NCBI GenBank assembly: GCA_040905385.1
Contig: JBBDRP010000002.1
Span: 679,010 to 743,009 of the forward strand
Reading direction: 5' to 3'
Length of the DNA stretch: 64,000 nucleotides
From: Minisyncoccota bacterium
Lineage (GTDB): Bacteria; Patescibacteriota; Minisyncoccia; Phycocordibacterales; SW-6-46-9
In this document: positions 1 to 64,000 of the stretch, one piece after another
How the letters are laid out: the number at the start of each line of letters is the position of its first letter
How positions within the stretch are numbered: position 1 is the first letter of the stretch
Program-made: the position numbers and the translations under genes
The notes under the pieces: generated by a model
Told to the model about the DNA's origin: nothing
Seen by the model: only the letters and a program-made list of their open reading frames with translations
Databases searched by the model: none

Positions 1-40
1 GTAGAATTGATGGAATATTTTTCATTGCCCAAGTTCTGAA

Positions 41-814
41 TTATTTCCAGATTTCTGCTTCTAAGTCACTAAAACAATCAGCTGGTGCAACTGGTGATCT
101 TGTCGATTTTGGCAACTTATCGGAAAAATCAGAGTAAATTTCTTCAACTTCTTCTTTACTAAATTCCAATTTTTCTATAATCTTTTTTATTCTATCTATG
201 ACACCAGGGGCTAGAAAAGCGAACTCTGAATCGAATGGTTTGTTAAATTCTGGGTCGGAGACTATGTTACCATTCTCATCAGTCATCATGTTTGTTGCTC
301 CATTCAGGTCAAGATAACAAACACCAAGATATATACGTAGCGCCTCTTTGAGTTTTTGTTCTTTTCTCAAAATCTCGGCCATTTGAAATCTTGTATTTCT
401 GTATAAACCCCACTGTCCGCTCTTTGCATGATTAAGAAGATCCTCGTTAAGTAATCCCCATTGAACATCGTGATCAGAAGGTTCTTTGTCGCTAAGATTT
501 TTTCGCAATGTTTCTTTCCTGTCTTCAAATCTCTTTTGCTCCTCAAGATACGCTTCTTGTGTTCCGTTCTCAATCCGCCATTGCTCGTCAATTTTTTCTG
601 CTTCATCTTTTGTAACAACTAGGCGTACATTATCTGGCGTTGTGCGGACAAGCATAAATTCTCCGCAATGCGGACATTTTGTTTTTGCTCCTGGCACCTT
701 TTTGAGAGCTTCGTGACAATTCGGACATTCAGCTTTTCGTTCGTCTTTTGGCTCTTGTAATACTTCCACTCTTTGAGTTGGTTTATTGCTTTTTATAAAG
801 TCAAAAATACCCAT
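41..814 (-). CDS. hypothetical protein with N-terminal C4 zinc ribbon (CPNC...CPHC)
   Basis: 257-aa ORF with two CxxC pairs near the N-terminus. Last gene of the minus-strand cluster that begins with the SMODS/SLATT pair. No recognisable enzymatic motif. Confidence 0.45.
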   Translation of the reverse strand: MGIFDFIKSNKPTQRVEVLQEPKDERKAECPNCHEALKKVPGAKTKCPHCGEFMLVRTTPDNVRLVVTKDEAEKIDEQWRIENGTQEAYLEEQKRFEDRKETLRKNLSDKEPSDHDVQWGLLNEDLLNHAKSGQWGLYRNTRFQMAEILRKEQKLKEALRIYLGVCYLDLNGATNMMTDENGNIVSDPEFNKPFDSEFAFLAPGVIDRIKKIIEKLEFSKEEVEEIYSDFSDKLPKSTRSPVAPADCFSDLEAEIWK

Positions 815-821
815 ATGCTAT

Positions 822-1556
822 TTAATTCTGTAAAGCGGAGTGCATCCAATAACTATCAGCAATATCAGGTAAATTGTCAGTCAAGAAATTATCCCAATTT
901 ATTTTTTCCCAAGTTTTCCGCTCAATCGTTATTAGTGCAACTCTGCTGAGTAATTCTTCACCATACTGATCAACCAGTGTTAAATGTGATTCAACAACTA
1001 TCGCGTTGACATCTTGACCCACGATGGAAGACAATTCTTTCACTAAGTCTTTAGCATCACTTAAAATCCCTCTACGAGTGAGATTCGTCGTTAAGTTTTC
1101 TTTGGCAATGTAATCAATCCAAAGCTCTCCGTCACTAGTTTCGATTCCTCTAATTTCTACATCATGTCCAAGTGCCCGCAGTATTCCAAGTTCAATATTT
1201 CGTTCCGGCGTTTCTGCCTGCGTTAGATAGTTATAAGTTTGAGATGTTCCGGAAAGTATCCCATCCCTTTCGCTTCTAAATTCTTTATCACTTTGTATAG
1301 CGGGCAAAAATATAGATCCAAATATTAAAACGACGAGCACGACAAACGTTGCTGGAACGAATTTCTGCATTTCGGGCTTTTTCTCAAGCATTTTTATTGT
1401 ACCGATAGTCCCTATCAGAGCAAGAATGAAGCCCGTTAAAAAATTTAAGACAATCCAAAAGAGAATGAGCAAAACAAAAAACATTCCCCCGGCAACTTTT
1501 TGCTTTTTCTCCTTTGTCTTTTTATCGTCTATGGCTGATTGATTTTCTTCATTCAT
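822..1556 (-). CDS. hypothetical membrane protein (two TM helices followed by a soluble C-terminal domain)
   Basis: 244-aa ORF with a Lys-rich N-terminus, two hydrophobic helices and a roughly 150-aa C-terminal domain. It sits 8 nt upstream of the zinc-ribbon ORF, so the two are probably co-transcribed. Confidence 0.45.
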   Translation of the reverse strand: MNEENQSAIDDKKTKEKKQKVAGGMFFVLLILFWIVLNFLTGFILALIGTIGTIKMLEKKPEMQKFVPATFVVLVVLIFGSIFLPAIQSDKEFRSERDGILSGTSQTYNYLTQAETPERNIELGILRALGHDVEIRGIETSDGELWIDYIAKENLTTNLTRRGILSDAKDLVKELSSIVGQDVNAIVVESHLTLVDQYGEELLSRVALITIERKTWEKINWDNFLTDNLPDIADSYWMHSALQN

Positions 1557-1714
1557 ATTTTGTTTGTTACTTAATAAAATAGTTCATTCACTCTCTCTTA
1601 ACTAGATTGTATATGTCTTCATTGCTCTCGTACACCCGCAGTCGGCCAGTCATGATGCCCAAGTGATACAACACACCCTCACTCATCAACCGCCAGTTCA
1701 TATCTTTCTGTATA

Positions 1715-2170
1715 TTATCCTAATTTTTCTTTCGCTTTTTCGTACGCCCAATCGGTAGTTGGTGGGGTCAGACGCACTAGTTGTTCGTATTCTTCAGATA
1801 CCTTTTCAGCTTTCTTCAAGAGATCATTCTCAGAGTAACTTGATGATAATGATTTCAATCGTGATGCCTTATTCTTTATAACTGTAAAGTTTTTAGCTGC
1901 ATTTAAATTCTCGTAGTAAGATTTATTTGGATTTATGACAATACTAGTTGCTACTATCACAGAAGATATAAGTGCGAGCAGTCCTGACCATGGCTCTATA
2001 AAACCTTGGATGAAAGCTGCGCTTGATAAGGATGCAATCACAGCCGGAAACAGTTCGGTAAATCGTGAGATCATTTTACTTCGTGTAGCAATAATATGAT
2101 GAGATTCTGCAGTGTATCTGGCGTTATCTGTTATTTTTTCAAATGTTTTTATAATGTTTTCTTTACTCAT
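1715..2170 (-). CDS. SLATT-like 2-TM effector protein (partner of the SMODS nucleotidyltransferase)
   Basis: 151 aa with an N-terminal helix (NARYTAESHHIIATRSKMISRF), two adjacent TM helices and a charged C-terminal helical tail. It lies 9 nt downstream of the SMODS gene on the same strand. Confidence 0.5.
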   Translation of the reverse strand: MSKENIIKTFEKITDNARYTAESHHIIATRSKMISRFTELFPAVIASLSSAAFIQGFIEPWSGLLALISSVIVATSIVINPNKSYYENLNAAKNFTVIKNKASRLKSLSSSYSENDLLKKAEKVSEEYEQLVRLTPPTTDWAYEKAKEKLG

Positions 2171-2181
2171 TTTATTATTGA

Positions 2182-3519
2182 TTATCTTTTAATTGGTACT
2201 AATATGCGATCGATGGCTACACATTCTTCATTTACGATGATATAGCACTCTACGTAATGTTCACCATGGTATTTCGTATTCTCAATCCTTTCTTCTTTAC
2301 CCTTATCATGAGATATTTCACCTCGTAAATCTTTTGCTCTCTGTGCCTCACTTCCATAGTTGCGAACTTTCCACATTACTCGATAAGAGTCTGGGACATC
2401 AATATCTGTAATCTTGAAGGTTAACCTCTTCTTTTTTTCAAGAGGAACCCCTTTGTCAATGAACCAGCTCAGAGGATTTTTTCGAAAACTTTTCTGTTCA
2501 ATATCAGCATCTATGGATACTGTGTATCTGGAGGATGTGTCTATGGGTATACCATAGTCTTCAGTTATATCTTGATCACCATATGATGGATACTGCTCAT
2601 TTAGCTGAGCGATGTTTGTTTCTGACGCGTATTTTGCAAATTTATTGTGTGATGTAGGGAAATCCATACCGAAAATCTTTCTCCATTCTTTAGACGCTTC
2701 TTCAAGATTTCCTTCTGATTCATGATTAAGGGCTTTTTCCGAGCGTTTTTTAGCAGTTTGAGTACGAGAGACCCAGTCTTCACCTAAGTTAATGAATTGT
2801 GATGAGGCAGGTGAATATAAATTCGAGTTTCGCTTCATTACTAAGTAGTCAAAAAAGCCAGCGATCAAGTGGGGGAATTTCGGATTTTCATTCTCTGCAA
2901 AAGGTAGATTAAGAAAATTAACCGCGAGAAGCTCTACTTGGTAGGAAGGTAATGGTACGTTTGAATTTTCGACCCATTTCTTAAGAATTTTTACAAAATC
3001 TAACGTGAGCGAGTTTTGCTCTTCTGACTGCTCTAAATTTATGACTTCCATATTAGGGTTCCAAATCTCCCAGAAACCTCCGTTTTCTGTATTTGGAATC
3101 TTAAAAGCTCCTGAGGAAAGTTTCCATGCTGGTAGAAGCTCTACCGAATGGGAACTTTCTGCAAAGTTTATAACAATAACTTTTCCAAAGGCGGTTATAT
3201 GTTCGGTTGTTGAAAATCTTTCATTCAATATTTCGCGGATTTCTTGCAATAATTTTGATTGCCGATTTCCCTGCCCGGCATCAAAACGACCAAATTCTTC
3301 ATCAGGCATTATGAAAAGTAAATCTATATCTTTCGGTGGCCGTATGTTTGTATCTTTTCTGTATGACCCCACTACTTCTTTCGTGCTTCCATCATAGTCA
3401 CTTTCGTAATACTTATCATGCACAGCACCACACACACTTTTAATTTTCGTCGAAGCATCTTCTTTTTGGCGTTCTGTGAGCTCTATATTACTTAAGAGTT
3501 GTAAGAAATTCTCATTCAT
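2182..3519 (-). CDS. SMODS / CD-NTase-like nucleotidyltransferase with a C-terminal extension
   Basis: 445 aa. Pol-beta type motif GSYRKDTNIRPPKDIDLLFIMP (G-S ... D-x-D), with a further acidic residue in the downstream ...VELLP... segment. The roughly 200-aa C-terminal region has no recognisable motifs. Confidence 0.6.
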   Translation of the reverse strand: MNENFLQLLSNIELTERQKEDASTKIKSVCGAVHDKYYESDYDGSTKEVVGSYRKDTNIRPPKDIDLLFIMPDEEFGRFDAGQGNRQSKLLQEIREILNERFSTTEHITAFGKVIVINFAESSHSVELLPAWKLSSGAFKIPNTENGGFWEIWNPNMEVINLEQSEEQNSLTLDFVKILKKWVENSNVPLPSYQVELLAVNFLNLPFAENENPKFPHLIAGFFDYLVMKRNSNLYSPASSQFINLGEDWVSRTQTAKKRSEKALNHESEGNLEEASKEWRKIFGMDFPTSHNKFAKYASETNIAQLNEQYPSYGDQDITEDYGIPIDTSSRYTVSIDADIEQKSFRKNPLSWFIDKGVPLEKKKRLTFKITDIDVPDSYRVMWKVRNYGSEAQRAKDLRGEISHDKGKEERIENTKYHGEHYVECYIIVNEECVAIDRILVPIKR

Positions 3520-3527
3520 ACAGCGTG

Positions 3528-3770
3528 TTAGTGTTTAGCATCCTTAGGTGGGTACGGATCATTTCCAGGTGGTACAGTGTCACTATCTCGAATGGGGCCT
3601 TTCGAGCTGTGGATACGAACCTCACCACCACCACTGCTTGCTGAATAGTCTTTAGCGATTTTTTCAGCTTCTTTTTGGGTATCGGCATAGCCGCTTACTT
3701 TGCTGGCACCCTCTTTTTTAATGCGCCACTTCTTTTTATCTTTATCTTGACTTATGTGGTAATTGGCCAT
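3528..3770 (-). CDS. DUF2188 family protein
   Basis: 80 aa. The pattern HI..D..KW.IKKEGASK...ADTQKEAEKIA...A...GGGEVRIH...G.IRDSDT..PGNDPYPPKD matches the DUF2188 signature. Confidence 0.7.
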   Translation of the reverse strand: MANYHISQDKDKKKWRIKKEGASKVSGYADTQKEAEKIAKDYSASSGGGEVRIHSSKGPIRDSDTVPPGNDPYPPKDAKH

Positions 3771-3772
3771 AG

Positions 3773-4408
3773 TTAGTTATCTAGATTAGGAAGTGTGGTT
3801 ACATACACACCTTGAATACGAAAATCCTCAGAGAGAATGATCGGGTGGTATTTATCTGGTTTGGTTGTTTCTGGTTTAAGCACCACTGACCCATCTTTCT
3901 TTTTCAGTCGTTTAAGAGTAGCCTCGTCGTCAATAAGAGCAACAACTATTTCTCCTTCATCTGCAGTGTCACGCTGCTCAATAAGAACGAGATCTCCATC
4001 ATTAATACCTGCCCTATTCATAGAATCTCCTTCAGCACGAAGAATGAAATAGTCGCTGCCAGGTGACGCAACTTGTGTATCTAGAGACACGTAAGATTTT
4101 ATGTTCTCATCGGCAAGCAGCGGTTCTCCACAAGCAACCCGTCCCACAATTGGTATTTCTACTGTGTAAGTATTCTCTTTTTCAGCTGCTGATCTTTTTA
4201 GCAACCTTAGTTTATTTCTAGATACACGCTCAAGAAACCCTTTCTCGATTAAAGAGTTTGTCAGGCGAGCCCCTGTTCTCGGAGAGCTATGACCAACCTC
4301 TTCTGCTATCTCTTTAACAGTAGGAGTAGCCTCTTTGTGTACTAAGGAATTGCGGATAAAGCGAAAAGCAACTTTTTCTTTTTCTGTAAGTGGCTGTATA
4401 TTGCTCAT
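3773..4408 (-). CDS. lexA: LexA-like repressor (winged HTH + S24 peptidase, Ser/Lys dyad)
   Basis: 211 aa. LexA-type DNA-binding N-terminus (TPTVKEIAEEVGHSSPRTGARLTNSLIEKGFLER), an autocleavage-region-like VGRVACGEP, a catalytic Ser in GDSMNRAGI and a Lys in ATLKRLKKK. Confidence 0.75.
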   Translation of the reverse strand: MSNIQPLTEKEKVAFRFIRNSLVHKEATPTVKEIAEEVGHSSPRTGARLTNSLIEKGFLERVSRNKLRLLKRSAAEKENTYTVEIPIVGRVACGEPLLADENIKSYVSLDTQVASPGSDYFILRAEGDSMNRAGINDGDLVLIEQRDTADEGEIVVALIDDEATLKRLKKKDGSVVLKPETTKPDKYHPIILSEDFRIQGVYVTTLPNLDN

Positions 4409-4689
4409 GTAAATAACAGTATATTAAATATTTACCTTAAAATCAAGTGGAGTGAGTCCCTCTATTGGATTTACCGTTCCAAAGCTAGTAATATAAGTAT
4501 AGACAACTTATGCCTAAACCACTGGTGTGTGGCATGGCGCAATACATGAAATCCATCCAAGGTACAAAGCTCCTCGTCAGGAGCACCTTGGATGGTTGTC
4601 GGCGGAAACGTCGGCAGATGGGCCTCGCCCATCAACTGGCGGGGAGCTTTCTGCATCTCCGCTCATTACAAAACTAACCAAAACCATCT

Positions 4690-5520
4690 ATGGAAACAGA
4701 GAAGACTCAGCACAAACCAAATTCTAAATGGAGCTGGATCATTGGAATAATCCTTGTTATTGCAGGTCTTGACATGTTAAGCGACTCGTTAGCGCTAGGT
4801 ATAACCTATCTTTTGGCAGGAACGATAATCATGCCTCCTGTCTCTAAGATGATCTCAGAAAAGACAGGGATTTTTATGTCCAACAAAATAAAAATTATTT
4901 CTGTAGTTGTATTATTTGCAATCGGAGGACTTGTAGGATTGTCCGCTAAAATGGACTCTGACCAAGCAACCACTCAACAGGTCAATCAGCAAGAAAATAC
5001 GGAAGCAGCAGTTGAAGCACAGGAGAAAGTAGATTACGAATTATTAACTGATGGCCCATACGTGCCAAACGGTCATAGGTATTCTGTGCTACTACCCGAA
5101 AATTCATCTCAGTCTGACGTGAGGTCTGTAGCACAAAAAATAGTTTCAGAAGATAACAGTGGTAGTGACGAAATAACGATCTTCTTCTGGGATGATAAGC
5201 GTCAGTATGAATTAGGTACTAGTTACAATGTAGCTGAAGCAGAATGGTCTGGAGGTGAAATATCCTATCAGTGGGTAGAAAATAACAAAGACTCAAGCTT
5301 AAAGCCAACTAGTCATGAACTTGAAATATACGATTACTACTGGGAAGTATTTGATGAGCCAGGTAATCCACGAGGATATGTATCTCACCCAACAACAGAC
5401 GAACAGGCTAATGCATGGGAGCTTCAAAGAATAGAAAGAATTACTGCTGAGTATGATATCTCTACAGACCGTCTCTTTGAAATAGTGAGAAAGACTCTGA
5501 CTTGGCAGTTTTCTCAATAG
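4690..5520 (+). CDS. membrane-anchored hypothetical protein (two N-terminal TM helices, extracytoplasmic domain)
   Basis: 276-aa ORF divergent from lexA. Two hydrophobic helices are followed by a Q/E/T-rich linker and a roughly 180-aa domain. Confidence 0.5.
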   Translation: METEKTQHKPNSKWSWIIGIILVIAGLDMLSDSLALGITYLLAGTIIMPPVSKMISEKTGIFMSNKIKIISVVVLFAIGGLVGLSAKMDSDQATTQQVNQQENTEAAVEAQEKVDYELLTDGPYVPNGHRYSVLLPENSSQSDVRSVAQKIVSEDNSGSDEITIFFWDDKRQYELGTSYNVAEAEWSGGEISYQWVENNKDSSLKPTSHELEIYDYYWEVFDEPGNPRGYVSHPTTDEQANAWELQRIERITAEYDISTDRLFEIVRKTLTWQFSQ

Positions 5521-5831
5521 AGTGTTGTAAGGTTTCCAAAATATATAAAGTATTGTGTAGTTGCATACTTTTCAATGTCTGTTAGTATAGATATGTGTTC
5601 GAAACGAACACTAAAGCACATTAAACAATTACTGAATTAGATTACATGTCCCACGCGCGGGCTCATCATGGCACAAAAACCGACGCAATGGTCATATAAT
5701 CAAAGATTTCAGTCAAACGGCGTATTCGCTTGGGTCATCATGCCAGAATAGCCATACGTGCGAACTGTGAATCAAGAAACTAACAAAACCCTTCTGGGGT
5801 GTTAGTGTTTTGGTTTACAGCTTGTACTACT

Positions 5832-5864
5832 AAAGCACCACCTCAGACAGGTGGTGCTTTTTTG
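5832..5864 (+). terminator. rho-independent terminator hairpin (aaagcaccacc-loop-ggtggtgcttt + T tract)
   Basis: A perfect 11-bp stem followed by TTTTTT, lying just upstream of the ParB-methyltransferase gene. Confidence 0.6.
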
Positions 5865-5890
5865 ATTATTTACCACTCACAAAATTAACT

Positions 5891-7162
5891 ATGGAAAAAC
5901 TAAACTGGCGCACAGAAAAACGAATTGTAGACGACCTTGTGCCGTACGAGCCTAACCCCCGGCAAATATCTGAGACTCAACTTGAGAAACTTAAAGATAG
6001 TCTGGAAAAATTCAACTTAGTAGAAATACCAGCAATTGATGCCGACAATACCATCATTGCTGGTCACCAACGACTGAAGGTCATGCAGCTACTTGATCGT
6101 GGCGATGAAGAAATTGAAGTTCGTGTACCGAACCGAAAGCTCACCCACGAGGAGTTTGAGCAGTATCTTCTTACTAGTAACCGCTCCGGCGGCGACTGGG
6201 ACTTTGATCTCCTTAAGGAATTCGATATTGAATTACTCTTAGAGGTTGGCTTTGACGCCACTGATCTATCCCATATCTGGGATGACATCCTCAGTATTGA
6301 AGACGATCAGTTTGATGAGGATAAAGCTCTTGAAAAAGCAAGTGAAACAAACATTGAACTCGGAGATGTCTTTGCTCTAGGTAAGCACCGGCTGATATGT
6401 GGCGATGCGACCGACAAAGAGACCGTCCAGAAACTTGTCGGTAGTACAAAGATTGATTTGGTAAACACTGATCCGGTGTACAACATCAACTTAGACTACA
6501 ACGCCGGCCTTGGTGGCGAAAGCTCATACGGCGGAACAACTAACGACAACAAAAGTCAGGGTGAGTACGAGAGCTTTCTGAACAACCTAATTACGAACGC
6601 ACTTTCTGTCACGAACGAAGATGCTCACATCTTCTTCTGGTGTGACGAAAAGTATATCGGACTACTACAGAATCTGTATGCAAGACATGAGATCAGTCAC
6701 AAGCGAAATTGTCTATGGATCAAAGGACCGCACAACCCCACCCCGAAGGTTGCCTTCAACAAATGCACAGAGTACTGCATCTACGGCACCGTCGGAAAAC
6801 CGTATCTCTCTGAACGGATTAAAAACTTGACCGAACTACAGAATAAGAACGTCGACAGCGGCAACCGCCTTATCGATGACGTGCTTGATCTTCTGAATAT
6901 CTGGCTAGTGAAGCGAGTCAACACCAGTGACTACGAACATCCAACCACCAAGCCACCAGCACTATATGAGAAATCACTACGACGCTGCTCAAAGCCCGGA
7001 GATAAAATTCTTGATCTCTGTGGTGGTTCTGGCAGTAGCTTAATTGCAGCTGAACAACTAAATCGAATGGCGTATCTAGTCGAGATAGAGCCGGTATTTT
7101 GTCAGGTAATCATCAATCGGTATGAAAAACTCACCGGAGAAAAAGCAGAAAAAATTAATTAG
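5891..7162 (+). CDS. ParB-like nuclease domain fused to DNA methyltransferase (N6-adenine/N4-cytosine type)
   Basis: 423 aa. N-terminal ParB/Srx motif (NPRQISE...LVEIPAI...GHQRL). The C-terminal half carries TDPVYN (a DPPY variant), HPTTKPP and CGGSGSS. The C-terminal half is paralogous to the next ORF. Confidence 0.75.
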   Translation: MEKLNWRTEKRIVDDLVPYEPNPRQISETQLEKLKDSLEKFNLVEIPAIDADNTIIAGHQRLKVMQLLDRGDEEIEVRVPNRKLTHEEFEQYLLTSNRSGGDWDFDLLKEFDIELLLEVGFDATDLSHIWDDILSIEDDQFDEDKALEKASETNIELGDVFALGKHRLICGDATDKETVQKLVGSTKIDLVNTDPVYNINLDYNAGLGGESSYGGTTNDNKSQGEYESFLNNLITNALSVTNEDAHIFFWCDEKYIGLLQNLYARHEISHKRNCLWIKGPHNPTPKVAFNKCTEYCIYGTVGKPYLSERIKNLTELQNKNVDSGNRLIDDVLDLLNIWLVKRVNTSDYEHPTTKPPALYEKSLRRCSKPGDKILDLCGGSGSSLIAAEQLNRMAYLVEIEPVFCQVIINRYEKLTGEKAEKIN

Positions 7163-7895
7163 GACTGGAGATGTTATTGAACTAGGTGACCACCGACTTG
7201 TTTGCGGTGATGCCACCGACAAAGATGTAATGGAAAAGCTTGCTAAAGATTTGACCATCGACTGCCTGTTAACCGACCCGCCCTACGGCGTCTCATATAC
7301 CGAAAGCAAAAAAGACTTTGCCAAGCTCTCCAATGACACAGCTATTGCCAACGATGATCTGGATGATGAAGCTGGTTACCAAAAATTCACAGCTGCCTGG
7401 CTGGAAGCCCTGCTCCCCCATTTGTCTAAAAAGAACAGCCTGTACATCTTCAACTCAGACAAAATGATATTTGCTCTACGCGAAGCCATGGTTGGAATGA
7501 ATATTCACTTTGCTCAACTACTTATCTGGACAAAGACACACTCAATCATTGGTCGGCTGGATTACCTTCCACAACATGAGCTGATCGCCTACGGCTGGTA
7601 CGGCACACACCAGTTTGAGAAAAGTAAGGACAAAAGCGTACTTATTCACCCAAAACCAAATAAAAGCAAACTCCACCCCACAATGAAGCCGGTGGGGCTA
7701 CTGCGACGCCTAGTTCTCAACAGCACGAAAGTTGGAGATGTGGTTTGCGATCTGTTTGGTGGATCAGGATCAACATTAATTGCCTGCGAACAGACTAAAC
7801 GAAAGTGTCTGATGGTTGAATCTGATCCCGAATACTGCCAAACAACTATAAACCGTTTTGAGAAACTTACCGGTAGTAAAGCAACCATCCTATGA
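7122..7895 (+). CDS. DNA methyltransferase (DPPY motif, N6A/N4C class)
   Basis: 257 aa. Motifs HRLVCGDATD, TDPPYGV, HPTMKPVGL and FGGSGSTLIA. It overlaps the 3' end of the previous gene by 41 nt. Confidence 0.8.
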   Translation: MKNSPEKKQKKLIRTGDVIELGDHRLVCGDATDKDVMEKLAKDLTIDCLLTDPPYGVSYTESKKDFAKLSNDTAIANDDLDDEAGYQKFTAAWLEALLPHLSKKNSLYIFNSDKMIFALREAMVGMNIHFAQLLIWTKTHSIIGRLDYLPQHELIAYGWYGTHQFEKSKDKSVLIHPKPNKSKLHPTMKPVGLLRRLVLNSTKVGDVVCDLFGGSGSTLIACEQTKRKCLMVESDPEYCQTTINRFEKLTGSKATIL

Positions 7896-8308
7896 GCAAA
7901 GAAAAAACAATTGAAAAACGGCAAGAGATCCGAAAGAAACTCATTGTTGAGCAGTTAGAAAAAACGCCAATTGTTGAAACATCCTGCCAAAAGGTCGGGA
8001 TCGGGCGCTCCACCTACTACCGCTGGCGTAAGGAGGATTCGGAGTTTGCCAAGCGAGCAGACAAGGCCCTCTTTATTGGTAAATTACTTGTCAATGACAT
8101 GGCTGAGTCACAACTGATGAGCCTGGTAAAAGAAAAGAATCTATCAGCGGTAAAGTTCTGGCTTCGCAACAACCACCCACAGTACGCTCGCAAGCTAAAC
8201 ATTAACGCCCATCTTAAACACGAGCGTAAAGAACTGACTGACGAGCAAAAAGAGATTGTTCGCAAAGCATTAACATTAGCAAAACTTAACTCACCTGATC
8301 ATGACTAA
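7892..8308 (+). CDS. phage terminase small subunit (HTH-containing)
   Basis: 138 aa. HTH GIGRSTYYRWRKEDSEF typical of TerS proteins. Overlaps both the methyltransferase and terL by 4-8 nt. Confidence 0.65.
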   Translation: MSKEKTIEKRQEIRKKLIVEQLEKTPIVETSCQKVGIGRSTYYRWRKEDSEFAKRADKALFIGKLLVNDMAESQLMSLVKEKNLSAVKFWLRNNHPQYARKLNINAHLKHERKELTDEQKEIVRKALTLAKLNSPDHD

Positions 8309-9848
8309 AAACAACATTCAAATCGATAAAAAGATCATTGAAGAACTAATCAACGACCGTGATTCCCGTATTGAAGCAACTAAGCAGTCACATCTCTTAT
8401 TCTTTCACACCTATTTTGCTCATTACGTTGAATACGAAACGGCAAGATTCCAAAAGGAGATGTTTGCAATGACGGAGAAAGAGCAAGGTCTTGATGTGAT
8501 CATTGCCTTTCGAGACTCAGGAAAGTCCTCAATTGTCACTACATCTTATCCACTATGGGCAATTCTTGGCAAACAAGAAAAGAAGTTTGTTTTGATTTTG
8601 AGCCAGACTCAAAACAAGGCTCGTCAGCACTTAAAGAACATGAAACGTGAATTAGAAAATAATCAGCTACTACGCGATGATCTTGGTCCGTTTCAAGAGG
8701 AATCAGACGAGTGGGGTGTTCACGCTCTAACCATACCTAGGTTTAATGCCAAAATAATGATCGGATCTGTAGATCAAAGTATTCGTGGTATTCGACACCT
8801 TCAATATCGCCCTGACTGCATCATTCTTGACGATATTGAGGATACTCAATCCGTAAAAACTAAGGATGGCCGAGACAAAACTTGGAATTGGTTTACTGGT
8901 GAAATCATTCCAGCAACAGATCGTGGAGCGCATCTAATAGCTGTTGGAAACCTATTACACCGTGATTCACTTCTTAAGCGTATAGAAGCCTCGATTACCT
9001 CAGGAGACACGAAAGGTACATATAAAGAATTTCCGATTATAGACGGCAAAAAGAAGCCTTTGTGGCCAGATAAGTATCCAAACGAAGCAGCAATTACAGC
9101 TGAGCGAGAACGGGTAATGGATAGGGTTTCCTGGCATCGTGAGTATCTTCTGGAGATCCTTCCAGATGAAGATCAGGTCATCTTACCTGAATGGATTCAC
9201 TATTATGATGAACTTCCAGACACACGCCAAAAATTCATTGCCATTGGCATTGATCCAGCTATCAGCCAAAAGGACACGGCTGATTACACAGCTATGATTA
9301 CAGTCAAAGTATACGGACGGAGTGATAATATGCGCATTTATGTTCTGCCCAACATAATCAACAAACGACTTACGCATCTAGAAACAATTGATACGGCTGT
9401 GAGTATATATGAGTCAGTCAGGGGTCAATCAAGGCCAACAATTTACATCGAAGATGTAGCCTACCAAAAATCCTTGGTTGAACAAATTGACCAAAAACGT
9501 TATATCACTGTAAAGGGAGTAAAGGTTGGAGGCCAGGATAAATGGGCTCGACTTACGAGTGTCAGTCATATCTTCCAGAATGGACAGATACTATTTCCTA
9601 AAACAGAAATATCTGACCGCTTGGTGAATCAACTCTTAGGATTTGGGGTGGAAAAACATGATGATCTTGTCGATGCCTTAACTTTAGTGGTTCATCAAAT
9701 AATGGAAAAAGATCGGGGTGGATATGGTCGCGCATACAAGCGAGTGCGCCGTAACAGTCCGGAAGTCGGTCATCTTAATAGCAGAGAGCGTCATATGCTA
9801 TTTGGTGGCAATGATTGGGCTTCAGTAGACATTCAAAAATTACAGTAG
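8301..9848 (+). CDS. phage terminase large subunit
   Basis: 515 aa. Walker A-like AFRDSGKSS, Walker B-like CIILDDIED, and a C-terminal nuclease-like region with conserved acidic residues. Confidence 0.7.
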   Translation: MTKNNIQIDKKIIEELINDRDSRIEATKQSHLLFFHTYFAHYVEYETARFQKEMFAMTEKEQGLDVIIAFRDSGKSSIVTTSYPLWAILGKQEKKFVLILSQTQNKARQHLKNMKRELENNQLLRDDLGPFQEESDEWGVHALTIPRFNAKIMIGSVDQSIRGIRHLQYRPDCIILDDIEDTQSVKTKDGRDKTWNWFTGEIIPATDRGAHLIAVGNLLHRDSLLKRIEASITSGDTKGTYKEFPIIDGKKKPLWPDKYPNEAAITAERERVMDRVSWHREYLLEILPDEDQVILPEWIHYYDELPDTRQKFIAIGIDPAISQKDTADYTAMITVKVYGRSDNMRIYVLPNIINKRLTHLETIDTAVSIYESVRGQSRPTIYIEDVAYQKSLVEQIDQKRYITVKGVKVGGQDKWARLTSVSHIFQNGQILFPKTEISDRLVNQLLGFGVEKHDDLVDALTLVVHQIMEKDRGGYGRAYKRVRRNSPEVGHLNSRERHMLFGGNDWASVDIQKLQ

Positions 9849-9900
9849 CCTACTCTCTTTAGGTCTGGATAACCTCAACCAGTCCGGCACTGTGTAGGTA

Positions 9901-11196
9901 ATGACCGACAACCATCCAAGTAGTGCTTCTGACGAGGTTAAATACGTCCTCTATGCCCGTAAATCAACCGAAAGTGATGAACAACAGGCACTTTCAATAG
10001 ATGCACAGGTCAAGGAAATGAAGCGGCTAGCAGAGAAAAAAGACCTCAATATAACAGAAGTGATGACAGAAGCACACTCTGCTAAAGCAGTCGGGCAACG
10101 ACCGGTCTTCAACAAGATGATTGAAAAAATTAAAACCAGTGAATTCACTGGGGTACTCACCTGGGCACCAGATAGACTCTCTAGAAATGCTGGAGATCTT
10201 GGTGCCCTTGTTGATCTTATGGATCAAGATGTACTCAAGGTTGTCCAAACACACGGACAACGCTTTAGTGATGCTCCATCGGAGAAGTTCTTACTAATGA
10301 TAATGGGATCACAGGCCAAACTTGAAAATGATCAGAAAAGTAAAAATGTGAAGCGTGGACTACGGGCCAGATGTGAGCAAGGGCTGTGGCCTGCACCCGC
10401 ACCGACTGGGTACTTAAAACACAGAGACAGGAAAAAGAAATGCCATGTAGTGGTTGATCCTAAGCGAGCACCAACCATAAGAGATATCTTTCGAAAAGTT
10501 GCGTACGAAAATATGTCCGGAAGAGATGTGTATAGATGGCTGAAAAAGGATGCTGACTTTAAAACTAAAAATGGAAAGCATCTTACACAATCTAATATCT
10601 ATCTTATCCTTAAAAATACCTTCTACTATGGAAAATTTGAGTATCCGACCGGTAGCGATAATTGGTATGACGGAGTACATGAACCTATCATATCTAAAGA
10701 ACTGTACGAAAAAGTACAGTTATCTATACGAGCAAATACTCAGTACAAACCGAGCTCAAAAGAATTCGCCTTCACAAAGCTCATGAAGTGCGGAGAGTGT
10801 GGATCTGGAATTACCGTTCAAGAGAAAATAAAGAAATTGAAAGATGGTAGTGAAAGAAATTATGTCTACTACAACTGCACAAGAAGTAGAAATACCTACT
10901 GTGATGCCGAGTACATACGTGAGGTTGATCTGATTGAGCAACTTAAGGATCTAATAGATGAAATTAATATTAACGAACTAGGAGTACAAGAAAGTCTTCG
11001 GAATGAATTAGAGAGATTTAATTCATTCCGTGGATTAATTGGCGAAGATAAAAAAGATACAAAGATAGAGAACGTTGGAATTAAAGAGTATGCAAAATAT
11101 ATATTAAACAATGGAAGTTTAGTAGAAAAAAGACAGGTGTTATCTAATCTTAAAGGTAATATTATCTTAAAAAATGGAAAATTATTATATGAATAG
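9901..11196 (+). CDS. large serine recombinase / integrase
   Basis: 431 aa. Resolvase-type N-terminus (YARKSTESDEQQALSIDAQ ... LTWAPDRLSRN), a recombinase domain, and a Cys cluster (CGECGSG...YYNCTRSR...C) forming a zinc ribbon. Confidence 0.85.
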   Translation: MTDNHPSSASDEVKYVLYARKSTESDEQQALSIDAQVKEMKRLAEKKDLNITEVMTEAHSAKAVGQRPVFNKMIEKIKTSEFTGVLTWAPDRLSRNAGDLGALVDLMDQDVLKVVQTHGQRFSDAPSEKFLLMIMGSQAKLENDQKSKNVKRGLRARCEQGLWPAPAPTGYLKHRDRKKKCHVVVDPKRAPTIRDIFRKVAYENMSGRDVYRWLKKDADFKTKNGKHLTQSNIYLILKNTFYYGKFEYPTGSDNWYDGVHEPIISKELYEKVQLSIRANTQYKPSSKEFAFTKLMKCGECGSGITVQEKIKKLKDGSERNYVYYNCTRSRNTYCDAEYIREVDLIEQLKDLIDEININELGVQESLRNELERFNSFRGLIGEDKKDTKIENVGIKEYAKYILNNGSLVEKRQVLSNLKGNIILKNGKLLYE

Positions 11197-11263
11197 AAGA
11201 TTACTTCATTACAGAAATAGCTATGATAACATTGAGCTATTATAAATAGTATGGAAATTATCT

Positions 11264-11452
11264 ATGGAGGGATTTCTTAATGTTGTAAGAGCTGTTATTT
11301 TAACCTTTACATCTGCTGGAGGTCTTTATTTATTGTTATACATTACCATTCAGCTAGCCGGTAGAGACGATGGTGAGTTTGGCTTAGCTGTTACTGTTCC
11401 AACATCTTTAGTATTACTATTGATTTCTTATTTACTACTTCAGACTTTTTAG
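11264..11452 (+). CDS. small hydrophobic (2-TM) protein, hypothetical
   Basis: 62 aa, almost entirely hydrophobic. Could be spurious. Confidence 0.3.
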   Translation: MEGFLNVVRAVILTFTSAGGLYLLLYITIQLAGRDDGEFGLAVTVPTSLVLLLISYLLLQTF

Positions 11453-11670
11453 CTGCTAATTTCCATATTTTACTTTTGTTTTCTTAAATAAAATGATTTA
11501 TTTAAGAAAAATTATTATAAATTTTCATGATCATTTCTTACATCAGCCCATTTATCCTCAAACTGCTCGTTCACATCTACAGTATAAAATGGCATTCCGA
11601 CTAGATGGTAATCTTTGTTTTCGTAAAATGTCTTTAAATCATGCTCTTGCTAAAATTATTGACTTCATAT

Positions 11671-12126
11671 TTATTTTATTAGTATAGTTACTAATAAAGA
11701 GGCTAATGAAATTAGAAAAGCCAATGCCGATAAAAATAGACTAATTGGATTTTCCCAAGCTTTATGTAATAAGTATTGCAGTTTTTTTCCGCCCTTAGTA
11801 GTTAAAATAATTCTCTCTGAATCATTATTGAAATGACCCGCAAGAGATGAATATCCATGCACTTTTTGGGTATCTATTATTACTAATCCGTCATTTTGCA
11901 TTTTTTGCAACTCTCTACGAATGTGAGATTCTGAAATTTCTTCTTTATCATTTTTAATATTTTTATTTATTTCATCATAAATGACTCGAAAATTAGGATG
12001 CTCAGGGTAAAACTCAACCTCATTTGAAACATCATATCCTCCCAGTTCTTGTATATCCATATATTTAAAATTAGATTCTTGTTCAAATTGCTCCAGTATT
12101 TTTTTCAATCTATTGCGTAAATTCAT
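11671..12126 (-). CDS. hypothetical protein with C-terminal TM anchor
   Basis: 151-aa ORF in the AT-rich part of the island. Confidence 0.4.
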   Translation of the reverse strand: MNLRNRLKKILEQFEQESNFKYMDIQELGGYDVSNEVEFYPEHPNFRVIYDEINKNIKNDKEEISESHIRRELQKMQNDGLVIIDTQKVHGYSSLAGHFNNDSERIILTTKGGKKLQYLLHKAWENPISLFLSALAFLISLASLLVTILIK

Positions 12127-12195
12127 GTTTACCTATTCATAAAATTATTCACTTCTTTATTCTTCTTCGATAATCATTAATATTCACACTCTCAG

Positions 12196-13227
12196 CTAAT
12201 CGGCTTTTAATGACTTAATCAAATCAAGGGATAGTGAACTAGCTGCATATACGCCATCTATCTTCTGAAGATAGTCACGAGATTTATAAATCTCGTCAGC
12301 TACAAATAAATATACTCCATGATTCCTGATAGCTTCTGCGATATTTTGGCGTAGATCCAGTCCTAAAGTTATTTCAATCATCACATCCAAATCAGTCATT
12401 TGTGCTGTCTTAATAAACTGTTTATATCTTTCACGTAAAGTTCTTTTTGCGCCTATTCCTACAGTGACACCATCTGCATTAAAGAAGAAATCAAATTCTG
12501 TTGAACTATCATCTTCATCATGTTTCTTTTCAATGCTGTCAGCATCAATACCCATTTCAACAAGTATTTGAAAAATACGCTCTTCGTAACTTGAACCCGC
12601 TGTAGAAATAATTGATTGATTTACGCTCTCTGAAAACATCAGCATAAACATTTGATTAGGTTCAACTCCAGATTGCTTTAGTTCTTCAAAATCCTCCTTT
12701 AGATTATTCACATAATCCTCAGCACCTTGACTCAAGAAATTACTGTTACTTTCTTCAAGTTTCCTGAAAAATAATAGAGAAAGAAGGGCTCCATTCACTC
12801 GCATATAATATGGTTCATTCTTACTTTTTTTATCGTACTCTAATGAGAGTAAATGATGTTCAGATCTTTCCTCTTTAACTTCCTCTATCGATATTTTTGC
12901 CTCTTCTAGTAATAATGGTTTTACTTTTAATAACTTTAGCGCAAAGGAGAATATCTTGTAATCTTCAGAAGATTCAATCAAATATAAAGTACTCATCATA
13001 TTATCCATTTTTTCAGGACTTTTGATCTTTTCTTCAAAAATATTTTTTATTAAATCGTGACCTTTTTCGTATTCAGTAGCAGGATGACGGTTTGTAATTT
13101 CTAATACCTTGTTTAACTGATTCTCAGTTAAACCCAATCCTCCATTTATTTCCTTAAGAAAAACATAAAGCTTCAGGTTAGAGTCCAGTTTCTGTTTTTC
13201 TATTTCGATTTTATTATCTATGTTCAT
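12196..13227 (-). CDS. putative type II restriction endonuclease (partner of the m5C methyltransferase)
   Basis: 343-aa ORF 4 nt downstream of the C5-methyltransferase on the same strand. No clear motif was recognised, so the assignment rests on position only. Confidence 0.4.
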   Translation of the reverse strand: MNIDNKIEIEKQKLDSNLKLYVFLKEINGGLGLTENQLNKVLEITNRHPATEYEKGHDLIKNIFEEKIKSPEKMDNMMSTLYLIESSEDYKIFSFALKLLKVKPLLLEEAKISIEEVKEERSEHHLLSLEYDKKSKNEPYYMRVNGALLSLLFFRKLEESNSNFLSQGAEDYVNNLKEDFEELKQSGVEPNQMFMLMFSESVNQSIISTAGSSYEERIFQILVEMGIDADSIEKKHDEDDSSTEFDFFFNADGVTVGIGAKRTLRERYKQFIKTAQMTDLDVMIEITLGLDLRQNIAEAIRNHGVYLFVADEIYKSRDYLQKIDGVYAASSLSLDLIKSLKAD

Positions 13228-13230
13228 AAT

Positions 13231-14280
13231 TTATTCTTTTAGAGCCTCTTCTAATTCTATCTCTTCAATATTAATCTTGTTACCTTTACGAGGATTCATT
13301 TTTTTATGAGCTTTTACAACCTCTGCAGCTATAGCCTCAATAACAGGAATTGCAACACTGTTTCCAAACTGCTTATAAGCCTGTGTATCACTAACTGGTA
13401 TTTGAAAATTTTCTGGATAACCCTGCAGTCGAGCAGCTTCTCTTGGTGTTATCTTCCTAGGGTTCTTATCCTCCTGCTTAATCAGAATCTCAGAACCATC
13501 TTTGTAATACCGAGCAGACATTGTGCTTGTGTACTCGGAATCTTCATCAAACATAGAATAACCAAACCCCCAACCCTTTGCTTCATTCTCTTTTTTTCTA
13601 CGCTTATGACCAGACCAGAGCTTTTCAGATATTGTATATTTTTCTGGAACCTTATTTTCAAGAATTTGTCCGACTCTAGTTTCGTGCTTTGGTGGCTCAG
13701 GAAATGAAAAATCTGTCTCTCCAAGAAAAGCAATAATGTATATTCTTTCACGATTTTGAGGTACTCCAAAATGTTTAGCATTTAATACTCTAGCATGTAC
13801 TTCATATCCTAATTTTTCAAGAATAAATTTAACAATTTTAAATGTTCTTCCTTTATCGTGATTTTTAAATCCTTTAACATTTTCCAAGAAAAGAACTGAA
13901 GGATGATGATGATTTACAATTCTTGCAATATCAAAAAACAATGTACCTCTATCATCTTCAAATCCCTTCTTAAGACCAGCATGAGAAAACGGCTGACAGG
14001 GAAATCCAGCAAGCAGATAATCAAATTCTGGAATTTCCTCTTCATGGATTTCAGTGATATCACCATGCGGTATTTCATCAAAATTTTCCTTGTAAGTTTC
14101 TTGCGCAAACTTATCAAATTCAGATGAAAAAACACATTTACCATTATGTACCTCAAATCCTAGCCTGATACCGCCTATACCCGCAAATAAGTCGATGAAA
14201 GTAAAATCTGCATCTCTATTTTTAGTCCTATTATCAAAAAGTCGATTTAATTTAATTTTTTCTTTTACGTCATTACTCAT
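13231..14280 (-). CDS. dcm: DNA (cytosine-5)-methyltransferase
   Basis: 349 aa. Motif I FAGIGG, motif IV PCQPFS, ENV, QNRERIYIIAF, and a C-terminal FGNSVAIPV. Confidence 0.9.
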   Translation of the reverse strand: MSNDVKEKIKLNRLFDNRTKNRDADFTFIDLFAGIGGIRLGFEVHNGKCVFSSEFDKFAQETYKENFDEIPHGDITEIHEEEIPEFDYLLAGFPCQPFSHAGLKKGFEDDRGTLFFDIARIVNHHHPSVLFLENVKGFKNHDKGRTFKIVKFILEKLGYEVHARVLNAKHFGVPQNRERIYIIAFLGETDFSFPEPPKHETRVGQILENKVPEKYTISEKLWSGHKRRKKENEAKGWGFGYSMFDEDSEYTSTMSARYYKDGSEILIKQEDKNPRKITPREAARLQGYPENFQIPVSDTQAYKQFGNSVAIPVIEAIAAEVVKAHKKMNPRKGNKINIEEIELEEALKE

Positions 14281-14342
14281 TTTTTTGATTAATTTAAATT
14301 ATAAGAATACATACAATATTTATTTCTTACTTTATTTTACCA

Positions 14343-14780
14343 TCAGTTCTCACAAACATTACCTTGATTTAACTCACGGATATTGTGCATACATGGCTCC
14401 CCATCAGCCAATCCAAGAGCTGTGAGATGAACAAAGAATGATTTCCAGCCATTACCGCTGCTGCTACCGGCGAATTCGCCGGCGATGAACTTCTCTCCTT
14501 TCCATGTGTTACCGCTACTATCATAGTAAATGATAAGCTCGCCTTTATCGCCAAATTTGTTCTCGTACTGCATAAAGTACTCTGTATCGCCCTTTTTGGT
14601 TGGGCGACTACTCTTTGGCCGATACGGGGCATACCCCATAACTTTTTTACCAGCTTTAATCTTCCATTTGGCGAATAAAACCGTGTGCGGAAAGTTGTAA
14701 AGCACGGAATCTTCGTCATCAGAAAGGTGCTTAGGAATAAACGCGAACAAAGTACCATCAGCTTGATTGTTTCTTTTCAT
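14343..14780 (-). CDS. hypothetical protein
   Basis: 146 aa when started at MKRNNQ. The longer ORF in the track would read through an upstream GC-rich hairpin. Confidence 0.4.
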   Translation of the reverse strand: MKRNNQADGTLFAFIPKHLSDDEDSVLYNFPHTVLFAKWKIKAGKKVMGYAPYRPKSSRPTKKGDTEYFMQYENKFGDKGELIIYYDSSGNTWKGEKFIAGEFAGSSSGNGWKSFFVHLTALGLADGEPCMHNIRELNQGNVCEN

Positions 14781-15008
14781 AGGTTGTAAAGATAAAGGCG
14801 TCTCCCGCCGGAGACGCCTGAGTTTATAATCATCTCTCCTTGCGGATGGAATTAGCACCTTACTTTCGCAGGTTGCCGGTGGGTCACAGGGCCAGATCCC
14901 TCACCACACTCACGATAATTATTCAGTTGTGTTTACATAGTAACATCAACTCACGCCAGAAAGAAAGATTGGGATTAGCTTCGTTTATTACAATTTTTGT
15001 CCTCTTGA

Positions 15009-15575
15009 TTAATTATGTACATTCAAATCATTATTTAAATATTTATTCATCACCTTGTAACCACTATCTTTATCACTAACATGTGCCTTTATAACAAAAT
15101 TAAGTTTTTCTAGATTATCGGAATGGCTATTTATTTCTTCCGTTGATATTCCAATAAATCCTTTATCCCAGTCTAAGGCATTTCTTTTATTTTTTCGACT
15201 TGCTTTTACCAAGTTTAAAATTTTTGTTTCTCCAACTTCAGTCTTTTCTGATTTCATATTTATCCACCATTCAGAATGAATAATCTCGTTACGATATTCC
15301 ATTTCATCATAAATTAATGAATATATTTCTTTAAATTTATTAGCGTGTTTTTTCCCCAACCTTTCAGTAATAAGCTCTTGTAACAAATCAAGCTTATCTT
15401 TAAATGTAAGTTTTGTAGTTATGCGATGACATACTGACTGATGATCTGGTGTGTTACCAAATAAATAGAGGCAAATTAGATCTCCGATAGCATACTCAAC
15501 CTTATTGAAGAAAACTACAAATCTTCCAATAGATTCATATATTTGTTCTTGCTCTGTTTTCTCGTCATCACTCAT
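15009..15575 (-). CDS. hypothetical protein
   Basis: 188-aa ORF in an AT-rich segment. Confidence 0.45.
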   Translation of the reverse strand: MSDDEKTEQEQIYESIGRFVVFFNKVEYAIGDLICLYLFGNTPDHQSVCHRITTKLTFKDKLDLLQELITERLGKKHANKFKEIYSLIYDEMEYRNEIIHSEWWINMKSEKTEVGETKILNLVKASRKNKRNALDWDKGFIGISTEEINSHSDNLEKLNFVIKAHVSDKDSGYKVMNKYLNNDLNVHN

Positions 15576-15668
15576 TACGTGGCTATTTTAGTATCTCTAT
15601 CTTACCATCCAGACTACCTGAAACGAAGAGAGGTGGTGTGTAAGTAACCCACTACTCTAACCACCCTG

Positions 15669-15744
15669 TCTTGCAAGACGTATGCTAACGCTGCAAAACT
15701 AGAAGTATTAAGTACTGCTTATTCAAATCTTGTTACAGACCGCT
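15669..15744. repeat. direct repeat copy 1 (~76-80 bp, core tcttgcaagacgtatgctaacgctgcaaaactagaagt)
   Basis: About 90% identical to the copy at 17070-17147, with a 38-nt exact core. Confidence 0.85.
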
Positions 15745-15990
15745 CTTCAAGATTCCTTCTGGCGATACAAGTCCTCTTTCCACGTCCTGTTGTATTTTCT
15801 CCAGATATTCTCCTAGCGTAGCTCGTGTTAGATCTATCTCCGCCCTCTTGTATATCTGATAAAACTTGTCTACTGCCATCGCCTCCTCTTCAGACACGTT
15901 CAACCGGTCCGCTATTGCTTTTTCTTCGGTAAGCCACGGTAGTTCCACCATCTTCTTGTTCAAATGTTGTTTGTAGTTTTCTTTACTCAT
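15733..15990 (-). CDS. hypothetical protein
   Basis: About 86 aa from MSKENYKQ. Its 3' end overlaps repeat copy 1. Confidence 0.4.
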   Translation of the reverse strand: MSKENYKQHLNKKMVELPWLTEEKAIADRLNVSEEEAMAVDKFYQIYKRAEIDLTRATLGEYLEKIQQDVERGLVSPEGILKSGL

Positions 15991-16051
15991 AACTATATTA
16001 TTACCTTTTAACTCTCTGAAACTTAGCAAGCAACCGTAAGCCCTCTCTATA

Positions 16052-16459
16052 CTATATTTTAATTACTTCATTGACAGCTTCCTTTAAAGTTATTTTGAAA
16101 GCATTCATGTTACGAAAATCTTTCTGGACAACATGTGCAACACCTTCCCGTAATGCGTTTTCATTCCATTCCGGATTAGAAGAAATTGAAATCATTTTAT
16201 CAACGCCAAACTTTTTAAAATCAATGATGTGAAATGACTTACCATCAATACAATCACGGTCTAGAAGAACGAGATCGAAAGTGTCTGATATTAACTTATT
16301 AACAACACCTTCTACATGCAAATAGCTAGAAAACTGCATTGTTTTAAATTCTATATCCCTCTCTTCTGCAAGCTCATCCAAAGCACTGTAAATGACTGAA
16401 AGCGTTAAAGTGTCATCTTCCAGAATGAGAATATTGAGTTTATTTAATTTATTCATCAA
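16052..16459 (-). CDS. stand-alone response-regulator receiver (CheY-like) domain protein
   Basis: 135 aa. ILILEDD (acidic pocket), LVLLDRD (phospho-acceptor Asp) and a conserved K near the C-terminus. No output domain. Confidence 0.7.
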   Translation of the reverse strand: MMNKLNKLNILILEDDTLTLSVIYSALDELAEERDIEFKTMQFSSYLHVEGVVNKLISDTFDLVLLDRDCIDGKSFHIIDFKKFGVDKMISISSNPEWNENALREGVAHVVQKDFRNMNAFKITLKEAVNEVIKI

Positions 16460-16950
16460 CTAAATATAATTATAATAATGATAATAATAAAAATCCAGAA
16501 AGCAGAAGTATAAATCAGTACCCAAAAACCTCTTTTTTTGGCGTATAGTTCTTGAGCCCAGTAACTATATATAAATTTCCTGAGACTATCTGCTCTAAAG
16601 AATCGCTCTACTTCTTCCTGATCTAATGGCTCAACAAAGTTAATTGGAATGGTTTTTAGCTCATCATCTGGTTCCTCTAAATATTTTGTATATCCACCTG
16701 TGTACAGTTCTCTAACTTTGTCTTCAATCTGCTTTTCCACCTCATCAATTCTTTCCTCAAAATGATCACCTTTATTAATCACAGTGAACAAAGTGAAATA
16801 CATAGAATTATTTTCATCAAAGATAAATGTAGACGCATTCTCAAAACTATCAGCGTTATTGAGTTTCCCAATAAGAGTGTACTTTGGGTTTTCGGTAAAG
16901 TCTCTTAGGTGATTACTAATGTAGTCCGGAAACTCTTTTTTGTTGATCAT
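16456..16950 (-). CDS. hypothetical protein with C-terminal poly-Ile TM segment
   Basis: 164 aa. The C-terminus FWIFIIIIIIIIFS is encoded by an (ATA/ATT)n tract. Confidence 0.45.
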   Translation of the reverse strand: MINKKEFPDYISNHLRDFTENPKYTLIGKLNNADSFENASTFIFDENNSMYFTLFTVINKGDHFEERIDEVEKQIEDKVRELYTGGYTKYLEEPDDELKTIPINFVEPLDQEEVERFFRADSLRKFIYSYWAQELYAKKRGFWVLIYTSAFWIFIIIIIIIIFS

Positions 16951-17069
16951 GATTCGTAAATCATTATTCTTATATTTACTTTACCATCCACACACACCAT
17001 AAAGAAGCGAGTCAGTGCAGTCAGATACGCCGCTAGCGATAATTGACCCAAAGAGCATCGCCACTCCCA

Positions 17070-17147
17070 TCTTGCAAGACGTATGCTAACGCTGCAAAAC
17101 TAGAAGTTAAGTGCTGCTTTTTTATTCAGATCTTGTTACAGACCGCT
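17070..17147. repeat. direct repeat copy 2
   Basis: Matches 15669-15744. It lies 44 nt from the 3' end of tRNA-Gln. Confidence 0.85.
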
Positions 17148-17190
17148 AAGACATGACGCTACACCCGTCTCGGTCGGTCTCACTAAGTTG

Positions 17191-17261
17191 TTGCCGGACT
17201 AGGAATCGAACCTAGATTACGTGGACCAAAACCACGCGTCCTACCGTTAGACGATCCGGCA
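17191..17261 (-). tRNA. tRNA-Gln (anticodon UUG)
   Basis: Cloverleaf read by eye: acceptor tgccgga/tccggca, D-arm gtct-aacggta-ggac, anticodon stem cgtgg/ccacg with loop ttttggt, T-arm ctagg-ttcgatt-cctag. Confidence 0.8.
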
Positions 17262-17388
17262 CTGACCTGCAGAAACTGCTTATAGATTACCATAAAATAC
17301 CAGGAAAATAAGCCTTTTACTACATATAAATGACTCAATAAGTTTAGAACTCAGTATTGTTTAAATGCACAGCTCTTATGTATAAAAA

Positions 17389-18261
17389 CTACTCCGAGGA
17401 ATTATCTTCTTGTACATGTCGCATTACCTGCTGCGGGAACGGAATCTCAATATGAGCCTCATCAAAGGCCTTTTTAAGGCGGCGGCGCATCTCACCAGTT
17501 ACTGCCCACTGCTGGCCGGGCTTCACATCCCCAAGAACCTTGAGATAAATTGCCGAATCACCCAGATCATCGACACGGAAGAAACGGGGCGGTTCAATGA
17601 CGTGCTCTCCCCACTCGGGATCATCAGCCAGTTCTTGACCAACTCGGTTTATCACCTCCTTCACCTCATCTATGTCAGACTCGTACGCCACACCTACATT
17701 AAGATTAACGCGAGAGAACCGCTGACTCATATTAGAGGCCACATTTACATGGCCATTCTGGATGTAATGAACCACCCCATCGAGATCACGTAGCTTGGTC
17801 ACCCGTAGTGTTACCTCCTCGACCGTTCCGCAGGTACCATTCAGACAGATCACATCACCCATGCTGTACTGATCCTCGATCAGGATGAAGAAGCCGGAAA
17901 TGATGTCCTGAATTAAGTACTGCGCACCAAAACCAAGGGCCACACCAGCCACACCAGCAGCGGCCAAAAGCGGGCCAATATCAAGACCAAACTCAGACAG
18001 GAGAACCATCAAAGTAACAACGACGATAAGCACCTTGACCGTGGCGGTGCTGACTCGCTGTAGCGTCTTCGTGCGTTGCTCGCGCTCGAGCTGAGATAGA
18101 TCATCTTTGCGATCCACGACTCGTTTAATTGCCTTTCGCAATAGAAATGTAGACAGCCACCAGGCTAGGGCGGCGCCAATAAGAATCGTTAGAACCGCTG
18201 GGCCGGAGGTCGTAATCCAGGCCAGGGCATCAGTACTAAAATTTTCCCAAAGGGTTTGCAT
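17389..18261 (-). CDS. mscS: small-conductance mechanosensitive channel (MscS family)
   Basis: 290 aa with three N-terminal TM helices and the MscS beta-domain region (IEDQYSMGDVI...GTVEEVTLRVTKLR). Confidence 0.85.
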   Translation of the reverse strand: MQTLWENFSTDALAWITTSGPAVLTILIGAALAWWLSTFLLRKAIKRVVDRKDDLSQLEREQRTKTLQRVSTATVKVLIVVVTLMVLLSEFGLDIGPLLAAAGVAGVALGFGAQYLIQDIISGFFILIEDQYSMGDVICLNGTCGTVEEVTLRVTKLRDLDGVVHYIQNGHVNVASNMSQRFSRVNLNVGVAYESDIDEVKEVINRVGQELADDPEWGEHVIEPPRFFRVDDLGDSAIYLKVLGDVKPGQQWAVTGEMRRRLKKAFDEAHIEIPFPQQVMRHVQEDNSSE

Positions 18262-18275
18262 ATAGTGTAAAGATA

Positions 18276-19136
18276 TTATAACGCAGAATCTCGGAGGATC
18301 TTAACATTCTTCGCATCTGGACCTTTGCCTTCGAAGCCCGGGGTCTCGAGAATAAGTGGTAGGTCTTTTGTGGGAGATTTTGTGGTGAGATTTCGAAATA
18401 CGCCCTCCGGAATCTCCCCCTCGCCGAGGTTGGCATGACGGTCGCGCAGGCTGCCGAAATCATCCCGAGAGTCATTAACATGAATTACCGAGAGACGCTC
18501 AAGCCCAATTAGCTTATCGAATCGTTGGAAGAAGTCATCGTATCCATCAGCTAAATCAAAACCTGCTACATGTAAGTGACAGGTATCCAGACAAACCTTA
18601 AGGCGCTCGTCGCCATCGCAGGCGTCGATGATACGTCCAATTTCCTCGAAACCCTTTCCAATCTTTCTGGTGCCCATATTTTCAATCAAGAAATCAGCTG
18701 CTGAGTCAGTCTCTTCGAGAACTGTCTTCAGACTCGTCACGAGATGCTCAAAATGATCCTCGTCTTCCGGAGACTCATCGTCGGTCTTCCAGGAGCCGAC
18801 GTGCACGACACTGCCGATAATCCCACAGCGGGCCGCGACATTCAGCTCCTCGATCATAGCCTTGATTGACTTCTCACCCGTCCCGCCGCGATCAGCTAGG
18901 TTGATCAAGTATGGTGCATGAAAGACTACTGGGTCGATACCGAGTTCATCCTTCATCTGACGAAACTCCTCCACATCTTCTTTTGATATATTCGCCCCAG
19001 CCCAGGATCGCGGTGATGAAGAGAAAAGCTGCAGGCTGGTGGCACCGATGTCTGCCGCCCGCTGGACCGCTTTGGCGTAACCACCGGCCGCGGACTGATG
19101 GGCCCCGATATTTAGCGTTGTTTTCTCTTTACTCAT
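18276..19136 (-). CDS. nfo: endonuclease IV (AP endonuclease, TIM-barrel)
   Basis: 286 aa with the metal-ligand motifs HAPYLINLA, HVGS, CLDTCH and IHVNDS. Confidence 0.9.
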   Translation of the reverse strand: MSKEKTTLNIGAHQSAAGGYAKAVQRAADIGATSLQLFSSSPRSWAGANISKEDVEEFRQMKDELGIDPVVFHAPYLINLADRGGTGEKSIKAMIEELNVAARCGIIGSVVHVGSWKTDDESPEDEDHFEHLVTSLKTVLEETDSAADFLIENMGTRKIGKGFEEIGRIIDACDGDERLKVCLDTCHLHVAGFDLADGYDDFFQRFDKLIGLERLSVIHVNDSRDDFGSLRDRHANLGEGEIPEGVFRNLTTKSPTKDLPLILETPGFEGKGPDAKNVKILRDSAL

Positions 19137-19139
19137 GAT

Positions 19140-20807
19140 TTAATTATCTTTACACGCCTTAATAAACGCATCAAAAAGCGGCTGGGAGGAACGGACTCGG
19201 GCCGTGAATTCGGGATGAAACTGTGTACCTAAAAAGAATGGATGTACATCACGCGGTAACTCGGCAATCTCCATCAGTTTTCCGTCCGGTGAACGGCCAG
19301 AAAACACCAAGCCAGCCGCTTCAAGTTGCTCGACGTAGGCATTATTAACCTCAAAGCGATGTCTATGCCGCTCAGACACCTGCATCTTCTCGTAGGCCTT
19401 CTGAGCGATTGTGCCGTCTTCCAGTTTTGCCGGATACACTCCCAACCGCATGGTGCCGCCGTACTCTCCGTCGGCTAACTTTGACTCCTGCTCGGCCATC
19501 ACACTGATGACCGGATGTGGTGAGTCGGGATCAATCTCGACGGTATGCGCATCCTCCAGCCCGGCGACATTACGGGCGAACTCAACCACCGCCAGCTGCA
19601 TCCCATAGCAGAGTCCGAAGAACGGAATCCCCTGCTTGCGAACGTACGCAATCGTTGCTAGCTTGCCATCGATACCGGTGGAGCCAAAGCCACCCGGTAC
19701 AATGACACCATCGTAATCTGCTAATTTTTCCAACGCCCCTTGGACGACCGAATCATTCTGATTCGGTTTAGTCTCGAACTCATCAGCATTAATCCAGTCG
19801 ACGTCAGCCGTGATACCAGCATAAGCGCTGGCGATCTTGATCGCCTCGATAACCGATATGTACGCATCCGACAGCTGAAAGTCACCGGTCGCAAAATACT
19901 TACCAACGACCGCTATACGAAGTGATTCACCTGCCTTTTTTTGAGCATCGGTAAACTTCTTCCAGTCGGAGAGATCAGTAGACTTATCCGGCAGCGAGAA
20001 GAAATCCAGTATTCGCGAACCAAGTCCGTCATCGGCAAAGTTCAGCGGAATGTCATAGATATTCTCGACATCTGGCGCGGAGATAACATTCTCCCTCTTT
20101 ACCCCACACATATTAGCAATCTTTTTCTTGCGCTTATCATCCAGTGGCGTTTCAGCGCGACCTATTATCATATCTGGTGCCACACCATAAGAGTTTAACT
20201 GACGAACCGCATTCTGGGTCGGCTTGGTCTTCATCTCACCAATTGATGGCGGAGTCGGTAAGTATGAGACCATCGCAAACATCACGTCGTCTGGACAGGC
20301 GCGCTTCAGTCGGCGGCCGGCCTCGATAAAAATGGCATTTTGGTACTCACCGACGGTACCGCCGATCTCAACAATGGTAATGTCCGCCTCGGTCTCCTTT
20401 GATGAATCTGTGATACGCCGCAGAATCTCCTCGGTAATGTGGTATGTCGGCTCCACACACTTGCCGTCGTACTCTAAAGCTCGCTCCTTGTTGATGACGT
20501 GCTGGAAGACCATACCATTGGTCATGTAATTACCACCTGGTAGCGAGCGGTCGAGAAAGCGCTCGTAGTTTCCCATATCTTGGTCAGTCTCCAGCCCAGA
20601 ATCAAGCACAAATACCTCGCCATGCTCGGTTGGGTTCATGGTGCCGGCATCGACATTTAAATATGGGTCAACCTTTATCGGACTCACGCTGTAACCAGCT
20701 GACTCTAAAATAGTAGCAATCGATGCCGTGGCAATTCCTTTACCGACGCCGCTCATGACACCACCGACCACAAAGATGTACTTGGTTCCATTGGTATTAA
20801 TTTTCAT
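19140..20807 (-). CDS. pyrG: CTP synthase
   Basis: 555 aa. N-terminal GGVMSGVGKGI, and a glutamine amidotransferase C-terminal domain with GLCYGMQ and HRHRFEVN. Confidence 0.95.
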   Translation of the reverse strand: MKINTNGTKYIFVVGGVMSGVGKGIATASIATILESAGYSVSPIKVDPYLNVDAGTMNPTEHGEVFVLDSGLETDQDMGNYERFLDRSLPGGNYMTNGMVFQHVINKERALEYDGKCVEPTYHITEEILRRITDSSKETEADITIVEIGGTVGEYQNAIFIEAGRRLKRACPDDVMFAMVSYLPTPPSIGEMKTKPTQNAVRQLNSYGVAPDMIIGRAETPLDDKRKKKIANMCGVKRENVISAPDVENIYDIPLNFADDGLGSRILDFFSLPDKSTDLSDWKKFTDAQKKAGESLRIAVVGKYFATGDFQLSDAYISVIEAIKIASAYAGITADVDWINADEFETKPNQNDSVVQGALEKLADYDGVIVPGGFGSTGIDGKLATIAYVRKQGIPFFGLCYGMQLAVVEFARNVAGLEDAHTVEIDPDSPHPVISVMAEQESKLADGEYGGTMRLGVYPAKLEDGTIAQKAYEKMQVSERHRHRFEVNNAYVEQLEAAGLVFSGRSPDGKLMEIAELPRDVHPFFLGTQFHPEFTARVRSSQPLFDAFIKACKDN

Positions 20808-20999
20808 GAAGTAATTTCATTATAGCAAAAGCATGATTTCTCAGATAATAAAATAGTTAGATACAAGCCTGGTGCCGTGGGAGTACACGGTGCCAGGCGA
20901 ATCAACAAAACGCGACTGACTTATCTCTCGAACAACCAACAAAATTAAACGACTCAGGTCGGCACAAATATTCGGAAATCACTTTCTTCTGTAGATATC

Positions 21000-21968
21000 T
21001 TAGATATCCAAATACTTGCGAACAGCAATGTAGGAAGAAATCCCACCGAGCGCGATTCCGGTAATCATCAGGATAACGAAGAGTTCACCAAAGTTATTTA
21101 GGAAGTAAGTGAATGACCCCTCACCGCCAAAGAAGGTACTAGTTGTGTCTTCTCCCCAGAGAGAAATTGGATAAAAAAGAAGTAATGTAATCAGGGCCGA
21201 GACGATACCATACATAACACCCTCCAGCACGAACGGACCACGTACATATCCGCGTGAGGCACCCATCAACTCCATAACGGATATCTCATCTCGTGATGAG
21301 AAGATGGCTAGGCGGATCGTATTAAAGACAATCAAGGCAGCAATAAGCGCAAATACTATAATAACGAGGAAGCTGAAGGTGTCGAGCGACTGGATGATAC
21401 TTGTCAGTCGCTCAATAGCGTCACGGTTCTGCTGGAAATTAACCCGGTCAATAATGTTCTGGCTGCCAGCCACAACCGGCGCATCACTCTGGAGGTAGTT
21501 AGCGATGTCTTCGTAGTACTGTGAATCGGTCGCCTGCACGTTGAAGTAGGCGCCAAGTGGGTTTTCCTGTAGCTCCTCGAGTGCCTGGATGATTAGATCA
21601 TCATCGCGATTAGCACTGCGGAAGTTATCCAGCGCCTCCTGCTGCGAGACGTACTCGACTGCTGCCACATCATCGCGAGACTCGAGCGCACTCTGTAAAG
21701 ACAAAATGTCTGACTCCCGTGCATCGGTGGTGAAGTAGACGTTGATATCAACCTTCTCGGAGATCTGTTCCAGTGAAGTGTCTAGCATTGCCCCGATAAA
21801 AAGGAGGCTTCCCATAATAAACAACGTCACCGTCATGATCAGGATTGCTGAAGCGGTTATAAACTTGTTTCGCCAGAAGCTGGTAAAACCGGCTCGGATG
21901 ATGCGTTGTGAATTTTCAAAAAATGACATAGCAGGTTTATAAGTGGTAAGAACCAGTCTCATCATCAC
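21000..21968 (-). CDS. ftsX: cell-division ABC transporter permease FtsX
   Basis: 322 aa with the topology TM, large periplasmic loop, then three TM helices. Overlaps ftsE by 32 nt. Confidence 0.8.
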   Translation of the reverse strand: MMMRLVLTTYKPAMSFFENSQRIIRAGFTSFWRNKFITASAILIMTVTLFIMGSLLFIGAMLDTSLEQISEKVDINVYFTTDARESDILSLQSALESRDDVAAVEYVSQQEALDNFRSANRDDDLIIQALEELQENPLGAYFNVQATDSQYYEDIANYLQSDAPVVAGSQNIIDRVNFQQNRDAIERLTSIIQSLDTFSFLVIIVFALIAALIVFNTIRLAIFSSRDEISVMELMGASRGYVRGPFVLEGVMYGIVSALITLLLFYPISLWGEDTTSTFFGGEGSFTYFLNNFGELFVILMITGIALGGISSYIAVRKYLDI

Positions 21969-22653
21969 GAATAATGCGACCGTTCTTCATCGTCAATACT
22001 CTGTTCTCTAGTATATCAACAACTCCCTTGTCATGTGTTGAAAGAAGCACGGTAGTGCCAAGATTATTGATTTTTTTCAGTATCTGCATGACTTCGTAGG
22101 TATTGACAGGATCCAGGTTACCGGTTGGCTCGTCTGCCACCACTACATCCGGCTGATTAACGATCGCACGAGCAATAGCCAACCGCTGCTTCTCACCACC
22201 AGATAGTTCGGTCGGGAAATGCCAGGTCTTCTCACGCAGTCCAACAAGATCAAGCACATACGGAACATCTACCTCGATCTCGTCGTCTTCACGTCCGGCC
22301 GCCTCCATCGCAAAGGAGATGTTCTCGTACGCCGTTTTGTGACTCAGCAGTCGAAAGTCCTGAAACACCATTCCGATTCGGCGCCGTAATTTTGTACGTT
22401 CATACTTAGGAAGCTTATGTACAATCGTAGACTCAAAAAGTACATTCCCGCTGGATGGATGCACCTCGGCAAGTAGTAGTTTCAGCAGCGTGGTTTTTCC
22501 GGCTCCTGAATGCCCCACGATTGATACGAACTCGGATGGCTCGATCGTGAAGTTAATGTCCTCTACCGCGACCGAATTACCAAGATATACCTTGGATACA
22601 TTATCAAAATGAATAAGGCTTGAACGAACTGATTTTTTACTTTCTCTATTCAT
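21937..22653 (-). CDS. ftsE: cell-division ABC transporter ATP-binding protein FtsE
   Basis: 238 aa. Walker A GHSGAGKTT, signature LSGGEKQR, Walker B VVVADEP. Confidence 0.9.
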   Translation of the reverse strand: MNRESKKSVRSSLIHFDNVSKVYLGNSVAVEDINFTIEPSEFVSIVGHSGAGKTTLLKLLLAEVHPSSGNVLFESTIVHKLPKYERTKLRRRIGMVFQDFRLLSHKTAYENISFAMEAAGREDDEIEVDVPYVLDLVGLREKTWHFPTELSGGEKQRLAIARAIVNQPDVVVADEPTGNLDPVNTYEVMQILKKINNLGTTVLLSTHDKGVVDILENRVLTMKNGRIIRDDETGSYHL

Positions 22654-22671
22654 TGGTATGAAAATTTAGGC

Positions 22672-23577
22672 TTATTCAGTTTCGGACGTACTTTCTTCAT
22701 GCAACTTAGCAGCCGAGATAAACTCATCAATATCACCGGCAAGCACGGCTTCTACATCACCTACTTCGTGTTTAGTTCGATGATCTTTTACGAGCGTGTA
22801 CGGATCCAGCACATAGCTGCGCATCTGGTTTCCCCACTCATTATCAGCTGATGTTGTTGGGGAAAATTCCTGCTGCCGGGCTTTCTTTTCAGCTTCTCTC
22901 TTATGATACAGTTTTCCGCGTAAAATTTCCAATGCCTTTTGTCGGTTGGCCTGCTGAGTGCGTTCGCTATCAGTTCGAACCGCAATCCCGGTCGGTTTGT
23001 GTGTCATTCGCACAGCAGTTTCGCGGCGATTGACGTTTTGCCCGCCGGCCCCTCCTGACCGCGTAAAGGTGATATCCAGGTCGCTTTCATCTATATCCAC
23101 CTCATCCATGTCGGCCATTTCTGGCACAACCTCAACCAGTGCAAAGGAGGTATGTCGCTTGCCGTCGGAATTAAACGGTGACTTTCGTACCAGTCGATGC
23201 ACACCGGATTCATACTGTAACTTTCCGTAGACACCGTCGCCGACCACATCCACGGTTACGTGCTTGATACCACCATGGTCATCCTCGGTCTTGTGTACCA
23301 GCCGAATCTTCCATCCCTGCTTGGCGGCATACCCACCATACATCTCCAGAAGCATTCGGGCAAAATCATCAGCATCAAGGCCACCAGCACCGGACATAAT
23401 TGAAAGCACAGCATTACGCCCGTCAAAAGAGCCGACATACTGGCGCTTTTTCTTCATCTCTTCGTACTCAGAAATAACTTCCTGAGCCGCTGCCTTATCC
23501 TGCCAGAAATCAGGCTGATTCATTTGCTCGAGTAGATCGGCGAGCTTTTTTTCTATGTCATCGACGGTCTCCATCAC
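22672..23577 (-). CDS. prfB: peptide chain release factor 2 (short N-terminus, no frameshift)
   Basis: 301 aa. The SPF tripeptide (RKSPFNS) identifies RF2, and [13 protein letters not shown] is the GGQ motif. A GTG start is predicted. Confidence 0.85.
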
Positions 23578-23619
23578 CTTGTAAGTATAGCAGATAGGCC
23601 ACTGGACGAATAAGCTGTG

Positions 23620-26079
23620 TTACTGAACACTTGCGGTGATGTCGTAGCACGTTGAGATTGTATTGAGTGATGTGGATCCACAAGCCGTACCGGCACCGTT
23701 GAAGCCGTTTGTAAAGTTCTGAGCAGCAGAGTTAAAGTTAGCGTCGTTTGGTGTATCCATACGCAGATACGTCTGCAGAGTAGCACCAAGGTGGTAACGA
23801 TCGGCTGACTGAGAAACTCCATAGGAGTATGCAACTGCAGTCATTGGGTCACGTGGAATACTGCTAAGGACTGTATTCTGACCGCTCGTAAGTTGAGAAA
23901 GATTACCTGGGAAGGAACCGTTCTCACTGGCGTACATGCGCAGTGCGGCTTTTATCTGCTGAACATCGTTGATACGGAGCTGGTCAAAGCGACGCATATT
24001 ATCCACCGACATCTGCGGACCAGTATCATCCGGCTCGTCATCATCACTTGTGTCAGAATCAGTGCTGGTAGCATCATCATTGTTAGATGAATCCGAATCG
24101 GTACTTGTAGCATCGCTCGTGTCATCATCAGATGGATCAATCTCATCTGACTCGTCGTCATCTATGTCGTCAAGTTGACTGGTTGTGTCCTCAGGAGAGA
24201 AGATCGCTGCCAGTATCTGTTCCGTCGACCGCGCCTCGTAAGAAGGAGTTGTTTCCGGGATGTAACCATGATTTTTAATCTGTAAATTTATCTGCATGTC
24301 CTGACCGTCCGCGCCTGTACCAATTAACGTAATCTGATATGGCACGTTAGTTTCACTGTCTAGCCACGCCTGCCCTTGAACCGGCTGGAAGGCCCCGACG
24401 GTGGCTTGAAGATTGCTGATAACATCCTGTGAGACAGCACTATCAAACAAGGCTTGGTAGAGTATAGCGTACTCAGAGACAAGCTGACCTGGTTCAGCAG
24501 TAATGCCGAAGCGATTAGTTGTAAACCCATCATTGCTGTCACTCTGACCGAGCTGCTCTTCAGTTTGAAACTCGCCCAGTGTAAAGAACTCCGGAGTAAG
24601 TAGAATGTCTCGAATAGTTTCTCGTTGAATGGCTGGAACACTCACAATATTCTCTACCTCTGGCATAACTGCCTGAATCGGAGAAAAACTCGGCTCCGAA
24701 TGCGTAACCACATAGTAACTCTGCGTCTCAGTATCGGTATTTAAATCCATCACTCCCTCAATAGTTAGTCTGTCTGTTGTTGTATCTAATTCATTAGCAG
24801 ACTCGATCATAATACGAAAATCAAACGTCTCTGCTTCCGCCAGTGAGTTCATCATCTGTTCAGCTGTTACCTCCGGAGATGAGTCTTGGAAGTAGGTCAT
24901 ATAAGCGTATGCTGCACCACCACCGATCAATGCCAGTACCAAAATAAAGATAAGGATTGAAACAAACTTAGATCCTGACCCACTTTTCTTTTTTCCCCTC
25001 GTCGGCTTACTTGCCTTTGCTGTCGTTTTACCGGCCGAGAAACGACGCTTGCCATCAGAGGTGCTTTCGGGGCCTGATTGATCATCTGAAGGCATTCTTT
25101 TGGGCTTTGCCGCCGGCTTGTCATTAACTGGCTCCATCTGATTACGTGGATTATCAATTAGTTCATTACCAAGATTTTTACGTGCTCCTTGAGCTGACGC
25201 AACGCTTTCGACAGCTTTATTAAGACCATCATCATTTATCTTCTGCTTCTGAGCTGGAGAGCGCTTCACACGCACGCCATCTGTCTTTTTGACGTGACGA
25301 GCCTTTGCCCCTTTCGGTTCATCAACTTTTTCGGATTTCTGACCGTTGCCACCAGCCTGCTGACTATCTCTGTGAAAGGTACGAATCGCTAACGGACCAG
25401 GGTCATTTTCTTCACCCTCACCTTCAGCAGCTAGTTTCTTCATCTCCTCATGTGAATCCAGTGGATTCGTAGAACCGCCAATATTCTTCAACTCTCGAGG
25501 TTCATCAGATTCCTGTGTTGATGACGTATCATCATCTTCCTGCTCGTCCATACTGACAGTTGATTGATTATCTTCTGCTACTACACCCTCTTGGGTGGCA
25601 GGAGTGGTTTCGGACTGCGTATCTAGTTGATCTTCCTCGTCCTCATCAGCAGAATCTGGCAAGTCACCGATCTTTTCAGAATCATCGTCCTTTAGCTCAG
25701 TCTGATCCTGCAGATCAGCAGCGTTATCAGTGTCTTCAGATTCTATCGGTTCACGATAGAAATCGTCAGATTCTGATTCATCTGTTGTGTCGATCGATTG
25801 ATTACCACGGCTTTTCTGGACCGCTTCCTCGCGTACCTGTTGGTGGGCAGCCGATGAGTTGTCGGCATCAAGATTAGTCTCAATTGCCCCAAAACCCTCG
25901 TCGACATCCTCCTGACGCCAGCCGGCCGAGAGAAGATTGTCTTTAATCATCTCGTCATCAATACCAGCTTCCTGCTGGCTTGAAATATATGTAAGTAGTT
26001 GCTGATTTATCATATAAAAATCACGGGCTGTTTTCTCTGTCTTGTATAATAACACGCCTTTTCCTTTGTATACCTGCAC
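23620..26079 (-). CDS. large acidic single-pass membrane protein with pseudopilin-like C-terminal domain
   Basis: 819 aa in the track. A more likely start is MINQQ at about 26013. The layout is a D/E-rich N-terminal region, one TM helix (FVSILIFILVLALIGGGAAYAY), a D/S/T-rich linker, and a C-terminus (QIKAALRMYASENGSFPGNL...IPRDP) that resembles the GspG/PulG pseudopilin fold. Confidence 0.6.
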   Translation of the reverse strand: MQVYKGKGVLLYKTEKTARDFYMINQQLLTYISSQQEAGIDDEMIKDNLLSAGWRQEDVDEGFGAIETNLDADNSSAAHQQVREEAVQKSRGNQSIDTTDESESDDFYREPIESEDTDNAADLQDQTELKDDDSEKIGDLPDSADEDEEDQLDTQSETTPATQEGVVAEDNQSTVSMDEQEDDDTSSTQESDEPRELKNIGGSTNPLDSHEEMKKLAAEGEGEENDPGPLAIRTFHRDSQQAGGNGQKSEKVDEPKGAKARHVKKTDGVRVKRSPAQKQKINDDGLNKAVESVASAQGARKNLGNELIDNPRNQMEPVNDKPAAKPKRMPSDDQSGPESTSDGKRRFSAGKTTAKASKPTRGKKKSGSGSKFVSILIFILVLALIGGGAAYAYMTYFQDSSPEVTAEQMMNSLAEAETFDFRIMIESANELDTTTDRLTIEGVMDLNTDTETQSYYVVTHSEPSFSPIQAVMPEVENIVSVPAIQRETIRDILLTPEFFTLGEFQTEEQLGQSDSNDGFTTNRFGITAEPGQLVSEYAILYQALFDSAVSQDVISNLQATVGAFQPVQGQAWLDSETNVPYQITLIGTGADGQDMQINLQIKNHGYIPETTPSYEARSTEQILAAIFSPEDTTSQLDDIDDDESDEIDPSDDDTSDATSTDSDSSNNDDATSTDSDTSDDDEPDDTGPQMSVDNMRRFDQLRINDVQQIKAALRMYASENGSFPGNLSQLTSGQNTVLSSIPRDPMTAVAYSYGVSQSADRYHLGATLQTYLRMDTPNDANFNSAAQNFTNGFNGAGTACGSTSLNTISTCYDITASVQ

Positions 26080-26145
26080 TCACGATAGGTTTTCCACACG
26101 ACACTTAGACCTACCTTCACCTTGCGTCCTCCTGCAAATGAAAAT

Positions 26146-26562
26146 TTACTGCAATGGTTTAGCTCTAAGTGTTGACGACTCAAAGAGACCGACAACTAAT
26201 AAAAAAACAACCAAAACCAACGGAATCCACAAAAATGGTGTAACAATTATGCAAAAATATTTATCTCCTTTCGATTCAAACTCTTTTGCTCTCCACCTCT
26301 TTAGTAGCAAGTTTATGTAAGTCACTGCTACCGGAGCTAAAATTATAAAAGCAAAAAACGCTTGAAAGTAAGCAGGAAACGACCCCAGAATTTGATCATA
26401 AGCTGCAACACCGGATATGTCTCGATAGAAATATGGATAGAGAACCGTGGAAGGAATAACAAAAATTATACCAAGTAATATAGATAATGACCGGCGACCC
26501 CATTTTGAATCCGGCGCATACTTTTTTAGCTTATCTAGTTTCTTAATGATTTTCATATACAT
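26146..26562 (-). CDS. hypothetical integral membrane protein
   Basis: 138 aa with about four hydrophobic helices. Confidence 0.5.
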   Translation of the reverse strand: MYMKIIKKLDKLKKYAPDSKWGRRSLSILLGIIFVIPSTVLYPYFYRDISGVAAYDQILGSFPAYFQAFFAFIILAPVAVTYINLLLKRWRAKEFESKGDKYFCIIVTPFLWIPLVLVVFLLVVGLFESSTLRAKPLQ

Positions 26563-26659
26563 TCATATTATCATGAGTGAAGGGGTGTAGAGACTTATTT
26601 GTATTCTCTTGGAGTGCGATCTCAGAACGAAGTACAGAGTGGTGTGCTCATTATCTGAG

Positions 26660-26731
26660 AGCCGGAGAGAGGAATTGAACCTCCGACCTATCCCTTACGA
26701 AGGGATTGCTCTACCCCTGAGCTACTCCGGC
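26660..26731 (-). tRNA. tRNA-Thr (anticodon CGU)
   Basis: Acceptor gccggag/ctccggc, D-arm gctc-aggggta-gagc, anticodon stem atccc/gggat with loop ttcgtaa, T-arm ggagg-ttcaatt-cctct. Confidence 0.8.
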
Positions 26732-26809
26732 TCTCAGATAACCAACCTGGCTGGACAAATTAGTATTGTATACTAAAGAGGAGGAATTATTAACTCATAT
26801 ACCCACATC

Positions 26810-27112
26810 ATGTTATTTCGCACACGTAATATCATCAACAGTGTAATCAACATCATTCTGACCATCGTTGAAGGACTGCTACTTTTCCGCCTCATTCTTA
26901 AGCTACTTGCCGCAGACTCATCAGCCATCTTTACTCGCTGGATTTACGAAACAAGTCAGCCACTTCTAGCTCCATTTGAGGGTATGTTCCCGACTGTCGT
27001 TGAGTCCGGAATCGCGCTTGAGATGTCGACATTGTTTGCGATTATGGTCTACGCGCTGCTTGGCTACCTACTCATCGCTATTGTAGACACGGTGTACAAC
27101 GCCAGTAAATAA
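26810..27112 (+). CDS. YggT family membrane protein
   Basis: 100 aa with two TM helices and YggT-like spacing. Confidence 0.65.
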   Translation: MLFRTRNIINSVINIILTIVEGLLLFRLILKLLAADSSAIFTRWIYETSQPLLAPFEGMFPTVVESGIALEMSTLFAIMVYALLGYLLIAIVDTVYNASK

Positions 27113-27130
27113 TTTATAAATTCCCTGGTG

Positions 27131-27160
27131 CAAAAAAGCCTCCTGGTATGGAGGCTTTTT
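27131..27160 (+). terminator. rho-independent terminator (aaaaagcctcc-tggtat-ggaggcttttt)
   Basis: A perfect 7-bp stem flanked by an A tract and a T tract, so it could terminate in either direction. Confidence 0.7.
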
Positions 27161-27207
27161 GTATCCTGGTGACAGGGTAGTAGAAAATAAAAGCTATTTT
27201 CCTCTGT

Positions 27208-27282
27208 GCGGCTGCCAAGATTCGAACTTGGGACCTCACCGTTATCAGCGGTGCGCTCTAAACCAGGCTGAGCTACAGCCGC
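27208..27282 (-). tRNA. tRNA-Ile (anticodon GAU)
   Basis: Acceptor gcggctg/cagccgc, D-arm gctc-agcctggtt-agagc, anticodon stem caccg/cggtg with loop ctgataa, T-arm ccaag-ttcgaat-cttgg. Confidence 0.85.
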
Positions 27283-27345
27283 ACGCAAGAAAATAGCATT
27301 GCTTTTATTTATTTGTTTCGAGTAAAGTGCTCACACGATTAGTAT

Positions 27346-27393
27346 CAGCGGTGCGTTCTAAACCAAGCTGAGCTATAGCCGCAAACAAATACC
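27346..27393 (-). pseudogene. truncated tRNA-Ile copy (5' half only: acceptor 5' strand, D-arm, anticodon stem 5' strand and loop)
   Basis: About 48 nt that are about 90% identical to positions 1-38 of the adjacent tRNA-Ile. No matching 3' half or T-arm follows it. Confidence 0.6.
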
Positions 27394-27431
27394 ATCTTAC
27401 AGTTTTTCTCCAACAATCTCAAGAAAACTTA

Positions 27432-28220
27432 CTAAAGTGACTGCAACTTCTGCAAAAGAGCTTCGTAATCAAGAGAGCCGTTTGTAACTACCAAATTACC
27501 ACTGTCTGGCTGCCAACTTTTGCCCGCAAAATCAGTAACCGTACAACCCGCCTGAGACATGACCAGCGACGGACCGGCGTAATCCCATGGACTACTTCCA
27601 CGAGAAATATACCAATCACGCCGGCCAGCAGCCAACCAAACGCCGGTAACTGCCGGTGAAGCAATAGCACTGCACCACGCCTCTCCATCTGATAGTTCCG
27701 ATACGGCCGCTTTGGTTTCATTCTCTTTTTGATTTACACCAATATTTCCGATTCCGTATGTTTTCTTCCAGTTATTTTGTTTAGAGGAGTGGATTATTTT
27801 TTCATTTAATTCAGTTCCTTTATCAATCTCTGCATAGCAAAGTTCATCAGTTGCTGGTAAGTAAATTGCTGCGTGCGTCACCTGCTTTTTCTTATTATCC
27901 CAGACGCCAATATTGATACCGAAAAGCTCGACCTCACTACTAAAATTGAGCGTACCATCAAGCGGATCAAGAAACCATGTGTATGGCGCATCAGTTGCGA
28001 CACTTGCTTGAGAATAATCACCCTCTTCGGCCACGATATGGTGATTAGGATACTCTCTCTCGATTGCCTGGACCATCACTCGCTGAGAAGCCAGATCTGC
28101 CTCGGTCATAATATCATTGATTCCCTCACCCTTTGTTTGTACCTGCAAATCAACAGTCTTAAATCGCTTCATTAATTCATCGCCGGCCACTTTAATTGTT
28201 TGAGTAATAAAATCTTTCAT
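27432..28220 (-). CDS. inositol monophosphatase family protein (SuhB/CysQ-like)
   Basis: 262 aa with WFLDPLDGTLNF, the WDYAG motif and the metal-binding EE..D pattern. Confidence 0.85.
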   Translation of the reverse strand: MKDFITQTIKVAGDELMKRFKTVDLQVQTKGEGINDIMTEADLASQRVMVQAIEREYPNHHIVAEEGDYSQASVATDAPYTWFLDPLDGTLNFSSEVELFGINIGVWDNKKKQVTHAAIYLPATDELCYAEIDKGTELNEKIIHSSKQNNWKKTYGIGNIGVNQKENETKAAVSELSDGEAWCSAIASPAVTGVWLAAGRRDWYISRGSSPWDYAGPSLVMSQAGCTVTDFAGKSWQPDSGNLVVTNGSLDYEALLQKLQSL

Positions 28221-28237
28221 ATCTTTAGTGTAGCAAA

Positions 28238-28280
28238 TTTAAAAGCCACCGCGGTGAAACCGGATGGCTTTAAATTAATC
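28238..28280. repeat. hairpin repeat family copy 1 (AAATTTAAAAGCCAcc...ggtGGCTTT)
   Basis: Shares A-tract/GCCA...TGGC/T-tract arms with the copies at 28772-28818 and 29500-29545. The loops differ, and the changes in the stem are compensatory. Confidence 0.6.
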
Positions 28281-28399
28281 GGTGGCAGTTTGTCTCATGC
28301 GAGACTCATGGTGCCAACCATGAACAATTTTGAATTCGCTTCTCTCAGGTTGTTAGGCTGAAAGGCCCTTCTCGGAGTCTTGTCCGAGTGCAGTAAGGC

Positions 28400-28696
28400 T
28401 TACTCGTGGCTTAGCGCACTCTTTTTACTGTCTGTATCTCCAACAAAGTAGAGATAGATAGCAGCCAGAGCTAGTAGTATCGCCACCACCCAGTACACAT
28501 AAGGCGGCAGGTTTACATACCAAGCACTCCCGAAAACATCGAGAAAGAGGTATCCGTCTGGAGCAGTGTACTCACCTGAAAAAGCTAAGTCATCTGACAG
28601 CCCAAGCTTGATACCAAAGTTGGCAACTTGGATTCCTGCGACTAAACCGGCTGCAAGCAGTAAAAATGCAGAGAGTAAACGATTGATGTATTGCAT
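28400..28696 (-). CDS. small membrane protein, hypothetical
   Basis: 98 aa with three hydrophobic helices. Confidence 0.4.
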   Translation of the reverse strand: MQYINRLLSAFLLLAAGLVAGIQVANFGIKLGLSDDLAFSGEYTAPDGYLFLDVFGSAWYVNLPPYVYWVVAILLALAAIYLYFVGDTDSKKSALSHE

Positions 28697-28771
28697 TTAT
28701 TTGGGGTTTAAATTAAGGTTCCTGTTTCTGATTATTATATTAAACCAATAAATGTTGTTTGTCAAATCTAC

Positions 28772-28818
28772 GTCAATAAATTTAAAAGCCATACCGGAAA
28801 ATCCGATATGGCTTTTTT
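28772..28818. repeat. hairpin repeat family copy 2
   Basis: aatttaaaagccataccggaaaatccgatatggcttttttgattt. Confidence 0.6.
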
Positions 28819-28826
28819 GATTTGAT

Positions 28827-29363
28827 TTATTTACGCTGAAACATAAACCCCTGCGTACAATGATTTGGATCAGCACGGTCCATAGGAACATCAGTAATAT
28901 AAAGTTGTTCACCCAGCGAAGTAGTTGTAATGGAAAGTGAACGTGATAACTTCTCAGTCATAGCAATCACACCATCCATACTGTGTTCTTCTATACCCTT
29001 TTTGCCCCACAAATCCAAAACAAGACAAGCTGTCTCTGGATGCACATAAGAATAACCACGTCGGGATGCCTCCTCTCTGACATCATCAAAGAAGAGATGA
29101 CTACCTCGAAATGCTAAGCCCTTCATGATTAGTAACTGATATTTTATTCCGTTAGAAATTCCTTCATTGAACTGAGGTTCCTTAAGCAAGTGAGGAACAC
29201 CGCAGGCTGAAACTGTATATTCTTGTCCAAGACTATAACCAGCCTGAGAAAACTTTTCATACCATTGCTTTCCTGTCATTCCGTTAGATATTACTTCTAA
29301 CTCAATGATATATTTTTCGTCTTGATACCATTTCGTTTCTTTCTTCGTTATCATAGTAAACAC
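28827..29363 (-). CDS. hypothetical protein
   Basis: 178-aa ORF with no recognised motif. Confidence 0.5.
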   Translation of the reverse strand: MFTMITKKETKWYQDEKYIIELEVISNGMTGKQWYEKFSQAGYSLGQEYTVSACGVPHLLKEPQFNEGISNGIKYQLLIMKGLAFRGSHLFFDDVREEASRRGYSYVHPETACLVLDLWGKKGIEEHSMDGVIAMTEKLSRSLSITTTSLGEQLYITDVPMDRADPNHCTQGFMFQRK

Positions 29364-29499
29364 CTTTTATTTAATTATTATTGTTCTAATTTTCTGTTAT
29401 TTATAATACATTATTTAAATGTACTTGTAAAGTGCTAAAATGTCGCTTATTTAGGGCTGTTTATTCAAACCCACCTACTTGTAGCCACAAGTAGGTGGA

Positions 29500-29545
29500 T
29501 AAATTTAAAAGCCACCTCGGTTGTGCCGGGTGGCTTTTTTGATTT
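29500..29545. repeat. hairpin repeat family copy 3, preceded by a perfect 12-bp hairpin at 29468-29495
   Basis: aaatttaaaagccacctcggttgtgccgggtggcttttttgattt. The upstream hairpin is ccacctacttgt-agcc-acaagtaggtgg. Confidence 0.6.
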
Positions 29546-29553
29546 TTGTGAAT

Positions 29554-29784
29554 TTACTTCACTACGCTCTTATGCAGTTTATTCTTCACTTCTCTTACTG
29601 TTGGATTAGATGGTATCTCGCTAACAACAAGATGGTAAGCATCCTCAAGAATTAGTGGTTTGAGCTCTTTTTCCAGCCTCTCCATCTCTTCTTTCGTACC
29701 AGCAGCTAAAATTTGAAGAGTGAGATAATCGTACTTGTGAGAAGGGATAACGTTTAATACATGCACATTATTCATAACTATCAC
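29554..29784 (-). CDS. small hypothetical protein
   Basis: 76-aa ORF immediately downstream of the 16S terminator region. Confidence 0.4.
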   Translation of the reverse strand: MIVMNNVHVLNVIPSHKYDYLTLQILAAGTKEEMERLEKELKPLILEDAYHLVVSEIPSNPTVREVKNKLHKSVVK

Positions 29785-29940
29785 CTATTTGTTTCGCAGA
29801 GGAACGCTTTACATCCTCTAGTTGGTATTCTATTTAAAATATTCTAGTATATTTATATCATACTACATTACTTTGTCAAGTACTAAAATAGCCCGTAATT
29901 TAGCGATATTCCCAACACAAAAACACTATCTATAATCAAA

Positions 29941-29967
29941 AAACTCCCTTTCGGGAGCTTTTTTTTA
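29941..29967 (-). terminator. bidirectional intrinsic terminator (ctccc-tttc-gggag with flanking A and T tracts)
   Basis: Hairpin with a T8 run, located downstream of the 16S 3' flank. Confidence 0.65.
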
Positions 29968-30304
29968 CATAAATAATTTGTTTTGCTATTTGCAAGACTC
30001 GCGCAGTGCGATTTGCACGGTTTCAGCTGTGCTGAAAAATCGCGCGAGCGTAGAAGAATTCTCGCTGGAGAATTCATTCGTGTTGCAGTAAATAGCGAGA
30101 GAAATTATCACCTTTTTCGTTTCGTTCATCCGCCGGTAACGGTATTCCGGGAACCGATCAGTTTTTGATGCACTGATATACATATGTGAAATTGTACACT
30201 CAAATAAGTGCGTACACTAACGCAGCGTGTAGCGATGATGAATAAATTCGTCATACGCTTCACTTGCAGTAGTCGACCTGTCAATCTTCAACGTTAGTTG
30301 AGGA

Positions 30305-31944
<1,640 letters not shown>

Positions 31945-32441
31945 TCTCGGTTGAACGAAACAAAGAAAATGACAATCATTTTATTTATTTCTGTACTGAT
32001 CTAGATAAGTTCTATTTCTCACCAAACTGTTTTCTATCTAAAAAAACAGTATGAATGATCGTGATCTATTCGGCTGTGAAAGAGCAGTATGGCTGACGCA
32101 ACCGCCAGACAAAAAATGCCCTCTTTCAGGGCGTTGACCATTATATACAGATGAAGCCGGAAGTCAACACGTTGCCTTCCGGCAGTCTAAAGTTAAAAGT
32201 AGAAAGTTCACCCAGTTAAATGCAGCTACGCTACAATCCCGCTCAAACGGGATTATTTAACCGGGTTAAAAGTCGATCAAGCTTCTCTAGAAAAACCATG
32301 GTCGATGCGTGCACCAGCGAGGTCAACAGCTAGCTTTGCAGCGAAAAAAACATAATTCATGAGGCTATATATATTTGACGCCTGTTAATTGAACGTGTAT
32401 TATTTACTTAAACAAGAACTTTCAAATCAAATTGTTGATAA

Positions 32442-32804
32442 ATGGATAATACAACGAAAGCACCCGCACCTCTGAGAAATCTTTTTAATGAATTCAATAA
32501 CGCTGAGCCGGAAACGCTGTTCGCACAACTTGAGCATTTTTTTGCTCGACTGTACGAAATGGAAACCAAGGAATTGGTAATTGGCTACCAAGCGTTCAAG
32601 ATTTTCAAGCAACAAGTGTCTAAGCGAGTATCCGAAGATGATTCACGCATTGAAATCCTTGATGACATTGAAAAAGCCATTTTCGACAGAATGTCGGCAA
32701 TAGCAAAAGATGGTATGTTTGTCTCATCTCTCAGACTGAAGCCCATTGAACGATTTATGAGAGTAACGGGCAAACCTCGTTCTTTTTTCTTGCAAAATAT
32801 ATAA
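32442..32804 (+). CDS. hypothetical protein
   Basis: 120-aa ORF divergent from the 16S promoter region. It is followed by a double hairpin terminator at 32806-32880. Confidence 0.5.
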   Translation: MDNTTKAPAPLRNLFNEFNNAEPETLFAQLEHFFARLYEMETKELVIGYQAFKIFKQQVSKRVSEDDSRIEILDDIEKAIFDRMSAIAKDGMFVSSLRLKPIERFMRVTGKPRSFFLQNI

Positions 32805-32891
32805 ACCAAAAACCGTGTTGGGATTCAACTCCTAACACGGTTTTAAAATTATCCGCTGGCTAAAATTAGTCAGCGGATTTTTCTTTTAACC

Positions 32892-33152
32892 TTAACTATC
32901 GTAAATCTCAGAGCGATGGCCGGCGGCGTCAACTCGTATCAGGTTGCTTTCTGGTCTTAGTCTATACAAAACACGATAATCTCCAACCCGCAGCTTGAAG
33001 AAATCACTATAATTCCCTGACAAGCGTTCGTGATTTACAGAATCAACATTTTCTGCCAACCAACGAAGTTTCTTCTCTATACGTTCACAAACCGCAGTAT
33101 CGAGTTTATTTAATGTCTCTTTAGCCTGCGGTGTGATATATACTTTCCACAT
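32892..33152 (-). CDS. RelE/ParE family toxin
   Basis: 86 aa with the core motif LRVGDYRVLYRLRPESNLIRVDAAGHRSEIY. It lies 2 nt downstream of the antitoxin ORF. Confidence 0.8.
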   Translation of the reverse strand: MWKVYITPQAKETLNKLDTAVCERIEKKLRWLAENVDSVNHERLSGNYSDFFKLRVGDYRVLYRLRPESNLIRVDAAGHRSEIYDS

Positions 33153-33153
33153 T

Positions 33154-33402
33154 TTAAGCGGTCTTCTTTTTTACCTCTTCAAGCGGAATCAGGTCTTCAT
33201 CAGGTGTTTGGCGAGCCTGCTCTAACTGCTCTTTAATTTCTTCACGCAACTCTAGGCCGGCATCCGGGTCATCGGTGAGAGTTTGCAAAGCCCGAACAAC
33301 CTCCTCGCGCACTACCTGGCGTAGGTCTTCAAGATTGATGTTTTTGTTCGTTGCTTTACTCATAAGTATTCTCATTGTACTGCACACAAATATGTCTTGC
33401 AA
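33154..33402 (-). CDS. antitoxin of RelE/ParE pair (start probably at internal Met, ~33363)
   Basis: Small acidic protein whose gene almost overlaps the toxin gene. A C-terminal acidic tail is typical of such antitoxins. Confidence 0.6.
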   Translation of the reverse strand: MQDIFVCSTMRILMSKATNKNINLEDLRQVVREEVVRALQTLTDDPDAGLELREEIKEQLEQARQTPDEDLIPLEEVKKKTA

Positions 33403-33561
33403 AGGCTGTCACACAAATACAACTGCTCGGTAGCTACTCTTAATAGTCATTAATGTTAAGTGTCGGACACTTAACATATACCGAATAGATATCGCCTACC
33501 ATTCAACCACCTAACGCCTTCTGCTCAAGCAGTTGCTACAGCTTTGCGCTACCTCTCAACG

Positions 33562-34065
33562 CTATAGAAGAAGCTGCGTGAGCATATAAACCGCCATCGT
33601 CGCCATCAGCAGATCCTCCCCGAGCGTCACCCAGGTCATCGGGATCTTAAACACCGCTCCCATGCAGGCGCACGGAATTGTCTCCTTCTCGCGCAGCTTC
33701 TGGGCAACACCATAGGCACCAACTGTCATCAAAATCGCGGTCAGGATATTCACCGGAACCAACCAGAGCCCGGCCAGATACAGACTACCGAGCATTATCT
33801 CGATAAATGGATACACATGGGCGTACGCACTGCTTCGCTTTGCCAGCGGATCGTACATCGAAAAGGCGCTGGCAAAACCCTTCGTATTGTAAGCCTTCAT
33901 GATTCCAAAGGTTAGAAAGAAGAAGCCCATAAACACCCGAGCAGCCGTAAAGACAGTGTTCGTCGCCGAAGGGATCAGCTCGATGAAGACAGCACTGGCC
34001 AGCAACACAAAAGAGACAGCATAAATAAGTGGGTAGAAATCTTTTATTGTGTAGGAATTTTTCAT
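33562..34065 (-). CDS. DoxX/MauE-like integral membrane protein
   Basis: 167 aa with 4-5 TM helices and a CACMG motif. Confidence 0.5.
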   Translation of the reverse strand: MKNSYTIKDFYPLIYAVSFVLLASAVFIELIPSATNTVFTAARVFMGFFFLTFGIMKAYNTKGFASAFSMYDPLAKRSSAYAHVYPFIEIMLGSLYLAGLWLVPVNILTAILMTVGAYGVAQKLREKETIPCACMGAVFKIPMTWVTLGEDLLMATMAVYMLTQLLL

Positions 34066-34163
34066 AATGTGGTACTCATTATTACATAATACGCCCCAAA
34101 AAACTGGAAAAAGAAGCTTTTTTGCCGTAATATAGAGTCACTACCAGATAAGATAAAAGATAT

Positions 34164-34550
34164 ATGGAAATTATTTTTGTGATCGGACGCATACTACTGG
34201 GTGGATACTTTGTCATGATGGCTTTTAATCACTTTAAGGATAGCGAATCCATGGCCGGGTACGCTAAATCGAAAAATGTACCGATGCCGAAAATTGCTGT
34301 GATTGGTACAGGTGTCCTTATGGCACTTGGTGGACTTGGAATCGTTCTAGGTGCCTTTCCTCAGCTGGCTATTCTCTTGCTGATTCTGTTCCTGCTACCA
34401 ACAACCTTCATGATGCATGACTTCTGGAACGCTGAAGGTCAGGAAAAGCAGATGGAGATGATTAACTTTACAAAAAACCTGGCGCTTGTCGGGGCTCTCA
34501 TCATGCTTCTGGCACTGAGTACACCATGGCTTGCATCAGTTGGTCTGTAA
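34164..34550 (+). CDS. DoxX family membrane protein
   Basis: 128 aa with four TM helices and DoxX-like spacing. Confidence 0.65.
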   Translation: MEIIFVIGRILLGGYFVMMAFNHFKDSESMAGYAKSKNVPMPKIAVIGTGVLMALGGLGIVLGAFPQLAILLLILFLLPTTFMMHDFWNAEGQEKQMEMINFTKNLALVGALIMLLALSTPWLASVGL

Positions 34551-34857
34551 GAAAAATTACGGACATGACATAAAAGTAACAACACTCGCCAAGAAGGCGA
34601 GTGTTGTTTATTGTCTGATAATCTACTTGCCGCAGCACCAAAGCACAGCATGGTTCTGGACTACACTACCGAGGAAATCACTGTTCGTTTGGCTGGTAAT
34701 TCAGCATGAAATAGTATCTTAAACCATGATTTCCTTTTTCCGCTTGCATTTTTCTCTAAATACTATACGCTTGGTGGTGAACCAAGTGGCCGGGAGAGGA
34801 TGATGAATCATTCTAAACGGGCGTTTGGGGTTATTCATTATTCTAATTCAAATTCTT

Positions 34858-35115
34858 ATGAACACTGGAAAAATTCAACGACTAACCGACCGTGGTTTTG
34901 GCTTCATCGAAGCTGATAGCGACGAGTACGGGGACGATCTATTCTTTCACGCTAACGAACTCGAAGGTGTTGAGTTCGACGCTCTAACTGAAGGTGAGAC
35001 AGTTCAGTTCGAAGTAACTGAAACACCGAAGGGAATGAACGCTGTAAACGTTAGCCGCACAGACGGTGACGCTGCAGACGCTGATGAGGACACAGACGAA
35101 GAAGCTGAGGCATAA
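34858..35115 (+). CDS. cspA: cold-shock protein (CspA family) with acidic C-terminal tail
   Basis: The N-terminus GKIQRLTDRGFGFIEADSDEYGDDLFFHANEL carries the RNP1/RNP2 motifs. A 275-nt 5' leader precedes the gene. Confidence 0.9.
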   Translation: MNTGKIQRLTDRGFGFIEADSDEYGDDLFFHANELEGVEFDALTEGETVQFEVTETPKGMNAVNVSRTDGDAADADEDTDEEAEA

Positions 35116-35124
35116 ATCCCTCTC

Positions 35125-35156
35125 TTCTTAAGATAAAAAAGACCCGCCGAGAGGCG
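35125..35156 (+). terminator. rho-independent terminator (gacccgcc-gaga-ggcgggtc + T6)
   Basis: A perfect 8-bp GC-rich stem followed by a T tract, downstream of cspA. Confidence 0.8.
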
Positions 35157-35187
35157 GGTCTTTTTTATTGTTGTGTTACTATAAAAT

Positions 35188-35556
35188 ATGAATATGGAGA
35201 ATGTACCACAACCAAAAAACGGCTCAGAAACTCCTGAAGAAACTGACGAATACACGTCAAAAATACAGAGTATTCTTCATTCACAAGGAAACCATGAAGA
35301 GAAGATAGCTCAGATTGAGCAGATTAAAGATAAAACTCGAGAGGAGATTCAGAAAATAACTGAAAAGCGAGAGGAGATTCAGAATCTCCGAGAGAAATTT
35401 ATAACTAATGATGAGTTAACCGAGCAGCGGAAAAAAGAGTACGAGGAGGCTATTGGAATAATTGATAAAAAAGAAGCGGCTGCTTACCAGAAAATTAAAG
35501 AGGCTGAGGAAGCTTTTAAGAAGATTGCCGACACTACGCACGCAGAAGATGTATAA
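35188..35556 (+). CDS. coiled-coil hypothetical protein
   Basis: 122 aa with E/K/Q-rich heptad repeats. Confidence 0.5.
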   Translation: MNMENVPQPKNGSETPEETDEYTSKIQSILHSQGNHEEKIAQIEQIKDKTREEIQKITEKREEIQNLREKFITNDELTEQRKKEYEEAIGIIDKKEAAAYQKIKEAEEAFKKIADTTHAEDV

Positions 35557-35636
35557 ATGAACTCTTAGAAAAATTGATAAAATTTTCTACTGATTGACAC
35601 TGATATTAAAACCAGCTCGTCATCTCAGCTTCTACT

Positions 35637-36341
35637 TTGTACATGCTGCCACTTTCGAATGATAATTTACTGCTTGTCGACAAACCGAAAGGAATTAGTT
35701 CTTTTGATGTGATTCGTCGACTACGAAGAATGATCGGTAAACGCAAGATGGGTCATGCCGGCACGCTCGATCCGCTAGCTACTGGTCTTTTGATTATTGG
35801 TATCGACCGTGGCACCAAGGAGCTGCAGCAATACCTTGGCAGCGACAAGACTTACGATGCCAAGGTACTTATTGGTATCTCAACAGAGACAGATGATATG
35901 GAGGGTGATGTTACAAAATCTGCAGCTCCTGATAATCTCTCCGTGGAAGCCGTGAAAAAAGTACTGGACGGAATGATTGGTAGTATAACGATACCTGCCC
36001 CTATCTACTCAGCGATCAAGGTTGATGGCGTGCCACTTTACAAGCACGCCCGTGCCGGTCGCGACGTCACTCCTCCGGATCGTACAATGAAGATAATTCA
36101 GGCTGACCTTAAAAATTTTCAATGCGGAGTCGAAGAAATTAAAAATATTAAGCAAAATTTCTGCCGAGCTAAAATCCAGTTCGAGGTCGGCAGCGGTACC
36201 TACATTCGCTCACTGGCTGTAGAGATCGGCCGACGGATCGGCTTTCCGGCAACCCTAGCAGATCTTCGGCGGACGAGTATTGCTGACCTATCCATCGAGG
36301 ATGCCCACACGCTAGAGGAGATATCTCAATTAGCTGATTAG
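35637..36341 (+). CDS. truB: tRNA pseudouridine(55) synthase
   Basis: 234 aa. LLVDKPKGISSFDV....GHAGTLDPLATGLL contains the catalytic Asp motif. Confidence 0.9.
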   Translation: MYMLPLSNDNLLLVDKPKGISSFDVIRRLRRMIGKRKMGHAGTLDPLATGLLIIGIDRGTKELQQYLGSDKTYDAKVLIGISTETDDMEGDVTKSAAPDNLSVEAVKKVLDGMIGSITIPAPIYSAIKVDGVPLYKHARAGRDVTPPDRTMKIIQADLKNFQCGVEEIKNIKQNFCRAKIQFEVGSGTYIRSLAVEIGRRIGFPATLADLRRTSIADLSIEDAHTLEEISQLAD

Positions 36342-36572
36342 TCTTTCTTTTTGTGGGCGTGAAAGTTTCTTGATTTCTGCCTCGCGCGCGGATGCGGCGG
36401 ATCGATTAGTCACTTCCTCTACATAAACCATTTTTTCTGCGCCCTTGGCGGACGTATACTTACTGGCTGTACCAGCCTGATGTTCCGCCAATCGTCGATC
36501 GACATCTGTTGTAATACCGGTGTACAACGTGCCGTCACTGCACTTCAGGATGTAAACAAACCATAAGTTCAT
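36330..36572 (-). CDS. GIY-YIG nuclease family protein (UPF0213/YhbQ-like)
   Basis: 80 aa. WFVYILKCSDGTLYTGITTDVDRRLAEHQ matches the GIY-YIG signature. Confidence 0.8.
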   Translation of the reverse strand: MNLWFVYILKCSDGTLYTGITTDVDRRLAEHQAGTASKYTSAKGAEKMVYVEEVTNRSAASAREAEIKKLSRPQKERLIS

Positions 36573-36748
36573 TACAAAATTAAGTTAGGTACAATGAAAA
36601 TTTCGCACCGTCAGCACGTCAAATACGGCATAATACGTCTTCTTATCACTCAGAGTATAGTATACACCTCATTCTTCTGCATCGTTTTATGCCGCATTTG
36701 ATCGCGCTTTTGGGCACGATTACGTTTTGTAATGAACTTTTTTTCATA

Positions 36749-37306
36749 CTAGAGACCAAGAGCTTCGTACACCGCGTCGCGATGATCGGCAATAAAATCT
36801 TCACGACCGCTCTCTTGGCGATACTGCTCGTAATGCTCAGGATTCTTATCAGCATAGTTTTGGTGGTACTCCTCGGCCGTCCAGAAATCATCAGCCGGCA
36901 GTACCTCGGTAACGATCGGATTAGGAAAAACGTCGGCTTCTTCAAGCGCCTCAATTACTGCCAGTGCCTCGTCCTCTTCCTGTCGGTTTTGGCAGTAAAC
37001 TGCCGAGGTGTATGAGTGGCCACGATCATAAAAGGATCCACCTGAATCAGTCGGGTCATGAATTGTGAAAAAATAAGCTAGTAGCTCACGATAGCTGGTC
37101 TCATTCGGGTCATACCAGACACGAACTGCTTCGCGGTGACGATTAGCCGCCGCTGTTTCGTATGAAGGATCCTCGGTATCTCCGCCGATGTAGCCAGACT
37201 CAATATTCTTGATGGCTGGACGCTTTTTAAAGTCTGCCTCCACACACCAGAAGCAACCGCCAGCAAAAATAGCCGAATTGAGATCCCTGTGTGAAATTTC
37301 GTTCAT
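36749..37306 (-). CDS. msrA: peptide methionine sulfoxide reductase MsrA
   Basis: 185 aa with the active-site motif GGCFWCVEA. Confidence 0.9.
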   Translation of the reverse strand: MNEISHRDLNSAIFAGGCFWCVEADFKKRPAIKNIESGYIGGDTEDPSYETAAANRHREAVRVWYDPNETSYRELLAYFFTIHDPTDSGGSFYDRGHSYTSAVYCQNRQEEDEALAVIEALEEADVFPNPIVTEVLPADDFWTAEEYHQNYADKNPEHYEQYRQESGREDFIADHRDAVYEALGL

Positions 37307-37374
37307 ACTTATAGAGTACTATGGAATTTACTTTAGAGAAAATGAAAATTTATAAATTCCCCACAAGAAAAGGC

Positions 37375-37914
37375 TTATTTATCTATAACGCTGATAGACT
37401 GGATAAACTTTAAAAGCTTATCTCCTGAATATCTCACTCCAGTGTATGCAACCCCGCTAACACTAATTAAAAGTGCAAATAATGCAAACACAATATACAT
37501 ATCCATTAAAGTAGTGCTAGTAGCAAGTTGCTGAAAAGGAATAAGTATAAATATAAAAATTAATATAACACCTGAAATAGCCGGAATACACCACCAGCAA
37601 TACGCTTCATCAGGGTTATTTTCTCCAAATATACTCATCACAATCTCTGAGATTATCCCAAAAGCCATGGAGCCGTATAGATACCAACGCCACAGATCAT
37701 TTTCATCAATTGATATCGTGTTTAAGCTATCAGGTAGATATTTATCAAAAATTACTGCTAAATCAACAGTGATGATGGATCCAAGCATTAACACTGAAGT
37801 TAATGTCAGAATAATCAGCCCGGTAATAGGAAGAAATCCAAAGGCGTGCTTCAGTGAATTAACTAAAAATACCGCGGTTGTGTGTACAATCTTTTTTGTA
37901 AGAGATTCGTGCAT
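37375..37914 (-). CDS. hypothetical integral membrane protein
   Basis: 179 aa with about five TM helices. Confidence 0.45.
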   Translation of the reverse strand: MHESLTKKIVHTTAVFLVNSLKHAFGFLPITGLIILTLTSVLMLGSIITVDLAVIFDKYLPDSLNTISIDENDLWRWYLYGSMAFGIISEIVMSIFGENNPDEAYCWWCIPAISGVILIFIFILIPFQQLATSTTLMDMYIVFALFALLISVSGVAYTGVRYSGDKLLKFIQSISVIDK

Positions 37915-38002
37915 ATGGATACGTAATGTAAATCCAGAATACTACGAAACAAGACGGAATTAAAATTATCATATCTAACACCTTGCTGGTTATAATAGAT
38001 TA

Positions 38003-39004
38003 ATGAAGCGAAGACCCATACAGCTCATCTTGGTGCTAATTCTAGCCAGCGTGATTGGGCTGGGGCTCGCCCTTTACGCCAATCAGTCCTTGCATATTAA
38101 AAACCCTCCTTCTGTCAGTACAAGTAGTCAGTCGGCGCCTAAAGCAACGAGTACCACAATCACCTTTGTTGGTGACATGATGCTCGACCGCTACATTCGT
38201 GCCCAGGCCGAAATACACGGATACGACCATATTCTAGCTGAGGTAAAAGACCAGCTACTGGCAGTCGATATGGTAGTCGGAAATCTAGAAGGACCCATCA
38301 CCAGCCAGTCATCGGTCAGTACCTACGATCCGCAAGACCCGAACCACTATCGCTTTACCTTTGCTCCGCTGGTAGCTGATCTGCTGACCGAGCATAACAT
38401 CGGTCTGGTTTCAATTGGCAATAATCATATCGAAAATTTCGGCCGTGGCGGTGTTGATGAGACGACTAAATTTTTGGATATTGCAGGTATCTCGTATGTT
38501 GGACATCCGTACAATGATGAGAATCTATCCTTCGTAAAGCAGATAAATGGGCAGCAGTTTAGTTTTGTTAGCTTCAATTACGCTGACGACAGACCAGCGA
38601 GTAAGACGCAGCAGCAGATTGAGGCACTTAAGGATAGAAATGATGCACCTGATTGGATCATCGTGCTGGCTCACTGGGGTCGTGAGTATGAGCAGTCAGC
38701 CAGTCCAGCCCAGGTGGAAACTGCACGTAGCTTCGTAGATACCGGAGCTGATCTTGTTATTGGCACCCATCCGCACGTCATCCAGAACCGAGAAACCTAC
38801 CGAGACGTACTGATCTACTACTCGCTGGGTAATTTTGTGTTCGACCAGTACTTCTCACCTGCTGTTCGCTGTGGACTCATGCTATCAGTGCGCTTTGATT
38901 CAACATCAAGCATAGAGACAACCGAAAACTTTGTAGAGCTCATCGAGGACGGAAGCACGCAGCCAGCCGACTGTCGTAATGCAGCTACCGAAAAAGAGCA
39001 GTAA
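38003..39004 (+). CDS. capA: CapA family metallophosphatase (poly-gamma-glutamate synthesis-like)
   Basis: 333 aa with a signal anchor and the metallophosphatase motifs FVGDMM, GNHE-like SIGNNH and LAHWG. Confidence 0.8.
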   Translation: MKRRPIQLILVLILASVIGLGLALYANQSLHIKNPPSVSTSSQSAPKATSTTITFVGDMMLDRYIRAQAEIHGYDHILAEVKDQLLAVDMVVGNLEGPITSQSSVSTYDPQDPNHYRFTFAPLVADLLTEHNIGLVSIGNNHIENFGRGGVDETTKFLDIAGISYVGHPYNDENLSFVKQINGQQFSFVSFNYADDRPASKTQQQIEALKDRNDAPDWIIVLAHWGREYEQSASPAQVETARSFVDTGADLVIGTHPHVIQNRETYRDVLIYYSLGNFVFDQYFSPAVRCGLMLSVRFDSTSSIETTENFVELIEDGSTQPADCRNAATEKEQ

Positions 39005-39559
39005 TTACTTTCTTATTTCTGACCATACTTTTGGCTGCCACGGCGTTCCGAGTGCCAAAAGCACCCAACGATCCAGGCCAATATAACCAGCCACTCTCCA
39101 GGCCATTAGAATACCCAACGTAAGTATAAACAACACCGGGTTAGAGCTTACCGTACCAGCTAGAAGGAAGTTGGCATTCATAAAGATACCAAAGAAGGCA
39201 GCAATACCCACGAAAAGGCCAACAATGAGAGCTACACCAACCAATACTTCTCCGTACGCTATCACATGTCCAAAAATATCTGTATACGGAAGTACAGCAT
39301 TTTCAAGAAACCAGCCATACCAGGCCTGAACATCAGGATGATCACCCTCCATCTTTGTAAGCGCCCCCTGAACAAATCCTTCAACGGCAGCACCGGCATT
39401 ATCGCCTGTCCACGCTTCAGCGCCAACCTTTCCAATTCCCGCCATCAACCAGGCATAGCCAACATACACACGAACAATCAACCAAAACAATGCTGTTTTG
39501 GTATTTGAGAATAGAAATTGCGCTACTGGAGGTTCATCGATGATGATGCGTTTTGACAT
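39005..39559 (-). CDS. DoxX family membrane protein
   Basis: 184 aa with a DoxX-like four-TM architecture. Confidence 0.65.
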   Translation of the reverse strand: MSKRIIIDEPPVAQFLFSNTKTALFWLIVRVYVGYAWLMAGIGKVGAEAWTGDNAGAAVEGFVQGALTKMEGDHPDVQAWYGWFLENAVLPYTDIFGHVIAYGEVLVGVALIVGLFVGIAAFFGIFMNANFLLAGTVSSNPVLFILTLGILMAWRVAGYIGLDRWVLLALGTPWQPKVWSEIRK

Positions 39560-39641
39560 ACATATAAAAATTAAACTACTGACAAATAGCCTGATAAGAT
39601 CAGGTCGTATTACTCACGATAATGTATGCGAAGGAACTTAC

Positions 39642-39848
39642 TTATTTCTTCCCATTACACTCATCAGAGAGCTGGATTCCACGTACTGCCAAGTATCCAG
39701 CAATGAAAACAGCTGCCCAGCTTGCCCACATCGGGACTGGAGCACCGTTAATTACTGCATCCCACTCACCAGTAATACGTGCCAAGTGAACGATAACAAT
39801 CGTACCGAACACAATTATGATTGCTTTGTAATACAACTTTAGTACCAT
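39642..39848 (-). CDS. small membrane protein
   Basis: 68 aa with two TM helices. Confidence 0.35.
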   Translation of the reverse strand: MVLKLYYKAIIIVFGTIVIVHLARITGEWDAVINGAPVPMWASWAAVFIAGYLAVRGIQLSDECNGKK

Positions 39849-39988
39849 GAAATTATTATACCACTACTTTTAGACGTGACGATGTGTATAAAAAATATCC
39901 GCCAAGTGCAGACAGTACGTCGTGACACTTTAAATTTGTAGGAAAAAATCTACCTTATAATATAGATCACGGAACTCTTTTAAAAAAC

Positions 39989-41680
39989 CTAACTTTCTAC
40001 CCGAGCAGCAAAATCAGTGTGGGGTAGCTTATCGAGCGCAATTGAACAGATTGCCCAGGCCAAGCAGATTGAAAATAGAAGAAAAAGCATCAGGCTTATC
40101 AAGCCAACCCCGGCGAATACCAAATAGTACGAGTAAGCGGCTAGTGAACCGTACAAAAGCGATATACCGACAAAGCCAAAGCCTGGAAGTGTCGTGCTCA
40201 GCTCCTCTGGATCATCAGTCAGGAAGTTCGGGAACCGTGCCCCCAGACCAAGTCCAATCAATGTAAGTGTAATACTAACCACCAGGACATAGAGAATAAA
40301 CAGCAGTGCTGACGTGACAGACTCACTCAGCATCAGTACATGCAGGAGTGCGATCAGTATCGAGATGGCTGCGATTGTTGATACGTAAAAGGCCGCCTTG
40401 GTCCAAAACAAGCGACTGAGCGTGATTGGTGCCGTAATAATGCTCCAGGCGGTGTCACGCTCCATGCTAAAGGCTGGAAATACTATCCGCAGCACGAGCG
40501 CCGCGACAAAGTATCCAACAACGATTATCTGCAGCGACTGAACAAACTGTGGCACCATCACTGCCGAAGCAATCTCCTGGCTGGAAAAGCTATTTTGAAT
40601 AAATACATCGAAGCTGGTAACAATAATCCACAGCAGCGTCAGGAATCCAATCCAGAAAAGTGTCCGCTTGTTACGAAACATCGAAATACGCTCCTTGGTA
40701 AATACAGACGAAATCGGATTAGCCGAGAAAGGACTCGGCTTTCGTGTCTTATCAGCATTAAGATTCGTACGGGTTCGCGCCTCAAAGGTGCCTTCCCGGA
40801 AGTACTGCCAGATGTAAATAAACGGACGCGAGAACAAGGAAACGAAGTAAATTGCCGCAATGGTAATGGCAGCCAACAGAAAGGTCAGTGAGGTTGCGGC
40901 CTGCAAATCACCCACCTGTATTGCCAGCAGTGTCTCGGCTGACATATGACTTGGAAACACACTAAAGTACTGACTAACGTTCGAAATATCAGCCTGTTCT
41001 ATGTCGAGGTTAGAAACATCAAACAGCGTCACTAGATCAAGACCGGACATATGCAGCCATATCAAGCCGGCAAGCACGAGGACCACAGATGTTGTAAGGC
41101 CAAGCAACCAAGAGAAACCATCTGTGACAAGATGCTTACTACCAAGGTAGCGCACAAAGGTACTCAAGCTCAGAATCAGGAGCACGGCCAAGGCTGTAAC
41201 GAGCAAACTGAGAAGAACCACCGACACAAGCCCCAACACAATGCCCCAAAAACCAATCGAGAACACCGTCTGCATAGCCAGAAGAGCCGGAATCGCAAAT
41301 ATAAAAAGTGGCCAGATAGAGGTCAGAGCAATCGAGATAAACTTATCAAAAAGCAGCGAATCATATGCCGGACTAACGAGCAGCCAGGCATCACTTTCGT
41401 TACGAAAAAGCATAAAAAGACCGGTGATCAGCGCACTAACAAAAATAAGCCCGAGAACTGTCAGGAGAAATACCTGGTACACAAAGTAAGGCAAGCCAAT
41501 ACGAAGAAAGTCGCTCTCAGCCACTGCCCCGAGACCGGATGTTAGAGAAAAATACACGCCGATTCCGATCAGAACAAGGATGCCGAAAAAAAGCGACACC
41601 GTGATCAGTCGAGCTGCCTCCTGCTTTTTAAAGAAGCGAGCGACATGATGTAACCGCTGTCGTAAGAAAAACTCAATCAT
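39989..41680 (-). CDS. ABC transporter permease (multi-TM, two repeated halves)
   Basis: 563 aa with at least 10 TM helices. Starts 4 nt after the ATPase gene. Confidence 0.6.
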   Translation of the reverse strand: MIEFFLRQRLHHVARFFKKQEAARLITVSLFFGILVLIGIGVYFSLTSGLGAVAESDFLRIGLPYFVYQVFLLTVLGLIFVSALITGLFMLFRNESDAWLLVSPAYDSLLFDKFISIALTSIWPLFIFAIPALLAMQTVFSIGFWGIVLGLVSVVLLSLLVTALAVLLILSLSTFVRYLGSKHLVTDGFSWLLGLTTSVVLVLAGLIWLHMSGLDLVTLFDVSNLDIEQADISNVSQYFSVFPSHMSAETLLAIQVGDLQAATSLTFLLAAITIAAIYFVSLFSRPFIYIWQYFREGTFEARTRTNLNADKTRKPSPFSANPISSVFTKERISMFRNKRTLFWIGFLTLLWIIVTSFDVFIQNSFSSQEIASAVMVPQFVQSLQIIVVGYFVAALVLRIVFPAFSMERDTAWSIITAPITLSRLFWTKAAFYVSTIAAISILIALLHVLMLSESVTSALLFILYVLVVSITLTLIGLGLGARFPNFLTDDPEELSTTLPGFGFVGISLLYGSLAAYSYYLVFAGVGLISLMLFLLFSICLAWAICSIALDKLPHTDFAARVES

Positions 41681-41683
41681 AAT

Positions 41684-42436
41684 TTAGGCTTCATCGCTTA
41701 CCTTTTCATGCGAAGTTGCAAACACCGAGTAAATGGTAGAAAGCTTTGCGTGATCCGGGACACCAGCCGCTTCGCGAAGTTCAGGAAGAGTTCCGGTTAC
41801 CTTTAGCTCTCCACCGGCGATGACACCGGCTGAATCCGCCACGCGGTCGGCAATACCAAGCATGTGTGTGGTAATCAGCACCGTGCCACCATTATCACGG
41901 TAATCGGTAAGCAGACTCTCTAGAATACGAACACTTTGCGGATCGAGCCCAATAATCGGCTCATCAATCAGGAGAAGTTCTGGCTCATGCAGTAACGCGG
42001 CCAGGATGGTGAACTTCTGACGATTTCCGCGTGAGTAGTACTCAAAGTACATATCATCAACTCCCTGCAAAGAGAAGGCCGGCAGTAGCTCCTCAATACG
42101 CTTTTGGCGTGTATCGGCATCGTATCCATACAGCGCACCGGTAAAATCAAGGAATTCACGACCAGTCATCTTACCCCAGACGGTTGGGTTGTCCGGAATA
42201 AAACCGATCTTCTCCTTCGCCTCAACCGATTCTCCGTCCACCTTGGTACCACCAACCGTTATGTCGCCGGACGTTGGCTGCAACAGCCCGGCAATCATTT
42301 TGATAATGGTGGTTTTTCCGGACCCATTCGGACCAATCAATGAGTAAATCGATCCCTTCTCTATCGATAGCGAGACATCATCGACCGCAATACTATCGGG
42401 TCCGAACTTCTTTGTGAGATGTGAAATTTCTAGCAT
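41684..42436 (-). CDS. ABC transporter ATP-binding protein
   Basis: 250 aa. Walker A GPNGSGKTT, signature YSRGNRQK, Walker B LLLIDEP. Confidence 0.9.
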   Translation of the reverse strand: MLEISHLTKKFGPDSIAVDDVSLSIEKGSIYSLIGPNGSGKTTIIKMIAGLLQPTSGDITVGGTKVDGESVEAKEKIGFIPDNPTVWGKMTGREFLDFTGALYGYDADTRQKRIEELLPAFSLQGVDDMYFEYYSRGNRQKFTILAALLHEPELLLIDEPIIGLDPQSVRILESLLTDYRDNGGTVLITTHMLGIADRVADSAGVIAGGELKVTGTLPELREAAGVPDHAKLSTIYSVFATSHEKVSDEA

Positions 42437-42471
42437 GTATCTAATGTATCATATAATACCCAAAAAAATCC

Positions 42472-42705
42472 CTACTCCAGCGTTCGAACATACGCTGAAA
42501 GTACGGTGGTCAGATCTGCAATCGCCTCAGAAAGTTCGGCTGCTGATCGATTCGGCTGCTGGACATAAGTGGTAAACCGATCAATCTGTATGACAACATA
42601 CTGGTCGATCGGAATCATCTCTCTGCGCTCACCGTGGCTGGCACTCGCTAGCATCGGCAGCGCCATCAGAGCGAGGGTTAAAATTGTTGTGTATACGTAT
42701 TTCAT
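42472..42705 (-). CDS. small secreted protein
   Basis: 77 aa with an N-terminal signal peptide (ALMALPMLASA-SHG). Confidence 0.4.
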   Translation of the reverse strand: MKYVYTTILTLALMALPMLASASHGERREMIPIDQYVVIQIDRFTTYVQQPNRSAAELSEAIADLTTVLSAYVRTLE

Positions 42706-42803
42706 ATTTTTTTACTTATCTTCTGTGTATATTTTATCACGCTATTACATTATAGCTAACACAGATATAAAAAAGCCCCAGAATGAATCCAAGGCCTCGG
42801 TCG

Positions 42804-43691
42804 TTAGTTTGAATATGGTTCGGTGGTATCGTCGAGATGCTCGGCTTCGTGCTCTTGATGAACCTCGTGGTGCTCATCCTGCTGGTGAATCTCTCCATGT
42901 TCATGATGATCATCACGAGGTTCATCGTCTCCGTGGCCGTGGGCAGCAATAGCATTAACTCCAAACATAAGGATTACGCCAATCGCAAACCAGCTGACAT
43001 GCTTGAGGTGGCTGGCCTCTGCCTTGGCCTCGCGAACCGAGTGCGGAATCAAGTCCTGAAACACTACTACCAAAAAGGCTCCGGCAGCAATCCCCATTAG
43101 CGGCAGCTGGAGACTTGAAAATACACCCAGTAAAAGCGTACTCCCAACCGCCCCGATCAGAATTGTTGAAGATATAAGGAAATTAATTAGCAAGGCCTTC
43201 TTGGTGCTGTATCCAGCCTGCTTGAGAACAAAAAACTCAGATATCTCCTGAACCAGCTCATGAACAAATACACTGATGGTGGTGATGATACCGAGACCCG
43301 GATTAACAACAAAGGCTGTCGCTATCAGTACACCGTCACCAACATTATGGATGGCATCTCCAGTCATGATGCGCCTAGCGTCCAGTGGCGAATGTGTGTG
43401 CTCCTCTCTCTCATCATCATGGTGATGGTGAAAATCCGGAAGCAAGGCGAATATCAACCAGAAGCCGGCGGCCCCTAGAAGTATCCAGCCGGCACCGACA
43501 AACGTATCAGCAGACAGATGCAGCACCTCACGCCCCAACTGGTACGAGACGATCAGAAATACCCCAGCCGAAAAACTAACCAGATAGTGCAGATTACGGG
43601 CGATGGCCTTACCAACCCCCTTCCAGACAAACAGAACTCCCGATAGTGAAGCCAGCATGATAGCAAGTGAAGCGATGAGAATTTCAATCAT
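42804..43691 (-). CDS. ZIP family metal (Zn/Fe) transporter with His-rich C-terminal tail
   Basis: 295 aa with ZIP TM motifs (HNVGDGV, HELVQEI) and the tail HGHGDDEPRDDHHEHGEIHQQDEHHEVHQEHEAEH. Confidence 0.8.
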   Translation of the reverse strand: MIEILIASLAIMLASLSGVLFVWKGVGKAIARNLHYLVSFSAGVFLIVSYQLGREVLHLSADTFVGAGWILLGAAGFWLIFALLPDFHHHHDDEREEHTHSPLDARRIMTGDAIHNVGDGVLIATAFVVNPGLGIITTISVFVHELVQEISEFFVLKQAGYSTKKALLINFLISSTILIGAVGSTLLLGVFSSLQLPLMGIAAGAFLVVVFQDLIPHSVREAKAEASHLKHVSWFAIGVILMFGVNAIAAHGHGDDEPRDDHHEHGEIHQQDEHHEVHQEHEAEHLDDTTEPYSN

Positions 43692-43782
43692 TTTTCTTTA
43701 GTTTAGAGTTGGGGTTAGTAAATTTAGAGCGCTCGCAGTGCAGCAAGCAAACAACACTGATCGCGCTGTTTGCTGGCAATAA

Positions 43783-44130
43783 TTACCTGCACTCGTTACA
43801 CGTGCCGTGGACCGTTACAGAGAAGTTTTCATCTGTCGGGAGCTGTGATCGGAAAGCGGCCGCGTCTACAAAAATTGTCTTTACCATTTCGCAGTTTTTA
43901 CAGATGAAATGATCATGTGCATCATGCTTTTCAATTAGCTCATACTTCGTCACCTCTCCGACCGGCACGCTGCGAAGCATGTCATCCTCCTCAAGACGCG
44001 TGAGGTTGCGATAGATGGTTGAGGCGTCAGCATCAGAAATCTGCTGCTGCAGCTCCTTGGCTGACAGAAGATGATTATTTTCAAAGATCTCTAAAATTGC
44101 CTGCTTGTGTTTTGTGCTGCGTCTTTCCAT
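43783..44130 (-). CDS. zur: Fur family transcriptional regulator (likely Zur)
   Basis: 115 aa. HDHFICKNC...HGTCNEC gives the structural zinc CxxC pairs. It lies next to the ZIP transporter gene. Confidence 0.8.
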   Translation of the reverse strand: MERRSTKHKQAILEIFENNHLLSAKELQQQISDADASTIYRNLTRLEEDDMLRSVPVGEVTKYELIEKHDAHDHFICKNCEMVKTIFVDAAAFRSQLPTDENFSVTVHGTCNECR

Positions 44131-44246
44131 AACTTCTTATTGCAACTTACTTGCAATAATACCTATACAGCGAAAGTTTGCAAGGTATATAAAAAATTTT
44201 CGGTTATCTACCGAGAGATTTTGGTGATATCTGTGGATTTTTATGC

Positions 44247-45926
44247 TCAAGAAAGCCGCTCTTGTAGGTAGCGCAGGTGCTTATCCCGCCGCTCGAGAAA
44301 CTGGTCTTCGGTGATGCTAACACCACCATTGATCATATCCAAGACATGCTCGCTGCCTAAGAAGTGCGGCATGATCACGTACGTAGCTCCGCTTTCGTAC
44401 AGCCGGGCTGCCTCCGTCGGATACTCGGAATAGGCAATCATCACCATGTCTGGATCACGCTCATGTACGTACTCGGTCAGATACAGGCTGGTCTTGAAAT
44501 CACTGATTGCTGAGACCACCATATCTGCCTGCGTGATATGCAGATCATGCAGAAATTCCGGGTCATGTATATCGCCGTAGTGATGCTTTATGTCCTGTGC
44601 CTCAAGCTGGGTGATCCGTTCCGGATCATAATCAACCACCACGAAATTCTTCTTCAGCTCCTTAAATGACTGCGCCAGGCTGTGGCCGCTGCGAGCATAG
44701 CCGAATAGAAATATATCCGGAGAGTCCTCGATACTCGATTCCTCTATCGGCCGGGAGCGCTCGAATATACTTAGCCAATTTTTGATGTAGTCATAAATAT
44801 GGTCGTCGTAACGCATCATGTAGGTCGAACCGGCAATTGTGATCAGGCTGGCCATCGTTACCAGCGTTACAATCTCCTGGTTAACCTCACCGATCTGCAG
44901 CGCCAGCAGGATGAAGATCAAGGAGAACTCGCTCACCTGCCCGGCCGTCATCGCCATCTTGAAGCAGGTTCGCTTGGTGTATCCGTAGAAACCAGATAGC
45001 CCCATCACAATCAACGGATTAACCAGTAGCACAAAAAGTGACAGGCCAATGGTCGGCAGTAAAACAGATGAGAATATATTCAGATCAAGCCCGGCACCAA
45101 GCATCACAAAGAAAAACAACAGGAAGAAATCACGCAGTGGCCGCAGTCGTCCCGAGATCTCCTGCGCATAGATTTGCGTTGACAACGCTACTCCGGCCAT
45201 CAGTGCACCAACCTCTAGAGACAACCCAGCAGCCGCCACAACGGCAGAGACCCCAAAGCCCCACGCCACCGCAAAGAGAAACAGATACTCCTGTGAGCGA
45301 GCCAGGAAAGTTGATATTTTCGGCAGTAGATACCGGGCCGCAAACCACAAGGCAGCAGCGATAATAATAAACCAACTCGCGCCCTGCGTAGCCGAGACCC
45401 AAACTGCTTGCTCGCCACCAAGAGAGGAAAGATAAATCAAGAACCCTGTAGCAATCAGGTCCTGAACCAGCAGAAATCCGACGGCTATCTTCCCGTACAA
45501 ATGCTTTAACTCCTCCTTGTCGCTAAGAACCTTGAGAATAACAATCGTACTAGAAAAGGTCATGGCAATGGCAATGTAGCCAGCATGCATCAAACCGAAG
45601 CCAAAAGCACTCGCAATTCCAAAGGTTGCTGTTGCTGTCAGTAGTACCTGCCCCACCCCGATAAAGGCAGAGCCCCAACCGACCTCTTTAACTTCCTTGG
45701 GATTAAGCCCAATTCCAACGATAAACAAAAGCAAAGCGATTCCCAGCTCGGAAACGGTATCGAGAACGTGGACAGAGTTGATGGCATCAAAAAAATACGG
45801 TCCTAATAGAAGGCCGCTGATAATGTAGCTGATGATGAGTGGCTGCTTTAGAAGTCGCATCAAGGATGCAAGCAAAAATGCCACCACTACAACCAAGCTG
45901 ATTTCTATAAAGAGGGCGCTTTCCAT
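44247..45926 (-). CDS. monovalent cation:proton antiporter (CPA2/Kef-type) with C-terminal TrkA-N (KTN) domain
   Basis: 559 aa with about 12 TM helices followed by a Rossmann-like FLFGYARSGHSLAQSF...VVVDYDPE. Confidence 0.8.
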   Translation of the reverse strand: MESALFIEISLVVVVAFLLASLMRLLKQPLIISYIISGLLLGPYFFDAINSVHVLDTVSELGIALLLFIVGIGLNPKEVKEVGWGSAFIGVGQVLLTATATFGIASAFGFGLMHAGYIAIAMTFSSTIVILKVLSDKEELKHLYGKIAVGFLLVQDLIATGFLIYLSSLGGEQAVWVSATQGASWFIIIAAALWFAARYLLPKISTFLARSQEYLFLFAVAWGFGVSAVVAAAGLSLEVGALMAGVALSTQIYAQEISGRLRPLRDFFLLFFFVMLGAGLDLNIFSSVLLPTIGLSLFVLLVNPLIVMGLSGFYGYTKRTCFKMAMTAGQVSEFSLIFILLALQIGEVNQEIVTLVTMASLITIAGSTYMMRYDDHIYDYIKNWLSIFERSRPIEESSIEDSPDIFLFGYARSGHSLAQSFKELKKNFVVVDYDPERITQLEAQDIKHHYGDIHDPEFLHDLHITQADMVVSAISDFKTSLYLTEYVHERDPDMVMIAYSEYPTEAARLYESGATYVIMPHFLGSEHVLDMINGGVSITEDQFLERRDKHLRYLQERLS

Positions 45927-45977
45927 AGTATTTCCTACAGAATATCATATATCTGCACTTATACTGCTTGGAAATTG

Positions 45978-48005
45978 TTATACCGCCTCGCGACGAAGCA
46001 GTGTTGCGTTGACAGCCACAACGACAGTTGAAGCAGCCATCAACGCAGCACCAACTGCTGGAGACAGTACGATCCCAGCCCAAACCATCACACCAGCCGC
46101 CAGCGGCAAGGCCACAATGTTGTAACCGGCCGCCCACCAGAGGTTCTGCACCATCTTACGATACGTCCTTCGACCCAGATCCATTACGCGAACCACATCT
46201 CCTGGATCATCATTAACAAGAATGATATCGGCCGTCTCAGCAGCAACATCAGTTCCGGAACCAATTGCCATCCCTACGTCCGCCGTCGCCAGGGCTGGGG
46301 CATCATTGACCCCATCACCGACCATGGCCACCAGACCATACGTTTCTTGTGCCTTCTTTACGATATCGCTCTTCTCATCTGGAAGCACTTCAGCATAAAC
46401 CTCATCAATACCCACAGCGACAGCTACGCGATTTGCCACCGACTCACTGTCACCAGTCAGCATAATCGGCACAATCCCCTTATCTTTAATATTTTTAACT
46501 GCACTAACAGCACTCTCCCGTACCACGTCATCAAGGATGATGGCTCCGAGTAGACGGTCATCTTCAAGCACATACACGACGGTTTTACCATCATTGTTTG
46601 CTTGGAGGATTTTTTCTTTGTCTGGAATAGTAATATTATTATCAGTCAAAAAACCTGGACTAACCACCCGCAACTTACGGCCATCCACCACTCCCTCGAT
46701 ACCACGTCCAGGTAAGGCCCGGAAGCCTTCTACTGAATAAGAAGCTTCGGTGGTTGCAGCTATTGCCTTGCCAAGCGGATGCTCAGAATCACTTTCAAGT
46801 GAAGCGGCCAAGCGCAACACCTCCTCTTTACTTTCATTCTCTGACAGCAAACAATAATCATCAATCACAAACTCGCCCTTTGTCAGCGTTCCAGTTTTAT
46901 CAAAGATAATGGCCGAAATATCACCCGACTGCTCAAAAGCCGTACGATTTCGTATCAAAAGCCCGCTCTTGGCTGCCAGTGATGTCGAGATCGATGAGAC
47001 CAATGGAATTGCCAGCCCGAGTGCATGTGGGCAAGCAATCACGATTACCGCAATGGTTCGCTGCAGAGCGTATGAAAATAGCTGACCAGAAAAAAATGTC
47101 CAGCCAGCCAGCGTCAGAAGTCCAGCCGCCACCGCAACATAGGCCAGATTTGCTGCTGCACGGTCGGCCAGCTTCTGGGTTTGTGACTTCTGAGCTTGAG
47201 CATCAGCCACAAGTTTCATCACCTGCGACAGGTAAGTGTCTTCACCAACCTTCTCTATCTCTACACGAATTGATCCAGAACCATTGACTGAACCAGCAAT
47301 CACTTCATCGCCAACTTTTTTGGTGGCAAGTTTTGATTCTCCGGTCACCGCTGAAAGATCAATATCCGTTTCTCCCTTTATAATCTCACCATCAACCGGC
47401 ACCTTCTCGCCAGGCCGAACCAACACCACATCTCCAATCTGGAGATCGCTGATAGGCACCATCTCAGTAGATCCATCTTGGGTTATGCGATTGGCTTCAC
47501 TGGGAAGAAGCTTTGAAAGCTCACGCAGCGCATTTGAAGCCCCCATAGTTGCACGCATCTCTATCCAGTGACCCAAAAGCATCACATCCACCAACGTTAC
47601 CAACTCCCACAAGAGCGGCTCACCGGCCAAGCCGAGCTGTACCGCCAGGCTGTAGCCAAAGGCAGCACTGATACCAATGGCCACTAGTGTCATCATGCCA
47701 GGCTGGCGTTTTTCGAGCTCCTGCTTAGCTCCAGCGAGGAATGGCCAACCACCGTAGCTGTACACGACCGCCGCCAACCCGAAGGCTATCCAGGAACCAG
47801 CCGGTAATGTGAGAGAGAACCCAAACCAGTCTTGCAGAGATGGGGATAAGGCCAATACTGGCAGAGATAATGCTAGTGCAACCCAGAAACGTTGGCGAAA
47901 ATCGGTCGCCATAGTCTGGTGGTGAGCGTGGTGGTCGTGCTCACTTTCAGCACTATTGTCTGTGTCATGAGAATGTTCTGTGTGATTTGAGTGATCCATA
48001 GACAT
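45978..48005 (-). CDS. copB: heavy-metal (copper) translocating P1B-type ATPase with His-rich N-terminus
   Basis: 675 aa with the CPH motif (CPHALGLAIP), DKTGTLT, GDGVNDAPAL and an N-terminal HxHxH run. Confidence 0.9.
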   Translation of the reverse strand: MSMDHSNHTEHSHDTDNSAESEHDHHAHHQTMATDFRQRFWVALALSLPVLALSPSLQDWFGFSLTLPAGSWIAFGLAAVVYSYGGWPFLAGAKQELEKRQPGMMTLVAIGISAAFGYSLAVQLGLAGEPLLWELVTLVDVMLLGHWIEMRATMGASNALRELSKLLPSEANRITQDGSTEMVPISDLQIGDVVLVRPGEKVPVDGEIIKGETDIDLSAVTGESKLATKKVGDEVIAGSVNGSGSIRVEIEKVGEDTYLSQVMKLVADAQAQKSQTQKLADRAAANLAYVAVAAGLLTLAGWTFFSGQLFSYALQRTIAVIVIACPHALGLAIPLVSSISTSLAAKSGLLIRNRTAFEQSGDISAIIFDKTGTLTKGEFVIDDYCLLSENESKEEVLRLAASLESDSEHPLGKAIAATTEASYSVEGFRALPGRGIEGVVDGRKLRVVSPGFLTDNNITIPDKEKILQANNDGKTVVYVLEDDRLLGAIILDDVVRESAVSAVKNIKDKGIVPIMLTGDSESVANRVAVAVGIDEVYAEVLPDEKSDIVKKAQETYGLVAMVGDGVNDAPALATADVGMAIGSGTDVAAETADIILVNDDPGDVVRVMDLGRRTYRKMVQNLWWAAGYNIVALPLAAGVMVWAGIVLSPAVGAALMAASTVVVAVNATLLRREAV

Positions 48006-48398
48006 TTACTTATTAGCAACAGCATCAACTACGCGCCTTAAGCGTTCTTTCACCTCCGTTGCAATCTCGTAGAGTTCTTCATTATCAGTTACTCCCAAAA
48101 GAATTTCCGGGTCAACTGCTGATATAAACACTTTTTCATCCTGTTCATAAATGATCACATTGCACGGGAGAAGTAACCCAAGCTCTGGTTCTAGAGATAG
48201 CGCCTGATGAGCTAATTTAGGGTTACACGCTCCAAGAATTTGATATGGAGCTTGATCGACACCAAGCTTTTTCTTCAGAGTGTCCTTCACATCAATGTTA
48301 GACAACACCCCGAATCCTTCACGTGCTAAAGCCTCCTGGACCGCGGTAGTAATATCGCTAAAATTTCCAGTAGCTTGTTGTGTGTATCCGTAAGACAT
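48006..48398 (-). CDS. DUF302 domain protein
   Basis: 130 aa. Gene directly abuts copB, which suggests an operon. Confidence 0.7.
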   Translation of the reverse strand: MSYGYTQQATGNFSDITTAVQEALAREGFGVLSNIDVKDTLKKKLGVDQAPYQILGACNPKLAHQALSLEPELGLLLPCNVIIYEQDEKVFISAVDPEILLGVTDNEELYEIATEVKERLRRVVDAVANK

Positions 48399-48544
48399 AA
48401 TAAGAATAAGTTATTACCAATTTTTACAACAATTAATAATCCCCTGCACAAATGACTTTAGTTTACTCGTATTTCGTCATGAAAATAATTCCCTGACCAG
48501 AATCCATATCACATGGATTGAAAGAAAAATTTTTTCATAACTGA

Positions 48545-49045
48545 TTATATGCGCATGAACACATCACCCTTTTCTCCATCCTGGGTTATCTCATAAATTA
48601 CAAACTCTCCATTTTTTGGCCCTGGCATGCCCGGTGAACCAGACGGCATTCCGGCCATGCCAATTCCTTTGATGTCTGGCTTCTCCTCCAGAAGTTTCTG
48701 GATAGCGGCTTCTGGGATATGTCCTTCAATCACGTATCCAGCCACCTCCATAGTGTGACAGCTCTCCAGTTCATACGGAACTCCAAACCGCTCCTTTACA
48801 GATGCCATGTCCTCTATATCCCTTACCTCAACCGCGTAATCTAAGCCTTCTAAATAAGAGCCGTAGACACCACAACAACCACAATAAGGAGACTTATGTA
48901 GCGTCACCACTGCCACTGCTGCTTCGCTCGACTGTGGTGCGGAGGTCTGTGAAAGCAGGAAACCTCCCATGGCTACTACTACCACAACTAAACCCGCGAT
49001 AATGACTTTATTATTCATATTAATTACTGTTGTTAAACCACTCAT
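48545..49045 (-). CDS. DUF411 domain protein (copper-resistance associated), secreted
   Basis: 166 aa with a signal peptide and the motif YCGCCGVYGSYL. Confidence 0.7.
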   Translation of the reverse strand: MSGLTTVINMNNKVIIAGLVVVVVAMGGFLLSQTSAPQSSEAAVAVVTLHKSPYCGCCGVYGSYLEGLDYAVEVRDIEDMASVKERFGVPYELESCHTMEVAGYVIEGHIPEAAIQKLLEEKPDIKGIGMAGMPSGSPGMPGPKNGEFVIYEITQDGEKGDVFMRI

Positions 49046-49526
49046 CCAGCCAGGTTTCCATCTGTTCTACCTCCTGCTCTTGGGCGCTGATAATGTCATT
49101 GGCAAACTCTATCAGTTCTGATCGACTAGTTTCTTTCAGTAAATCCTCGGACATCTCGATAGCTCCAAGATGATGGACGATCATCCCGCGAAGGAAGGCT
49201 TCTTCATAATCAGCTCCCTCCTTGCCACGAAACATCATTGTCATCTCATCCATGGCGTGCTGCATAGCTCCATCCTGGCGAATAATATCGTTTTCATGTA
49301 TATCCTCCGACAGCTCACCGTGCATATGGTTATCGTCGTGCATAAAGCCACCTCCGTGCATCCAGTCTGCCCCAGGAGCAGCATTGATACCAATAAGGTA
49401 ACCAACCATGAGGCCGACGATTATACCAACAAGACCGTATATAATGGCTGTACTATTTTTCATATTACTTTTTCTTAGACCGCTTAAATACGCTAATAAT
49501 TTCCTCAACTGCCTTATCCTCATCAC
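49020..49526 (-). CDS. DUF305 domain protein (metal-associated), membrane anchored
   Basis: 168 aa with His/Met-rich motifs (HGGGFMHDDNHMHG) and FLRGMIVHHLGAIEM. Confidence 0.7.
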   Translation of the reverse strand: MMRIRQLRKLLAYLSGLRKSNMKNSTAIIYGLVGIIVGLMVGYLIGINAAPGADWMHGGGFMHDDNHMHGELSEDIHENDIIRQDGAMQHAMDEMTMMFRGKEGADYEEAFLRGMIVHHLGAIEMSEDLLKETSRSELIEFANDIISAQEQEVEQMETWLDEWFNNSN

Positions 49527-49734
49527 CCTGCTTCATCTGGTGAATCACGTGCTCAGACAGATGATTTTCCAGCATAAGATCCTCAACCCCGGACAAAGCG
49601 CTACGGACGGCCGAGGATTGATTGATAACATCAATACAGTACTGCTCCTCATCCACCATCTTCTGCAAGCCACGTACCTGCCCCTCAATACGCTTGAGGC
49701 GGTTGGTAAGTTTCTGTTTTATGTCTTTGTCCAT
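49465..49734 (-). CDS. csoR: CsoR family copper-sensing repressor
   Basis: 90 aa from MDKDIKQ. It has the RLKRIEGQVRGLQKMV helix and metal ligands in YCIDV and HLSEHV (the C-H-C pattern). Confidence 0.85.
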   Translation of the reverse strand: MDKDIKQKLTNRLKRIEGQVRGLQKMVDEEQYCIDVINQSSAVRSALSGVEDLMLENHLSEHVIHQMKQGDEDKAVEEIISVFKRSKKK

Positions 49735-49742
49735 GCCGTAAG

Positions 49743-49764
49743 TATATACCCCAAGGGGGTATAT
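49743..49764. promoter_or_regulatory. candidate CsoR operator (TATATACCCC-AA-GGGGGTATAT inverted repeat)
   Basis: A GC-tract palindrome 9 nt upstream of the csoR start codon, resembling known CsoR boxes. Confidence 0.6.
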
Positions 49765-49959
49765 TGCAAATCCCATGACACGTAACCAAAAAACCACCTT
49801 TCGGCGGTTTGGTTCCAACTTCATCCGGATACGCGAGCTAGTGAGTAGCAAATGATGCTAGAACTTAGATTAGAAAAAATAATACCTATTTCGTTCCTGT
49901 TCTAACAACATGATATTCTGTATATGAGCTGATTAATATAATTTCTAAATCTTTTAATT

Positions 49960-50319
49960 ATGGAAAGCTTTGAGAAGACACCAAACGAACCCGATAAAGT
50001 TAATGAGCCTAGCAAGGAAACACAAAATGAACTAACGAAAAACATGAGACATAAAAAGGTCACATTGGAAGCGATTGCCTCTGAAATTAAAGAGCTAAAC
50101 AATATCATCCCAACACTTGAAACAGCCAGTCCGGCTGAGATTAAAGATGCGTATCTTGAGTACATAAATCGTGACGAATCAAATCTGAAAGAGCAAATAG
50201 ATATGGGATATGTGGATATACCCGACCCAGACGACACCGAGGCAATAATTACATATCTTAAGAACGAATTGGGGGAACTAAAGAAGGAACAGAAGAAAGA
50301 AGCCGCAGAGACTAACTAG
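49960..50319 (+). CDS. coiled-coil hypothetical protein
   Basis: 119-aa ORF followed by a hairpin terminator at about 50346-50378. Confidence 0.5.
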   Translation: MESFEKTPNEPDKVNEPSKETQNELTKNMRHKKVTLEAIASEIKELNNIIPTLETASPAEIKDAYLEYINRDESNLKEQIDMGYVDIPDPDDTEAIITYLKNELGELKKEQKKEAAETN

Positions 50320-50405
50320 TTCAAATCCGTGCCATGTATTTAAAATAAAACAGCCTCCTTTTCAGGAAGCTGTTTTTATATCTGCCTGTGCTGAGCTTGT
50401 CGAAG

Positions 50406-50421
50406 TGCGCGGGCGAACGGA
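50406..50421. repeat. 16-nt direct repeat of the tRNA-Asp 3' end (tgcgcgggcgaacgga)
   Basis: An exact copy of 52736-52751, in the same orientation and 2.3 kb away. This is the signature of an attR-like site. Confidence 0.7.
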
Positions 50422-50778
50422 ACATTCACATCGTCGCTTCGCTCCTCTTTAATCCCTTCGGGCCTGCTTATTTTCTATCTCACTTCGTTCGATAAAGAAA
50501 ATTCTCTAACAAGACCAGATAAAAAGTAAAGCAGATTACTTTTTATCCCACGGTTCTCAACGCTCGCACTGCTCGCTGCTCTCCGTCACGGGAAAACTAG
50601 AGTTTTCCCGACCCCTTTCCTGGTTCAAATCCGGTCTCATCATCCATACAAAAGTAAAAGAAAAAGCCGGCACAAGGCCGACTTTTCTTTCACTAGCGCG
50701 GGCTAGTGGACGATGTTGGAACCGAGATAAGAGAGTATAAGGATTATATAACAATTCCCAAAATTTAAAGCAAACTAG

Positions 50779-51939
50779 TTACTTCCTTACGATAAAAATC
50801 GTATTGATATACTCAACTTCACCATTGGCTAATTTTTCTTTTATCTCGTGCTCAAATTCATAATAAGACTTCAGATCCATTTCAAGCCACAGTCGTAAAA
50901 CTTTATACAACTCATCCACTGAACCTGCACTAACCTTACAATCCACATCAACTTGCTTATATTCAATCTCTAGATCATCTAGTGTTCTAGTAAGTTTATC
51001 GTATGTGTATTCATACTTCTTACCCTTTTTATCAAATACATAATTCTTTAAGTCTGCATAATCTTTTGTTGGTTTATGTGCGACAAATAGCGAGATACCT
51101 TCATCGGAGAGTAAATTGTGAACTTTCTCAACCGCTGATTTCTTATTATCAAAATAATAAAGGACATGTGAAGCGATAATAGCGTCATATTTCTGGTCAG
51201 TTTCCCAAGTCTCGAAATCGGCGTGGATCACCTCCTTTGAAGTATTCATGTAATCACGAACGTAACTTGTATTCTTCTCTACGATAGATATATCCTTTAT
51301 GCTTTGAGGAAAATCATCTGCCTTAGAAAGAGTATCGAAACCAGAACCGATATTAAGTAGATTACTAGGCTTATGCTCGTTTAGTATATCTACAATCTTT
51401 TGCTCAACTTTTTGTTTTTCATCAGAGTGATTTACAAAATTTTCAAACAATATTTCTGGGAACCAAAAATTCCCTTTCTTTTCTAGTTCAGAAATAGCCA
51501 CAGTTGCTGACCACAACATATTAAAATACTCCCTATAGCTATCTGCTATGTGCCTATCCTTAATAATAATCACACGTGGATTAGAAGGATCATCCCAATT
51601 AAGCATATCGATTGTGTTGCCGTATATATTCACTCCCACCTTTGTTATAAGTCCTAAAGGCATATAGCGAACCTGAACCAATGGAATAGACTCATAAGTT
51701 TTTCCCAGAGCCTTTACATCATCGTTATATAAAATCTTTGTCTTAATACCACGCTCAGAGCGATCATGGACATAATTTACAAAAAAATCGATAGCTTTCT
51801 GAAAGTCGGGGTTTCCTGATCGAGCCCCAAACACCAAAACCTCCTCTCCCTCTTTAAGATCTTCATTGATAGAATAATAGTATTCCTTGATATTTTCAAA
51901 GCCCTCTATCACCTCGACATTTGATTTGCTCGATTTCAT
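50779..51939 (-). CDS. two-domain protein: unknown N-terminal domain + class I SAM-dependent methyltransferase
   Basis: 386 aa. The C-terminal half carries motif I LLNIGSGFDTLS and the post-I acidic motif DISIVE. Confidence 0.6.
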   Translation of the reverse strand: MKSSKSNVEVIEGFENIKEYYYSINEDLKEGEEVLVFGARSGNPDFQKAIDFFVNYVHDRSERGIKTKILYNDDVKALGKTYESIPLVQVRYMPLGLITKVGVNIYGNTIDMLNWDDPSNPRVIIIKDRHIADSYREYFNMLWSATVAISELEKKGNFWFPEILFENFVNHSDEKQKVEQKIVDILNEHKPSNLLNIGSGFDTLSKADDFPQSIKDISIVEKNTSYVRDYMNTSKEVIHADFETWETDQKYDAIIASHVLYYFDNKKSAVEKVHNLLSDEGISLFVAHKPTKDYADLKNYVFDKKGKKYEYTYDKLTRTLDDLEIEYKQVDVDCKVSAGSVDELYKVLRLWLEMDLKSYYEFEHEIKEKLANGEVEYINTIFIVRK

Positions 51940-51941
51940 GA

Positions 51942-52613
51942 TTATATTTTAACAAACTTACACACCATAAAAGTTGGGTAGTAATCACCACCAACTTGCT
52001 GGGCACTAGTATCAGAAAAATCACTCTCTTCTGTAATTGATGTCAGTTTCATTTTCTTTAATACATCTTCATCAAAATACTCCGAAAATGTATGTGATAG
52101 TTCTGTAGCAACAATTTCACCCTTAAATAAAACTGAACGAACTTCTTCTTGTTCATAATAATCCCTGTATTTTTCTTTCTTTTCCAAAAATTGGCGAATT
52201 GGATGAACGGTCAGATACAAAATAGTAGCCCCAGACTTTGCTACTCTAGCTAACTCCATGAGACATTCTTTGAGGTCCTTTGATGTTTGGAGGGCGTATT
52301 TACTAACAACCAAATCAAAACTGTTATCTTCATATGGAAGATCTTCCATTCTTCCAACCTTTACAACGTCTTTAGAAAACTTAGAGTTAGCAATTTCAAC
52401 CAATTCTTCAGATGCGTCAACTCCAGAAATCTGAGCACCTTTACCTTGGTAATAAGTTAAGTCAGTCCCATCCCCACAAGCAACATCTAACAAGTTCTTA
52501 TTATTTAGGTCTTCATCAAGGATCTCGTAAAAAATATTTCTACTAATAAGTGTCTTGCCAACAGAGTCAGAAAAATCCGATGCGAAGGAGTCGTATTGTT
52601 TCTCATTACTCAT
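51942..52613 (-). CDS. class I SAM-dependent methyltransferase
   Basis: 223 aa with motif I LLDVACGDGTD, motif II VDASEE and LVVSKYALQ. Confidence 0.75.
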   Translation of the reverse strand: MSNEKQYDSFASDFSDSVGKTLISRNIFYEILDEDLNNKNLLDVACGDGTDLTYYQGKGAQISGVDASEELVEIANSKFSKDVVKVGRMEDLPYEDNSFDLVVSKYALQTSKDLKECLMELARVAKSGATILYLTVHPIRQFLEKKEKYRDYYEQEEVRSVLFKGEIVATELSHTFSEYFDEDVLKKMKLTSITEESDFSDTSAQQVGGDYYPTFMVCKFVKI

Positions 52614-52737
52614 GAGAGTAAATTATAACACCTAATCACCTACCATACAGTAAGCGGGTTTATGTCGAATATGTGCATGGTTCAAATTCCATTTGCCCCA
52701 AAAATAAAAGCCCCCACCTAGGGGCTTTAAATCAATG

Positions 52738-52813
52738 CGCGGGCGAACGGATTTGAACCGTCGATCTTCCCCGTGACAGGGGGATGTGTTAAACCAGACT
52801 ACACCACGCCCGC
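52738..52813 (-). tRNA. tRNA-Asp (anticodon GUC)
   Basis: Acceptor gcgggcg/cgcccgc, anticodon stem tcccc/gggga with loop ctgtcac, T-arm gacgg-ttcaaat-ccgtt. Confidence 0.85.
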
Positions 52814-52824
52814 ATTGTCAAGTT

Positions 52825-53490
52825 TTACCTGCTTTTTAGAAAGATTTCAAACTTTTCCCTCTTTCTACTTAAAAACAGATCACTGACTAGATTACCGTAC
52901 ATTACTTCATAAAGCAACAATGAATCGCTAATACTGTATTGCAAAGAATGTGCTTTATCGGCCTCTGACAAGCTCCCTTTCCCCATTCCAGCATTCTCCG
53001 CCAATAACTCACTTAAATCTTCTAGAAAGCCAACAGAAGAGGAGGTAAACCTGGTTGTAATACCCACACTATTCACCTCTCTACTAGCGTGAATAGTACC
53101 GACCCATACCGTACCGTCACCATCAAAGTAACCACGTACGAAGTCTCCCGTAAACTCTTTAGGTACATCAGGAAAACTGAGTATCCTGGTCTTTCTTGGA
53201 GTAATACCCAAACTCCTGAGGTCCGAAAACATGTCCTTGCTACCTATTTGCAAATGATATACGTCTTGATGATTATCGGGTGTCGCTCGCCTGCCGATTT
53301 TGTGCTCAGAATCAAGAGCGGTCTTTACTTGCTCTATCAACTCCTTGTCAACGGAGGTGAAGTCTAAATACTTGGTACCGCGCTTGGTCTCATACATACT
53401 GCCGTCAGCAGCAAAGAAGCCTAGTACATAAGCCATATCGGGTGACCACTCTTTAAAGAAGTCTTTATTTACCTTTCGTTGAATAGGCAC
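52825..53490 (-). CDS. LAGLIDADG homing endonuclease (two-motif, single-chain)
   Basis: 221 aa. Motif 1 is AYVLGFFAADGS and motif 2 is VRGYFDGDGTV. Its stop codon lies 11 nt upstream of the tRNA-Asp 5' end. Confidence 0.85.
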   Translation of the reverse strand: MPIQRKVNKDFFKEWSPDMAYVLGFFAADGSMYETKRGTKYLDFTSVDKELIEQVKTALDSEHKIGRRATPDNHQDVYHLQIGSKDMFSDLRSLGITPRKTRILSFPDVPKEFTGDFVRGYFDGDGTVWVGTIHASREVNSVGITTRFTSSSVGFLEDLSELLAENAGMGKGSLSEADKAHSLQYSISDSLLLYEVMYGNLVSDLFLSRKREKFEIFLKSR

Positions 53491-53721
53491 TAATTACAGC
53501 GTATCACGTGACAGGATATATTGTTAACCACTTTTAATACGTCAATCAGTGTATGACGTATTGATTTGGGTGTAATCCCTCCTCCCCGACTCAATATGTA
53601 GGATTTGAACCACGGTCCGTTACGCTCTATCGCTTCGCGATAAAGAGCGTTTGCAGAGCAACCACCTAAAACGCAAAGAAGGTTGCGTTTTAGCCTCAGC
53701 TTTATTAGACATTTTTTAATG

Positions 53722-53795
53722 TGTCGGGGGGCAGAATTGAACTGCCGACCTTGACTTTATGAGTGTCACGCTCTAACCAACTGAGCTACCCCGAC
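53722..53795 (-). tRNA. tRNA-Met/Ile2 (anticodon CAU, elongator-type)
   Basis: Acceptor gtcgggg/ccccgac, D-arm gctc-agttggtt-agagc, anticodon loop ctcataa, T-arm ggcag-ttcaatt-ctgcc. The loop-closing pair of the anticodon stem is a mismatch. Confidence 0.7.
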
Positions 53796-53920
53796 AAATG
53801 AGGGACAAAATAAAAGCGTACTTTCATTTTTCCCGAATGCTGTCGAGGCAAGATCTTCTTACCCCGACAAATGATCGTTCTTTACCCCTCACAGTATAGC
53901 GACCAGCGCGCCGTAGTTCA

Positions 53921-53945
53921 AGAAAAAAGCCCCCGAAGGGGCAAT
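53921..53945 (-). terminator. intrinsic terminator (gcccc-ttc-ggggc + T tract on minus strand)
   Basis: Downstream of the minus-strand gene 53971-54927. Confidence 0.6.
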
Positions 53946-53970
53946 TTTCCAGTCTTTTTTTTATACTTCT

Positions 53971-54927
53971 TTATTCCTCGTCATTATCGTCGTCGCTATC
54001 TTCATCGTCCTCTTCGTCAGAATCATCATCTTCAAATTCTATTACCGCCCTAACCTCCTCTTCCGTTAGATCTGTACGAGATACGATTTCAGCAATTGCT
54101 TCTTCCTTGTCAGTTGTCTCTAGATTAAATTCTTCCTCGCTTCCGTCAGAGTAATCTATCTTAACCTCGGCTTTGCCATCATCAAACTCGACCTCTATCT
54201 CCAGCTCATCATCGTCATCGCTTTCATCGTCATCTTGATCAAAGCGATCAAAGATTACACGCAAACGTTCCTTTAGCTCTTCCGGAATACTAAGTCGGTC
54301 GATGTCTGGACCACGACGTGATGAACGCTCATCAGCTGCTTCTCCATCATCGTCAGAATCATCATCACTGTCATCGTCAGAATCATCATTAACATCATCC
54401 CCAGCAAATAGTCGCTGAATACCTGGAGCCCGCAAAAGTCCTGGTGGTGTGATACCAGAGTTTCCAGCTCCATCCTCGATCAAGCTACGAATTCGAGCTA
54501 TTGTTTGTTCATCTAACTCTCCATCGTCCGCAACACCAATCTGCTGCTGCAGTCGAGCGACGGCCTGCGATGTCAGTGGACCGTAATACCCAGTTGTTAG
54601 GCCTTCTGGGTAAATGCTTCGGTCCTGAGCCAGAAATTCCTGCAGTCGCTGTACGCGTTCTCCACGATCACCCTGGCGCATACTCTGCCCGAAGACTGCT
54701 GCTTCATTACTTTCTTCATCATCATCCGAATCATCTGTAGATTGACCTCGCAGCGATAATACTCGCTCCTGAAGCTCGGCTACCTGCTCCTGAAGCTGTC
54801 GCACCTGCTCCTGAAGCTGAGCGGTAATTGAGTCATCTTCGCTCTGTGCCTGCACCGAGACACCACCAATCAAGGCTAGTGTTACGACGAGCGCAGCCAC
54901 GAATCCAATTTTGGTAAAAGATTTCAT
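53971..54927 (-). CDS. secreted acidic protein with peptidoglycan-binding (PG_binding_1) domain
   Basis: 318 aa with a signal peptide, coiled-coil QLQEQV repeats, the PG-binding motif GDRGERVQRLQEFLA...GYYGPLTSQAVARLQ, and very long D/E/S tracts. Confidence 0.7.
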   Translation of the reverse strand: MKSFTKIGFVAALVVTLALIGGVSVQAQSEDDSITAQLQEQVRQLQEQVAELQERVLSLRGQSTDDSDDDEESNEAAVFGQSMRQGDRGERVQRLQEFLAQDRSIYPEGLTTGYYGPLTSQAVARLQQQIGVADDGELDEQTIARIRSLIEDGAGNSGITPPGLLRAPGIQRLFAGDDVNDDSDDDSDDDSDDDGEAADERSSRRGPDIDRLSIPEELKERLRVIFDRFDQDDDESDDDDELEIEVEFDDGKAEVKIDYSDGSEEEFNLETTDKEEAIAEIVSRTDLTEEEVRAVIEFEDDDSDEEDDEDSDDDNDEE

Positions 54928-55073
54928 ATACGTAAAAATAAATAACGAATAAACCTATCTTTAATAATAGACTTATAAACAGTAGATATCAAGATTTACG
55001 TGTGGATAGATTTAAAATCCGTCTACATAAGATAAACAAAGAGCCAGCCACAAGGGCCAGCTCTTTGCTTATT

Positions 55074-55091
55074 ATTGTTGCGGGGGCCGGA
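55074..55091. repeat. 18-nt direct repeat of tRNA-fMet 3' end plus flank (attgttgcgggggccgga)
   Basis: An exact copy of 55247-55264. It is followed, on the minus strand, by a hairpin terminator. Confidence 0.7.
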
Positions 55092-55250
55092 ATTTCACAT
55101 AGACACAGCCTCGTTCCCGACCCCTCGACTTTGAAAACCCTCGGTTTTCAATACTTTCCAACACGGGAACGAGGAGTTCAAATCCTTAGTGCTATAGACA
55201 AAATTCCCTTGGTATTCAGGGTGACACTAATATATTCGATTGAATCATTG

Positions 55251-55321
55251 TTGCGGGGGCCGGATTTGAACCGACACCTGGAGGTTATGAGCCTCCCGAG
55301 GTACCATTCCTCCACCCCGCG
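55251..55321 (-). tRNA. initiator tRNA-fMet (anticodon CAU, C1xA72 mismatch)
   Basis: Acceptor cgcgggg/ccccgca with an unpaired C1-A72, D-arm gagg-aatggta-cctc, anticodon stem ggagg/cctcc with loop ctcataa, T-arm gtcgg-ttcaaat-ccggc. Confidence 0.7.
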
Positions 55322-55551
55322 ATATAGTCCTGTATCCTTTCTTTGTTTTTAAGAGACTTCAGGTACTTCTCTTTCTCCACAGCGGATGAACGATTTGAAC
55401 ACTTTTCCTTGTAAGCAACCTCCCAAGGCTGATAGGGCTTTGTCCAACCGGCATCATCACCGTTATGTTCGTTTATACGACGATTCATATCATTCGTATG
55501 ACCAATATAATACTTGTCATACGAAGCACTGTACAGAATATAAATGAACAT
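55285..55551 (-). CDS. GIY-YIG nuclease family protein, 3' end overlapping tRNA-fMet
   Basis: About 88 aa from MFIYILYSASYDKYYIGHTNDMNRRINEHN, which is the GIY-YIG signature. The ORF tail reads 37 nt into the tRNA gene. Confidence 0.65.
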   Translation of the reverse strand: MFIYILYSASYDKYYIGHTNDMNRRINEHNGDDAGWTKPYQPWEVAYKEKCSNRSSAVEKEKYLKSLKNKERIQDYIAGWRNGTSGGS

Positions 55552-55557
55552 AACCTC

Positions 55558-55607
55558 GGTTATGAGTCCCGCTTTAGCGGGATACCATTCCTCCACCCCG
55601 CGATATA
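55558..55607 (-). pseudogene. partial tRNA-fMet copy (5' flank + acceptor 5' strand + D-arm + anticodon loop)
   Basis: A 25-nt exact match (taccattcctccaccccgcgatata) plus ggttatgag, corresponding to the 5' portion of the intact tRNA-fMet 280 bp away. Confidence 0.65.
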
Positions 55608-55665
55608 TTCCTGTCTCTTCACGTACAAGTAGTATTTTACTAAATAATACTAGGTGTGTCAACGA

Positions 55666-56739
55666 CTAATTTTCTCCGTCTAGCTTTGGGTTCTCTACCT
55701 CTACCCCATCAATCTCGAAGTCGCCGTCAGTGATTTTACGAATGTCGCGACCGATACCGCGTAACTTTACGCTGGACTCATCGTACTGATTCACAACTGC
55801 ATTTAGATTACTGCCCAGCCGCCCGTGCACATCTTCATATCCAACTAGATGTGTTCGTAGTGCTTCTACTCCTTCCTGAATCCGCTCGGTGTTCTTCTCG
55901 ATTCGAAACGCCCGCAGACCCTGCAGGATTGTATGCAGATACGCCGCTAAGGTCGTCGGCGAGACAATAATGACACTTCTCTCGTGAGCGTACTCAATCA
56001 GGTTACGCGTATTGGTGCCCGCTGAACCAATCTTGTTAACCAGCAGATCATAGTAGACACCCTCGGCCGGGATGAACATCATCGCAAACGAGAGCGTGTT
56101 TTCTTTGGGACGAATGTATTTGCTTGTTTCATCAATACGCTTTTTCAGGTCATTTTTAAACTCCTTAGCAATCACCGCGCGCTTGTCCTCATCCTCTTCG
56201 TCCATTAGTCGCTGGTAGTTATTTAAAGAGAACTTGGCATCCACCGGAATAATACCGTCCTTGGCCTTGATGATGGCATCCACTGCTTCACCATTTTCAA
56301 AAGAGTACTGTAGCTCGAAGCCATTTGGCGGCAAGAGATTCTCCAGAATCAGCGATAGACCGGCCTCGCCCAGCGACCCACGCTTCTTCTGGTTGGACAG
56401 CACCTTCTCGAGATCCTTTAACGTCTCGGTGATGTCCAGCACATCCTTGTTGGTCTCCTTTACCGACTCAATCTCCTTGGTGATGTTCTGGATCAACTTC
56501 CGACTCTGTCCGAACTGGCTCTCGACCGTCTTGGTGAGCTTGTTGTCCATGGTGCGGGTCTGCTCACCAATCTGCTGGTTAAGCTGCTGAGACAGGTCCC
56601 TCAGCCGCTCCTGGAGGTCTTTATGCGCCGCATTTTCACCGCCATCAGCACGATGAAAGTACCACCCCACCGCTACGTGAATAGCGATCGTGATTACAGA
56701 AATTACAACCAGTATTGTTAGGGTTAGCTCCATACGCAT
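55666..56739 (-). CDS. rmuC: DNA recombination protein RmuC
   Basis: 357 aa with an N-terminal TM helix, a long coiled coil and a C-terminal RmuC nuclease-like domain (GEAGLSLILENLLP...DAKFSLNNY). Confidence 0.85.
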   Translation of the reverse strand: MRMELTLTILVVISVITIAIHVAVGWYFHRADGGENAAHKDLQERLRDLSQQLNQQIGEQTRTMDNKLTKTVESQFGQSRKLIQNITKEIESVKETNKDVLDITETLKDLEKVLSNQKKRGSLGEAGLSLILENLLPPNGFELQYSFENGEAVDAIIKAKDGIIPVDAKFSLNNYQRLMDEEDEDKRAVIAKEFKNDLKKRIDETSKYIRPKENTLSFAMMFIPAEGVYYDLLVNKIGSAGTNTRNLIEYAHERSVIIVSPTTLAAYLHTILQGLRAFRIEKNTERIQEGVEALRTHLVGYEDVHGRLGSNLNAVVNQYDESSVKLRGIGRDIRKITDGDFEIDGVEVENPKLDGEN

Positions 56740-56922
56740 CCATTATATCAGAACCTGTATTACAAACCCATCGCACTTAAGTCGCGTTGATTTCTAGTAA
56801 AAAATAGTGCAGACGAAAGAGATATATAAAATATATCGAAAGAGGATAAGCTGTTTTCTGCAGAAATCCAGAGTGACTTGGGGTGCGAAATGAGTGGAGT
56901 GTGGATTTATTATGGTGGGTTG

Positions 56923-59649
56923 TTATGCAGATTCCTTCGCCTTGCGCTGAAACAGAACGTACTTCGCAATCTCAACTACCGCTAGATCAAAGATTCCCAC
57001 CCCGGCCAGCAGCAGCCACTGGTTGCCAGACAGTGTAGTGAGGCTCAGCAGCTCTCGCAGCGGCGCGAAGAAAAGCGCTCCGAACAAAGCTACCAAACTA
57101 AGTCCGAGAGATATGAATAAAAACCTGTTGTTAGAGAAATCAATTTTATAAATTGGTTTATAAAAATTCTTCAACGCCACCACAAAGAAGAGTGCATCGA
57201 TGGTCAGAATCACGAACATGATGGTGCGAATCGTCTCGATGGCAACACCTTGCTGGTTGAGCAGTGCAAAAATAACAAACGCGGCGATACCGGTAATCGT
57301 ACCACTCACCGCAATCAGCCACTTCATTGGCTTACTGACGAGATTCTTGGTTCGGGCATCCTTCGGGTCACGATCCATTACACCGGCCGCCGATGGCTCG
57401 GCAGCAAAGACAAAGGTTAAGAGGCCCCCTTCTACAATGTTCACCCACAGGATCTGCGGCGTCAGGATCGGAATCGGCAAGCCAGAAACCAAGGCACCAC
57501 CAATCAGGAAGAGTCCACCAAAACTGGTAGAAAGTAGATGGGCAATAATCTTCTTTAGGTTATCGATAATTTTTCGGCCCTCCTCGATGGCAGCGACGAT
57601 GATCGAGAAGCTGTCATCCAGCAGTACCAGATCAGACGCCTCCTTGGCCACCTCAGTTCCGGATCCAACCGCCACACCAATATCAGCCGCCTGTAGCGCT
57701 GGGGCGTCATTGACCCCATCCCCGGTCATTGCTACCACCTCATGCCTACCCTGCAGCAGCTTAGCCAACCGCAGCTTCTGGTTTGGCAGCACCCGAGCAA
57801 AGACGTACCGGGTATTAACGGCTTCAACAATCTCCTCATCACTCATATCCTCTAGGTCTGACCCGATCAGCGGCTCAGAATCAGAATCGGCCGAGATAAT
57901 ACCGACCTCACGAGCGATAAAATTAGCCGTCTCGGGATTATCACCGGTCACCATCAGGATATGCACACCGGCCGATTTAGCCTGGGCGATGGACTCGGCA
58001 ACATCTTCTCGGACTGGATCACTAAAGGCGATCAAGCCCAGAAAAGTCAGGCCGGCAATCTGCTCGTCGGTTGGCTTGCCTTCCTCTGCAAGGTCGATTT
58101 TGTCTCCAGCATTCGCCTTGAAGCCGATAGCGATCAGGCGCTTGCCTTCGGAGCTCTTTCTATTCTGAAGATCCGTTATATTTTCACGTATTTCATCATC
58201 CAGCGGGACCACGCCCTCCTCGGTGCGAACCTGGATGGAATGACCCAGCACCACCTCGGGCGCCCCGCTGACAAATAATTCATTCTGGTCCTCTTTATCG
58301 CCAGAGGCAGCCGCCGACAGACTAGCAGCAAAACGGTTTTCCGAGCTGAAGGCCAGCAGATCCTTGCGGCGTTTATCAATAGCAACCTTATCAAAATCGG
58401 CCTCAATACCCCGCGCTACCAAGGCCCGCTCGATGGGTTCGCCGCGGATTATTGACTCACCTTCAGACTCTTCCACGTAGGCACTTGAGGACGTGACGGC
58501 TCCCTCCAGCAGGTGTCGCTGTAGTGGTGACAGCTTGCCGTCAGACGCTGCCACCTCGTCATCAGCGAAGGTATCAAAACTCAGCAGGTTCGAGACCGCC
58601 ATCTTGGCCTGTGTTAGGGTTCCGGTTTTGTCCGTGAGAATTATGGTGGTTGAGCCCAGTGTCTCGGCGGCGCGGAGATTCTTCACCAATCCACCGCGAT
58701 CTAGAATATTCTGCATACCCAGCGCCAGCACCACCGTCACGGCCGCCGGCAGCCCTTCGGGAACAACACTCACTGCAACTGCTATCGAGAAGACAAGCAT
58801 CTCGATCAGCGACTCGCCACGTATGACTCCAAGTACAAAGATGACTACCACGGCCACCACAGAGATAACCGCCACAAACTGCGCAAGTGTCTTCATGTGC
58901 TGCTGAATCGGCGTATCGGATTCCGGACCGGCCGTTAGTTCCTGGGCGATCTTTCCTACCTCGGTCTCATCACCGACTGCCACCACAATGCCGCGGGCTT
59001 CTCCGGACGCCACCAGCGTGCCTTTATAGGCCATGTTTTTCCGGCCGGTGACCGGCTGATCATCTGTTATCTTTTCGGCGCTCTTTTTTACCTCCAGCCA
59101 CTCACCCGTTAAGGCGGCTTCGTTTACCTCGAGATTCTTCTCCCTTATCACTCGCATATCGGCCGATACATACATGCCAGCCTCAAGCACCACAATATCG
59201 CCAACTACCACCTCCTTGGCCGGGATTACGTGCTTCCTTCCGTCACGAATCACCGTCGCCTCCTTGCTTTGGCTACTATCCAGCGCCTGAAAAGCCTTCG
59301 AGGCCCGACCCTCCTGAATCGTGCCGATGATGACATTGATTCCCAGCGCCACAAAAATGACCGCGGTATCTACCAGATGCCCGATAGCCAGCGTAATCAG
59401 CCCCGCCACCAGAAGAATCAAGACAAGCGGATTCTTAAACTGCTTGAATATTCGACCAAACACACCCACCTGTGCTGCCTCCGTCAGGCTATTGTCACCA
59501 TGCAGCTGGCGCGATCCGTCGACCGCATCCTCGCTCAAACCCTGCTTCGTATCCACCGACAACTTCTCGGCCACCCCGTCAGCCGACAGCTGATACCAGT
59601 CGCTGCCAGTAGCTTCTTGGGGTTTTTGATTGTCAGGTAATTCGCTCAT
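56923..59649 (-). CDS. cation-transporting P-type ATPase (P2/P3 type, Ca2+/Mg2+-like)
   Basis: 908 aa with DKTGTLTQ, TGDNPETA, MTGDGVNDAPAL and 10 TM helices. Confidence 0.9.
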   Translation of the reverse strand: MSELPDNQKPQEATGSDWYQLSADGVAEKLSVDTKQGLSEDAVDGSRQLHGDNSLTEAAQVGVFGRIFKQFKNPLVLILLVAGLITLAIGHLVDTAVIFVALGINVIIGTIQEGRASKAFQALDSSQSKEATVIRDGRKHVIPAKEVVVGDIVVLEAGMYVSADMRVIREKNLEVNEAALTGEWLEVKKSAEKITDDQPVTGRKNMAYKGTLVASGEARGIVVAVGDETEVGKIAQELTAGPESDTPIQQHMKTLAQFVAVISVVAVVVIFVLGVIRGESLIEMLVFSIAVAVSVVPEGLPAAVTVVLALGMQNILDRGGLVKNLRAAETLGSTTIILTDKTGTLTQAKMAVSNLLSFDTFADDEVAASDGKLSPLQRHLLEGAVTSSSAYVEESEGESIIRGEPIERALVARGIEADFDKVAIDKRRKDLLAFSSENRFAASLSAAASGDKEDQNELFVSGAPEVVLGHSIQVRTEEGVVPLDDEIRENITDLQNRKSSEGKRLIAIGFKANAGDKIDLAEEGKPTDEQIAGLTFLGLIAFSDPVREDVAESIAQAKSAGVHILMVTGDNPETANFIAREVGIISADSDSEPLIGSDLEDMSDEEIVEAVNTRYVFARVLPNQKLRLAKLLQGRHEVVAMTGDGVNDAPALQAADIGVAVGSGTEVAKEASDLVLLDDSFSIIVAAIEEGRKIIDNLKKIIAHLLSTSFGGLFLIGGALVSGLPIPILTPQILWVNIVEGGLLTFVFAAEPSAAGVMDRDPKDARTKNLVSKPMKWLIAVSGTITGIAAFVIFALLNQQGVAIETIRTIMFVILTIDALFFVVALKNFYKPIYKIDFSNNRFLFISLGLSLVALFGALFFAPLRELLSLTTLSGNQWLLLAGVGIFDLAVVEIAKYVLFQRKAKESA

Positions 59650-59658
59650 ATAGATATA

Positions 59659-61566
59659 TTACTGCTCAAGTGCAAAAATGCGCTCGGACTTATTAAGCTC
59701 GTACCGAACCTCGGTTACGGTATCGTACTCATACTCGGTCGGCTCTGGATTCAGTGGCCAGAAGTAGAGAATCAGCGGCATCGAGATGGCAATTATCAAA
59801 ATCTCCAGCGGCAGACCGACCTTCCAGAAGTCGCGGTACTTGTATCCACCCGACCCCATCACCAGCGCGTTTGATTCGTGTGCCGTCGGGGTCAGAAAGG
59901 CCATGTTGGCACCGACCGCCACTGCCATCAGGAGCGGATCAATAGACACCCCAATTGTCTCGGCAATCAGAATACCAACAGGAGCCATCACCACCGCGGC
60001 TACGTTTGCATTCACAAAATCAGACATCAGCGTTGTCACCAGCATCACCGCCAGTACCATCAAGGCTGGCGACAGGTAATCAGCCAGCCCGAGAATTCCG
60101 TCGGCAATTTGCCCAGCACCACCGCTAATAACCAGCGCCTGTCCAAAGGTAATAATCGCTCCCAACAGTACGACGATAGACCAATCAACGCTTTCGTACG
60201 CTTCCTTGATACCGGTCATGTCCAGCAGCACCACCGCTACCGCCGCTGCAAGAAAAGCAATATGAATATCGAGAATACCAAAGGAGGCGACCACAATGGC
60301 GAGTATAAAAATAGCCAAGGTTTTAAAGATGGCAGTCGAACGACCGAGCTTCAGGTCGCGATTCTCTAGCGGCAGACCCTTGAAGGCATCAACGGTGTAG
60401 TTAACGCTTTCCTCTCGACCACGAAGTAGCATTACATCACCCACCTTAAAGTGCACATCATCAAGATGCTTGTTCAGCTGCCCGCCAGACCGTGACACCG
60501 CCAGAAGATTTACCCCGTAACGAAGGTTCAGCGGCATCTGCTTCCAGGTACTGTCAACCAACCGAGATTTTCGCGTTACCACCACCTCGGCATCGATCAC
60601 CTCATCATCGGGATCGGCTGCCCCCTCCTCGGCATGCTCGCCAACCAGATCAAGCCCGGCAGCCTCGACCAGCTCGGTCAGTGACTCGGCATCATCCTGA
60701 ATCAGTAGAACATCACCAGCCTGCAGCTGGTGGCCAGATGACGGGTACGAAATCTTTTGGTAGTCACGAATCAACGCCACGAACACAACACGTGTATCAA
60801 CAATGCCTGCCAGCTCCTTAAGTGATTTACCAATCGATGATGATTCCTCGCCCACCTTGACCTCGGTGATGTAGTTCTCTACCTCGAAAAGTTCCGACTT
60901 TTCTGACTCACCGTGTCGGTTTGGAATCAGCCGCCAGGCCAGAAGTGCGAGAAAAAGCACTCCGACAACGATAATACCAGCACCGACCGTCGCAAAATCA
61001 AACAGGCTAAAGGCGGTACCGGTCGCCTGCTCTCGAAATTCAGAGACAATAATGTTGCGTGGCGAACCTATCAGCGTCAGGAAGGCTCCAAGATGCGATG
61101 CGAATGCCACAGGCATCAGAAACATTGCCGGCGACACATTGCTCTCCTTGGCCATCTTTACCGCGATCGGGATCGAGAAAGCCAAGGCACCGACATTGGC
61201 TAGGAAGGCCGAGGCGATGGATACAAACACTGTCAGCGTCAGAAGCTGAAGCACCGGCCGGCCAGCCAGCCCGGAAAAACGCCGGGTAACAATCTCGATA
61301 ACACCGGAATTCACCAGCGCCTGAGAAAGTACAAACATGGAAACGACGATGATAACGGCCGGATGCGAGAAGCCATAGAAGGCTGATTCGACGGGCATCA
61401 CCCCGGCGATCACAACAATCAAGAGTGCCAAAATCGCCACCATGTCATAACGAAGCTTGCCCCACATAAACATCACCAGCGCACCGACTAGTACCGCAAA
61501 GACGATAATCTGATCAGCTGGCAAGGCGGTGAGAAAATCCATAACTGTTGTATATATATCCATCAT
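59659..61566 (-). CDS. SLC13/DASS-type anion permease with central TrkA-C domains
   Basis: 635 aa. Two TM bundles are separated by two TrkA-C-like soluble domains. Confidence 0.8.
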   Translation of the reverse strand: MMDIYTTVMDFLTALPADQIIVFAVLVGALVMFMWGKLRYDMVAILALLIVVIAGVMPVESAFYGFSHPAVIIVVSMFVLSQALVNSGVIEIVTRRFSGLAGRPVLQLLTLTVFVSIASAFLANVGALAFSIPIAVKMAKESNVSPAMFLMPVAFASHLGAFLTLIGSPRNIIVSEFREQATGTAFSLFDFATVGAGIIVVGVLFLALLAWRLIPNRHGESEKSELFEVENYITEVKVGEESSSIGKSLKELAGIVDTRVVFVALIRDYQKISYPSSGHQLQAGDVLLIQDDAESLTELVEAAGLDLVGEHAEEGAADPDDEVIDAEVVVTRKSRLVDSTWKQMPLNLRYGVNLLAVSRSGGQLNKHLDDVHFKVGDVMLLRGREESVNYTVDAFKGLPLENRDLKLGRSTAIFKTLAIFILAIVVASFGILDIHIAFLAAAVAVVLLDMTGIKEAYESVDWSIVVLLGAIITFGQALVISGGAGQIADGILGLADYLSPALMVLAVMLVTTLMSDFVNANVAAVVMAPVGILIAETIGVSIDPLLMAVAVGANMAFLTPTAHESNALVMGSGGYKYRDFWKVGLPLEILIIAISMPLILYFWPLNPEPTEYEYDTVTEVRYELNKSERIFALEQ

Positions 61567-61587
61567 ATTGTAAAGATACTACCGAAA

Positions 61588-62334
61588 TTAAGCATCCGGC
61601 TCTTCTCTCTGCTCACTCTTTTCTTCGGTTGCTGCCTGCTTGGCCTGCTCATCTTCTTCGACCTCCTCCTCAATCTTTTTATCCTGATAGGCGCGCACCT
61701 TATTGAGATGAAAAAATGAGAAAATAATCACGCTGGCCAGCACGACGCCTAGCAGGTTCACAAAGAAAAGAGATACTGAACCAGTCAATAGATCTGTAGA
61801 AAAAAGTGCTAGCGAAACCCCAATCGCTGAAAGCGGCGGTACCAAGGATACAGAAATTGCTACGCCCGGCAGCGACATCGCCGTCTCCTCACTGACCCAC
61901 GCATAGCTGGCAACTACACCAGCCGCAAAGGAAATAAAGAAGTAGAGAAGTAGATCCGGATTCGTCAGCAGATCCAGCTCTGGTGTTAAATCTGAAACGC
62001 TAAAAAAGAATGTCGTCACCAGCGAGATGCTGATACCAATCGCCAGCGTTTTAAAAAGAATCTTGATGGCTCGCCAGATGGCGTCACGGCTGTCGGTTAC
62101 GACCCCCAACCCAAGCGCCAGAATCGGGAAAAGAATCGGTGCCACCAGCATAGCCCCCACAATCACGATGGAGTTGTTCATCAAGAGACCAATGGTGGTA
62201 ATAAAAGCCGAGGCCGAAAGCAGCAGATAAAAGTCGCCGTCGGCACGGGACTCATCGATGAGCTTTTTAACCGCGCGCTTCTGGCCAAAGATACCAGTCT
62301 TAAAAAAACCGTCTTCGTTTTCGGTGGTGTTCAT
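61588..62334 (-). CDS. DUF389 family membrane protein
   Basis: 248 aa with a hydrophobic core and a charged E/K-rich C-terminus. Confidence 0.6.
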   Translation of the reverse strand: MNTTENEDGFFKTGIFGQKRAVKKLIDESRADGDFYLLLSASAFITTIGLLMNNSIVIVGAMLVAPILFPILALGLGVVTDSRDAIWRAIKILFKTLAIGISISLVTTFFFSVSDLTPELDLLTNPDLLLYFFISFAAGVVASYAWVSEETAMSLPGVAISVSLVPPLSAIGVSLALFSTDLLTGSVSLFFVNLLGVVLASVIIFSFFHLNKVRAYQDKKIEEEVEEDEQAKQAATEEKSEQREEPDA

Positions 62335-62382
62335 TGCCCTTATTGTAGCAAATTAATAATGCGAGCATGCTACAATATCCAC

Positions 62383-62847
62383 ATGCTACAAGAAACCATA
62401 AGCGAAGACATGAAATCAGCACTCAAGACCGGCAAAAAGCTGCGTCTGAGTGTGCTGAGAAACATTAAATCAGAGATTTCCAACCAGCTGGTGACCAATG
62501 GAGAGAAGCCGGACGGTCAGCTACCGGACAAGGATGTTGTCGAGGTGATTGCGCGGCTGGCCAAGCAGCGTCGCGAGGCAGCCAGCGAGTTTGATGCCGG
62601 TGAGCGCGCAGAGATGGCTGACAAGGAACGTGCCGAGCTGGAAATTTTGGAAGAGTACCTCCCTGAAGCGATGGGTGATGACGAGCTAGAGACATTGGTC
62701 GAGTCAGTGATTGCCGAGGTCGGTGCCGAGGATATGAGCGGCATGGGGCAGGTCATGGGTAAGGTGATGGCCGAGACCGGGCCGGCGACTGATGGCGATA
62801 CCGTGCGCAAGCTGGTGGAAGAAAAGCTGAGTTCATCTACTTGTTAA
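62383..62847 (+). CDS. GatB/YqeY domain protein
   Basis: About 154 aa from MLQETISEDMKSALKTGKK...LRN.KSEI, the typical YqeY N-terminus. Confidence 0.8.
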   Translation: MLQETISEDMKSALKTGKKLRLSVLRNIKSEISNQLVTNGEKPDGQLPDKDVVEVIARLAKQRREAASEFDAGERAEMADKERAELEILEEYLPEAMGDDELETLVESVIAEVGAEDMSGMGQVMGKVMAETGPATDGDTVRKLVEEKLSSSTC

Positions 62848-62859
62848 ACAAGTAGATGA

Positions 62860-62958
62860 ACGAAACCCAGCACTTTGCTAGCAAAGTGCTGGGTAAAAAA
62901 TTAAATAACTCACCCGGTTGAGTTATTTAGCAAAAAAGCCGCCCTCGGGCGGCTTTTT
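62860..62958 (+). terminator. three tandem hairpins (cccagcactttgc/gcaaagtgctggg; ataactcaccc/ggttgagttat; gccgccc/gggcggc + T6)
   Basis: The last hairpin is a canonical intrinsic terminator. All three lie between convergent genes. Confidence 0.7.
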
Positions 62959-63162
62959 TATGGTGTGTTAGTTGTGGTTGTTGCCGGCAAGACCTGAATA
63001 CTGTCAGAACTACTACGTGTATCATTATCCATTACTTGTTCAGTAACCAGGATAATGCCCAGAGTAACGGTAACAATCACCAAAAATCCCAAAAGAAACT
63101 TCACAAAGTCTTCGTTAAATATCTCTTTCATACTGTATATTCTACCATTTCTTTCACAATGT

Positions 63163-63960
63163 TAGACTTCCAATGTTAGACTTCGGAAGTCTAACATGGT
63201 CATACCTGAGGTGGTTCAAAGCCGCCTTTCGCGCTGCTTTCTTGTAAAAATTTCTTATATTCAGTGAAATCAGAGAATTGATCCCTGATAATTTCATCAC
63301 TAAGCAAATCTCCCCAGCGATTATTACCAGCTAAATCTCGGCAGCTCGACCAGGTGTAATCCCAGTAATTATTTCGCCATTTGGGTAATTCTTTAGGATT
63401 TTTATGCACGTAAGAGAAGAGGTATTGAAGCTGTGCATCGGAAGAAATATGGATCAAATTGTAGGCTCCTTCGAACACATGTCCCGACACGTCGTCATAC
63501 TTGGTATTGAAATAATTAGCAAAACCAATTAAGACGCGATGCATATATTTAGACACTCCTTTTTCGGAGATATTTTTTACTATTAAATGATAATGATTAG
63601 GCATTAAACAAAATGCGGCTAATTCTATATGTCTATCTTTAGCAATTTCAGCAACAACGTCATTATCAATTCGAAAATCACGCGAATCTTCATAATAATC
63701 AACGTATCGAGAAGTGTTATAAAAACGCCTATCAGACTGAAGATAGAGAATGTTGAATATAAACCGCAAATAATCACGCTTATGTCTAAATAAGGTTTGT
63801 TTCTTATCTCCTCGACCACAAATGTGGTAATACTCGCCTGGTGCTTGTATTTCTCTTTCCATAATGTTCAGTATATCAAACTGTTAGACTTCCGAAGTCT
63901 AACATAATAGTTTCAGATGGAGTTGCAACTGTTAGACTTCGGAAGTCTAACATGTAGGTG
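63163..63960. mobile_element. REP-associated tyrosine transposase (RAYT / IS200-like) unit bounded by palindromic REP hairpins
   Basis: The 21-nt palindrome gttagacttcGgaagtctaac occurs at 63176-63196 (with a half copy at 63163-63172), at 63883-63903 and at 63938-63958. Confidence 0.8.
63200..63862 (-). CDS. tnpA: RAYT / IS200-family Y1 (HuH) transposase
   Basis: 220 aa with the HuH motif LMPNHYHLIV and a downstream catalytic Tyr region (YLFSYVHKNP). Confidence 0.8.
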   Translation of the reverse strand: MEREIQAPGEYYHICGRGDKKQTLFRHKRDYLRFIFNILYLQSDRRFYNTSRYVDYYEDSRDFRIDNDVVAEIAKDRHIELAAFCLMPNHYHLIVKNISEKGVSKYMHRVLIGFANYFNTKYDDVSGHVFEGAYNLIHISSDAQLQYLFSYVHKNPKELPKWRNNYWDYTWSSCRDLAGNNRWGDLLSDEIIRDQFSDFTEYKKFLQESSAKGGFEPPQV

Positions 63961-64000
63961 TAGGCGGATGTTTTTGGCGAACTTGTATTAATTAAGTCCC

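Follow-up and report, generated by a model that had tools for sequence, protein, structure and literature searches.

Satellites such as SaPI and PLE interfere with packaging of their helper phage, and a replication module is present in most known satellites. Among the tycheposons of Prochlorococcus there is a PICI-like subset that carries terS or a capsid gene, while a large serine recombinase was reported in 27 of 937 elements, tycheposons and cryptic elements being taken together (bioRxiv 10.1101/2020.12.28.424599). Here we describe an island from a Candidatus Paceibacterota (Patescibacteria/CPR) bacterium. Because it has kept a packaging motor and a serine integrase without virion genes, lies at a tRNA site and carries anti-phage cargo, it is probably a satellite of phages and not the relic of a prophage.

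Composition and right-hand boundary of the island

The window (the whole stretch of DNA analysed, 64 kb) begins inside the island. The earlier note had described the first 17 kb or so as AT-rich compared with the rest, and 11.2-17 kb as the most AT-rich part. Composition profiles bear this out, in that GC is 38.2% in positions 1-17188 and 46.2% in 17189-64000 (1-kb windows, Mann-Whitney p=1.6e-6), and the sub-blocks 1-4450, 4451-11200 and 11201-17188 have 38.2%, 41.9% and 34.0%, respectively. The GC contrast is clear, the tetranucleotide contrast between the island and the rest of the window only modest. Further AT-rich patches of the window are found at about 27.3-30.1 kb and at 49-53 kb.

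The right-hand junction is formed by a tRNA gene, whose 3' end points toward the island:

17190-17261, minus strand: tRNA-Gln(ttg) (ARAGORN and Rfam)

That the island ends by this tRNA had been proposed correctly, but with a gap of 40 nt, for which there is no room: similarity to related genomes ends at position 17188, which is the tRNA 3' end itself, and synteny with the related genome L164 picks up exactly there. The relatives L164-L169 (MscS 86% identical, 16S about 97%) retain CTP synthase, AP endonuclease, MscS and tRNA-Gln, followed by TauE, MamF and S24/Y-polymerase genes, and no part of window 1-17188 was found in them. Since close relatives have different genes after tRNA-Gln, the island is an insertion, and its description as a foreign, mosaic, AT-rich island abutting the tRNA stands. 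The region after MscS and tRNA-Gln is variable among close relatives, having small ORFs and partial tRNA copies in L164 and other genes in L170. A tRNA-Gln fragment that might mark attL was not found within 1-17 kb of the window. On balance we assign positions 1-17188 to one integrated mobile element, of which they form the part next to the tRNA (at least 17.2 kb), its left end being beyond the window.

Gene content of the left arm and core

The left cargo slot, beyond the repressor, is here filled by a type I CBASS, a DUF2188 gene and two genes of unknown function:

41-814, minus strand: g01 (WD335_03545 in NCBI), zinc-ribbon protein, 257 aa, the outermost left-arm gene visible (weak Zn-ribbon matches only)
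822-1556, minus strand: g02, three-TM membrane protein, 244 aa (hydropathy scan)
1715-2170, minus strand: CBASS 2TM/SLATT effector (PADLOC 2TM effector 2e-13, RTasSLATT 3e-18; Pfam SLATT_4 3e-5)
2182-3519, minus strand: CBASS CD-NTase, an oligonucleotide cyclase (PADLOC cyclase 8.6e-108; SMODS 7e-24, AGS_C 2e-39)
3528-3770, minus strand: DUF2188 protein, forming a pair with the repressor; PADLOC candidate PDC-S16 (profile matches)
3773-4408, minus strand: LexA/CI-like repressor, with LexA DNA-binding domain and S24 autopeptidase (Pfam)

A counterpart of g01 with 91% nucleotide identity stands alone in an unrelated context in L171, and the C-terminus of g02 matches phrog_8263 (1e-11), a family of unknown function. 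The repressor gene is divergent from the core operon, and 14-18 related loci have a homologue in the corresponding place; its pairing with DUF2188 is seen again in 6. The core operon follows on the plus strand:

4511-4689, plus strand: LOOT RNA with a 3' extension to the g08 start codon, the 5' leader of the operon (Rfam RF03000)
4690-5520, plus strand: g08, three-TM membrane protein (TM layout)
5891-7162, plus strand: ParB-N / N6-N4 DNA methylase fusion (methylase 6.6e-25)
7122-7895, plus strand: second N6-N4 DNA methylase (1.6e-31)
7892-8308, plus strand: terminase small subunit TerS, HTH type (PHROG terminase small subunit families 1e-8)
8301-9848, plus strand: terminase large subunit TerL (phrog_38 6e-82)
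9901-11196, plus strand: large serine recombinase (LSR), the integrase (Resolvase, Recombinase and Zn_ribbon_recom; CcrB/XisF-like)
9901-9937, plus strand: first 37 nt of the LSR ORF, complementary to LOOT hairpin 2 (by-eye alignment; duplex energy)

Profile searches confirm the assignments first made from the sequence for the CBASS-like pair, DUF2188, the LexA-like repressor, the methylases, TerS, TerL, the LSR and the m5C methylase of the right arm. For the proposed ParB-methyltransferase fusion, Pfam sees the methylase domain alone, and the ParB part is recognised by alignment of the N-terminus with the ParB_N domain of the homologue in L001. The second methylase is found in about half of the relatives. 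TerL has its Walker A/B and acidic nuclease residues intact, the GSGKS and DDxED motifs being invariant across the family alignment. The N-terminal three-TM layout of g08 matches that of the LOOT-led 'c4' proteins of relatives, with no detectable sequence homology to them.

The RF03000 model spans 4511-4633 and scores 65.4 bits against a gathering score of 46.4; the leader has a fold z-score of -6.3. LOOT RNA is present in 37 of the 88 loci of our first set (L001-L088) and in 4 later loci of the same family, and none was found in the true-phage loci in the 10 kb examined on either side. It is a leader specific to this element family. The 5' end of the LSR ORF is complementary to the loop and 3' half of hairpin 2 (4571-4602) at 31 of 33 positions aligned by eye, including a perfect stretch of 16 nt, and the duplex energy of -74 kcal/mol is the best among 1585 window tiles.

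The right arm and integration at tRNA genes

The right slot, from the LSR to the tRNA, is here filled by an m5C restriction-modification pair, an orphan under the control of a SAM riboswitch, and more orphans:

11671-12126, minus strand: orphan ORF, 151 aa, the last gene of the minus-strand run (no family match)
12196-13227, minus strand: probable type II restriction endonuclease (position; sub-threshold EcoRII-C match 1.2e-4)
13231-14280, minus strand: C-5 cytosine DNA methylase, m5C (Pfam 1e-106; PADLOC MTase_II 2e-129)
14343-14780, minus strand: orf145, orphan protein (riboswitch upstream)
14786-14921, minus strand: SAM-I riboswitch, aptamer 14827-14921 (RF00162) and intrinsic terminator at about 14786-14817 (read from the sequence)
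15009-15575, minus strand: orphan ORF, 188 aa (no family match)
15669-15750, no strand: direct repeat of about 80 nt, copy A (repeat comparison)
15733-16950, minus strand: three orphan ORFs of 98, 135 and 164 aa between the repeat copies (no family match)
17070-17151, no strand: direct repeat, copy B, 39 nt from the tRNA 3' end

Of the type II pair named in the earlier note, the methylase is confirmed; the partner is called an endonuclease from its place, starting 4 nt past the methylase stop, and from the sub-threshold match, a PDB sequence search having given none. The SAM-I aptamer scores 61.9 bits (gathering score 44.4). The orf145 family has 4 proteins, and the riboswitch was found with all 3 homologues whose contigs were read (L173-L175); a search with the AF2 model of orf145 (pLDDT 59.6) gave no fold match. 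A Logan contig of the same strain breaks within repeat copy A.

In all 27 loci compared, this window included, the nearest tRNA downstream of TerL and the LSR lies on the other strand, 3' end facing the element, and in six loci about 100-220 nt separate the tRNA from the stop codon of the LSR. The tRNA-Ser 3' end recurs as repeats of 15 and 17 nt at the borders of L062 and L066, and the copy on the left adjoins the tRNA's terminator hairpin. Such repeat-bounded, complete relatives are about 15-17 kb in total (14.8-16.6 kb), and their ends are tRNA T-arm repeats. L066 (16.6 kb) has the order Gabija; methylase-TerS-TerL; LOOT and small ORFs; LSR; MutH-like endonuclease and m5C methylase; tRNA-Ser, and so shares the layout of the window: defence arm, core, LSR, m5C restriction-modification, tRNA. 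We know of no serine recombinases that target tRNA genes. The end repeats of 13-17 nt would equally suit a tyrosine integrase; a non-systematic screen of the annotated ORFs found none.

The sharp fall in GC at 11.2 kb, from 41.9% to 34.0%, could also mean that the LSR element ends there, and that 11.2-17.19 kb is made up of at least one distinct AT-rich islet inserted at the same tRNA-Gln hotspot, namely a restriction-modification and riboswitch islet and a 1.3-kb islet bounded by repeats, the 17 kb then being several elements. The 80-nt repeat does flank 15751-17069, beside the tRNA, and the variability of this site among close relatives (L164, L170) and the short distance from LSR to tRNA in several loci agree with such a history. 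However, in many relatives the LSR is separated from the tRNA by 1-7 kb of minus-strand cargo; in L040 and L065 it is co-inherited with the core, these two having 11.3 kb in common, in which three cargo genes stand between LSR and tRNA-Gln; the complete L066 has an m5C pair in exactly the same slot; and around 11.2 kb the window has neither an att-like repeat nor a tRNA fragment. This reading as a whole seems to us rather unlikely, if still to be reckoned with. Within a single element, which we prefer, part of 11.2-17.2 kb may still be a later tandem accretion at the same site, because its GC differs from that of the core and the repeat pair brackets 1.3 kb.

Distribution of the family and absence of virion genes

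A search of species-representative genomes with a TerL profile yields at least 463 loci, almost all from Patescibacteria, so that the family of mobile elements is widespread in these ultra-small bacteria; it is apparently undescribed. A few loci are in bins labelled Gammaproteobacteria, Bdellovibrionales or Flavobacteriaceae, owing to mis-binning or else to a broader range of hosts. Of 88 loci, 85 have the ParB-methylase, 86 have TerS and 66 have the LSR (median identity 52%), and when all ORFs up to 10 kb away on both sides are clustered, the core alone emerges as conserved. Its order is an optional divergent LexA/CI-like repressor; the LOOT leader and a small membrane protein; the ParB-N/N6 methylase, with or without a second methylase; TerS and TerL; and the LSR. 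The adjacency of TerL and integrase is a hallmark of the family and not an accident. The cargo of relatives includes genes for type I and III restriction-modification, OLD, reverse transcriptase, PLD-SNF2, ThsB-TIR, SNase and copper resistance; we detected no module for replication.

As the earlier note had observed, virion genes are lacking: the whole 64-kb window is free of portal, protease, capsid, adaptor, tail and tape-measure homologues. Nor are there portal, capsid or tail genes within 10 kb in about 100 element loci examined, and the structural proteins of the nearest true phages match nothing in about 103 element loci or in the window. In 25 phage loci whose TerL is 33-44% identical to that of the window, portal, protease, capsid, adaptor, tail and tape-measure genes come directly after TerL. 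In a neighbour-joining tree of 146 TerL proteins, the 97 capsid-less loci together with L110 form one clade, without any portal-bearing member, the sister clade containing portal-bearing phages. Across six related pairs dN/dS is 0.01-0.04 in TerL, 0.01-0.05 in the LSR and 0.03-0.09 in the methylases, and one pair gives 0.055 for TerS; the core genes are under strong purifying selection.

These results bear on the suggestion that the island is a heavily decayed prophage, that is, the remnant of a temperate phage which has lost its structural genes through deletion and is drifting to loss. The packaging genes are clearly phage-derived, with true phages as the sister TerL clade, and TerL is split in a few relatives (L047, L079). 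Against this, an identical minimal gene set is kept in about 100 examined loci and in hundreds of genomes, dN/dS is 0.01-0.09, the capsid-less TerL proteins are one clade, complete copies of 15-17 kb have intact att repeats, and the recombinase stands in place of the structural block at a fixed position. The suggestion is already largely refuted, and we give it very little credence.

An intact prophage is just as hard to credit. Its head and tail genes would lie upstream of the window, and attP, set between integrase and portal gene, would split the genome; the window does begin within the island, and a Logan contig of the same strain reaches about 4.2 kb further left. However, 4.2 kb is too short for a siphovirus structural module, which exceeds 10 kb in the nearest phages; structural genes are absent within 10 kb on either side in about 100 relatives; and repeat-bounded relatives total only 14.8-16.6 kb. 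By analogy with these relatives, the present copy would be of similar size and without virion genes upstream.

Proposed mechanism

Helper-dependent packaging is suggested by gene content only; neither a helper phage nor an excised circle, a pac site or a packaged copy was seen. In the satellite reading, the LSR would integrate the element into the T-arm and 3' end of a tRNA gene, the element providing a replacement 3' end. The rightward operon would be held off by the repressor until DNA damage or infection by a helper phage triggered S24 self-cleavage; the LOOT-g08-methylases-TerS-TerL-recombinase operon would then be switched on and the element excised. Its own TerS and TerL would recognise a pac site on the element and fill procapsids of a related, siphovirus-like helper. 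Meanwhile the defence cargo would shield the host, and thereby, we propose, the element too.

The terminase might instead be kept for another role in what is a serine-recombinase defence island, either interference with phages (by portal competition or DNA cutting) or processing of the element's own DNA in capsid-independent transfer. The cargo is overwhelmingly defence genes, replication genes were not found, no helper was identified, and the interference practised by SaPI and PLE offers a general precedent. We nevertheless consider either role distinctly improbable: TerS and TerL are retained with their full ATPase and nuclease motifs, alongside a phage-like ParB-methylase and in true-phage order; a complete pac-specific pair is seldom needed for interference alone; and the occurrence far and wide in CPR lineages, with TerL about 50% identical, means that horizontal transfer is efficient.

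Comparison with known systems

The family-wide evidence favours the PICI-like phage satellite that the earlier note had suggested as one possibility. The element is not itself a member of the PICIs: it integrates by a serine recombinase, it has genes for both terminase subunits, and no primase/replicase module turned up. It shares with PICIs such as the SaPIs a size class of about 15 kb, a specific integration site, a master repressor transcribed away from the main operon, its own packaging specificity (TerS), the lack of virion and lysis genes, and the defence cargo that PICIs often carry. It differs in having a large serine rather than a tyrosine recombinase, in adding TerL and the ParB-methylase to TerS, in having neither a primase/replicase-ori module nor capsid-remodelling genes that we could find, in its LexA-type S24 autopeptidase repressor, and in its Patescibacterial host; induction by a helper is only putative here. 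cf-PICIs likewise have their own pair of terminase subunits and take the remainder from a helper, as we infer for the element, but they also have genes for portal, capsid, protease and head-tail connectors, which are absent here and from about 100 relatives.

Tycheposons resemble the element in tRNA-targeted integration, partial tRNA repeats and modular cargo slots. They mostly have tyrosine recombinases and replication genes, lack TerL, the ParB-methylase and LOOT RNA, and belong to another host phylum; their PICI-like members are reported without extra cargo. SCCmec-type cassettes (Ccr) share the CcrB-like LSR and likewise place a cargo island next to a conserved housekeeping gene, at its 3' end, but target rlmH instead of a tRNA, and have no terminase genes or phage-type regulation. 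The temperate siphovirus-like phages (IMG/VR L105, L108-L137) have a full structural module after TerL and no LOOT in the 10 kb examined on either side, yet they share a homologous, syntenic methylase-TerS-TerL block with the element and form its sister TerL clade, at 33-44% identity.

Composition and gene content of the island

The GC content of the first 17.2 kb is 38.2%, compared with 46.2% in the rest of the window (Mann-Whitney p = 1.6e-6, 1-kb windows), and the lowest GC inside the island, 34.0%, is found at 11.2-17.2 kb. An earlier note had described the first 17 kb as AT-rich, and this last part as the most AT-rich, by eye, and the figures agree. Nearly all of the gene calls made there are also backed by profile searches.

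Features of the island and its border, with the support for each
1715-2170: SLATT/2TM effector (CBASS); profile search
2182-3519: CD-NTase (CBASS); profile search
3773-4408, minus strand: LexA-like S24 repressor; profile search
12196-13227: putative restriction enzyme; adjacency to the m5C methylase and a sub-threshold EcoRII-C match
14343-14921, minus strand: riboswitch-orf145 unit (orf145, an orphan ORF)
17190-17261, minus strand: tRNA-Gln(ttg), 3' end towards the island
DUF2188 protein, ParB-N/N6-methylase fusion, second methylase, TerS, TerL and large serine recombinase (LSR): profile searches
m5C methylase: Pfam, 1e-106

The proposed m5C restriction-modification pair stands for the methylase (1e-106), while the endonuclease stays putative; PDB, NCBIfam and PADLOC searches gave no support for its identity. 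The CD-NTase adjoins the 2TM/SLATT effector without Cap2 or Cap3, which is the arrangement of type I CBASS, and the ORFs neighbouring the pair gave no matches to CBASS ancillary genes. The repressor diverges from an operon on the plus strand, formed by the LOOT RNA and g08 (a three-TM membrane protein gene, 4690-5520), and the same arrangement is seen in 14-18 relatives. Portal, major capsid and tail genes are found neither in 1-17188 nor anywhere in the 64-kb window. There are no primase, helicase or Rep families among the annotated window ORFs or the annotated recurrent ORFs of the family, and no recombinase other than the LSR was identified among the annotated ORFs.

Insertion at tRNA-Gln

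Window 1-17188 is an insertion. Relatives (L164-L169; MscS 86% and 16S ~97% identical to the window) retain CTP synthase, AP endonuclease, MscS and tRNA-Gln, followed by TauE, MamF and an S24/Y-family-polymerase pair. Nothing of the content of 1-17188 is present in them, and nucleotide similarity ends at 17188, the 3' end of tRNA-Gln; the earlier note had the island ending 40 nt from this tRNA. A nearer relative, L170 (MscS 91%), has different genes again after MscS. Because these relatives hold differing genes at the same place, the tRNA-Gln site is a hotspot. L170 was also considered as an empty site and rejected, its genes after MscS being unrelated apart from a SLATT-like fragment.

The window copy is at least 17.2 kb long. 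Its left end lies outside the window, and no tRNA-Gln fragment (attL) is found inside window 1-17 kb. A Logan contig from the same strain (SRR27977661_1325812) is 100% identical to the window across the 11.4 kb compared, begins inside an 80-nt repeat and reaches 4.2 kb left of the window start. Neither the tRNA-proximal spacer nor the post-recombinase spacer of the window has evident similarity to those of relatives.

In L164 (12324-13007) the 5' part of tRNA-Gln occurs twice more as a partial copy of 49 nt, and three small ORFs lie in the interval from MscS to the complete tRNA-Gln. These features resemble the remnants of other insertions that took place 5' of this tRNA.

A conserved element family in Patescibacteria

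With a TerL profile, species-representative genomes yielded at least 463 loci; the best 80 are almost all from Patescibacteria (Paceibacterota, Saccharibacteria, Peribacteria, Moranbacteria and others). Of a set of 88 loci (L001-L088), 85 carry the ParB-methylase, 86 carry TerS and 66 carry the LSR (median LSR identity 52%). The cargo genes of the window are absent from these 88 loci, and clustering of all ORFs within 10 kb on either side showed that the core genes alone are conserved. The adjacency of terminase and integrase, noticed earlier in the window, is a family hallmark. TerL relatives in IMG/VR, at 45-53% identity, have ParB-methylase, TerS, TerL and LSR in the same block, beside type I or III restriction-modification, OLD and reverse-transcriptase genes. 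Other cargo in the family includes copper-resistance genes (CsoR, HMA-DsbD, thioredoxin, P-type ATPase) and ThsB-TIR proteins.

The core genes are under strong purifying selection (dN/dS 0.01-0.09, six pairs), and the ATPase and nuclease motifs of TerL are invariant.

We note three further observations on these loci. In nine of them (L024, L030, L032, L033, L040, L056, L065, L077 and L080) tandem TerL paralogues, of ~520-610 and ~500 aa, replace the single TerL, at ~8-11.5 kb in each; both paralogues are under purifying selection in the pairs L040/L065 and L033/L080. Some element-bearing contigs (including L009, L021, L026, L028, L029, L036, L038 and L042) come from bins whose record titles name Gammaproteobacteria, Bdellovibrionales, Flavobacteriaceae, Nitrospirota or Bacteroidota; these are either mis-binned CPR contigs or signs of a host range wider than Patescibacteria. 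More than one copy is possible per contig or genome, as in L098/L099 (one 39-kb IMG/VR contig) and, within single MAGs, L017/L032 and L009/L021.

Relationship to phages

A wider IMG/VR scan showed that loci with a TerL at least 43% identical to that of the window have the capsid-less layout, the exceptions being L105 (44%), which has a portal gene, and L106 (43%), a short contig that falls in the sister clade. TerL proteins at 33-44% identity belong to real phages with a homologous methylase-TerS-TerL block, followed directly by portal, protease, major capsid, adaptor, tail and tape-measure genes (PHROGs). The structural proteins of these phages had no matches in ~103 capsid-less loci or in the 64-kb window. 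In a neighbour-joining tree of TerL (n = 146), 97 capsid-less loci group with L110 in a single clade that lacks portal-bearing members; its sister clade contains portal-bearing phages.

These results bear on the two readings offered by the earlier note, a PICI-like satellite or a heavily decayed prophage. The island does retain phage packaging genes with no virion genes around them. The single TerL clade of the capsid-less loci, the low dN/dS and the invariant motifs together rule out a decaying prophage and point to a functional element of single origin.

tRNA targeting and the limits of the element

Downstream of TerL/LSR, 27 loci (the window included) have a tRNA; in every one of them the nearest such tRNA lies on the opposite strand, its 3' end facing the element. 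They include tRNAs for Ser, Gln, Glu, Asp, Asn and Met, and the distance from the LSR stop to the tRNA is about 100-220 nt in six loci. To our knowledge, it is unusual for a serine recombinase to target a tRNA. Two loci, L038 and L042, have 6.25 kb in common (92% identity), a stretch that stops within the 3' portion of a tRNA-Ser gene, a different one in each locus. Two complete elements, L062 (15-nt repeat, 15.8 kb) and L066 (17-nt repeat, 16.6 kb), are bounded by repeats of the 3' end (T-arm) of tRNA-Ser, the left copy lying beside the terminator hairpin of the tRNA. Repeats of 13 nt are found near the tRNA in L003 and L088 (~15 kb each), and bounded relatives overall span 14.8-16.6 kb.

The gene order in L066 is DUF5677 and Gabija (OLD-ATPase and UvrD); methylase, TerS and TerL; LOOT with two small ORFs; LSR; a MutH-like endonuclease with an m5C methylase; and tRNA-Ser. 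This is the architecture of the window with different cargo. Because of this layout, and because L040 and L065 inherit together three cargo genes between LSR and tRNA-Gln, window 1-17188 is read as one element with two cargo arms. Room for later accretion is left by the sharp GC step at 11.2 kb and by a pair of 80-nt direct repeats (15669-15750 and 17070-17151, with two small indels), between which lie 1.3 kb with three orphan ORFs. The pair ends 39 nt from the 3' end of tRNA-Gln, and there is no third copy inside window 1-17 kb.

It is within repeat copy A (15669-15750) that a short-read contig from this strain breaks off. Separately, g01 (a zinc-ribbon protein gene, 41-814, minus strand) was found alone, at 91% nucleotide identity, in an unrelated metagenome context (L171 1178-1959), the only other context given by the scan, and a SLATT-like fragment (63% amino acid identity) adjoins MscS in the closest relative contig (L170 10714-10935); single cargo genes therefore move independently.

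The LOOT RNA

A LOOT RNA (RF03000) lies at 4511-4633, between the repressor and g08, scoring 65.4 bits against a gathering threshold of 46.4 and covering model positions 1-121, the full model. Using a covariance model built in this analysis, LOOT was found in 37 of the 88 loci and in 4 further family loci (L102-L104, L110), and in none of ~58 true-phage loci. It is specific to this element family. In the 35 loci checked, an ORF on the same strand starts within about 150 nt downstream, for the most part coding for a small protein, either membrane or zinc-ribbon; in this LOOT (4511-4700 in the window, plus strand) behaves like a 5' leader. In 16 of the 35, at least 9 nt of the 5' arm of hairpin 2 recur next to the start codon of this ORF, compared with 5% of mismatched controls. 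LOOT is listed by Rfam as an sRNA gene; these observations suggest instead a cis-acting translational switch. Literature searches turned up no functional account of LOOT.

A further pairing is possible in the major sequence class, between the loop of hairpin 2 and a G-rich segment immediately past the 3' end of the Rfam model; it shows apparent covariation (for example CUCCACG/CGUGGAG and CCCCACG/CGUGGGG).

The recombinase ORF of the window opens with 37 nt (9901-9937) that are complementary to hairpin 2 (4571-4602) over its loop and 3' half, with a 16-nt perfect stretch and ~31/33 overall; the duplex energy, -74 kcal/mol, ranks first among 1585 tiles. At the recombinase start, complementarity does not exceed background in any of 29 related loci, so that LOOT was rejected as a general antisense regulator of the recombinase, and the match is a feature specific to the window. 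It may serve to control translation of the integrase in the window alone, or it may be a scar left by recombination. Both complementary segments are on the plus strand, possibly in one operon transcript.

A SAM riboswitch and orf145

A SAM-I aptamer (RF00162) with a terminator is located at 14786-14921 on the minus strand (61.9 bits, gathering threshold 44.4). Its expression platform is a GC hairpin and U-run directly downstream of the aptamer, followed by an ATG at 14780. The riboswitch is followed by the 145-aa orf145, the m5C methylase and the putative endonuclease. The orf145 family has four members, and the riboswitch is present in all three homologues whose contigs were read, among restriction or defence genes:

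L173 7861-8441: riboswitch-orf145 unit
L174 3244-3824: riboswitch-orf145 unit
L175 2392-2972: riboswitch-orf145 unit

The orf145 product matched no family, and a structure search with its low-confidence AF2 model (pLDDT 59.6) gave only insignificant beta-barrel matches. Speculatively, the unit may sense depletion of SAM, for example by phage SAM lyases.

Other features of the window

Compared with its 97% identical counterpart in L164, the 16S rRNA gene (30309-31944, minus strand, 1636 nt) contains two short insertions (~66 and ~78 nt). The interval from this gene to tRNA-Ile holds ~2.8 kb of additional AT-rich DNA (27283-30104) in which small ORFs occur, at a place where L164 has only ~156 nt. 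There is no 23S rRNA gene in the window.

Possible life cycle and significance

The window holds an integrated and conserved capsid-less element, with phage-type packaging genes, a serine recombinase, a LexA-type repressor and variable defence cargo. As a satellite, it would be derepressed by SOS or by a helper and excised by the recombinase, after which TerS and TerL would steer its packaging into the capsids of a related helper phage. Against this mechanism count the absence of a replication module among the annotated ORFs, the lack of a known helper, and the targeting of a tRNA by a serine recombinase, which is not known to be common. We regard the balance for and against a satellite life cycle as about even; the family-level facts are solid.

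A fuller reading, which we hold only tentatively and judge somewhat more likely to be wrong than right as a whole, is that this would be the first recognised family of CPR phage satellites, of single origin, keeping only the ParB-methylase, TerS and TerL of a siphovirus. Its LSR would enter tRNA T-arms, its defence and metal-resistance cargo would travel in stolen capsids, and LOOT would be a cis-acting translational leader, here also wired to the integrase start codon.

CPR genomes are ~1 Mb in size. Few mobile elements are recognised in CPR, and their phages and routes of gene exchange are poorly known. If the reading is true, this conserved and selectable terminase element, which lacks a capsid and is present in hundreds of species, would be one of the main carriers of defence and metal-resistance genes in CPR, and would provide a concrete satellite-helper pairing to test in a group where none is known. 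It would also be a new combination for a satellite, joining a serine integrase and tRNA T-arm targeting to TerS and TerL without a capsid. LOOT gains a genomic context and a testable cis-regulatory model. Such loci are now labelled 'viral' (IMG/VR UViGs) or prophage fragments, and a separate class is warranted.

Comparison with known systems

No description of this element family was found in literature searches. The element in the window differs from an intact temperate prophage in having no portal, major capsid or tail genes in 1-17188 or elsewhere in the window, and from cf-PICIs, which have their own capsid, portal and connector genes. The likeness to PICIs proposed at the outset holds in part. 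The element family has in common with them the absence of virion and lysis genes and a size, 14.8-16.6 kb in bounded relatives, within the ~10-20 kb of PICIs, and the window element shares the divergent master repressor; however, the primase/helicase-replicase and ori module that is a feature of PICIs was not found among the annotated ORFs. Tycheposon hallmark genes (tyrosine recombinase families and replication genes) were likewise not found, the element having an LSR, whereas tycheposon-like integration at a tRNA with a partial tRNA repeat is seen in L062 and L066, and the window element abuts the 3' end of tRNA-Gln. By analogy, the element would work most like a PICI or a tycheposon-type satellite or cargo island.

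Follow-up and report, generated by a model that had tools for sequence, protein, structure and literature searches.

The closest described systems are type I CBASS modules composed of a CD-NTase carrying an AGS-C domain and a SLATT membrane effector, including (i) EcCdnF04/F05-SLATT6, which displays the same architecture as the locus analyzed here and defends against phage in E. coli (10.1101/2023.05.21.541620), and (ii) the Lactococcus plasmid pair pUCCL631_167/168, listed as type I CBASS in a table of antiphage systems (PMC11381338). The same pair is annotated on the Klebsiella plasmid pKPN-80a (WP_040120126 and WP_004206608) and on Arcobacter plasmids. In the literature, AGS-C is ascribed to type I clades B and H and to parts of F and G, clades A, C, D, and E being devoid of it. 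Two further groups are relevant for comparison: the DNA-damage-responsive CBASS regulators CapW/BrxR, CapH+CapP, and CapK+CapS (PMC9122588, PMC13373217), and the protease-tripwire CD-NTases, which comprise clades A and G and part of clade D (PMC12991175).

The window, a stretch of 64,000 nucleotides from a Candidatus Paceibacterota genome, contains on its reverse strand such a cyclase-SLATT pair. The pair is a standard type I CBASS, an architecture that is common, annotated by standard pipelines, and tested in model bacteria, and it occupies, as the final cargo, one edge of a ~9.6-kb integrative element (~1587-11200). The explanation as a whole, in which the two genes form a type I CBASS abortive-infection module carried as element cargo in an operon headed by a repressor gene, is likely correct. 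The pair shares with the known CD-NTase-AGS-C and SLATT systems the gene order, a SLATT_4-type protein with two transmembrane helices (2-TM), and the lack of ancillary Cap genes, with a full-length similarity to the plasmid copies of 29-32%. It differs from them in (i) the CPR host (Paceibacterota), (ii) a shorter SLATT protein, 151 aa compared with ~180-195 aa, and (iii) its placement, on a small integrative element, in an operon that begins with a LexA-type gene. The first-pass annotation had proposed a minimal CBASS-like SMODS and SLATT module, an assignment borne out by family matches, intact catalytic residues, and the predicted fold; its suspicion of a variant not described before does not stand, given that such a pair is annotated on the Klebsiella and Arcobacter plasmids and has been experimentally tested elsewhere.

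The cyclase

The 445-aa cyclase (2182..3519, reverse strand), an open reading frame already placed correctly by the first-pass annotation, comprises (i) an NTase core (residues ~1-290, nt 2650-3519), (ii) a short, low-confidence linker (residues 291-319, nt 2563-2649), and (iii) an AGS-C domain (residues 320-444, nt 2188-2562). Its identity as a nucleotidyltransferase was likewise correctly recognized, with similarity far above chance: the protein matches SMODS (Pfam PF18144, E 7e-24) and, over its full length, the PADLOC cyclase model PDLC00796 (E 8.6e-108), and an AF2 model with a pLDDT of 91.3 displays a bilobed Pol-beta-like NTase fold that matches solved CD-NTases, CdnD and CdnB being structurally nearest to the core. 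The active site reads G51-S52-x11-D64-I65-D66 (G51/S52, nt 3364-3369; D64/D66, nt 3322-3330), with E127 (nt 3139-3141) as the third acidic residue; the GS and DID elements and a downstream acidic residue had been read correctly, whereas the spacing had been given as x9. The catalytic D64 and D66 are intact and align with D62 and D64 of CdnD. Across 46 homologues, G51, S52, D64, and D66 are invariant and E127 is conserved in at least 90%.

The C-terminal extension, previously described as uncharacterized, is an AGS-C domain, already named and structurally solved: it matches AGS_C (Pfam PF18134) at E 1.8e-39, above the curated threshold, and adopts an Ig-like beta-sandwich fold whose nearest structure is the AGS-C of EcPycC (9ard). 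Residues W383, N387, R399, G400, E413, H421, E424, C425, and C433 of this domain are highly conserved. The enzyme belongs to the same superfamily as the protease-tripwire CD-NTases, and its trigger is presumably, as there, a late phage function. In contrast to those enzymes, the AF2 model of the cyclase core is devoid of the ~30-residue disordered activation loop, pLDDT values below 50 being confined to residues 293-298 in the linker. Judged from this model, activation probably differs from the tripwire mechanism and may proceed through AGS-C.

The SLATT effector and the CBASS type

The effector gene (1715..2170, reverse strand, 151 aa), also correctly placed at the outset, lies 11 nt (2171-2181) behind the cyclase gene, and not 9 nt as first stated. 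Hydropathy confirms the layout initially read as SLATT, with two adjacent hydrophobic helices, TM1 at residues 40-58 (nt 1997-2053) and TM2 at residues 61-79 (nt 1934-1990). The protein scores 66.2 bits against NCBIfam SLATT_4 (NF033632), above the cut-off of 55, and 24.2 bits against Pfam SLATT_4 (PF18186), just below the gathering score of 27. PADLOC returns 2TM effector models at 2e-13 over the full length and an RT-associated SLATT at 3e-18, and hhalign against canonical SLATT_4 neighbors gives 33% probability over the C-terminal part only. A sequence search for a solved SLATT structure found none. Orthologues with 44-51% identity stand directly after the cyclase gene in 11 non-redundant loci. 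Overall, the 151-aa protein is a member of SLATT_4, though of a divergent, short subtype.

The assignment to type I CBASS rests on a CD-NTase with an intact site and an effector gene alongside it in the same operon, unaccompanied by ancillary genes: searches with Pfam, PADLOC, and NCBIfam among the neighbors at 41-16950 disclosed no Cap2/Cap3 (E1-E2-JAB), HORMA/TRIP13, or type IV genes. Separately, one relative (L006) does carry E2 and JAB genes.

The nature of the nucleotide product, of the trigger, and of the effector action is proposed here by homology. By analogy with characterized systems, the CD-NTase core (GS...DxD...E) would polymerize and cyclize NTPs into a cyclic oligonucleotide after a phage cue, with the fused Ig-like AGS-C as the likely part that confers cue specificity or regulation. 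The cyclic oligonucleotide would then activate the 2-TM SLATT protein, which would render the membrane permeable, so that the cell dies or is arrested ahead of phage release.

A probable repressor-headed operon

The conserved neighbor of the pair, overlooked in the first reading, is an upstream LexA-type repressor. The first gene of the operon (3773..4408, reverse strand) encodes a 211-aa LexA/CI-type protein that scores 158.5 bits against TIGR00498 lexA (cut-off 110.95), matches Pfam LexA_DNA_bind and Peptidase_S24, and contains the Cys-Gly cleavage site (VACGEP), the GDSM serine, and the KR lysine (LKRL). These features identify a LexA/S24 self-cleaving repressor, with RecA-dependent cleavage as a prediction. 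Between the repressor and the cyclase lies a gene for an 80-aa protein (3528..3770, reverse strand) that matches DUF2188 (Pfam, 4e-16) and the PADLOC candidate PDC-S16 (3e-18). The position is occupied by varying small ORFs in four other loci (L014, L029, L033, L052), and the small ORFs that other loci have here bear no relation to DUF2188 and lack Pfam matches.

The order LexA-DUF2188-cyclase-SLATT is tightly packed, with gaps of 2, 8, and 11 nt, so the CBASS genes probably share the promoter of the repressor gene, co-transcription being suggested by the spacing. A consensus scan and direct reading point to a promoter-like site, TTGATT-17-TATACT (4446-4418, reverse strand, within 4409..4446), although the number of sites found by the scan does not exceed the shuffled expectation. 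The end of this site lies 10 nt ahead of the start codon (ATG) of LexA, so that the transcript would be leaderless or nearly so. Its -10 hexamer is bracketed by a 7-bp inverted repeat, GTAAATA (4435-4429) and TATTTAC (4415-4409), a weak candidate for an operator. No terminator was found after the SLATT gene.

The arrangement resembles that of phage lambda, in which the cI-rexA-rexB immunity operon carries abortive-infection genes: in both cases the gene of a self-cleaving S24 repressor precedes, in one transcription unit (a probable one in the window), a pair of abortive-infection genes that includes a membrane component, and in a lambdoid relative (L020) the CBASS pair occupies exactly the rexAB position. 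On the other hand, there is no sequence relationship to RexAB, the module described here would use a nucleotide second messenger, and its element lacks capsid, tail, and lysis genes. By analogy with lambda, the element would express repressor and defense genes together, so that CBASS output would track the state of the repressor and a quiescent element would shield its host.

The integrative element

Divergently from the LexA operon, a LOOT RNA (Rfam RF03000; 4511..4633, forward strand) was detected with a cmscan score of 65.4 bits (gathering score 46.4), and it is also present in eight related element loci (L008, L009, L014, L029, L034, L042, L062, L080). The rest of the element (4690..11196, forward strand), as defined by Pfam and PHROG matches, encodes (i) a membrane ORF (4690-5520), (ii) a ParB-like N6/N4 methylase (5891-7162), (iii) a second N6/N4 methylase (7122-7895), (iv) a small terminase, TerS (7892-8308), (v) a large terminase, TerL (8301-9848), and (vi) a large serine integrase (9901-11196). 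The initial description of restriction-modification (R-M) and phage-type neighbors was apt, methylases, terminase, and an R-M pair being found nearby, as was that of a low-GC setting, with 0.37-0.40 at the CBASS locus compared with ~0.45-0.55 over most of 17-64 kb.

The left edge of the window-specific element (1587..1714) is set by the point at which homology to a related Parcubacteria genome (L104-L106) stops. In blastn comparison, 86% identity over 846-1586 ends at 1586/1587, between the SLATT gene and the next gene on the same strand, which encodes a 244-aa membrane protein (822-1556); this gene and that of a 257-aa zinc-ribbon protein beyond it (41-814) therefore lie outside the element. 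The 158-nt spacer after the SLATT gene shows no significant structure (fold z 0.13) and no Rfam match at E ≤0.1, no terminator was detected at 1587-1714, and the regions 1540-1760 and 11100-12200 share no att-like repeat of 12 nt or longer, the borders being approximate.

Recurrence among relatives and the role of the repressor

A SLATT-type gene lies directly 3' of the cyclase in 60 of the 75 related loci that have downstream sequence, and the pair is also present on plasmids and within operons of type I R-M systems. A search of genome contigs with a single protein gave four loci only, and the phage collection three partial matches only. The layout LexA-(small ORF)-cyclase-SLATT beside methylase, TerS, and integrase genes recurs in five loci (L014, L029, L042, L062, L097), whose methylase, TerS, TerL, and integrase show 38-56% identity. 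The lambdoid viral contig L020 displays a CI-like repressor followed by SLATT and cyclase genes, opposite CII-like and primase/helicase genes.

What may be new here is confined to one question, namely, whether DNA damage acts on CBASS through the repressor, the LexA-type protein being then a dedicated regulator comparable to CapW, CapH+CapP, or CapK+CapS, and not merely the immunity repressor of the element. In such a case, infection or DNA damage would stimulate RecA-dependent self-cleavage of the repressor and de-repress cyclase and effector. This is a serious possibility, albeit one we lean against. In its favor, 22 of 65 informative loci have a gene of the LexA type no more than 2.5 kb upstream of the cyclase and none has one downstream, the cleavage-site and serine motifs are kept, and ten loci display a divergent, regulator-type layout with a shared intergenic region of 64-163 nt that contains palindromes, with no integrase or terminase in view. 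DNA damage elicits a response from each of the three CBASS regulator families known so far (PMC13373217), whose genes likewise lie directly upstream of the CBASS operon or diverge from it; CapH+CapP is conceptually similar also in its cleavage-based switch. Within the window, LexA autoregulation would by construction control CBASS too.

Four points weigh on the other side. In about half of the LexA-positive loci, the repressor lies in what is clearly a mobile element or a lambdoid immunity region, where adjacency is explained without a dedicated role; half show no integrase or terminase genes in the available sequence, so that an explanation by mobile elements does not extend to every such locus. 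The divergence of LexA and cyclase co-varies weakly (Spearman 0.20, permutation p ~0.013), no shared LexA operator could be defined from the upstream regions across loci, and repressors of the CI type frequently switch on their own promoter, so that the opposite response would be expected. As a point of comparison, the protein is, unlike the known regulators, a single chain of LexA_DNA_bind and S24 with no WYL domain, M78 peptidase partner, or kinase/STAS component, and the corresponding domains (WYL; HTH and M78 peptidase; GHKL kinase and STAS-wHTH) were not found in 41-5520. No mention of a LexA-type repressor together with CBASS or SMODS was found in the searchable literature.

Other explanations for the pair

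The pair could instead serve the mobile element, for example, by a cyclic-nucleotide-triggered, holin-like release lesion or as an addiction module, a reading that would suit an element whose stretch 1587-11200 contains TerS and TerL yet is free of lysis, capsid, and tail genes, and a SLATT protein that, as many holins, is small and has two transmembrane helices. It is nonetheless improbable, given that cyclase-SLATT pairs are common outside such elements (type I R-M operons, plasmids), that close architectural equivalents confer phage defense experimentally, and that nothing ties the pair to induction of the element.

Still less credible is a four-gene CBASS variant with the membrane protein (822-1556) and the zinc-ribbon protein (41-814) as added components, as the first-pass annotation had suggested for the block 41-3519. 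The four genes do share a strand, with 7 nt between the two downstream genes, 158 nt from these to the SLATT gene, and no terminator-like site between genes, but the neighborhood survey contradicts a conserved block: neither downstream gene has a homologue in any of the 84 other non-redundant related loci, and PADLOC gives no match for either. Another Parcubacteria genome has the 244-aa gene at 88% identity beside HTH and HNH genes, with no CBASS, and the zinc-ribbon family, with 1432 representatives, is far wider than the cyclase clade; in addition, the DNA homology break separates both genes from the pair. The four-gene system was therefore rejected.

Finally, a Pycsar-like cyclic mononucleotide system, suggested by the presence of AGS-C on PycC cyclases paired with TM effectors and by the structural proximity to the EcPycC domain, was discarded as the least plausible reading, given that the catalytic domain is SMODS/CD-NTase and the weak PADLOC PycC match covers only residues 352-430, inside AGS-C.

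Significance

The type I CBASS locus itself adds little, and its modest value resides in the context. Small integrative elements bring abortive-infection immunity, as part of their cargo, into streamlined CPR bacteria, which are not readily cultivable, and this CBASS clade is repeatedly wired beside a LexA/CI-type repressor and a DNA methylase. A broader proposal, advanced tentatively and rather unlikely in its entirety, is that the LexA/CI-type repressor is a recurrent, functionally coupled controller of the AGS-C/SLATT type I CBASS clade and the adjacent DNA methylase, and hence a fourth type of "Cap" regulator linked to DNA damage; in CPR, the unit would reside on a minimal terminase-bearing, LOOT-RNA-carrying integrative element, maybe a phage satellite. 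Given its highly conserved AGS-C residues and the absence of a protease "tripwire" loop, the clade is a reasonable choice for studying what AGS-C senses. If the repressor does gate CBASS, the locus would extend an emerging rule by which suicide immunity is placed under DNA-damage-responsive transcriptional control.

Domain architecture of the cyclase and its SLATT partner

The first part of the window (GC 0.37-0.40 over 1-4000 vs ~0.45-0.55 across most of 17-64 kb), on a 784-kb contig of a Candidatus Paceibacterota (CPR) genome, carries four minus-strand ORFs that the first-pass annotation had placed correctly, encoding (i) a cyclase (2182-3519, 445 aa), (ii) a SLATT protein (1715-2170, 151 aa), (iii) a 244-aa two-TM protein (822-1556), and (iv) a 257-aa zinc-ribbon protein (41-814). 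The first two, existing at NCBI as "nucleotidyltransferase" and "SLATT domain-containing protein", had rightly been recognised as a SMODS plus SLATT module, and the feature is real; the gap from the cyclase stop to the next ATG is 11 nt and the active site reads G51-S52-x11-D64-I65-D66, correcting an earlier 9-nt gap and x9 spacing.

The cyclase matches (i) Pfam SMODS over residues 2-162 (E 7e-24), (ii) Pfam AGS_C over residues 320-444 (E 1.8e-39, 135 bits vs a threshold of 26.7), and (iii) the PADLOC CBASS cyclase model over its full length (E 8.6e-108). The C-terminal extension, initially described as unrecognised, is therefore an already named domain. The AlphaFold model, built from 46 homologues, is confident (pLDDT 91.3). 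In 46 sequences G51, S52, D64, and D66 show no variation and E127 is at least 90% conserved, with nine AGS-C positions likewise invariant (W383, N387, R399, G400, E413, H421, E424, C425, and C433). AGS-C may be involved in the triggering of this cyclase clade. The model of the cyclase shows no sign of the protease "tripwire" loop recently described in enzymes of clades A and G and in some of clade D (PMC12991175); its sole disordered stretch is a short linker (residues 293-298).

The 151-aa protein displays two adjacent hydrophobic helices, passes the NCBIfam SLATT_4 cut-off (66.2 vs 55 bits), is covered entirely by PADLOC 2TM-effector models (2e-13), and scores slightly below the Pfam SLATT threshold (24.2 vs 27). 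It represents a short SLATT subtype, weakly matching the canonical 180-195-aa SLATT_4 neighbours in profile-profile comparison.

Pfam, PADLOC, and NCBIfam scans of the neighbours disclose no Cap2/Cap3, HORMA/TRIP13, or other ancillary genes nearby, and the system is therefore a type I CBASS. Its architecture is ordinary and has been described before: the CD-NTase-AGS-C fusion is reported in a preprint to be encoded in ~40% of type I CBASS operons, and the EcCdnF04/F05-SLATT6 operons, which share this fusion with the window cyclase, are reported there to restrict phages in E. coli (10.1101/2023.05.21.541620). A Lactococcus plasmid antiphage table likewise includes a type I CBASS in which a SLATT effector is paired with an NTase/AGS-C cyclase (PMC11381338), and CPR defence repertoires have been catalogued earlier (PMC12259885). 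Full-length cyclase relatives (29-32% identity) are carried by 90 plasmids; on Klebsiella pKPN-80a and on an Arcobacter plasmid, the relative is followed by a gene with the annotation SLATT domain protein.

Gene neighbourhood and extent of the system

The neighbourhood survey comprises 103 related loci (handles L005, L014, and so on) from genomes, viral contigs, and metagenomes, with ORFs called and clustered; the non-redundant set numbers 85 loci, the window among them. A SLATT-type gene lies immediately 3' of the cyclase in 60 of the 75 loci with at least 500 nt of downstream sequence, 11 of these 60 carrying the short subtype of the window. In at least 11 relatives the pair lies inside a type I restriction-modification operon or is added on to one, and the gaps are often just 4-15 nt; it stands either between hsdS and hsdR (L045, L067, L073, L078, L088, L102) or after hsdR (L005, L018, L025, L026, L049). 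In L006/L007, a 32-residue remnant of the SLATT N-terminus right after the cyclase (L006 7355-7450) is followed by JAB and E2-CBASS genes in opposite orientation, which looks as if the effector had been lost or replaced, or as if a type I system had been changing to type II.

The first-pass annotation had also proposed the genes at 822-1556 and 41-814 as components of a four-gene variant, which is rejected. Neither protein has homologues in the other loci of the 85-locus survey, and another Parcubacteria genome (L104 7001-9088) encodes a homologue of the 244-aa protein at 88% identity, with a small HTH gene before it, an HNH_2 gene after it, and no CBASS. DNA identity to that genome is 86% over window 846-1586 and ends at 1586/1587, and window 1-43 matches the gene after its HNH gene; this homology places both genes outside the CBASS-bearing insertion and identifies 41-814 as a swapped cassette between conserved flanks, its place being taken in L104 by the HNH_2 gene. 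The family that includes the zinc-ribbon protein is large (1432 representatives at E up to 1e-3) and unannotated, lacking any Pfam or PADLOC model. Neither supposed novelty (the unknown extension, the two additional components) holds up.

A LexA-type repressor upstream of the pair

The conserved neighbour of the cyclase-SLATT pair is an upstream LexA-type gene. In the window it occupies 3773-4408 (-), upstream of a DUF2188 gene (3528-3770, -) with a 2-nt gap, the latter preceding the cyclase by 8 nt. The LexA protein comprises LexA_DNA_bind and S24 domains (TIGR00498, 158.5 bits vs a cut-off of 110.95), with a Cys-Gly cleavage site and GDSM and KR motifs, and a promoter-like site upstream of its gene ends 10 nt short of the ATG. 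The DUF2188 protein matches the PADLOC defence candidate PDC-S16 (E 3e-18); unrelated small ORFs (64-93 aa) take this position in other loci.

Of the 65 loci with at least 700 nt of upstream sequence, 22 carry a LexA-type gene no more than 2.5 kb upstream of the cyclase; in none of the surveyed loci is one found downstream of it. Two layouts recur. In layout (a), LexA, an optional small ORF, cyclase, and SLATT are co-directional, with an N6/N4 methylase, TerS, sometimes TerL, and a large serine integrase on the divergent side (window, L014, L029, L042, L062, L097; partial copies in L024, L031, L075), the proteins being 38-56% identical to those of the window. In layout (b), LexA, with a DNA methylase next in line or even joined to it in a fusion, is divergent from cyclase-SLATT (L033, L043, L050, L054, L056, L059, L060, L072, L074). 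Single ORFs in L033 (4220-6397, -) and L056 (3-1730, -) fuse the LexA DNA-binding domain and S24 peptidase to methyltransferases of two different families, and in L043, L050, L054, and L059 a LexA/S24 gene lies immediately upstream of a separate methylase gene; all six are divergent from the pair. A group I intron match (L043 3592-3826, +, 74 bits) lies within a tRNA gene cluster adjoining the LexA-Dcm-CBASS locus.

The lambdoid viral contig L020 encodes a CI-like S24 repressor, then SLATT and cyclase, opposite CII-like and primase/helicase genes, SLATT-cyclase occupying the position of rexAB in lambda. LexA and cyclase divergence co-vary weakly (rho 0.20, permutation p ~0.013), and the literature search returned no paper linking LexA to CBASS or SMODS.

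The integrative element and its LOOT RNA

The element extends from ~1587 to ~11200. Its minus-strand part carries, in window order, SLATT, cyclase, DUF2188, and LexA; a LOOT RNA opens the plus-strand part, ahead of a membrane ORF, two N6/N4 methylases, TerS, TerL, and a serine integrase. Genes for capsid, tail, lysis, or replication are not recognised in it, and neither att repeats nor structured RNA are found at its left edge. The LOOT RNA (Rfam RF03000; 4511-4633, +, 65 bits), a motif of unknown function, is present again in eight related element loci (L008 2974-3097, L009 2026-2142, L014 2291-2420, L029 3200-3321, L034 2247-2376, L042 874-1001, L062 402-527, and L080 3941-4061), usually in a divergent promoter region with the serine integrase or the methylase next to it, and in none of the nine layout (b) loci, which lack integrase and terminase genes. 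Small integrative elements of this family thus carry it recurrently.

A conserved mini-element of roughly 9-10 kb is discerned in the window (4690-11196, +) and in L014, L029, L042, L062, L080, and L097, carrying serine integrase, TerL, TerS, one or two N6/N4 methylases, and the LexA-type repressor, with no recognised capsid, tail, lysis, or replication genes. With approximate borders and putative mobility, it may be a phage satellite of CPR bacteria, or else a prophage remnant conserved in them.

Shortly past the integrase, the window encodes an EcoRII-C-like endonuclease and Dcm methylase pair (12196-14280, -). A SAM riboswitch (14827-14921, -) overlaps the 5' end of a long GTG-start ORF (14343-14858), the true start of which is therefore probably downstream of the called GTG. 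The bacterial 16S rRNA gene (30309-31944, -) measures 1636 nt vs a 1533-position model, ~100 nt longer.

Proposed function and implications

With gene identity and genomic context established by this analysis, the best supported reading is a type I CBASS abortive-infection pair that would work like its characterised relatives: a phage cue would lead the cyclase to make a nucleotide signal, AGS-C probably tuning recognition, and SLATT would disrupt the membrane. A Pycsar system, an element-lysis or addiction function, and the four-gene system find little or no support. The pair rides as end-cargo on a small integrative element, and its co-transcription with the LexA/CI-type repressor of the element, as in lambda cI-rexAB, is probable. 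Less probably, the repressor is a dedicated DNA-damage-responsive CBASS regulator rather than the CI/rexAB-like repressor of the element itself; the two readings predict opposite responses to repressor cleavage. What interest remains lies in the repeated linkage of LexA, methylase, and CBASS and in the mini-element with its LOOT RNA and terminase genes.

Follow-up and report, generated by a model that had tools for sequence, protein, structure and literature searches.

16S rRNA and tRNA-Ile genes separated by a variable gene-bearing interval, probably the normal layout of a Paceibacteria lineage, and a partial tRNA-Ile copy at the same locus

The window, by which we mean the whole 64-kb stretch of DNA analysed, carries on its minus strand, in this order, a 16S rRNA gene, four co-oriented ORFs, a copy of the tRNA-Ile 5′ half, the intact tRNA-Ile(GAU) gene and tRNA-Thr(CGU). 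The gap between 16S and tRNA-Ile is 3026 nt, and the four ORFs in it have the same orientation. An original prediction had proposed the 16S gene, the four-gene gap and the two tRNA genes, and all were present according to Rfam, ARAGORN and an ORF scan. ORF and Pfam evidence agreed with its description of the intervening genes as an inositol monophosphatase (IMPase) homolog and three hypotheticals co-oriented with the rRNA. The intact tRNA-Ile, which it had placed at 27208-27282, was called at 27206-27282, and tRNA-Thr, placed at 26660-26731, was called at 26659-26731, both on the minus strand by ARAGORN and Rfam. It had further stated that no 23S gene follows downstream, and an Rfam scan across the 64 kb, which takes in 32 kb on the upstream side of the locus and 30 kb on the downstream side, found neither 23S nor 5S. 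The features are given below, where L124 denotes the closest relative (88% 16S identity).

32140 to 32167, minus: promoter-like site upstream of 16S, TTGACT-16-TATAAT (consensus scan, 11/12 matches)
31948 to 31976, minus: 16S leader arm of the predicted leader/trailer processing stem (29-nt inverted repeat with 30104-30132, 79% complementary)
30309 to 31944, minus: 16S rRNA gene (Rfam RF00177, 1370 bits, model positions 1-1533, full-length bacterial)
30104 to 30211, minus: conserved 16S trailer (92.7% identical to L124, versus 87.5% for the 16S 3′ domain)
29941 to 29967, minus: intrinsic-terminator-like hairpin, predicted to close the 16S transcription unit (sequence reading and scan)
29772 to 29879, minus: conserved predicted promoter TTGACA-N16-TATAAA and 5′ UTR of the first spacer gene (L124 comparison)
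29554 to 29784, minus: ORF76, hypothetical, 76 aa, probable ATG at 29778 (ORF scan)
29501 to 29537, no strand assigned: predicted terminator hairpin copy 1 of 3, AAAGCCA...TGGCTTT family (repeat family D1)
28827 to 29354, minus: ORF175, uncharacterised protein family, 175 aa, likely ATG at 29354, ORF to 29363 (ORF scan and HMMER)
28778 to 28814, no strand assigned: predicted terminator hairpin copy 2 of 3, same family (scan and repeat search)
28400 to 28696, minus: ORF98, hypothetical, small predicted membrane protein, 98 aa (ORF scan; gene call on Logan contig L001)
28235 to 28271, no strand assigned: predicted terminator hairpin copy 3 of 3, same family (sequence and repeat search)
27432 to 28220, minus: IMPase-family protein, 262 aa (Pfam PF00459 Inositol_P, E = 5.4e-45)
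27394 to 27422, minus: predicted tRNA-Ile promoter TTGAGA-17-TAAGAT (scan; L124 conserves block CTTGAGATTGYTGGAGAAAAAMTGTAAGAT immediately 5′ of its tRNA-Ile)
27343 to 27388, minus: tRNA-Ile 5′ half, most likely a relic (46 nt, 89% identical to 27243-27288)
27283 to 27342, minus: 60-nt leader between the half copy and the intact tRNA-Ile (shuffle comparison)
27206 to 27282, minus: intact tRNA-Ile(GAU) (ARAGORN and Rfam, 69.6 bits)
27131 to 27160, minus: predicted terminator hairpin after tRNA-Ile, AAAAAGCCUCC...GGAGGCUUUUUU (sequence; hairpin in predicted fold)
26810 to 27112, plus (opposite strand): YGGT-family membrane protein gene (Pfam PF02325)
26659 to 26731, minus: tRNA-Thr(CGU) (ARAGORN and Rfam; acceptor stem with a 10-bp perfect leader/trailer extension)

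The 16S gene carries CPR-type insertions, one of 55 nt near model position 190, and has an altered 3′ tail ending in GGAAUGUAUCCUAA. Its promoter call is tentative, because a terminator-like hairpin (32118-32132) directly follows the predicted promoter. In the predicted processing stem, trailer positions 30104-30132 supply the 3′ arm and would pair with the leader. The hairpin terminator that had been proposed for the 16S 3′ flank was located there, at about 29941-29967, and reads GCTCCCGAAAGGGAG with A and T runs on either side; the same hairpin occurs in L124, as GCTCCCGCAAGGGAGC and then a T run.

Within the spacer, positions 29864-29772 upstream of the first gene are 80% identical to L124 (oriented coordinates 1088-1185), where a different ORF follows. 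On Logan contig L126, gene calling gave ORF76 a length of 73 aa. Neither ORF76, ORF175 nor ORF98 matched any family in Pfam or PHROG; ORF175 retrieved only itself in a word-indexed search and 112 remote homologues (25-35% identity) in a full HMMER scan. The IMPase-family protein scores under the NCBIfam cut-offs for HisN, SuhB and CysQ; NCBI has a protein 100% identical to it, encoded on a 784-kb contig of a Candidatus Paceibacterota MAG. The ATG of the IMPase gene lies 15 nt past the third hairpin copy, with no promoter of its own. The AAAGCCA...TGGCTTT pattern occurs three times in the 64 kb, always within the 16S-tRNA-Ile spacer, against a chance expectation of 0. Beyond the spacer, the acceptor stem of tRNA-Ile is lengthened by leader and trailer (27276-27306 with 27184-27214), and L124 has a YGGT orthologue (74% identical) at the equivalent position and likewise tRNA-Thr(CGU) after tRNA-Ile.

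The source of the window is a MAG of an uncultured bacterium of Candidatus Paceibacterota (CPR/Patescibacteria), and metagenome assemblies often break at rRNA flanks, as would suit an assembly or binning artefact in which a chimeric join arose beside the rRNA gene. However, two Logan contigs from SRR27977661, which may share source reads with the MAG though they were assembled independently, are 100% identical to the window over 30422-27229. L126 corresponds to 30422-28790 and L001 to 28807-27229, so that jointly they reach from within 16S to within tRNA-Ile. In L124, which comes from another metagenome, the 16S trailer is likewise followed by terminator, promoter block, tRNA-Ile, YGGT gene and tRNA-Thr in the same order, and 16S is joined to tRNA-Ile in 71 other loci. 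A scaffolding artefact is excluded as the origin of the arrangement, and the probability of an assembly or binning chimera is negligible.

The locus was compared with a survey set of 120 metagenomic loci with a shared 16S signature. Among loci at least 77% identical in 16S and with at least 3 kb downstream, tRNA-Ile was present in 34/34, tRNA-Ala in 0/34 and 23S in 0/34; with at least 5 kb downstream the counts were 20/20, 0 and 0. The order 16S-Ile-Ala(-23S-5S) was seen only in loci below 77% identity, such as L117. Since tRNA-Ala and 23S are found in none of the 34 related loci, the break-up of the operon appears to be ancient and clade-wide, and since the layout is the norm of the clade, the split would be ordinary in it. 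The original prediction had considered an rrn operon broken up in a reduced genome; the break-up is borne out, but as an old, clade-wide trait not specific to this genome.

What lies between the two genes is highly variable. The 71 spacers between 16S and tRNA-Ile range from 225 to 4280 nt (median 1270), with tRNA-Ile in the same orientation as 16S in 64 and inverted in 7. A T4SS-pilin-like gene occurs in 35/71, and other relatives have ClpB with a CPA2 transporter, a DHH phosphoesterase or a LAGLIDADG endonuclease in this place. L124 shares with the window the 16S trailer, the terminator hairpin, the promoter and 5′ UTR of the first gene, the tRNA-Ile promoter, tRNA-Ile itself (98%), the YGGT gene, tRNA-Thr(CGU) and an 819-aa protein, and has two different ORFs inside these equal flanks. 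Homologues of the four spacer ORFs were found in 0 of the 120 related 16S loci, and the IMPase homologues of three relatives sit elsewhere, outside the spacer; the same four genes are thus not a conserved content of the interval. Because they occur in no other spacer and the slot is variable throughout the clade, they appear to be a lineage-specific filling of it. An insertion into the 16S-tRNA spacer, as had been suggested, agrees weakly with this, but a single event splitting a canonical operon does not, since a slot of such variable length and gene content is not the footprint of one operon-splitting event. No relative exceeds 88% identity in 16S, and with relatives so distant the gain of the four genes and the half-tRNA event can be timed only loosely.

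The half copy of tRNA-Ile consists of 6 nt of leader and tRNA positions 1-37 (40 nt), ending with CTGATA in the anticodon loop, and its boundary is at canonical position 37/38. It had been described as 48 nt of the tRNA 5′ half, 63 nt beyond the intact gene. The copy exists, as a 46-nt repeat; it lies between the IMPase gene and the tRNA, 60 nt upstream in the direction of transcription, and "beyond" is right solely in plus-strand coordinates. The start-to-start spacing of the two copies is exactly 100 nt, and 0 shuffles reproduce such a match. Three differences (G7A, C to T in the D-loop, and G24A) break acceptor and D-stem pairs in the half copy; where these differences fall in the D-loop and D-stem, the intact copy agrees with L124, and acceptor stems vary between genomes. 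ARAGORN and Rfam did not score the half copy as a tRNA. In the predicted fold the cloverleaf retains its extended stem and the half copy folds apart as its own hairpin. Judging from these sequence features, it is most likely a decaying relic. It begins 11 nt past a −10 element whose counterpart in L124 stands before the intact gene, and its position between the conserved tRNA-Ile promoter and the tRNA suggests a separate 100-bp event and no end-scar of the four-gene block. A simple tandem duplication was rejected: the 60-nt leader is dissimilar to the sequence upstream of the relic (176/1000 shuffles score equally well), and resembles the 16S leader at 31963-31990 (0/1000 shuffles).

The half copy is absent from L124, and comparable fragments lie by tRNA-Ile in other related loci. 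Significant partial copies of tRNA-Ile occur in the flanks of 22/70 distinct tRNA-Ile loci, in all degrees of decay. All 8 of the 8 upstream 5′ fragments counted as tRNA-Ile relics, a count that leaves out a longer, more distant match in L122, end at canonical positions 33-37, 17-68 nt 5′ of the gene. Downstream, 8/16 of the 3′ fragments start at positions 32-37; their distance from the gene is 41-61 nt in seven cases and 173 nt in L027. Both fragments occur in nested order in five loci. In L028, L050, L060 and L086 about 173-187 nt lie between them; in L082 it is about 120 nt, and the outer halves there have acceptor strands of their own that are complementary. tRNA-Leu and tRNA-Ala are also flanked by partial copies. 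As to age, the lack of the half copy in L124 could reflect a secondary deletion; more distant relatives carry fragments of the same geometry, as would be expected if the copy were older and had undergone gene conversion.

We consider it probable that rRNA genes are normally laid out in this way in a lineage of Paceibacteria (CPR/Patescibacteria), with a variable slot and a separate half-tRNA event, and that the layout is no recent accident. The ancestral rrn operon would have broken long ago between tRNA-Ile and tRNA-Ala/23S. The 16S gene would form a transcription unit by itself: it has a promoter-like site and a predicted leader/trailer stem for processing, and a putative intrinsic terminator follows its 3′ end at a distance of about 350 nt. 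tRNA-Ile(GAU), which in the old operon was the first spacer tRNA, would have remained downstream as a unit with the conserved predicted promoter, an rRNA-like leader/trailer stem and its own predicted terminator. The interval from the 16S terminator to the tRNA-Ile promoter would permit gene gain and replacement (about 0.2-4.3 kb over the clade), and would here hold three small genes ending in three related hairpins seen nowhere else in the window, together with the IMPase-family gene. As for the half copy, a 100-bp segment comprising a new 60-nt leader and a new copy of tRNA positions 1-37 may have been joined into the resident anticodon loop, stranding the former 5′ half just after the former promoter. 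The relic would be transcribed within the pre-tRNA leader, lost when RNase P cuts the mature 5′ end, and left to decay.

A different history, in which a recent single mobile element, the four-gene block, split a canonical operon at the 16S-tRNA-Ile spacer and left the half-tRNA as an attachment-site scar, could account for the absence of the four genes from every related spacer, for the related hairpins, unique to this spot, that end three of them, and for the low G+C (0.35) in 29001-30000; tRNA genes are also classic integration sites (PMC9897764). Against it, the unlinking is clade-wide and older than this genome, and no integrase, transposase or phage family was found in the block by Pfam and PHROG, the nearest recombinase gene being 16 kb off. 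The duplicated part is the 5′ half, where the 3′ half is usual; the conserved tRNA-Ile promoter parts the half copy from the block, the repeats are only 60 nt apart, and a tRNA fragment looked for at the 16S-proximal end of the block was not found. This account of the operon split is largely refuted, and as a whole it is improbable.

The half copy could also be the outer half of a nested tRNA, in which a short tRNA-Ile-carrying unit entered the resident anticodon loop, recurrently in the clade; the unit would be a mini mobile element or what is left of an element that disrupts the host tRNA and substitutes its own copy for it. The partial copies, their anticodon-loop boundaries, the five nested loci and the complementary outer acceptor strands of L082 all speak for it; break points that vary by locus (33/34, 35/36, 37/38) suggest several events, and integration that breaks a host tRNA and brings a replacement has precedent (PMC10865867). 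However, the 3′ outer half was not found in the window, the units have no linked recombinase or endonuclease, the leader and trailer of the window have no significant similarity to other loci, ARAGORN in intron mode finds no outer gene, and the junction sequences common to one subgroup are accounted for by a promoter. The partial copies by tRNA-Leu and tRNA-Ala mean that the pattern may be generic integration or duplication debris, and we regard the nested origin as unlikely. A functional leader element, such as a decoy for a tRNA-binding factor or an aid to pre-tRNA folding or processing whose likeness is kept by selection, would suit a half copy inside the predicted transcript right after the promoter, where the predicted fold encloses it in a stem of 8 bp (AUUUGUUU paired to AAACAAAU); in several lineages, moreover, the outer 5′ fragment follows the acceptor sequence of its own lineage. 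Such a function is very improbable, given the absence of the half copy from L124, its broken D-stem and acceptor pairing, the lack of any RNA family match to it, and the presence of fragments at every decay stage among relatives.

Compared with the canonical rrn operon (16S, tRNA-Ile, tRNA-Ala, 23S, 5S), the locus likewise has 16S and then tRNA-Ile(GAU) on one strand, with leader/trailer processing stems at 16S and tRNA, but the window has a 3-kb gap with four protein genes and separate promoter-like and terminator-like signals, and no tRNA-Ala, 23S or 5S. Clusters with exclusively unlinked rRNA genes have been reported in Patescibacteria by Brewer et al. (bioRxiv 10.1101/705046; ISME J 2020), and unlinked rRNA genes also in Deinococcus-Thermus, Rickettsiales, Helicobacter, Buchnera and others (bioRxiv 10.1101/705046). 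As in those taxa, 23S lies beyond the 1500-bp limit, here also beyond about 30 kb on either side, the trait is common to a coherent clade, and the genome is small and has symbiont-like features. Unlike the taxa of that survey, this lineage keeps tRNA-Ile(GAU) 3′ of 16S with tRNA-Ala gone, and the interval between the two genes is a gene-bearing, highly variable slot. To our knowledge, tRNA-Ile retention and the variable slot are not described in the survey of Brewer et al.

Work by Reiter in 1989 and by Williams in 2002 is said to have described tRNA gene fragments at the attachment sites of integrated elements. The anticodon loop is a common crossover location of tyrosine integrases. The half copy resembles such fragments as a direct partial repeat that adjoins an intact gene and has its boundary in the anticodon loop. 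Fragments of this kind are also reported by van der Gulik et al. 2023 (PMC9897764), but here the 5′ half is duplicated and not the 3′ half, the repeats are 60 nt apart, and there is no integrase or element. In the tRNA-dependent lysogeny of mycobacteriophages, the resident tRNA is interrupted and not rebuilt, and an incoming same-isotype gene beside the junction takes over (PMC10865867). The likeness to the nested fragments of the relatives is conceptual: no prophage, integrase or common core was identified, the inserted segment is about 100-190 nt, and the intact tRNA of the window would be a hybrid with the resident 3′ half, unless a 3′ relic has been lost. Position 37/38 is the canonical intron and split position of tRNA. 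A stand-alone 5′ half ending there recalls the split tRNAs of Nanoarchaeum equitans and other archaea, but here an intact tRNA-Ile lies 60 nt away, neither a 3′ half gene nor complementary joining sequences are present, the host is bacterial and the half copy has disabling substitutions. The only potentially new element is the recurrence, at about a third of related loci, of fragments bounded in the anticodon loop beside tRNA-Ile.

The layout described in the original prediction, with 16S rRNA, a four-gene gap, tRNA-Ile, a copy of its 5′ half, tRNA-Thr and no 23S, was confirmed by Rfam, ARAGORN and ORF calls, and its features are as follows.

30309-31944, minus strand: 16S rRNA, complete bacterial (Rfam)
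~29941-29967: hairpin between A and T runs, after 16S
29554-29784, minus strand: ORF76, co-oriented with 16S
29501-29537: hairpin AAAGCCA...TGGCTTT, then TAAATTT; one of three related terminators confined to the spacer
28827-29354, minus strand: ORF175, co-oriented with 16S
28778-28814: second of these hairpins
28400-28696, minus strand: ORF98, co-oriented with 16S
28235-28271: third of these hairpins
27432-28220, minus strand: inositol-monophosphatase-family protein (IMPase), 262 aa, co-oriented with 16S (Pfam E = 5e-45)
27206-27282, minus strand: tRNA-Ile(GAU) (ARAGORN and Rfam, 69.6 bits)
26659-26731, minus strand: tRNA-Thr(CGU) (ARAGORN and Rfam)

The gap from 16S to tRNA-Ile is 3026 nt long and contains the four co-oriented ORFs. 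Rfam gave no match to 23S (LSU) or 5S in the 64 kb, which reach 30 kb downstream and 32 kb upstream of 16S, and ARAGORN found no tRNA-Ala in the window. Over 30422-28790 and 28807-27229 the window is matched at 100% identity by two Logan contigs from an independent assembly of run SRR27977661, so the 16S-to-tRNA-Ile order is not a scaffolding artefact. An NCBI protein of 'MAG: Candidatus Paceibacterota bacterium' has the same sequence as the IMPase, and the window accordingly belongs to the Candidate Phyla Radiation (CPR; Patescibacteria).

In order to compare this arrangement with that of relatives, metagenomes were scanned with a 16S signature located 120 nt from the 3′ end (CCTTGTACTCACCGCCCGTCAA), which yielded 120 loci. 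Their 16S identity to the window was 73-82%, with the one exception being the closest relative, L124, at 88%. Among loci with at least 77% identity and at least 3 kb of downstream sequence, tRNA-Ile(GAU) followed 16S in 34 of 34, while tRNA-Ala and 23S were each found in 0 of 34; with at least 5 kb downstream the counts were 20/20, 0/20 and 0/20, respectively. Rfam confirmed the absence of 23S after 16S on ten long loci. The order 16S-Ile-Ala was seen only in more distant loci, and the complete 16S-Ile-Ala-23S-5S order in L117. One locus with 81% 16S identity, L019, has 23S 8.3 kb upstream of 16S on the same strand, reversing the usual gene order; this 23S is ~4 kb long, so it probably carries insertions. 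Within the species-representative genome set, neither the IMPase scan nor a tRNA-Ile D-loop/anticodon pattern (D-loop of the window, CAGCYTGGTTTAGAG) gave any match, and because both scans were empty the lineage is not represented there.

The interval between 16S and tRNA-Ile varies widely across these relatives. Measured in 71 loci, the distance ranged from 225 to 4280 nt (median 1270), and tRNA-Ile was co-oriented with 16S in 64 of them and inverted in 7. A convergent small gene similar to T4SS pilin (T4SS_pilin, PF18895) lies on the opposite strand directly downstream of 16S in 35 of the 71 loci; it is absent from the window and L124. Other spacer contents include ClpB with a cation/proton antiporter (L103), a DHH phosphoesterase (L067) and many singletons. 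The L083 spacer contains a LAGLIDADG_2 homing endonuclease gene 48 nt after 16S, and free-standing endonucleases could contribute to spacer turnover. No related spacer locus had a homologue of the window's four ORFs, and thus the possibility, raised together with the original prediction, that the same four genes stand ancestrally in relatives' spacers was not borne out.

L124 shares with the window the 16S trailer, the terminator hairpin, a promoter and 5′ UTR block (window 29864-29772), the tRNA-Ile promoter block (CTTGAGATTGYTGGAGAAAAAMTGTAAGAT), tRNA-Ile (98%), a YGGT gene, tRNA-Thr(CGU) and an 819-aa protein. Between the two promoter blocks it has two unrelated ORFs of 190 aa and 227 aa, the latter with an N-terminal HTH domain. 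Between L124 and the window the spacer keeps its flanks, whereas its filling has been replaced. The 227-aa protein overlaps the L124 tRNA-Ile promoter, and a homologue lies in the L069 spacer just upstream of tRNA-Ile. ORF175 is not convincingly similar to the 190-aa ORF in the equivalent position of L124 (E = 0.026 over 32 residues). Of the two explanations first offered, an operon broken up in a reduced genome stands, with a lineage-specific spacer filling, whereas a single insertion splitting a canonical operon does not.

The filling of the window's spacer seems to form a separate unit. The AAAGCCA...TGGCTTT hairpin occurs three times in the 64 kb, once after each small ORF, where 0 would be expected by chance, so that these small gene cassettes may share an origin or have arisen by serial duplication. 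A word-indexed protein search with ORF175 matched ORF175 alone; a full HMMER scan recovered 112 remote homologues of 170-250 aa with the consensus W.E.DGVI.F.VTSDG.TGE.WI.RL. No Pfam or PHROG family was found for them, and ORF175 is a genuine member of an uncharacterised gene family. A PDB match between this family and a phage tail Ig-like protein covered 34 residues, too short to use, and searches of Pfam, NCBIfam and PHROGs for a mobile-element or phage origin of the insert genes were all empty. The best homologues of the IMPase are at most 49% identical, and its homologues in three relatives occur in unrelated contexts, not near 16S or tRNA-Ile; it is thus neither a usable synteny anchor nor ancestrally linked to 16S. 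E. coli SuhB is an IMPase-family protein and a member of the rrn antitermination complex. A functional link of this kind to 16S was rejected, as the protein scores 109 bits against a SuhB cut-off of 332 bits and its linkage to 16S is not conserved.

The 16S gene itself carries insertions typical of the group, namely 55 nt near model position 190 and an AT-rich block at ~30680-30790. Its 3′ tail (30309-30322, minus strand) is GGAAUGUAUCCUAA in place of GGAUCACCUCCUUA; the CCUCC anti-Shine-Dalgarno core is absent from it, and L124 has the same tail (oriented ~717-730). Published work records the loss of this motif in a subgroup of the Parcubacteria, about half of them (PMC9297842). A canonical-looking AGGTGAT located 4-5 nt 5′ of the first spacer gene's ATG is kept in the window and L124 despite this loss. 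The 16S trailer (30104-30211, minus strand) is 92.7% identical to that of L124, above the 87.5% of the 16S 3′ domain. It holds the trailer arm of the processing stem and further small hairpins, and an extra 60 nt in the trailer region of the window (30212-30270) is absent from L124.

With a promoter-like site at 32167-32140, a leader/trailer stem pairing 31948-31976 with 30104-30132, and the conserved terminator, 16S reads as a probable stand-alone unit. The promoter call is uncertain, since a terminator-like hairpin (32118-32132, minus strand; GCCCUGAAAGAGGGC then a U run) directly adjoins the 3′ side of this best 16S promoter-like site; the hairpin may act as a leader attenuator or terminate the upstream unit. 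A gene for a ParE-family toxin and a small partner ORF upstream of it (32892-33402, minus strand) are located just upstream of the promoter region. Four terminator-like hairpins and three promoter-like sites were predicted from sequence between 16S and tRNA-Ile, and both the post-16S terminator and the tRNA-Ile promoter are kept in L124. The small spacer genes would each be served by promoter-like sites and terminators of their own, and the putative tRNA-Ile unit would consist of a conserved promoter (27422-27394), a leader/trailer duplex extending the acceptor stem, and a terminator (27160-27131).

Leader/trailer pairing lengthens the acceptor stem at tRNA-Ile (27184-27306), and adds 10 perfect base pairs to that of tRNA-Thr (26651-26741). 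These two are the tRNAs nearest 16S, and the other four tRNAs of the window have no such pairing, which was significant in 52% of related tRNA-Ile loci. The leader of tRNA-Ile is also similar to that of 16S; together, the stem pairing and this similarity are consistent with an origin in rRNA-operon processing. No significant homology to other loci was seen for the leader and trailer of the window's tRNA-Ile, and a likeness to L028 noticed by eye was dropped. A permissive Rfam scan for known RNA families in the spacer, the trailer and the half copy returned weak terminator-like matches only.

The half copy (27343-27388, minus strand) is a 46-nt direct repeat of 6 nt of leader and tRNA positions 1-37, 89% identical to 27243-27288 and offset from it by exactly 100 nt. 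Read in the direction of transcription, it precedes the intact tRNA-Ile by 60 nt and ends after CTGATA, in the anticodon loop. It starts 11 nt past a -10 element which, in L124, where the half copy is absent, directly serves the intact gene. The half copy departs from the intact one at three sites (G7A, D-loop C to T, and G24A), with loss of pairing in the acceptor and D stems. At the D-loop and D-stem sites L124 has the same bases as the intact copy, and the acceptor stems differ between the two genomes. Neither ARAGORN nor Rfam scored the half copy as a tRNA, no outer intron-containing tRNA was found by the intron mode of ARAGORN, and the flanks of the tRNA contain no 3′ half. A simple 100-bp tandem duplication was rejected because the 60-nt stretch between the copies is unrelated to what precedes the first copy (equally good scores in 176 of 1000 shuffles). 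Nor is the half copy an end-scar of the four-gene block, since the conserved tRNA-Ile promoter lies between them and there is no second fragment on the 16S side. Most simply, the resident gene would have received, at its anticodon loop, a 100-bp segment comprising a new leader and 5′ half. The old 5′ half would then have been stranded behind the old promoter, where it would now be transcribed as leader and be decaying.

Fragments of this kind recur among the relatives. Local alignment against shuffled flanks detected nearby partial copies of the locus's own tRNA in 22 of 70 distinct tRNA-Ile loci. Nine loci had an upstream match, and eight of these are 5′ fragments ending at canonical positions 33-37, 17-68 nt before the gene; L122 was set aside, its match spanning positions 1-57 at 113 nt. 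Downstream, 8 of 16 3′ fragments begin at positions 32-37, seven of them 41-61 nt after the gene and the remaining one (L027) at 173 nt. Five loci (L028, L050, L060, L082 and L086) have both fragments in nested order, the nested segment of intact gene with paired leader/trailer being ~120 nt in L082, where the outer halves carry complementary acceptor strands of their own, and ~173-187 nt in the other four. Such loci have the appearance of one tRNA gene inserted within the anticodon loop of a second. Anticodon-loop-bounded fragments of tRNA-Ile were also noted in L094, L095 and L105, as well as in L027 and the five nested loci. L082 looks doubly nested, with repeated CCCCGTAC...GTACGGGG palindromes, and L060, L094, L095 and L108 share a hairpin downstream, immediately preceding the 3′ half, that shows compensatory base changes.

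A broader explanation would be that insertions of ~100-190 nt have repeatedly hit the anticodon loop of tRNA genes, chiefly of the post-16S tRNA-Ile, in this Paceibacteria clade. Each would bring a replacement tRNA or half with its own leader/trailer stem, and the outer halves, of which the window's half copy would be one, would decay or be homogenised by gene conversion. The nested fragments do recall integration that disrupts and replaces a host tRNA (PMC10865867), but we consider such a recurrent process unlikely. Partial copies flank tRNA-Leu (4/9) and tRNA-Ala (2/8) too, and one tRNA-Met in the window also has an 18-nt repeat of its 3′ end, 155 nt downstream. The window lacks a 3′ outer half, no homology could be demonstrated between its leader and trailer and their counterparts at other loci, the nested units have no associated recombinase, and the junction sequence shared in one subgroup is partly just promoter. 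If true, this explanation would imply an undescribed minimal mobile unit that targets and carries tRNA, or a compact end-state of disrupt-and-replace elements; the recurrent anticodon-loop-bounded fragments could point to an unrecognised route of tRNA-gene disruption and replacement in very small genomes.

Elsewhere in the window, the tRNA-Met repeat (55077-55094, 17/18 identical; tRNA-Met at 55250-55321, minus strand) resembles an attachment-site direct repeat, with no element between the copies. The stretch 2182-11196 may be a prophage-like or defence island, judging from its CBASS-type oligonucleotide cyclase homologue (2182-3519), LOOT RNA match (4511-4633), DNA methyltransferase, phage terminase large subunit (8301-9848) and large serine recombinase (9901-11196). 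A SAM riboswitch (S-box) match was found at 14827-14921 (minus strand), in a stretch of low G+C (0.28-0.39) at 11-17 kb.

The half copy differs from the fragments left at integrase attachment sites, which bound an integrated element, duplicate the 3′ portion of the tRNA from the crossover to its 3′ end, and have an integrase gene adjacent. Here the duplication covers positions 1-37 and 6 nt of leader, the two copies start 100 nt apart and are separated by 60 nt of leader, and there is no adjacent integrase. Pfam, NCBIfam and PHROGs showed no recombinase family in 26-30.3 kb, the nearest serine recombinase gene being that at 9901-11196, and no integrase-bearing temperate element with a short common core lies beside the tRNA in the window. 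A split tRNA gene would have no intact gene and a separate 3′ half with complementary joining sequences, whereas an intact tRNA-Ile lies 60 nt away. Integration that disrupts a host tRNA while supplying a replacement has precedent (PMC10865867). The geometry of such tRNA-dependent integration fits the 5′ relic of the window and the nested fragments of the five relatives, although the window has no 3′ relic and no element body.

While a canonical rrn operon has tRNA-Ile(GAU) and tRNA-Ala(UGC) in a short 16S-23S spacer, transcribed together with 16S from the rrn promoter, here tRNA-Ile is 3026 nt away and tRNA-Ala is missing. Brewer et al. (bioRxiv 10.1101/705046) define unlinked rRNA genes by more than 1500 bp between 16S and 23S, or by no adjacent 23S, and list Patescibacteria among clades with exclusively unlinked rRNA genes. 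The window agrees with this definition, having no LSU or 5S within 64 kb, and the state is conserved across the clade, with 23S in 0 of 34 related loci. From the counts and this listing we conclude that the operon break-up is ancient, clade-wide and known in kind. For annotation, 16S followed by protein genes and a lone tRNA-Ile without 23S is thus expected in this CPR lineage rather than a sign of misassembly or recent insertion, and half-tRNA matches beside tRNA genes should be read as relics, not genes. For evolution, the locus is a clean example of an operon dissolving stepwise, in which tRNA-Ile stays with 16S for very long, keeps rRNA-style stems and gains its own promoter and terminator, and the gap becomes a landing zone for small, fast-turnover genes. 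The locus is a case of unlinked rRNA genes in CPR bacteria; what is modestly new is the persistent linkage of 16S to tRNA-Ile over a variable, gene-bearing slot, together with the tRNA relics bounded by the anticodon loop.
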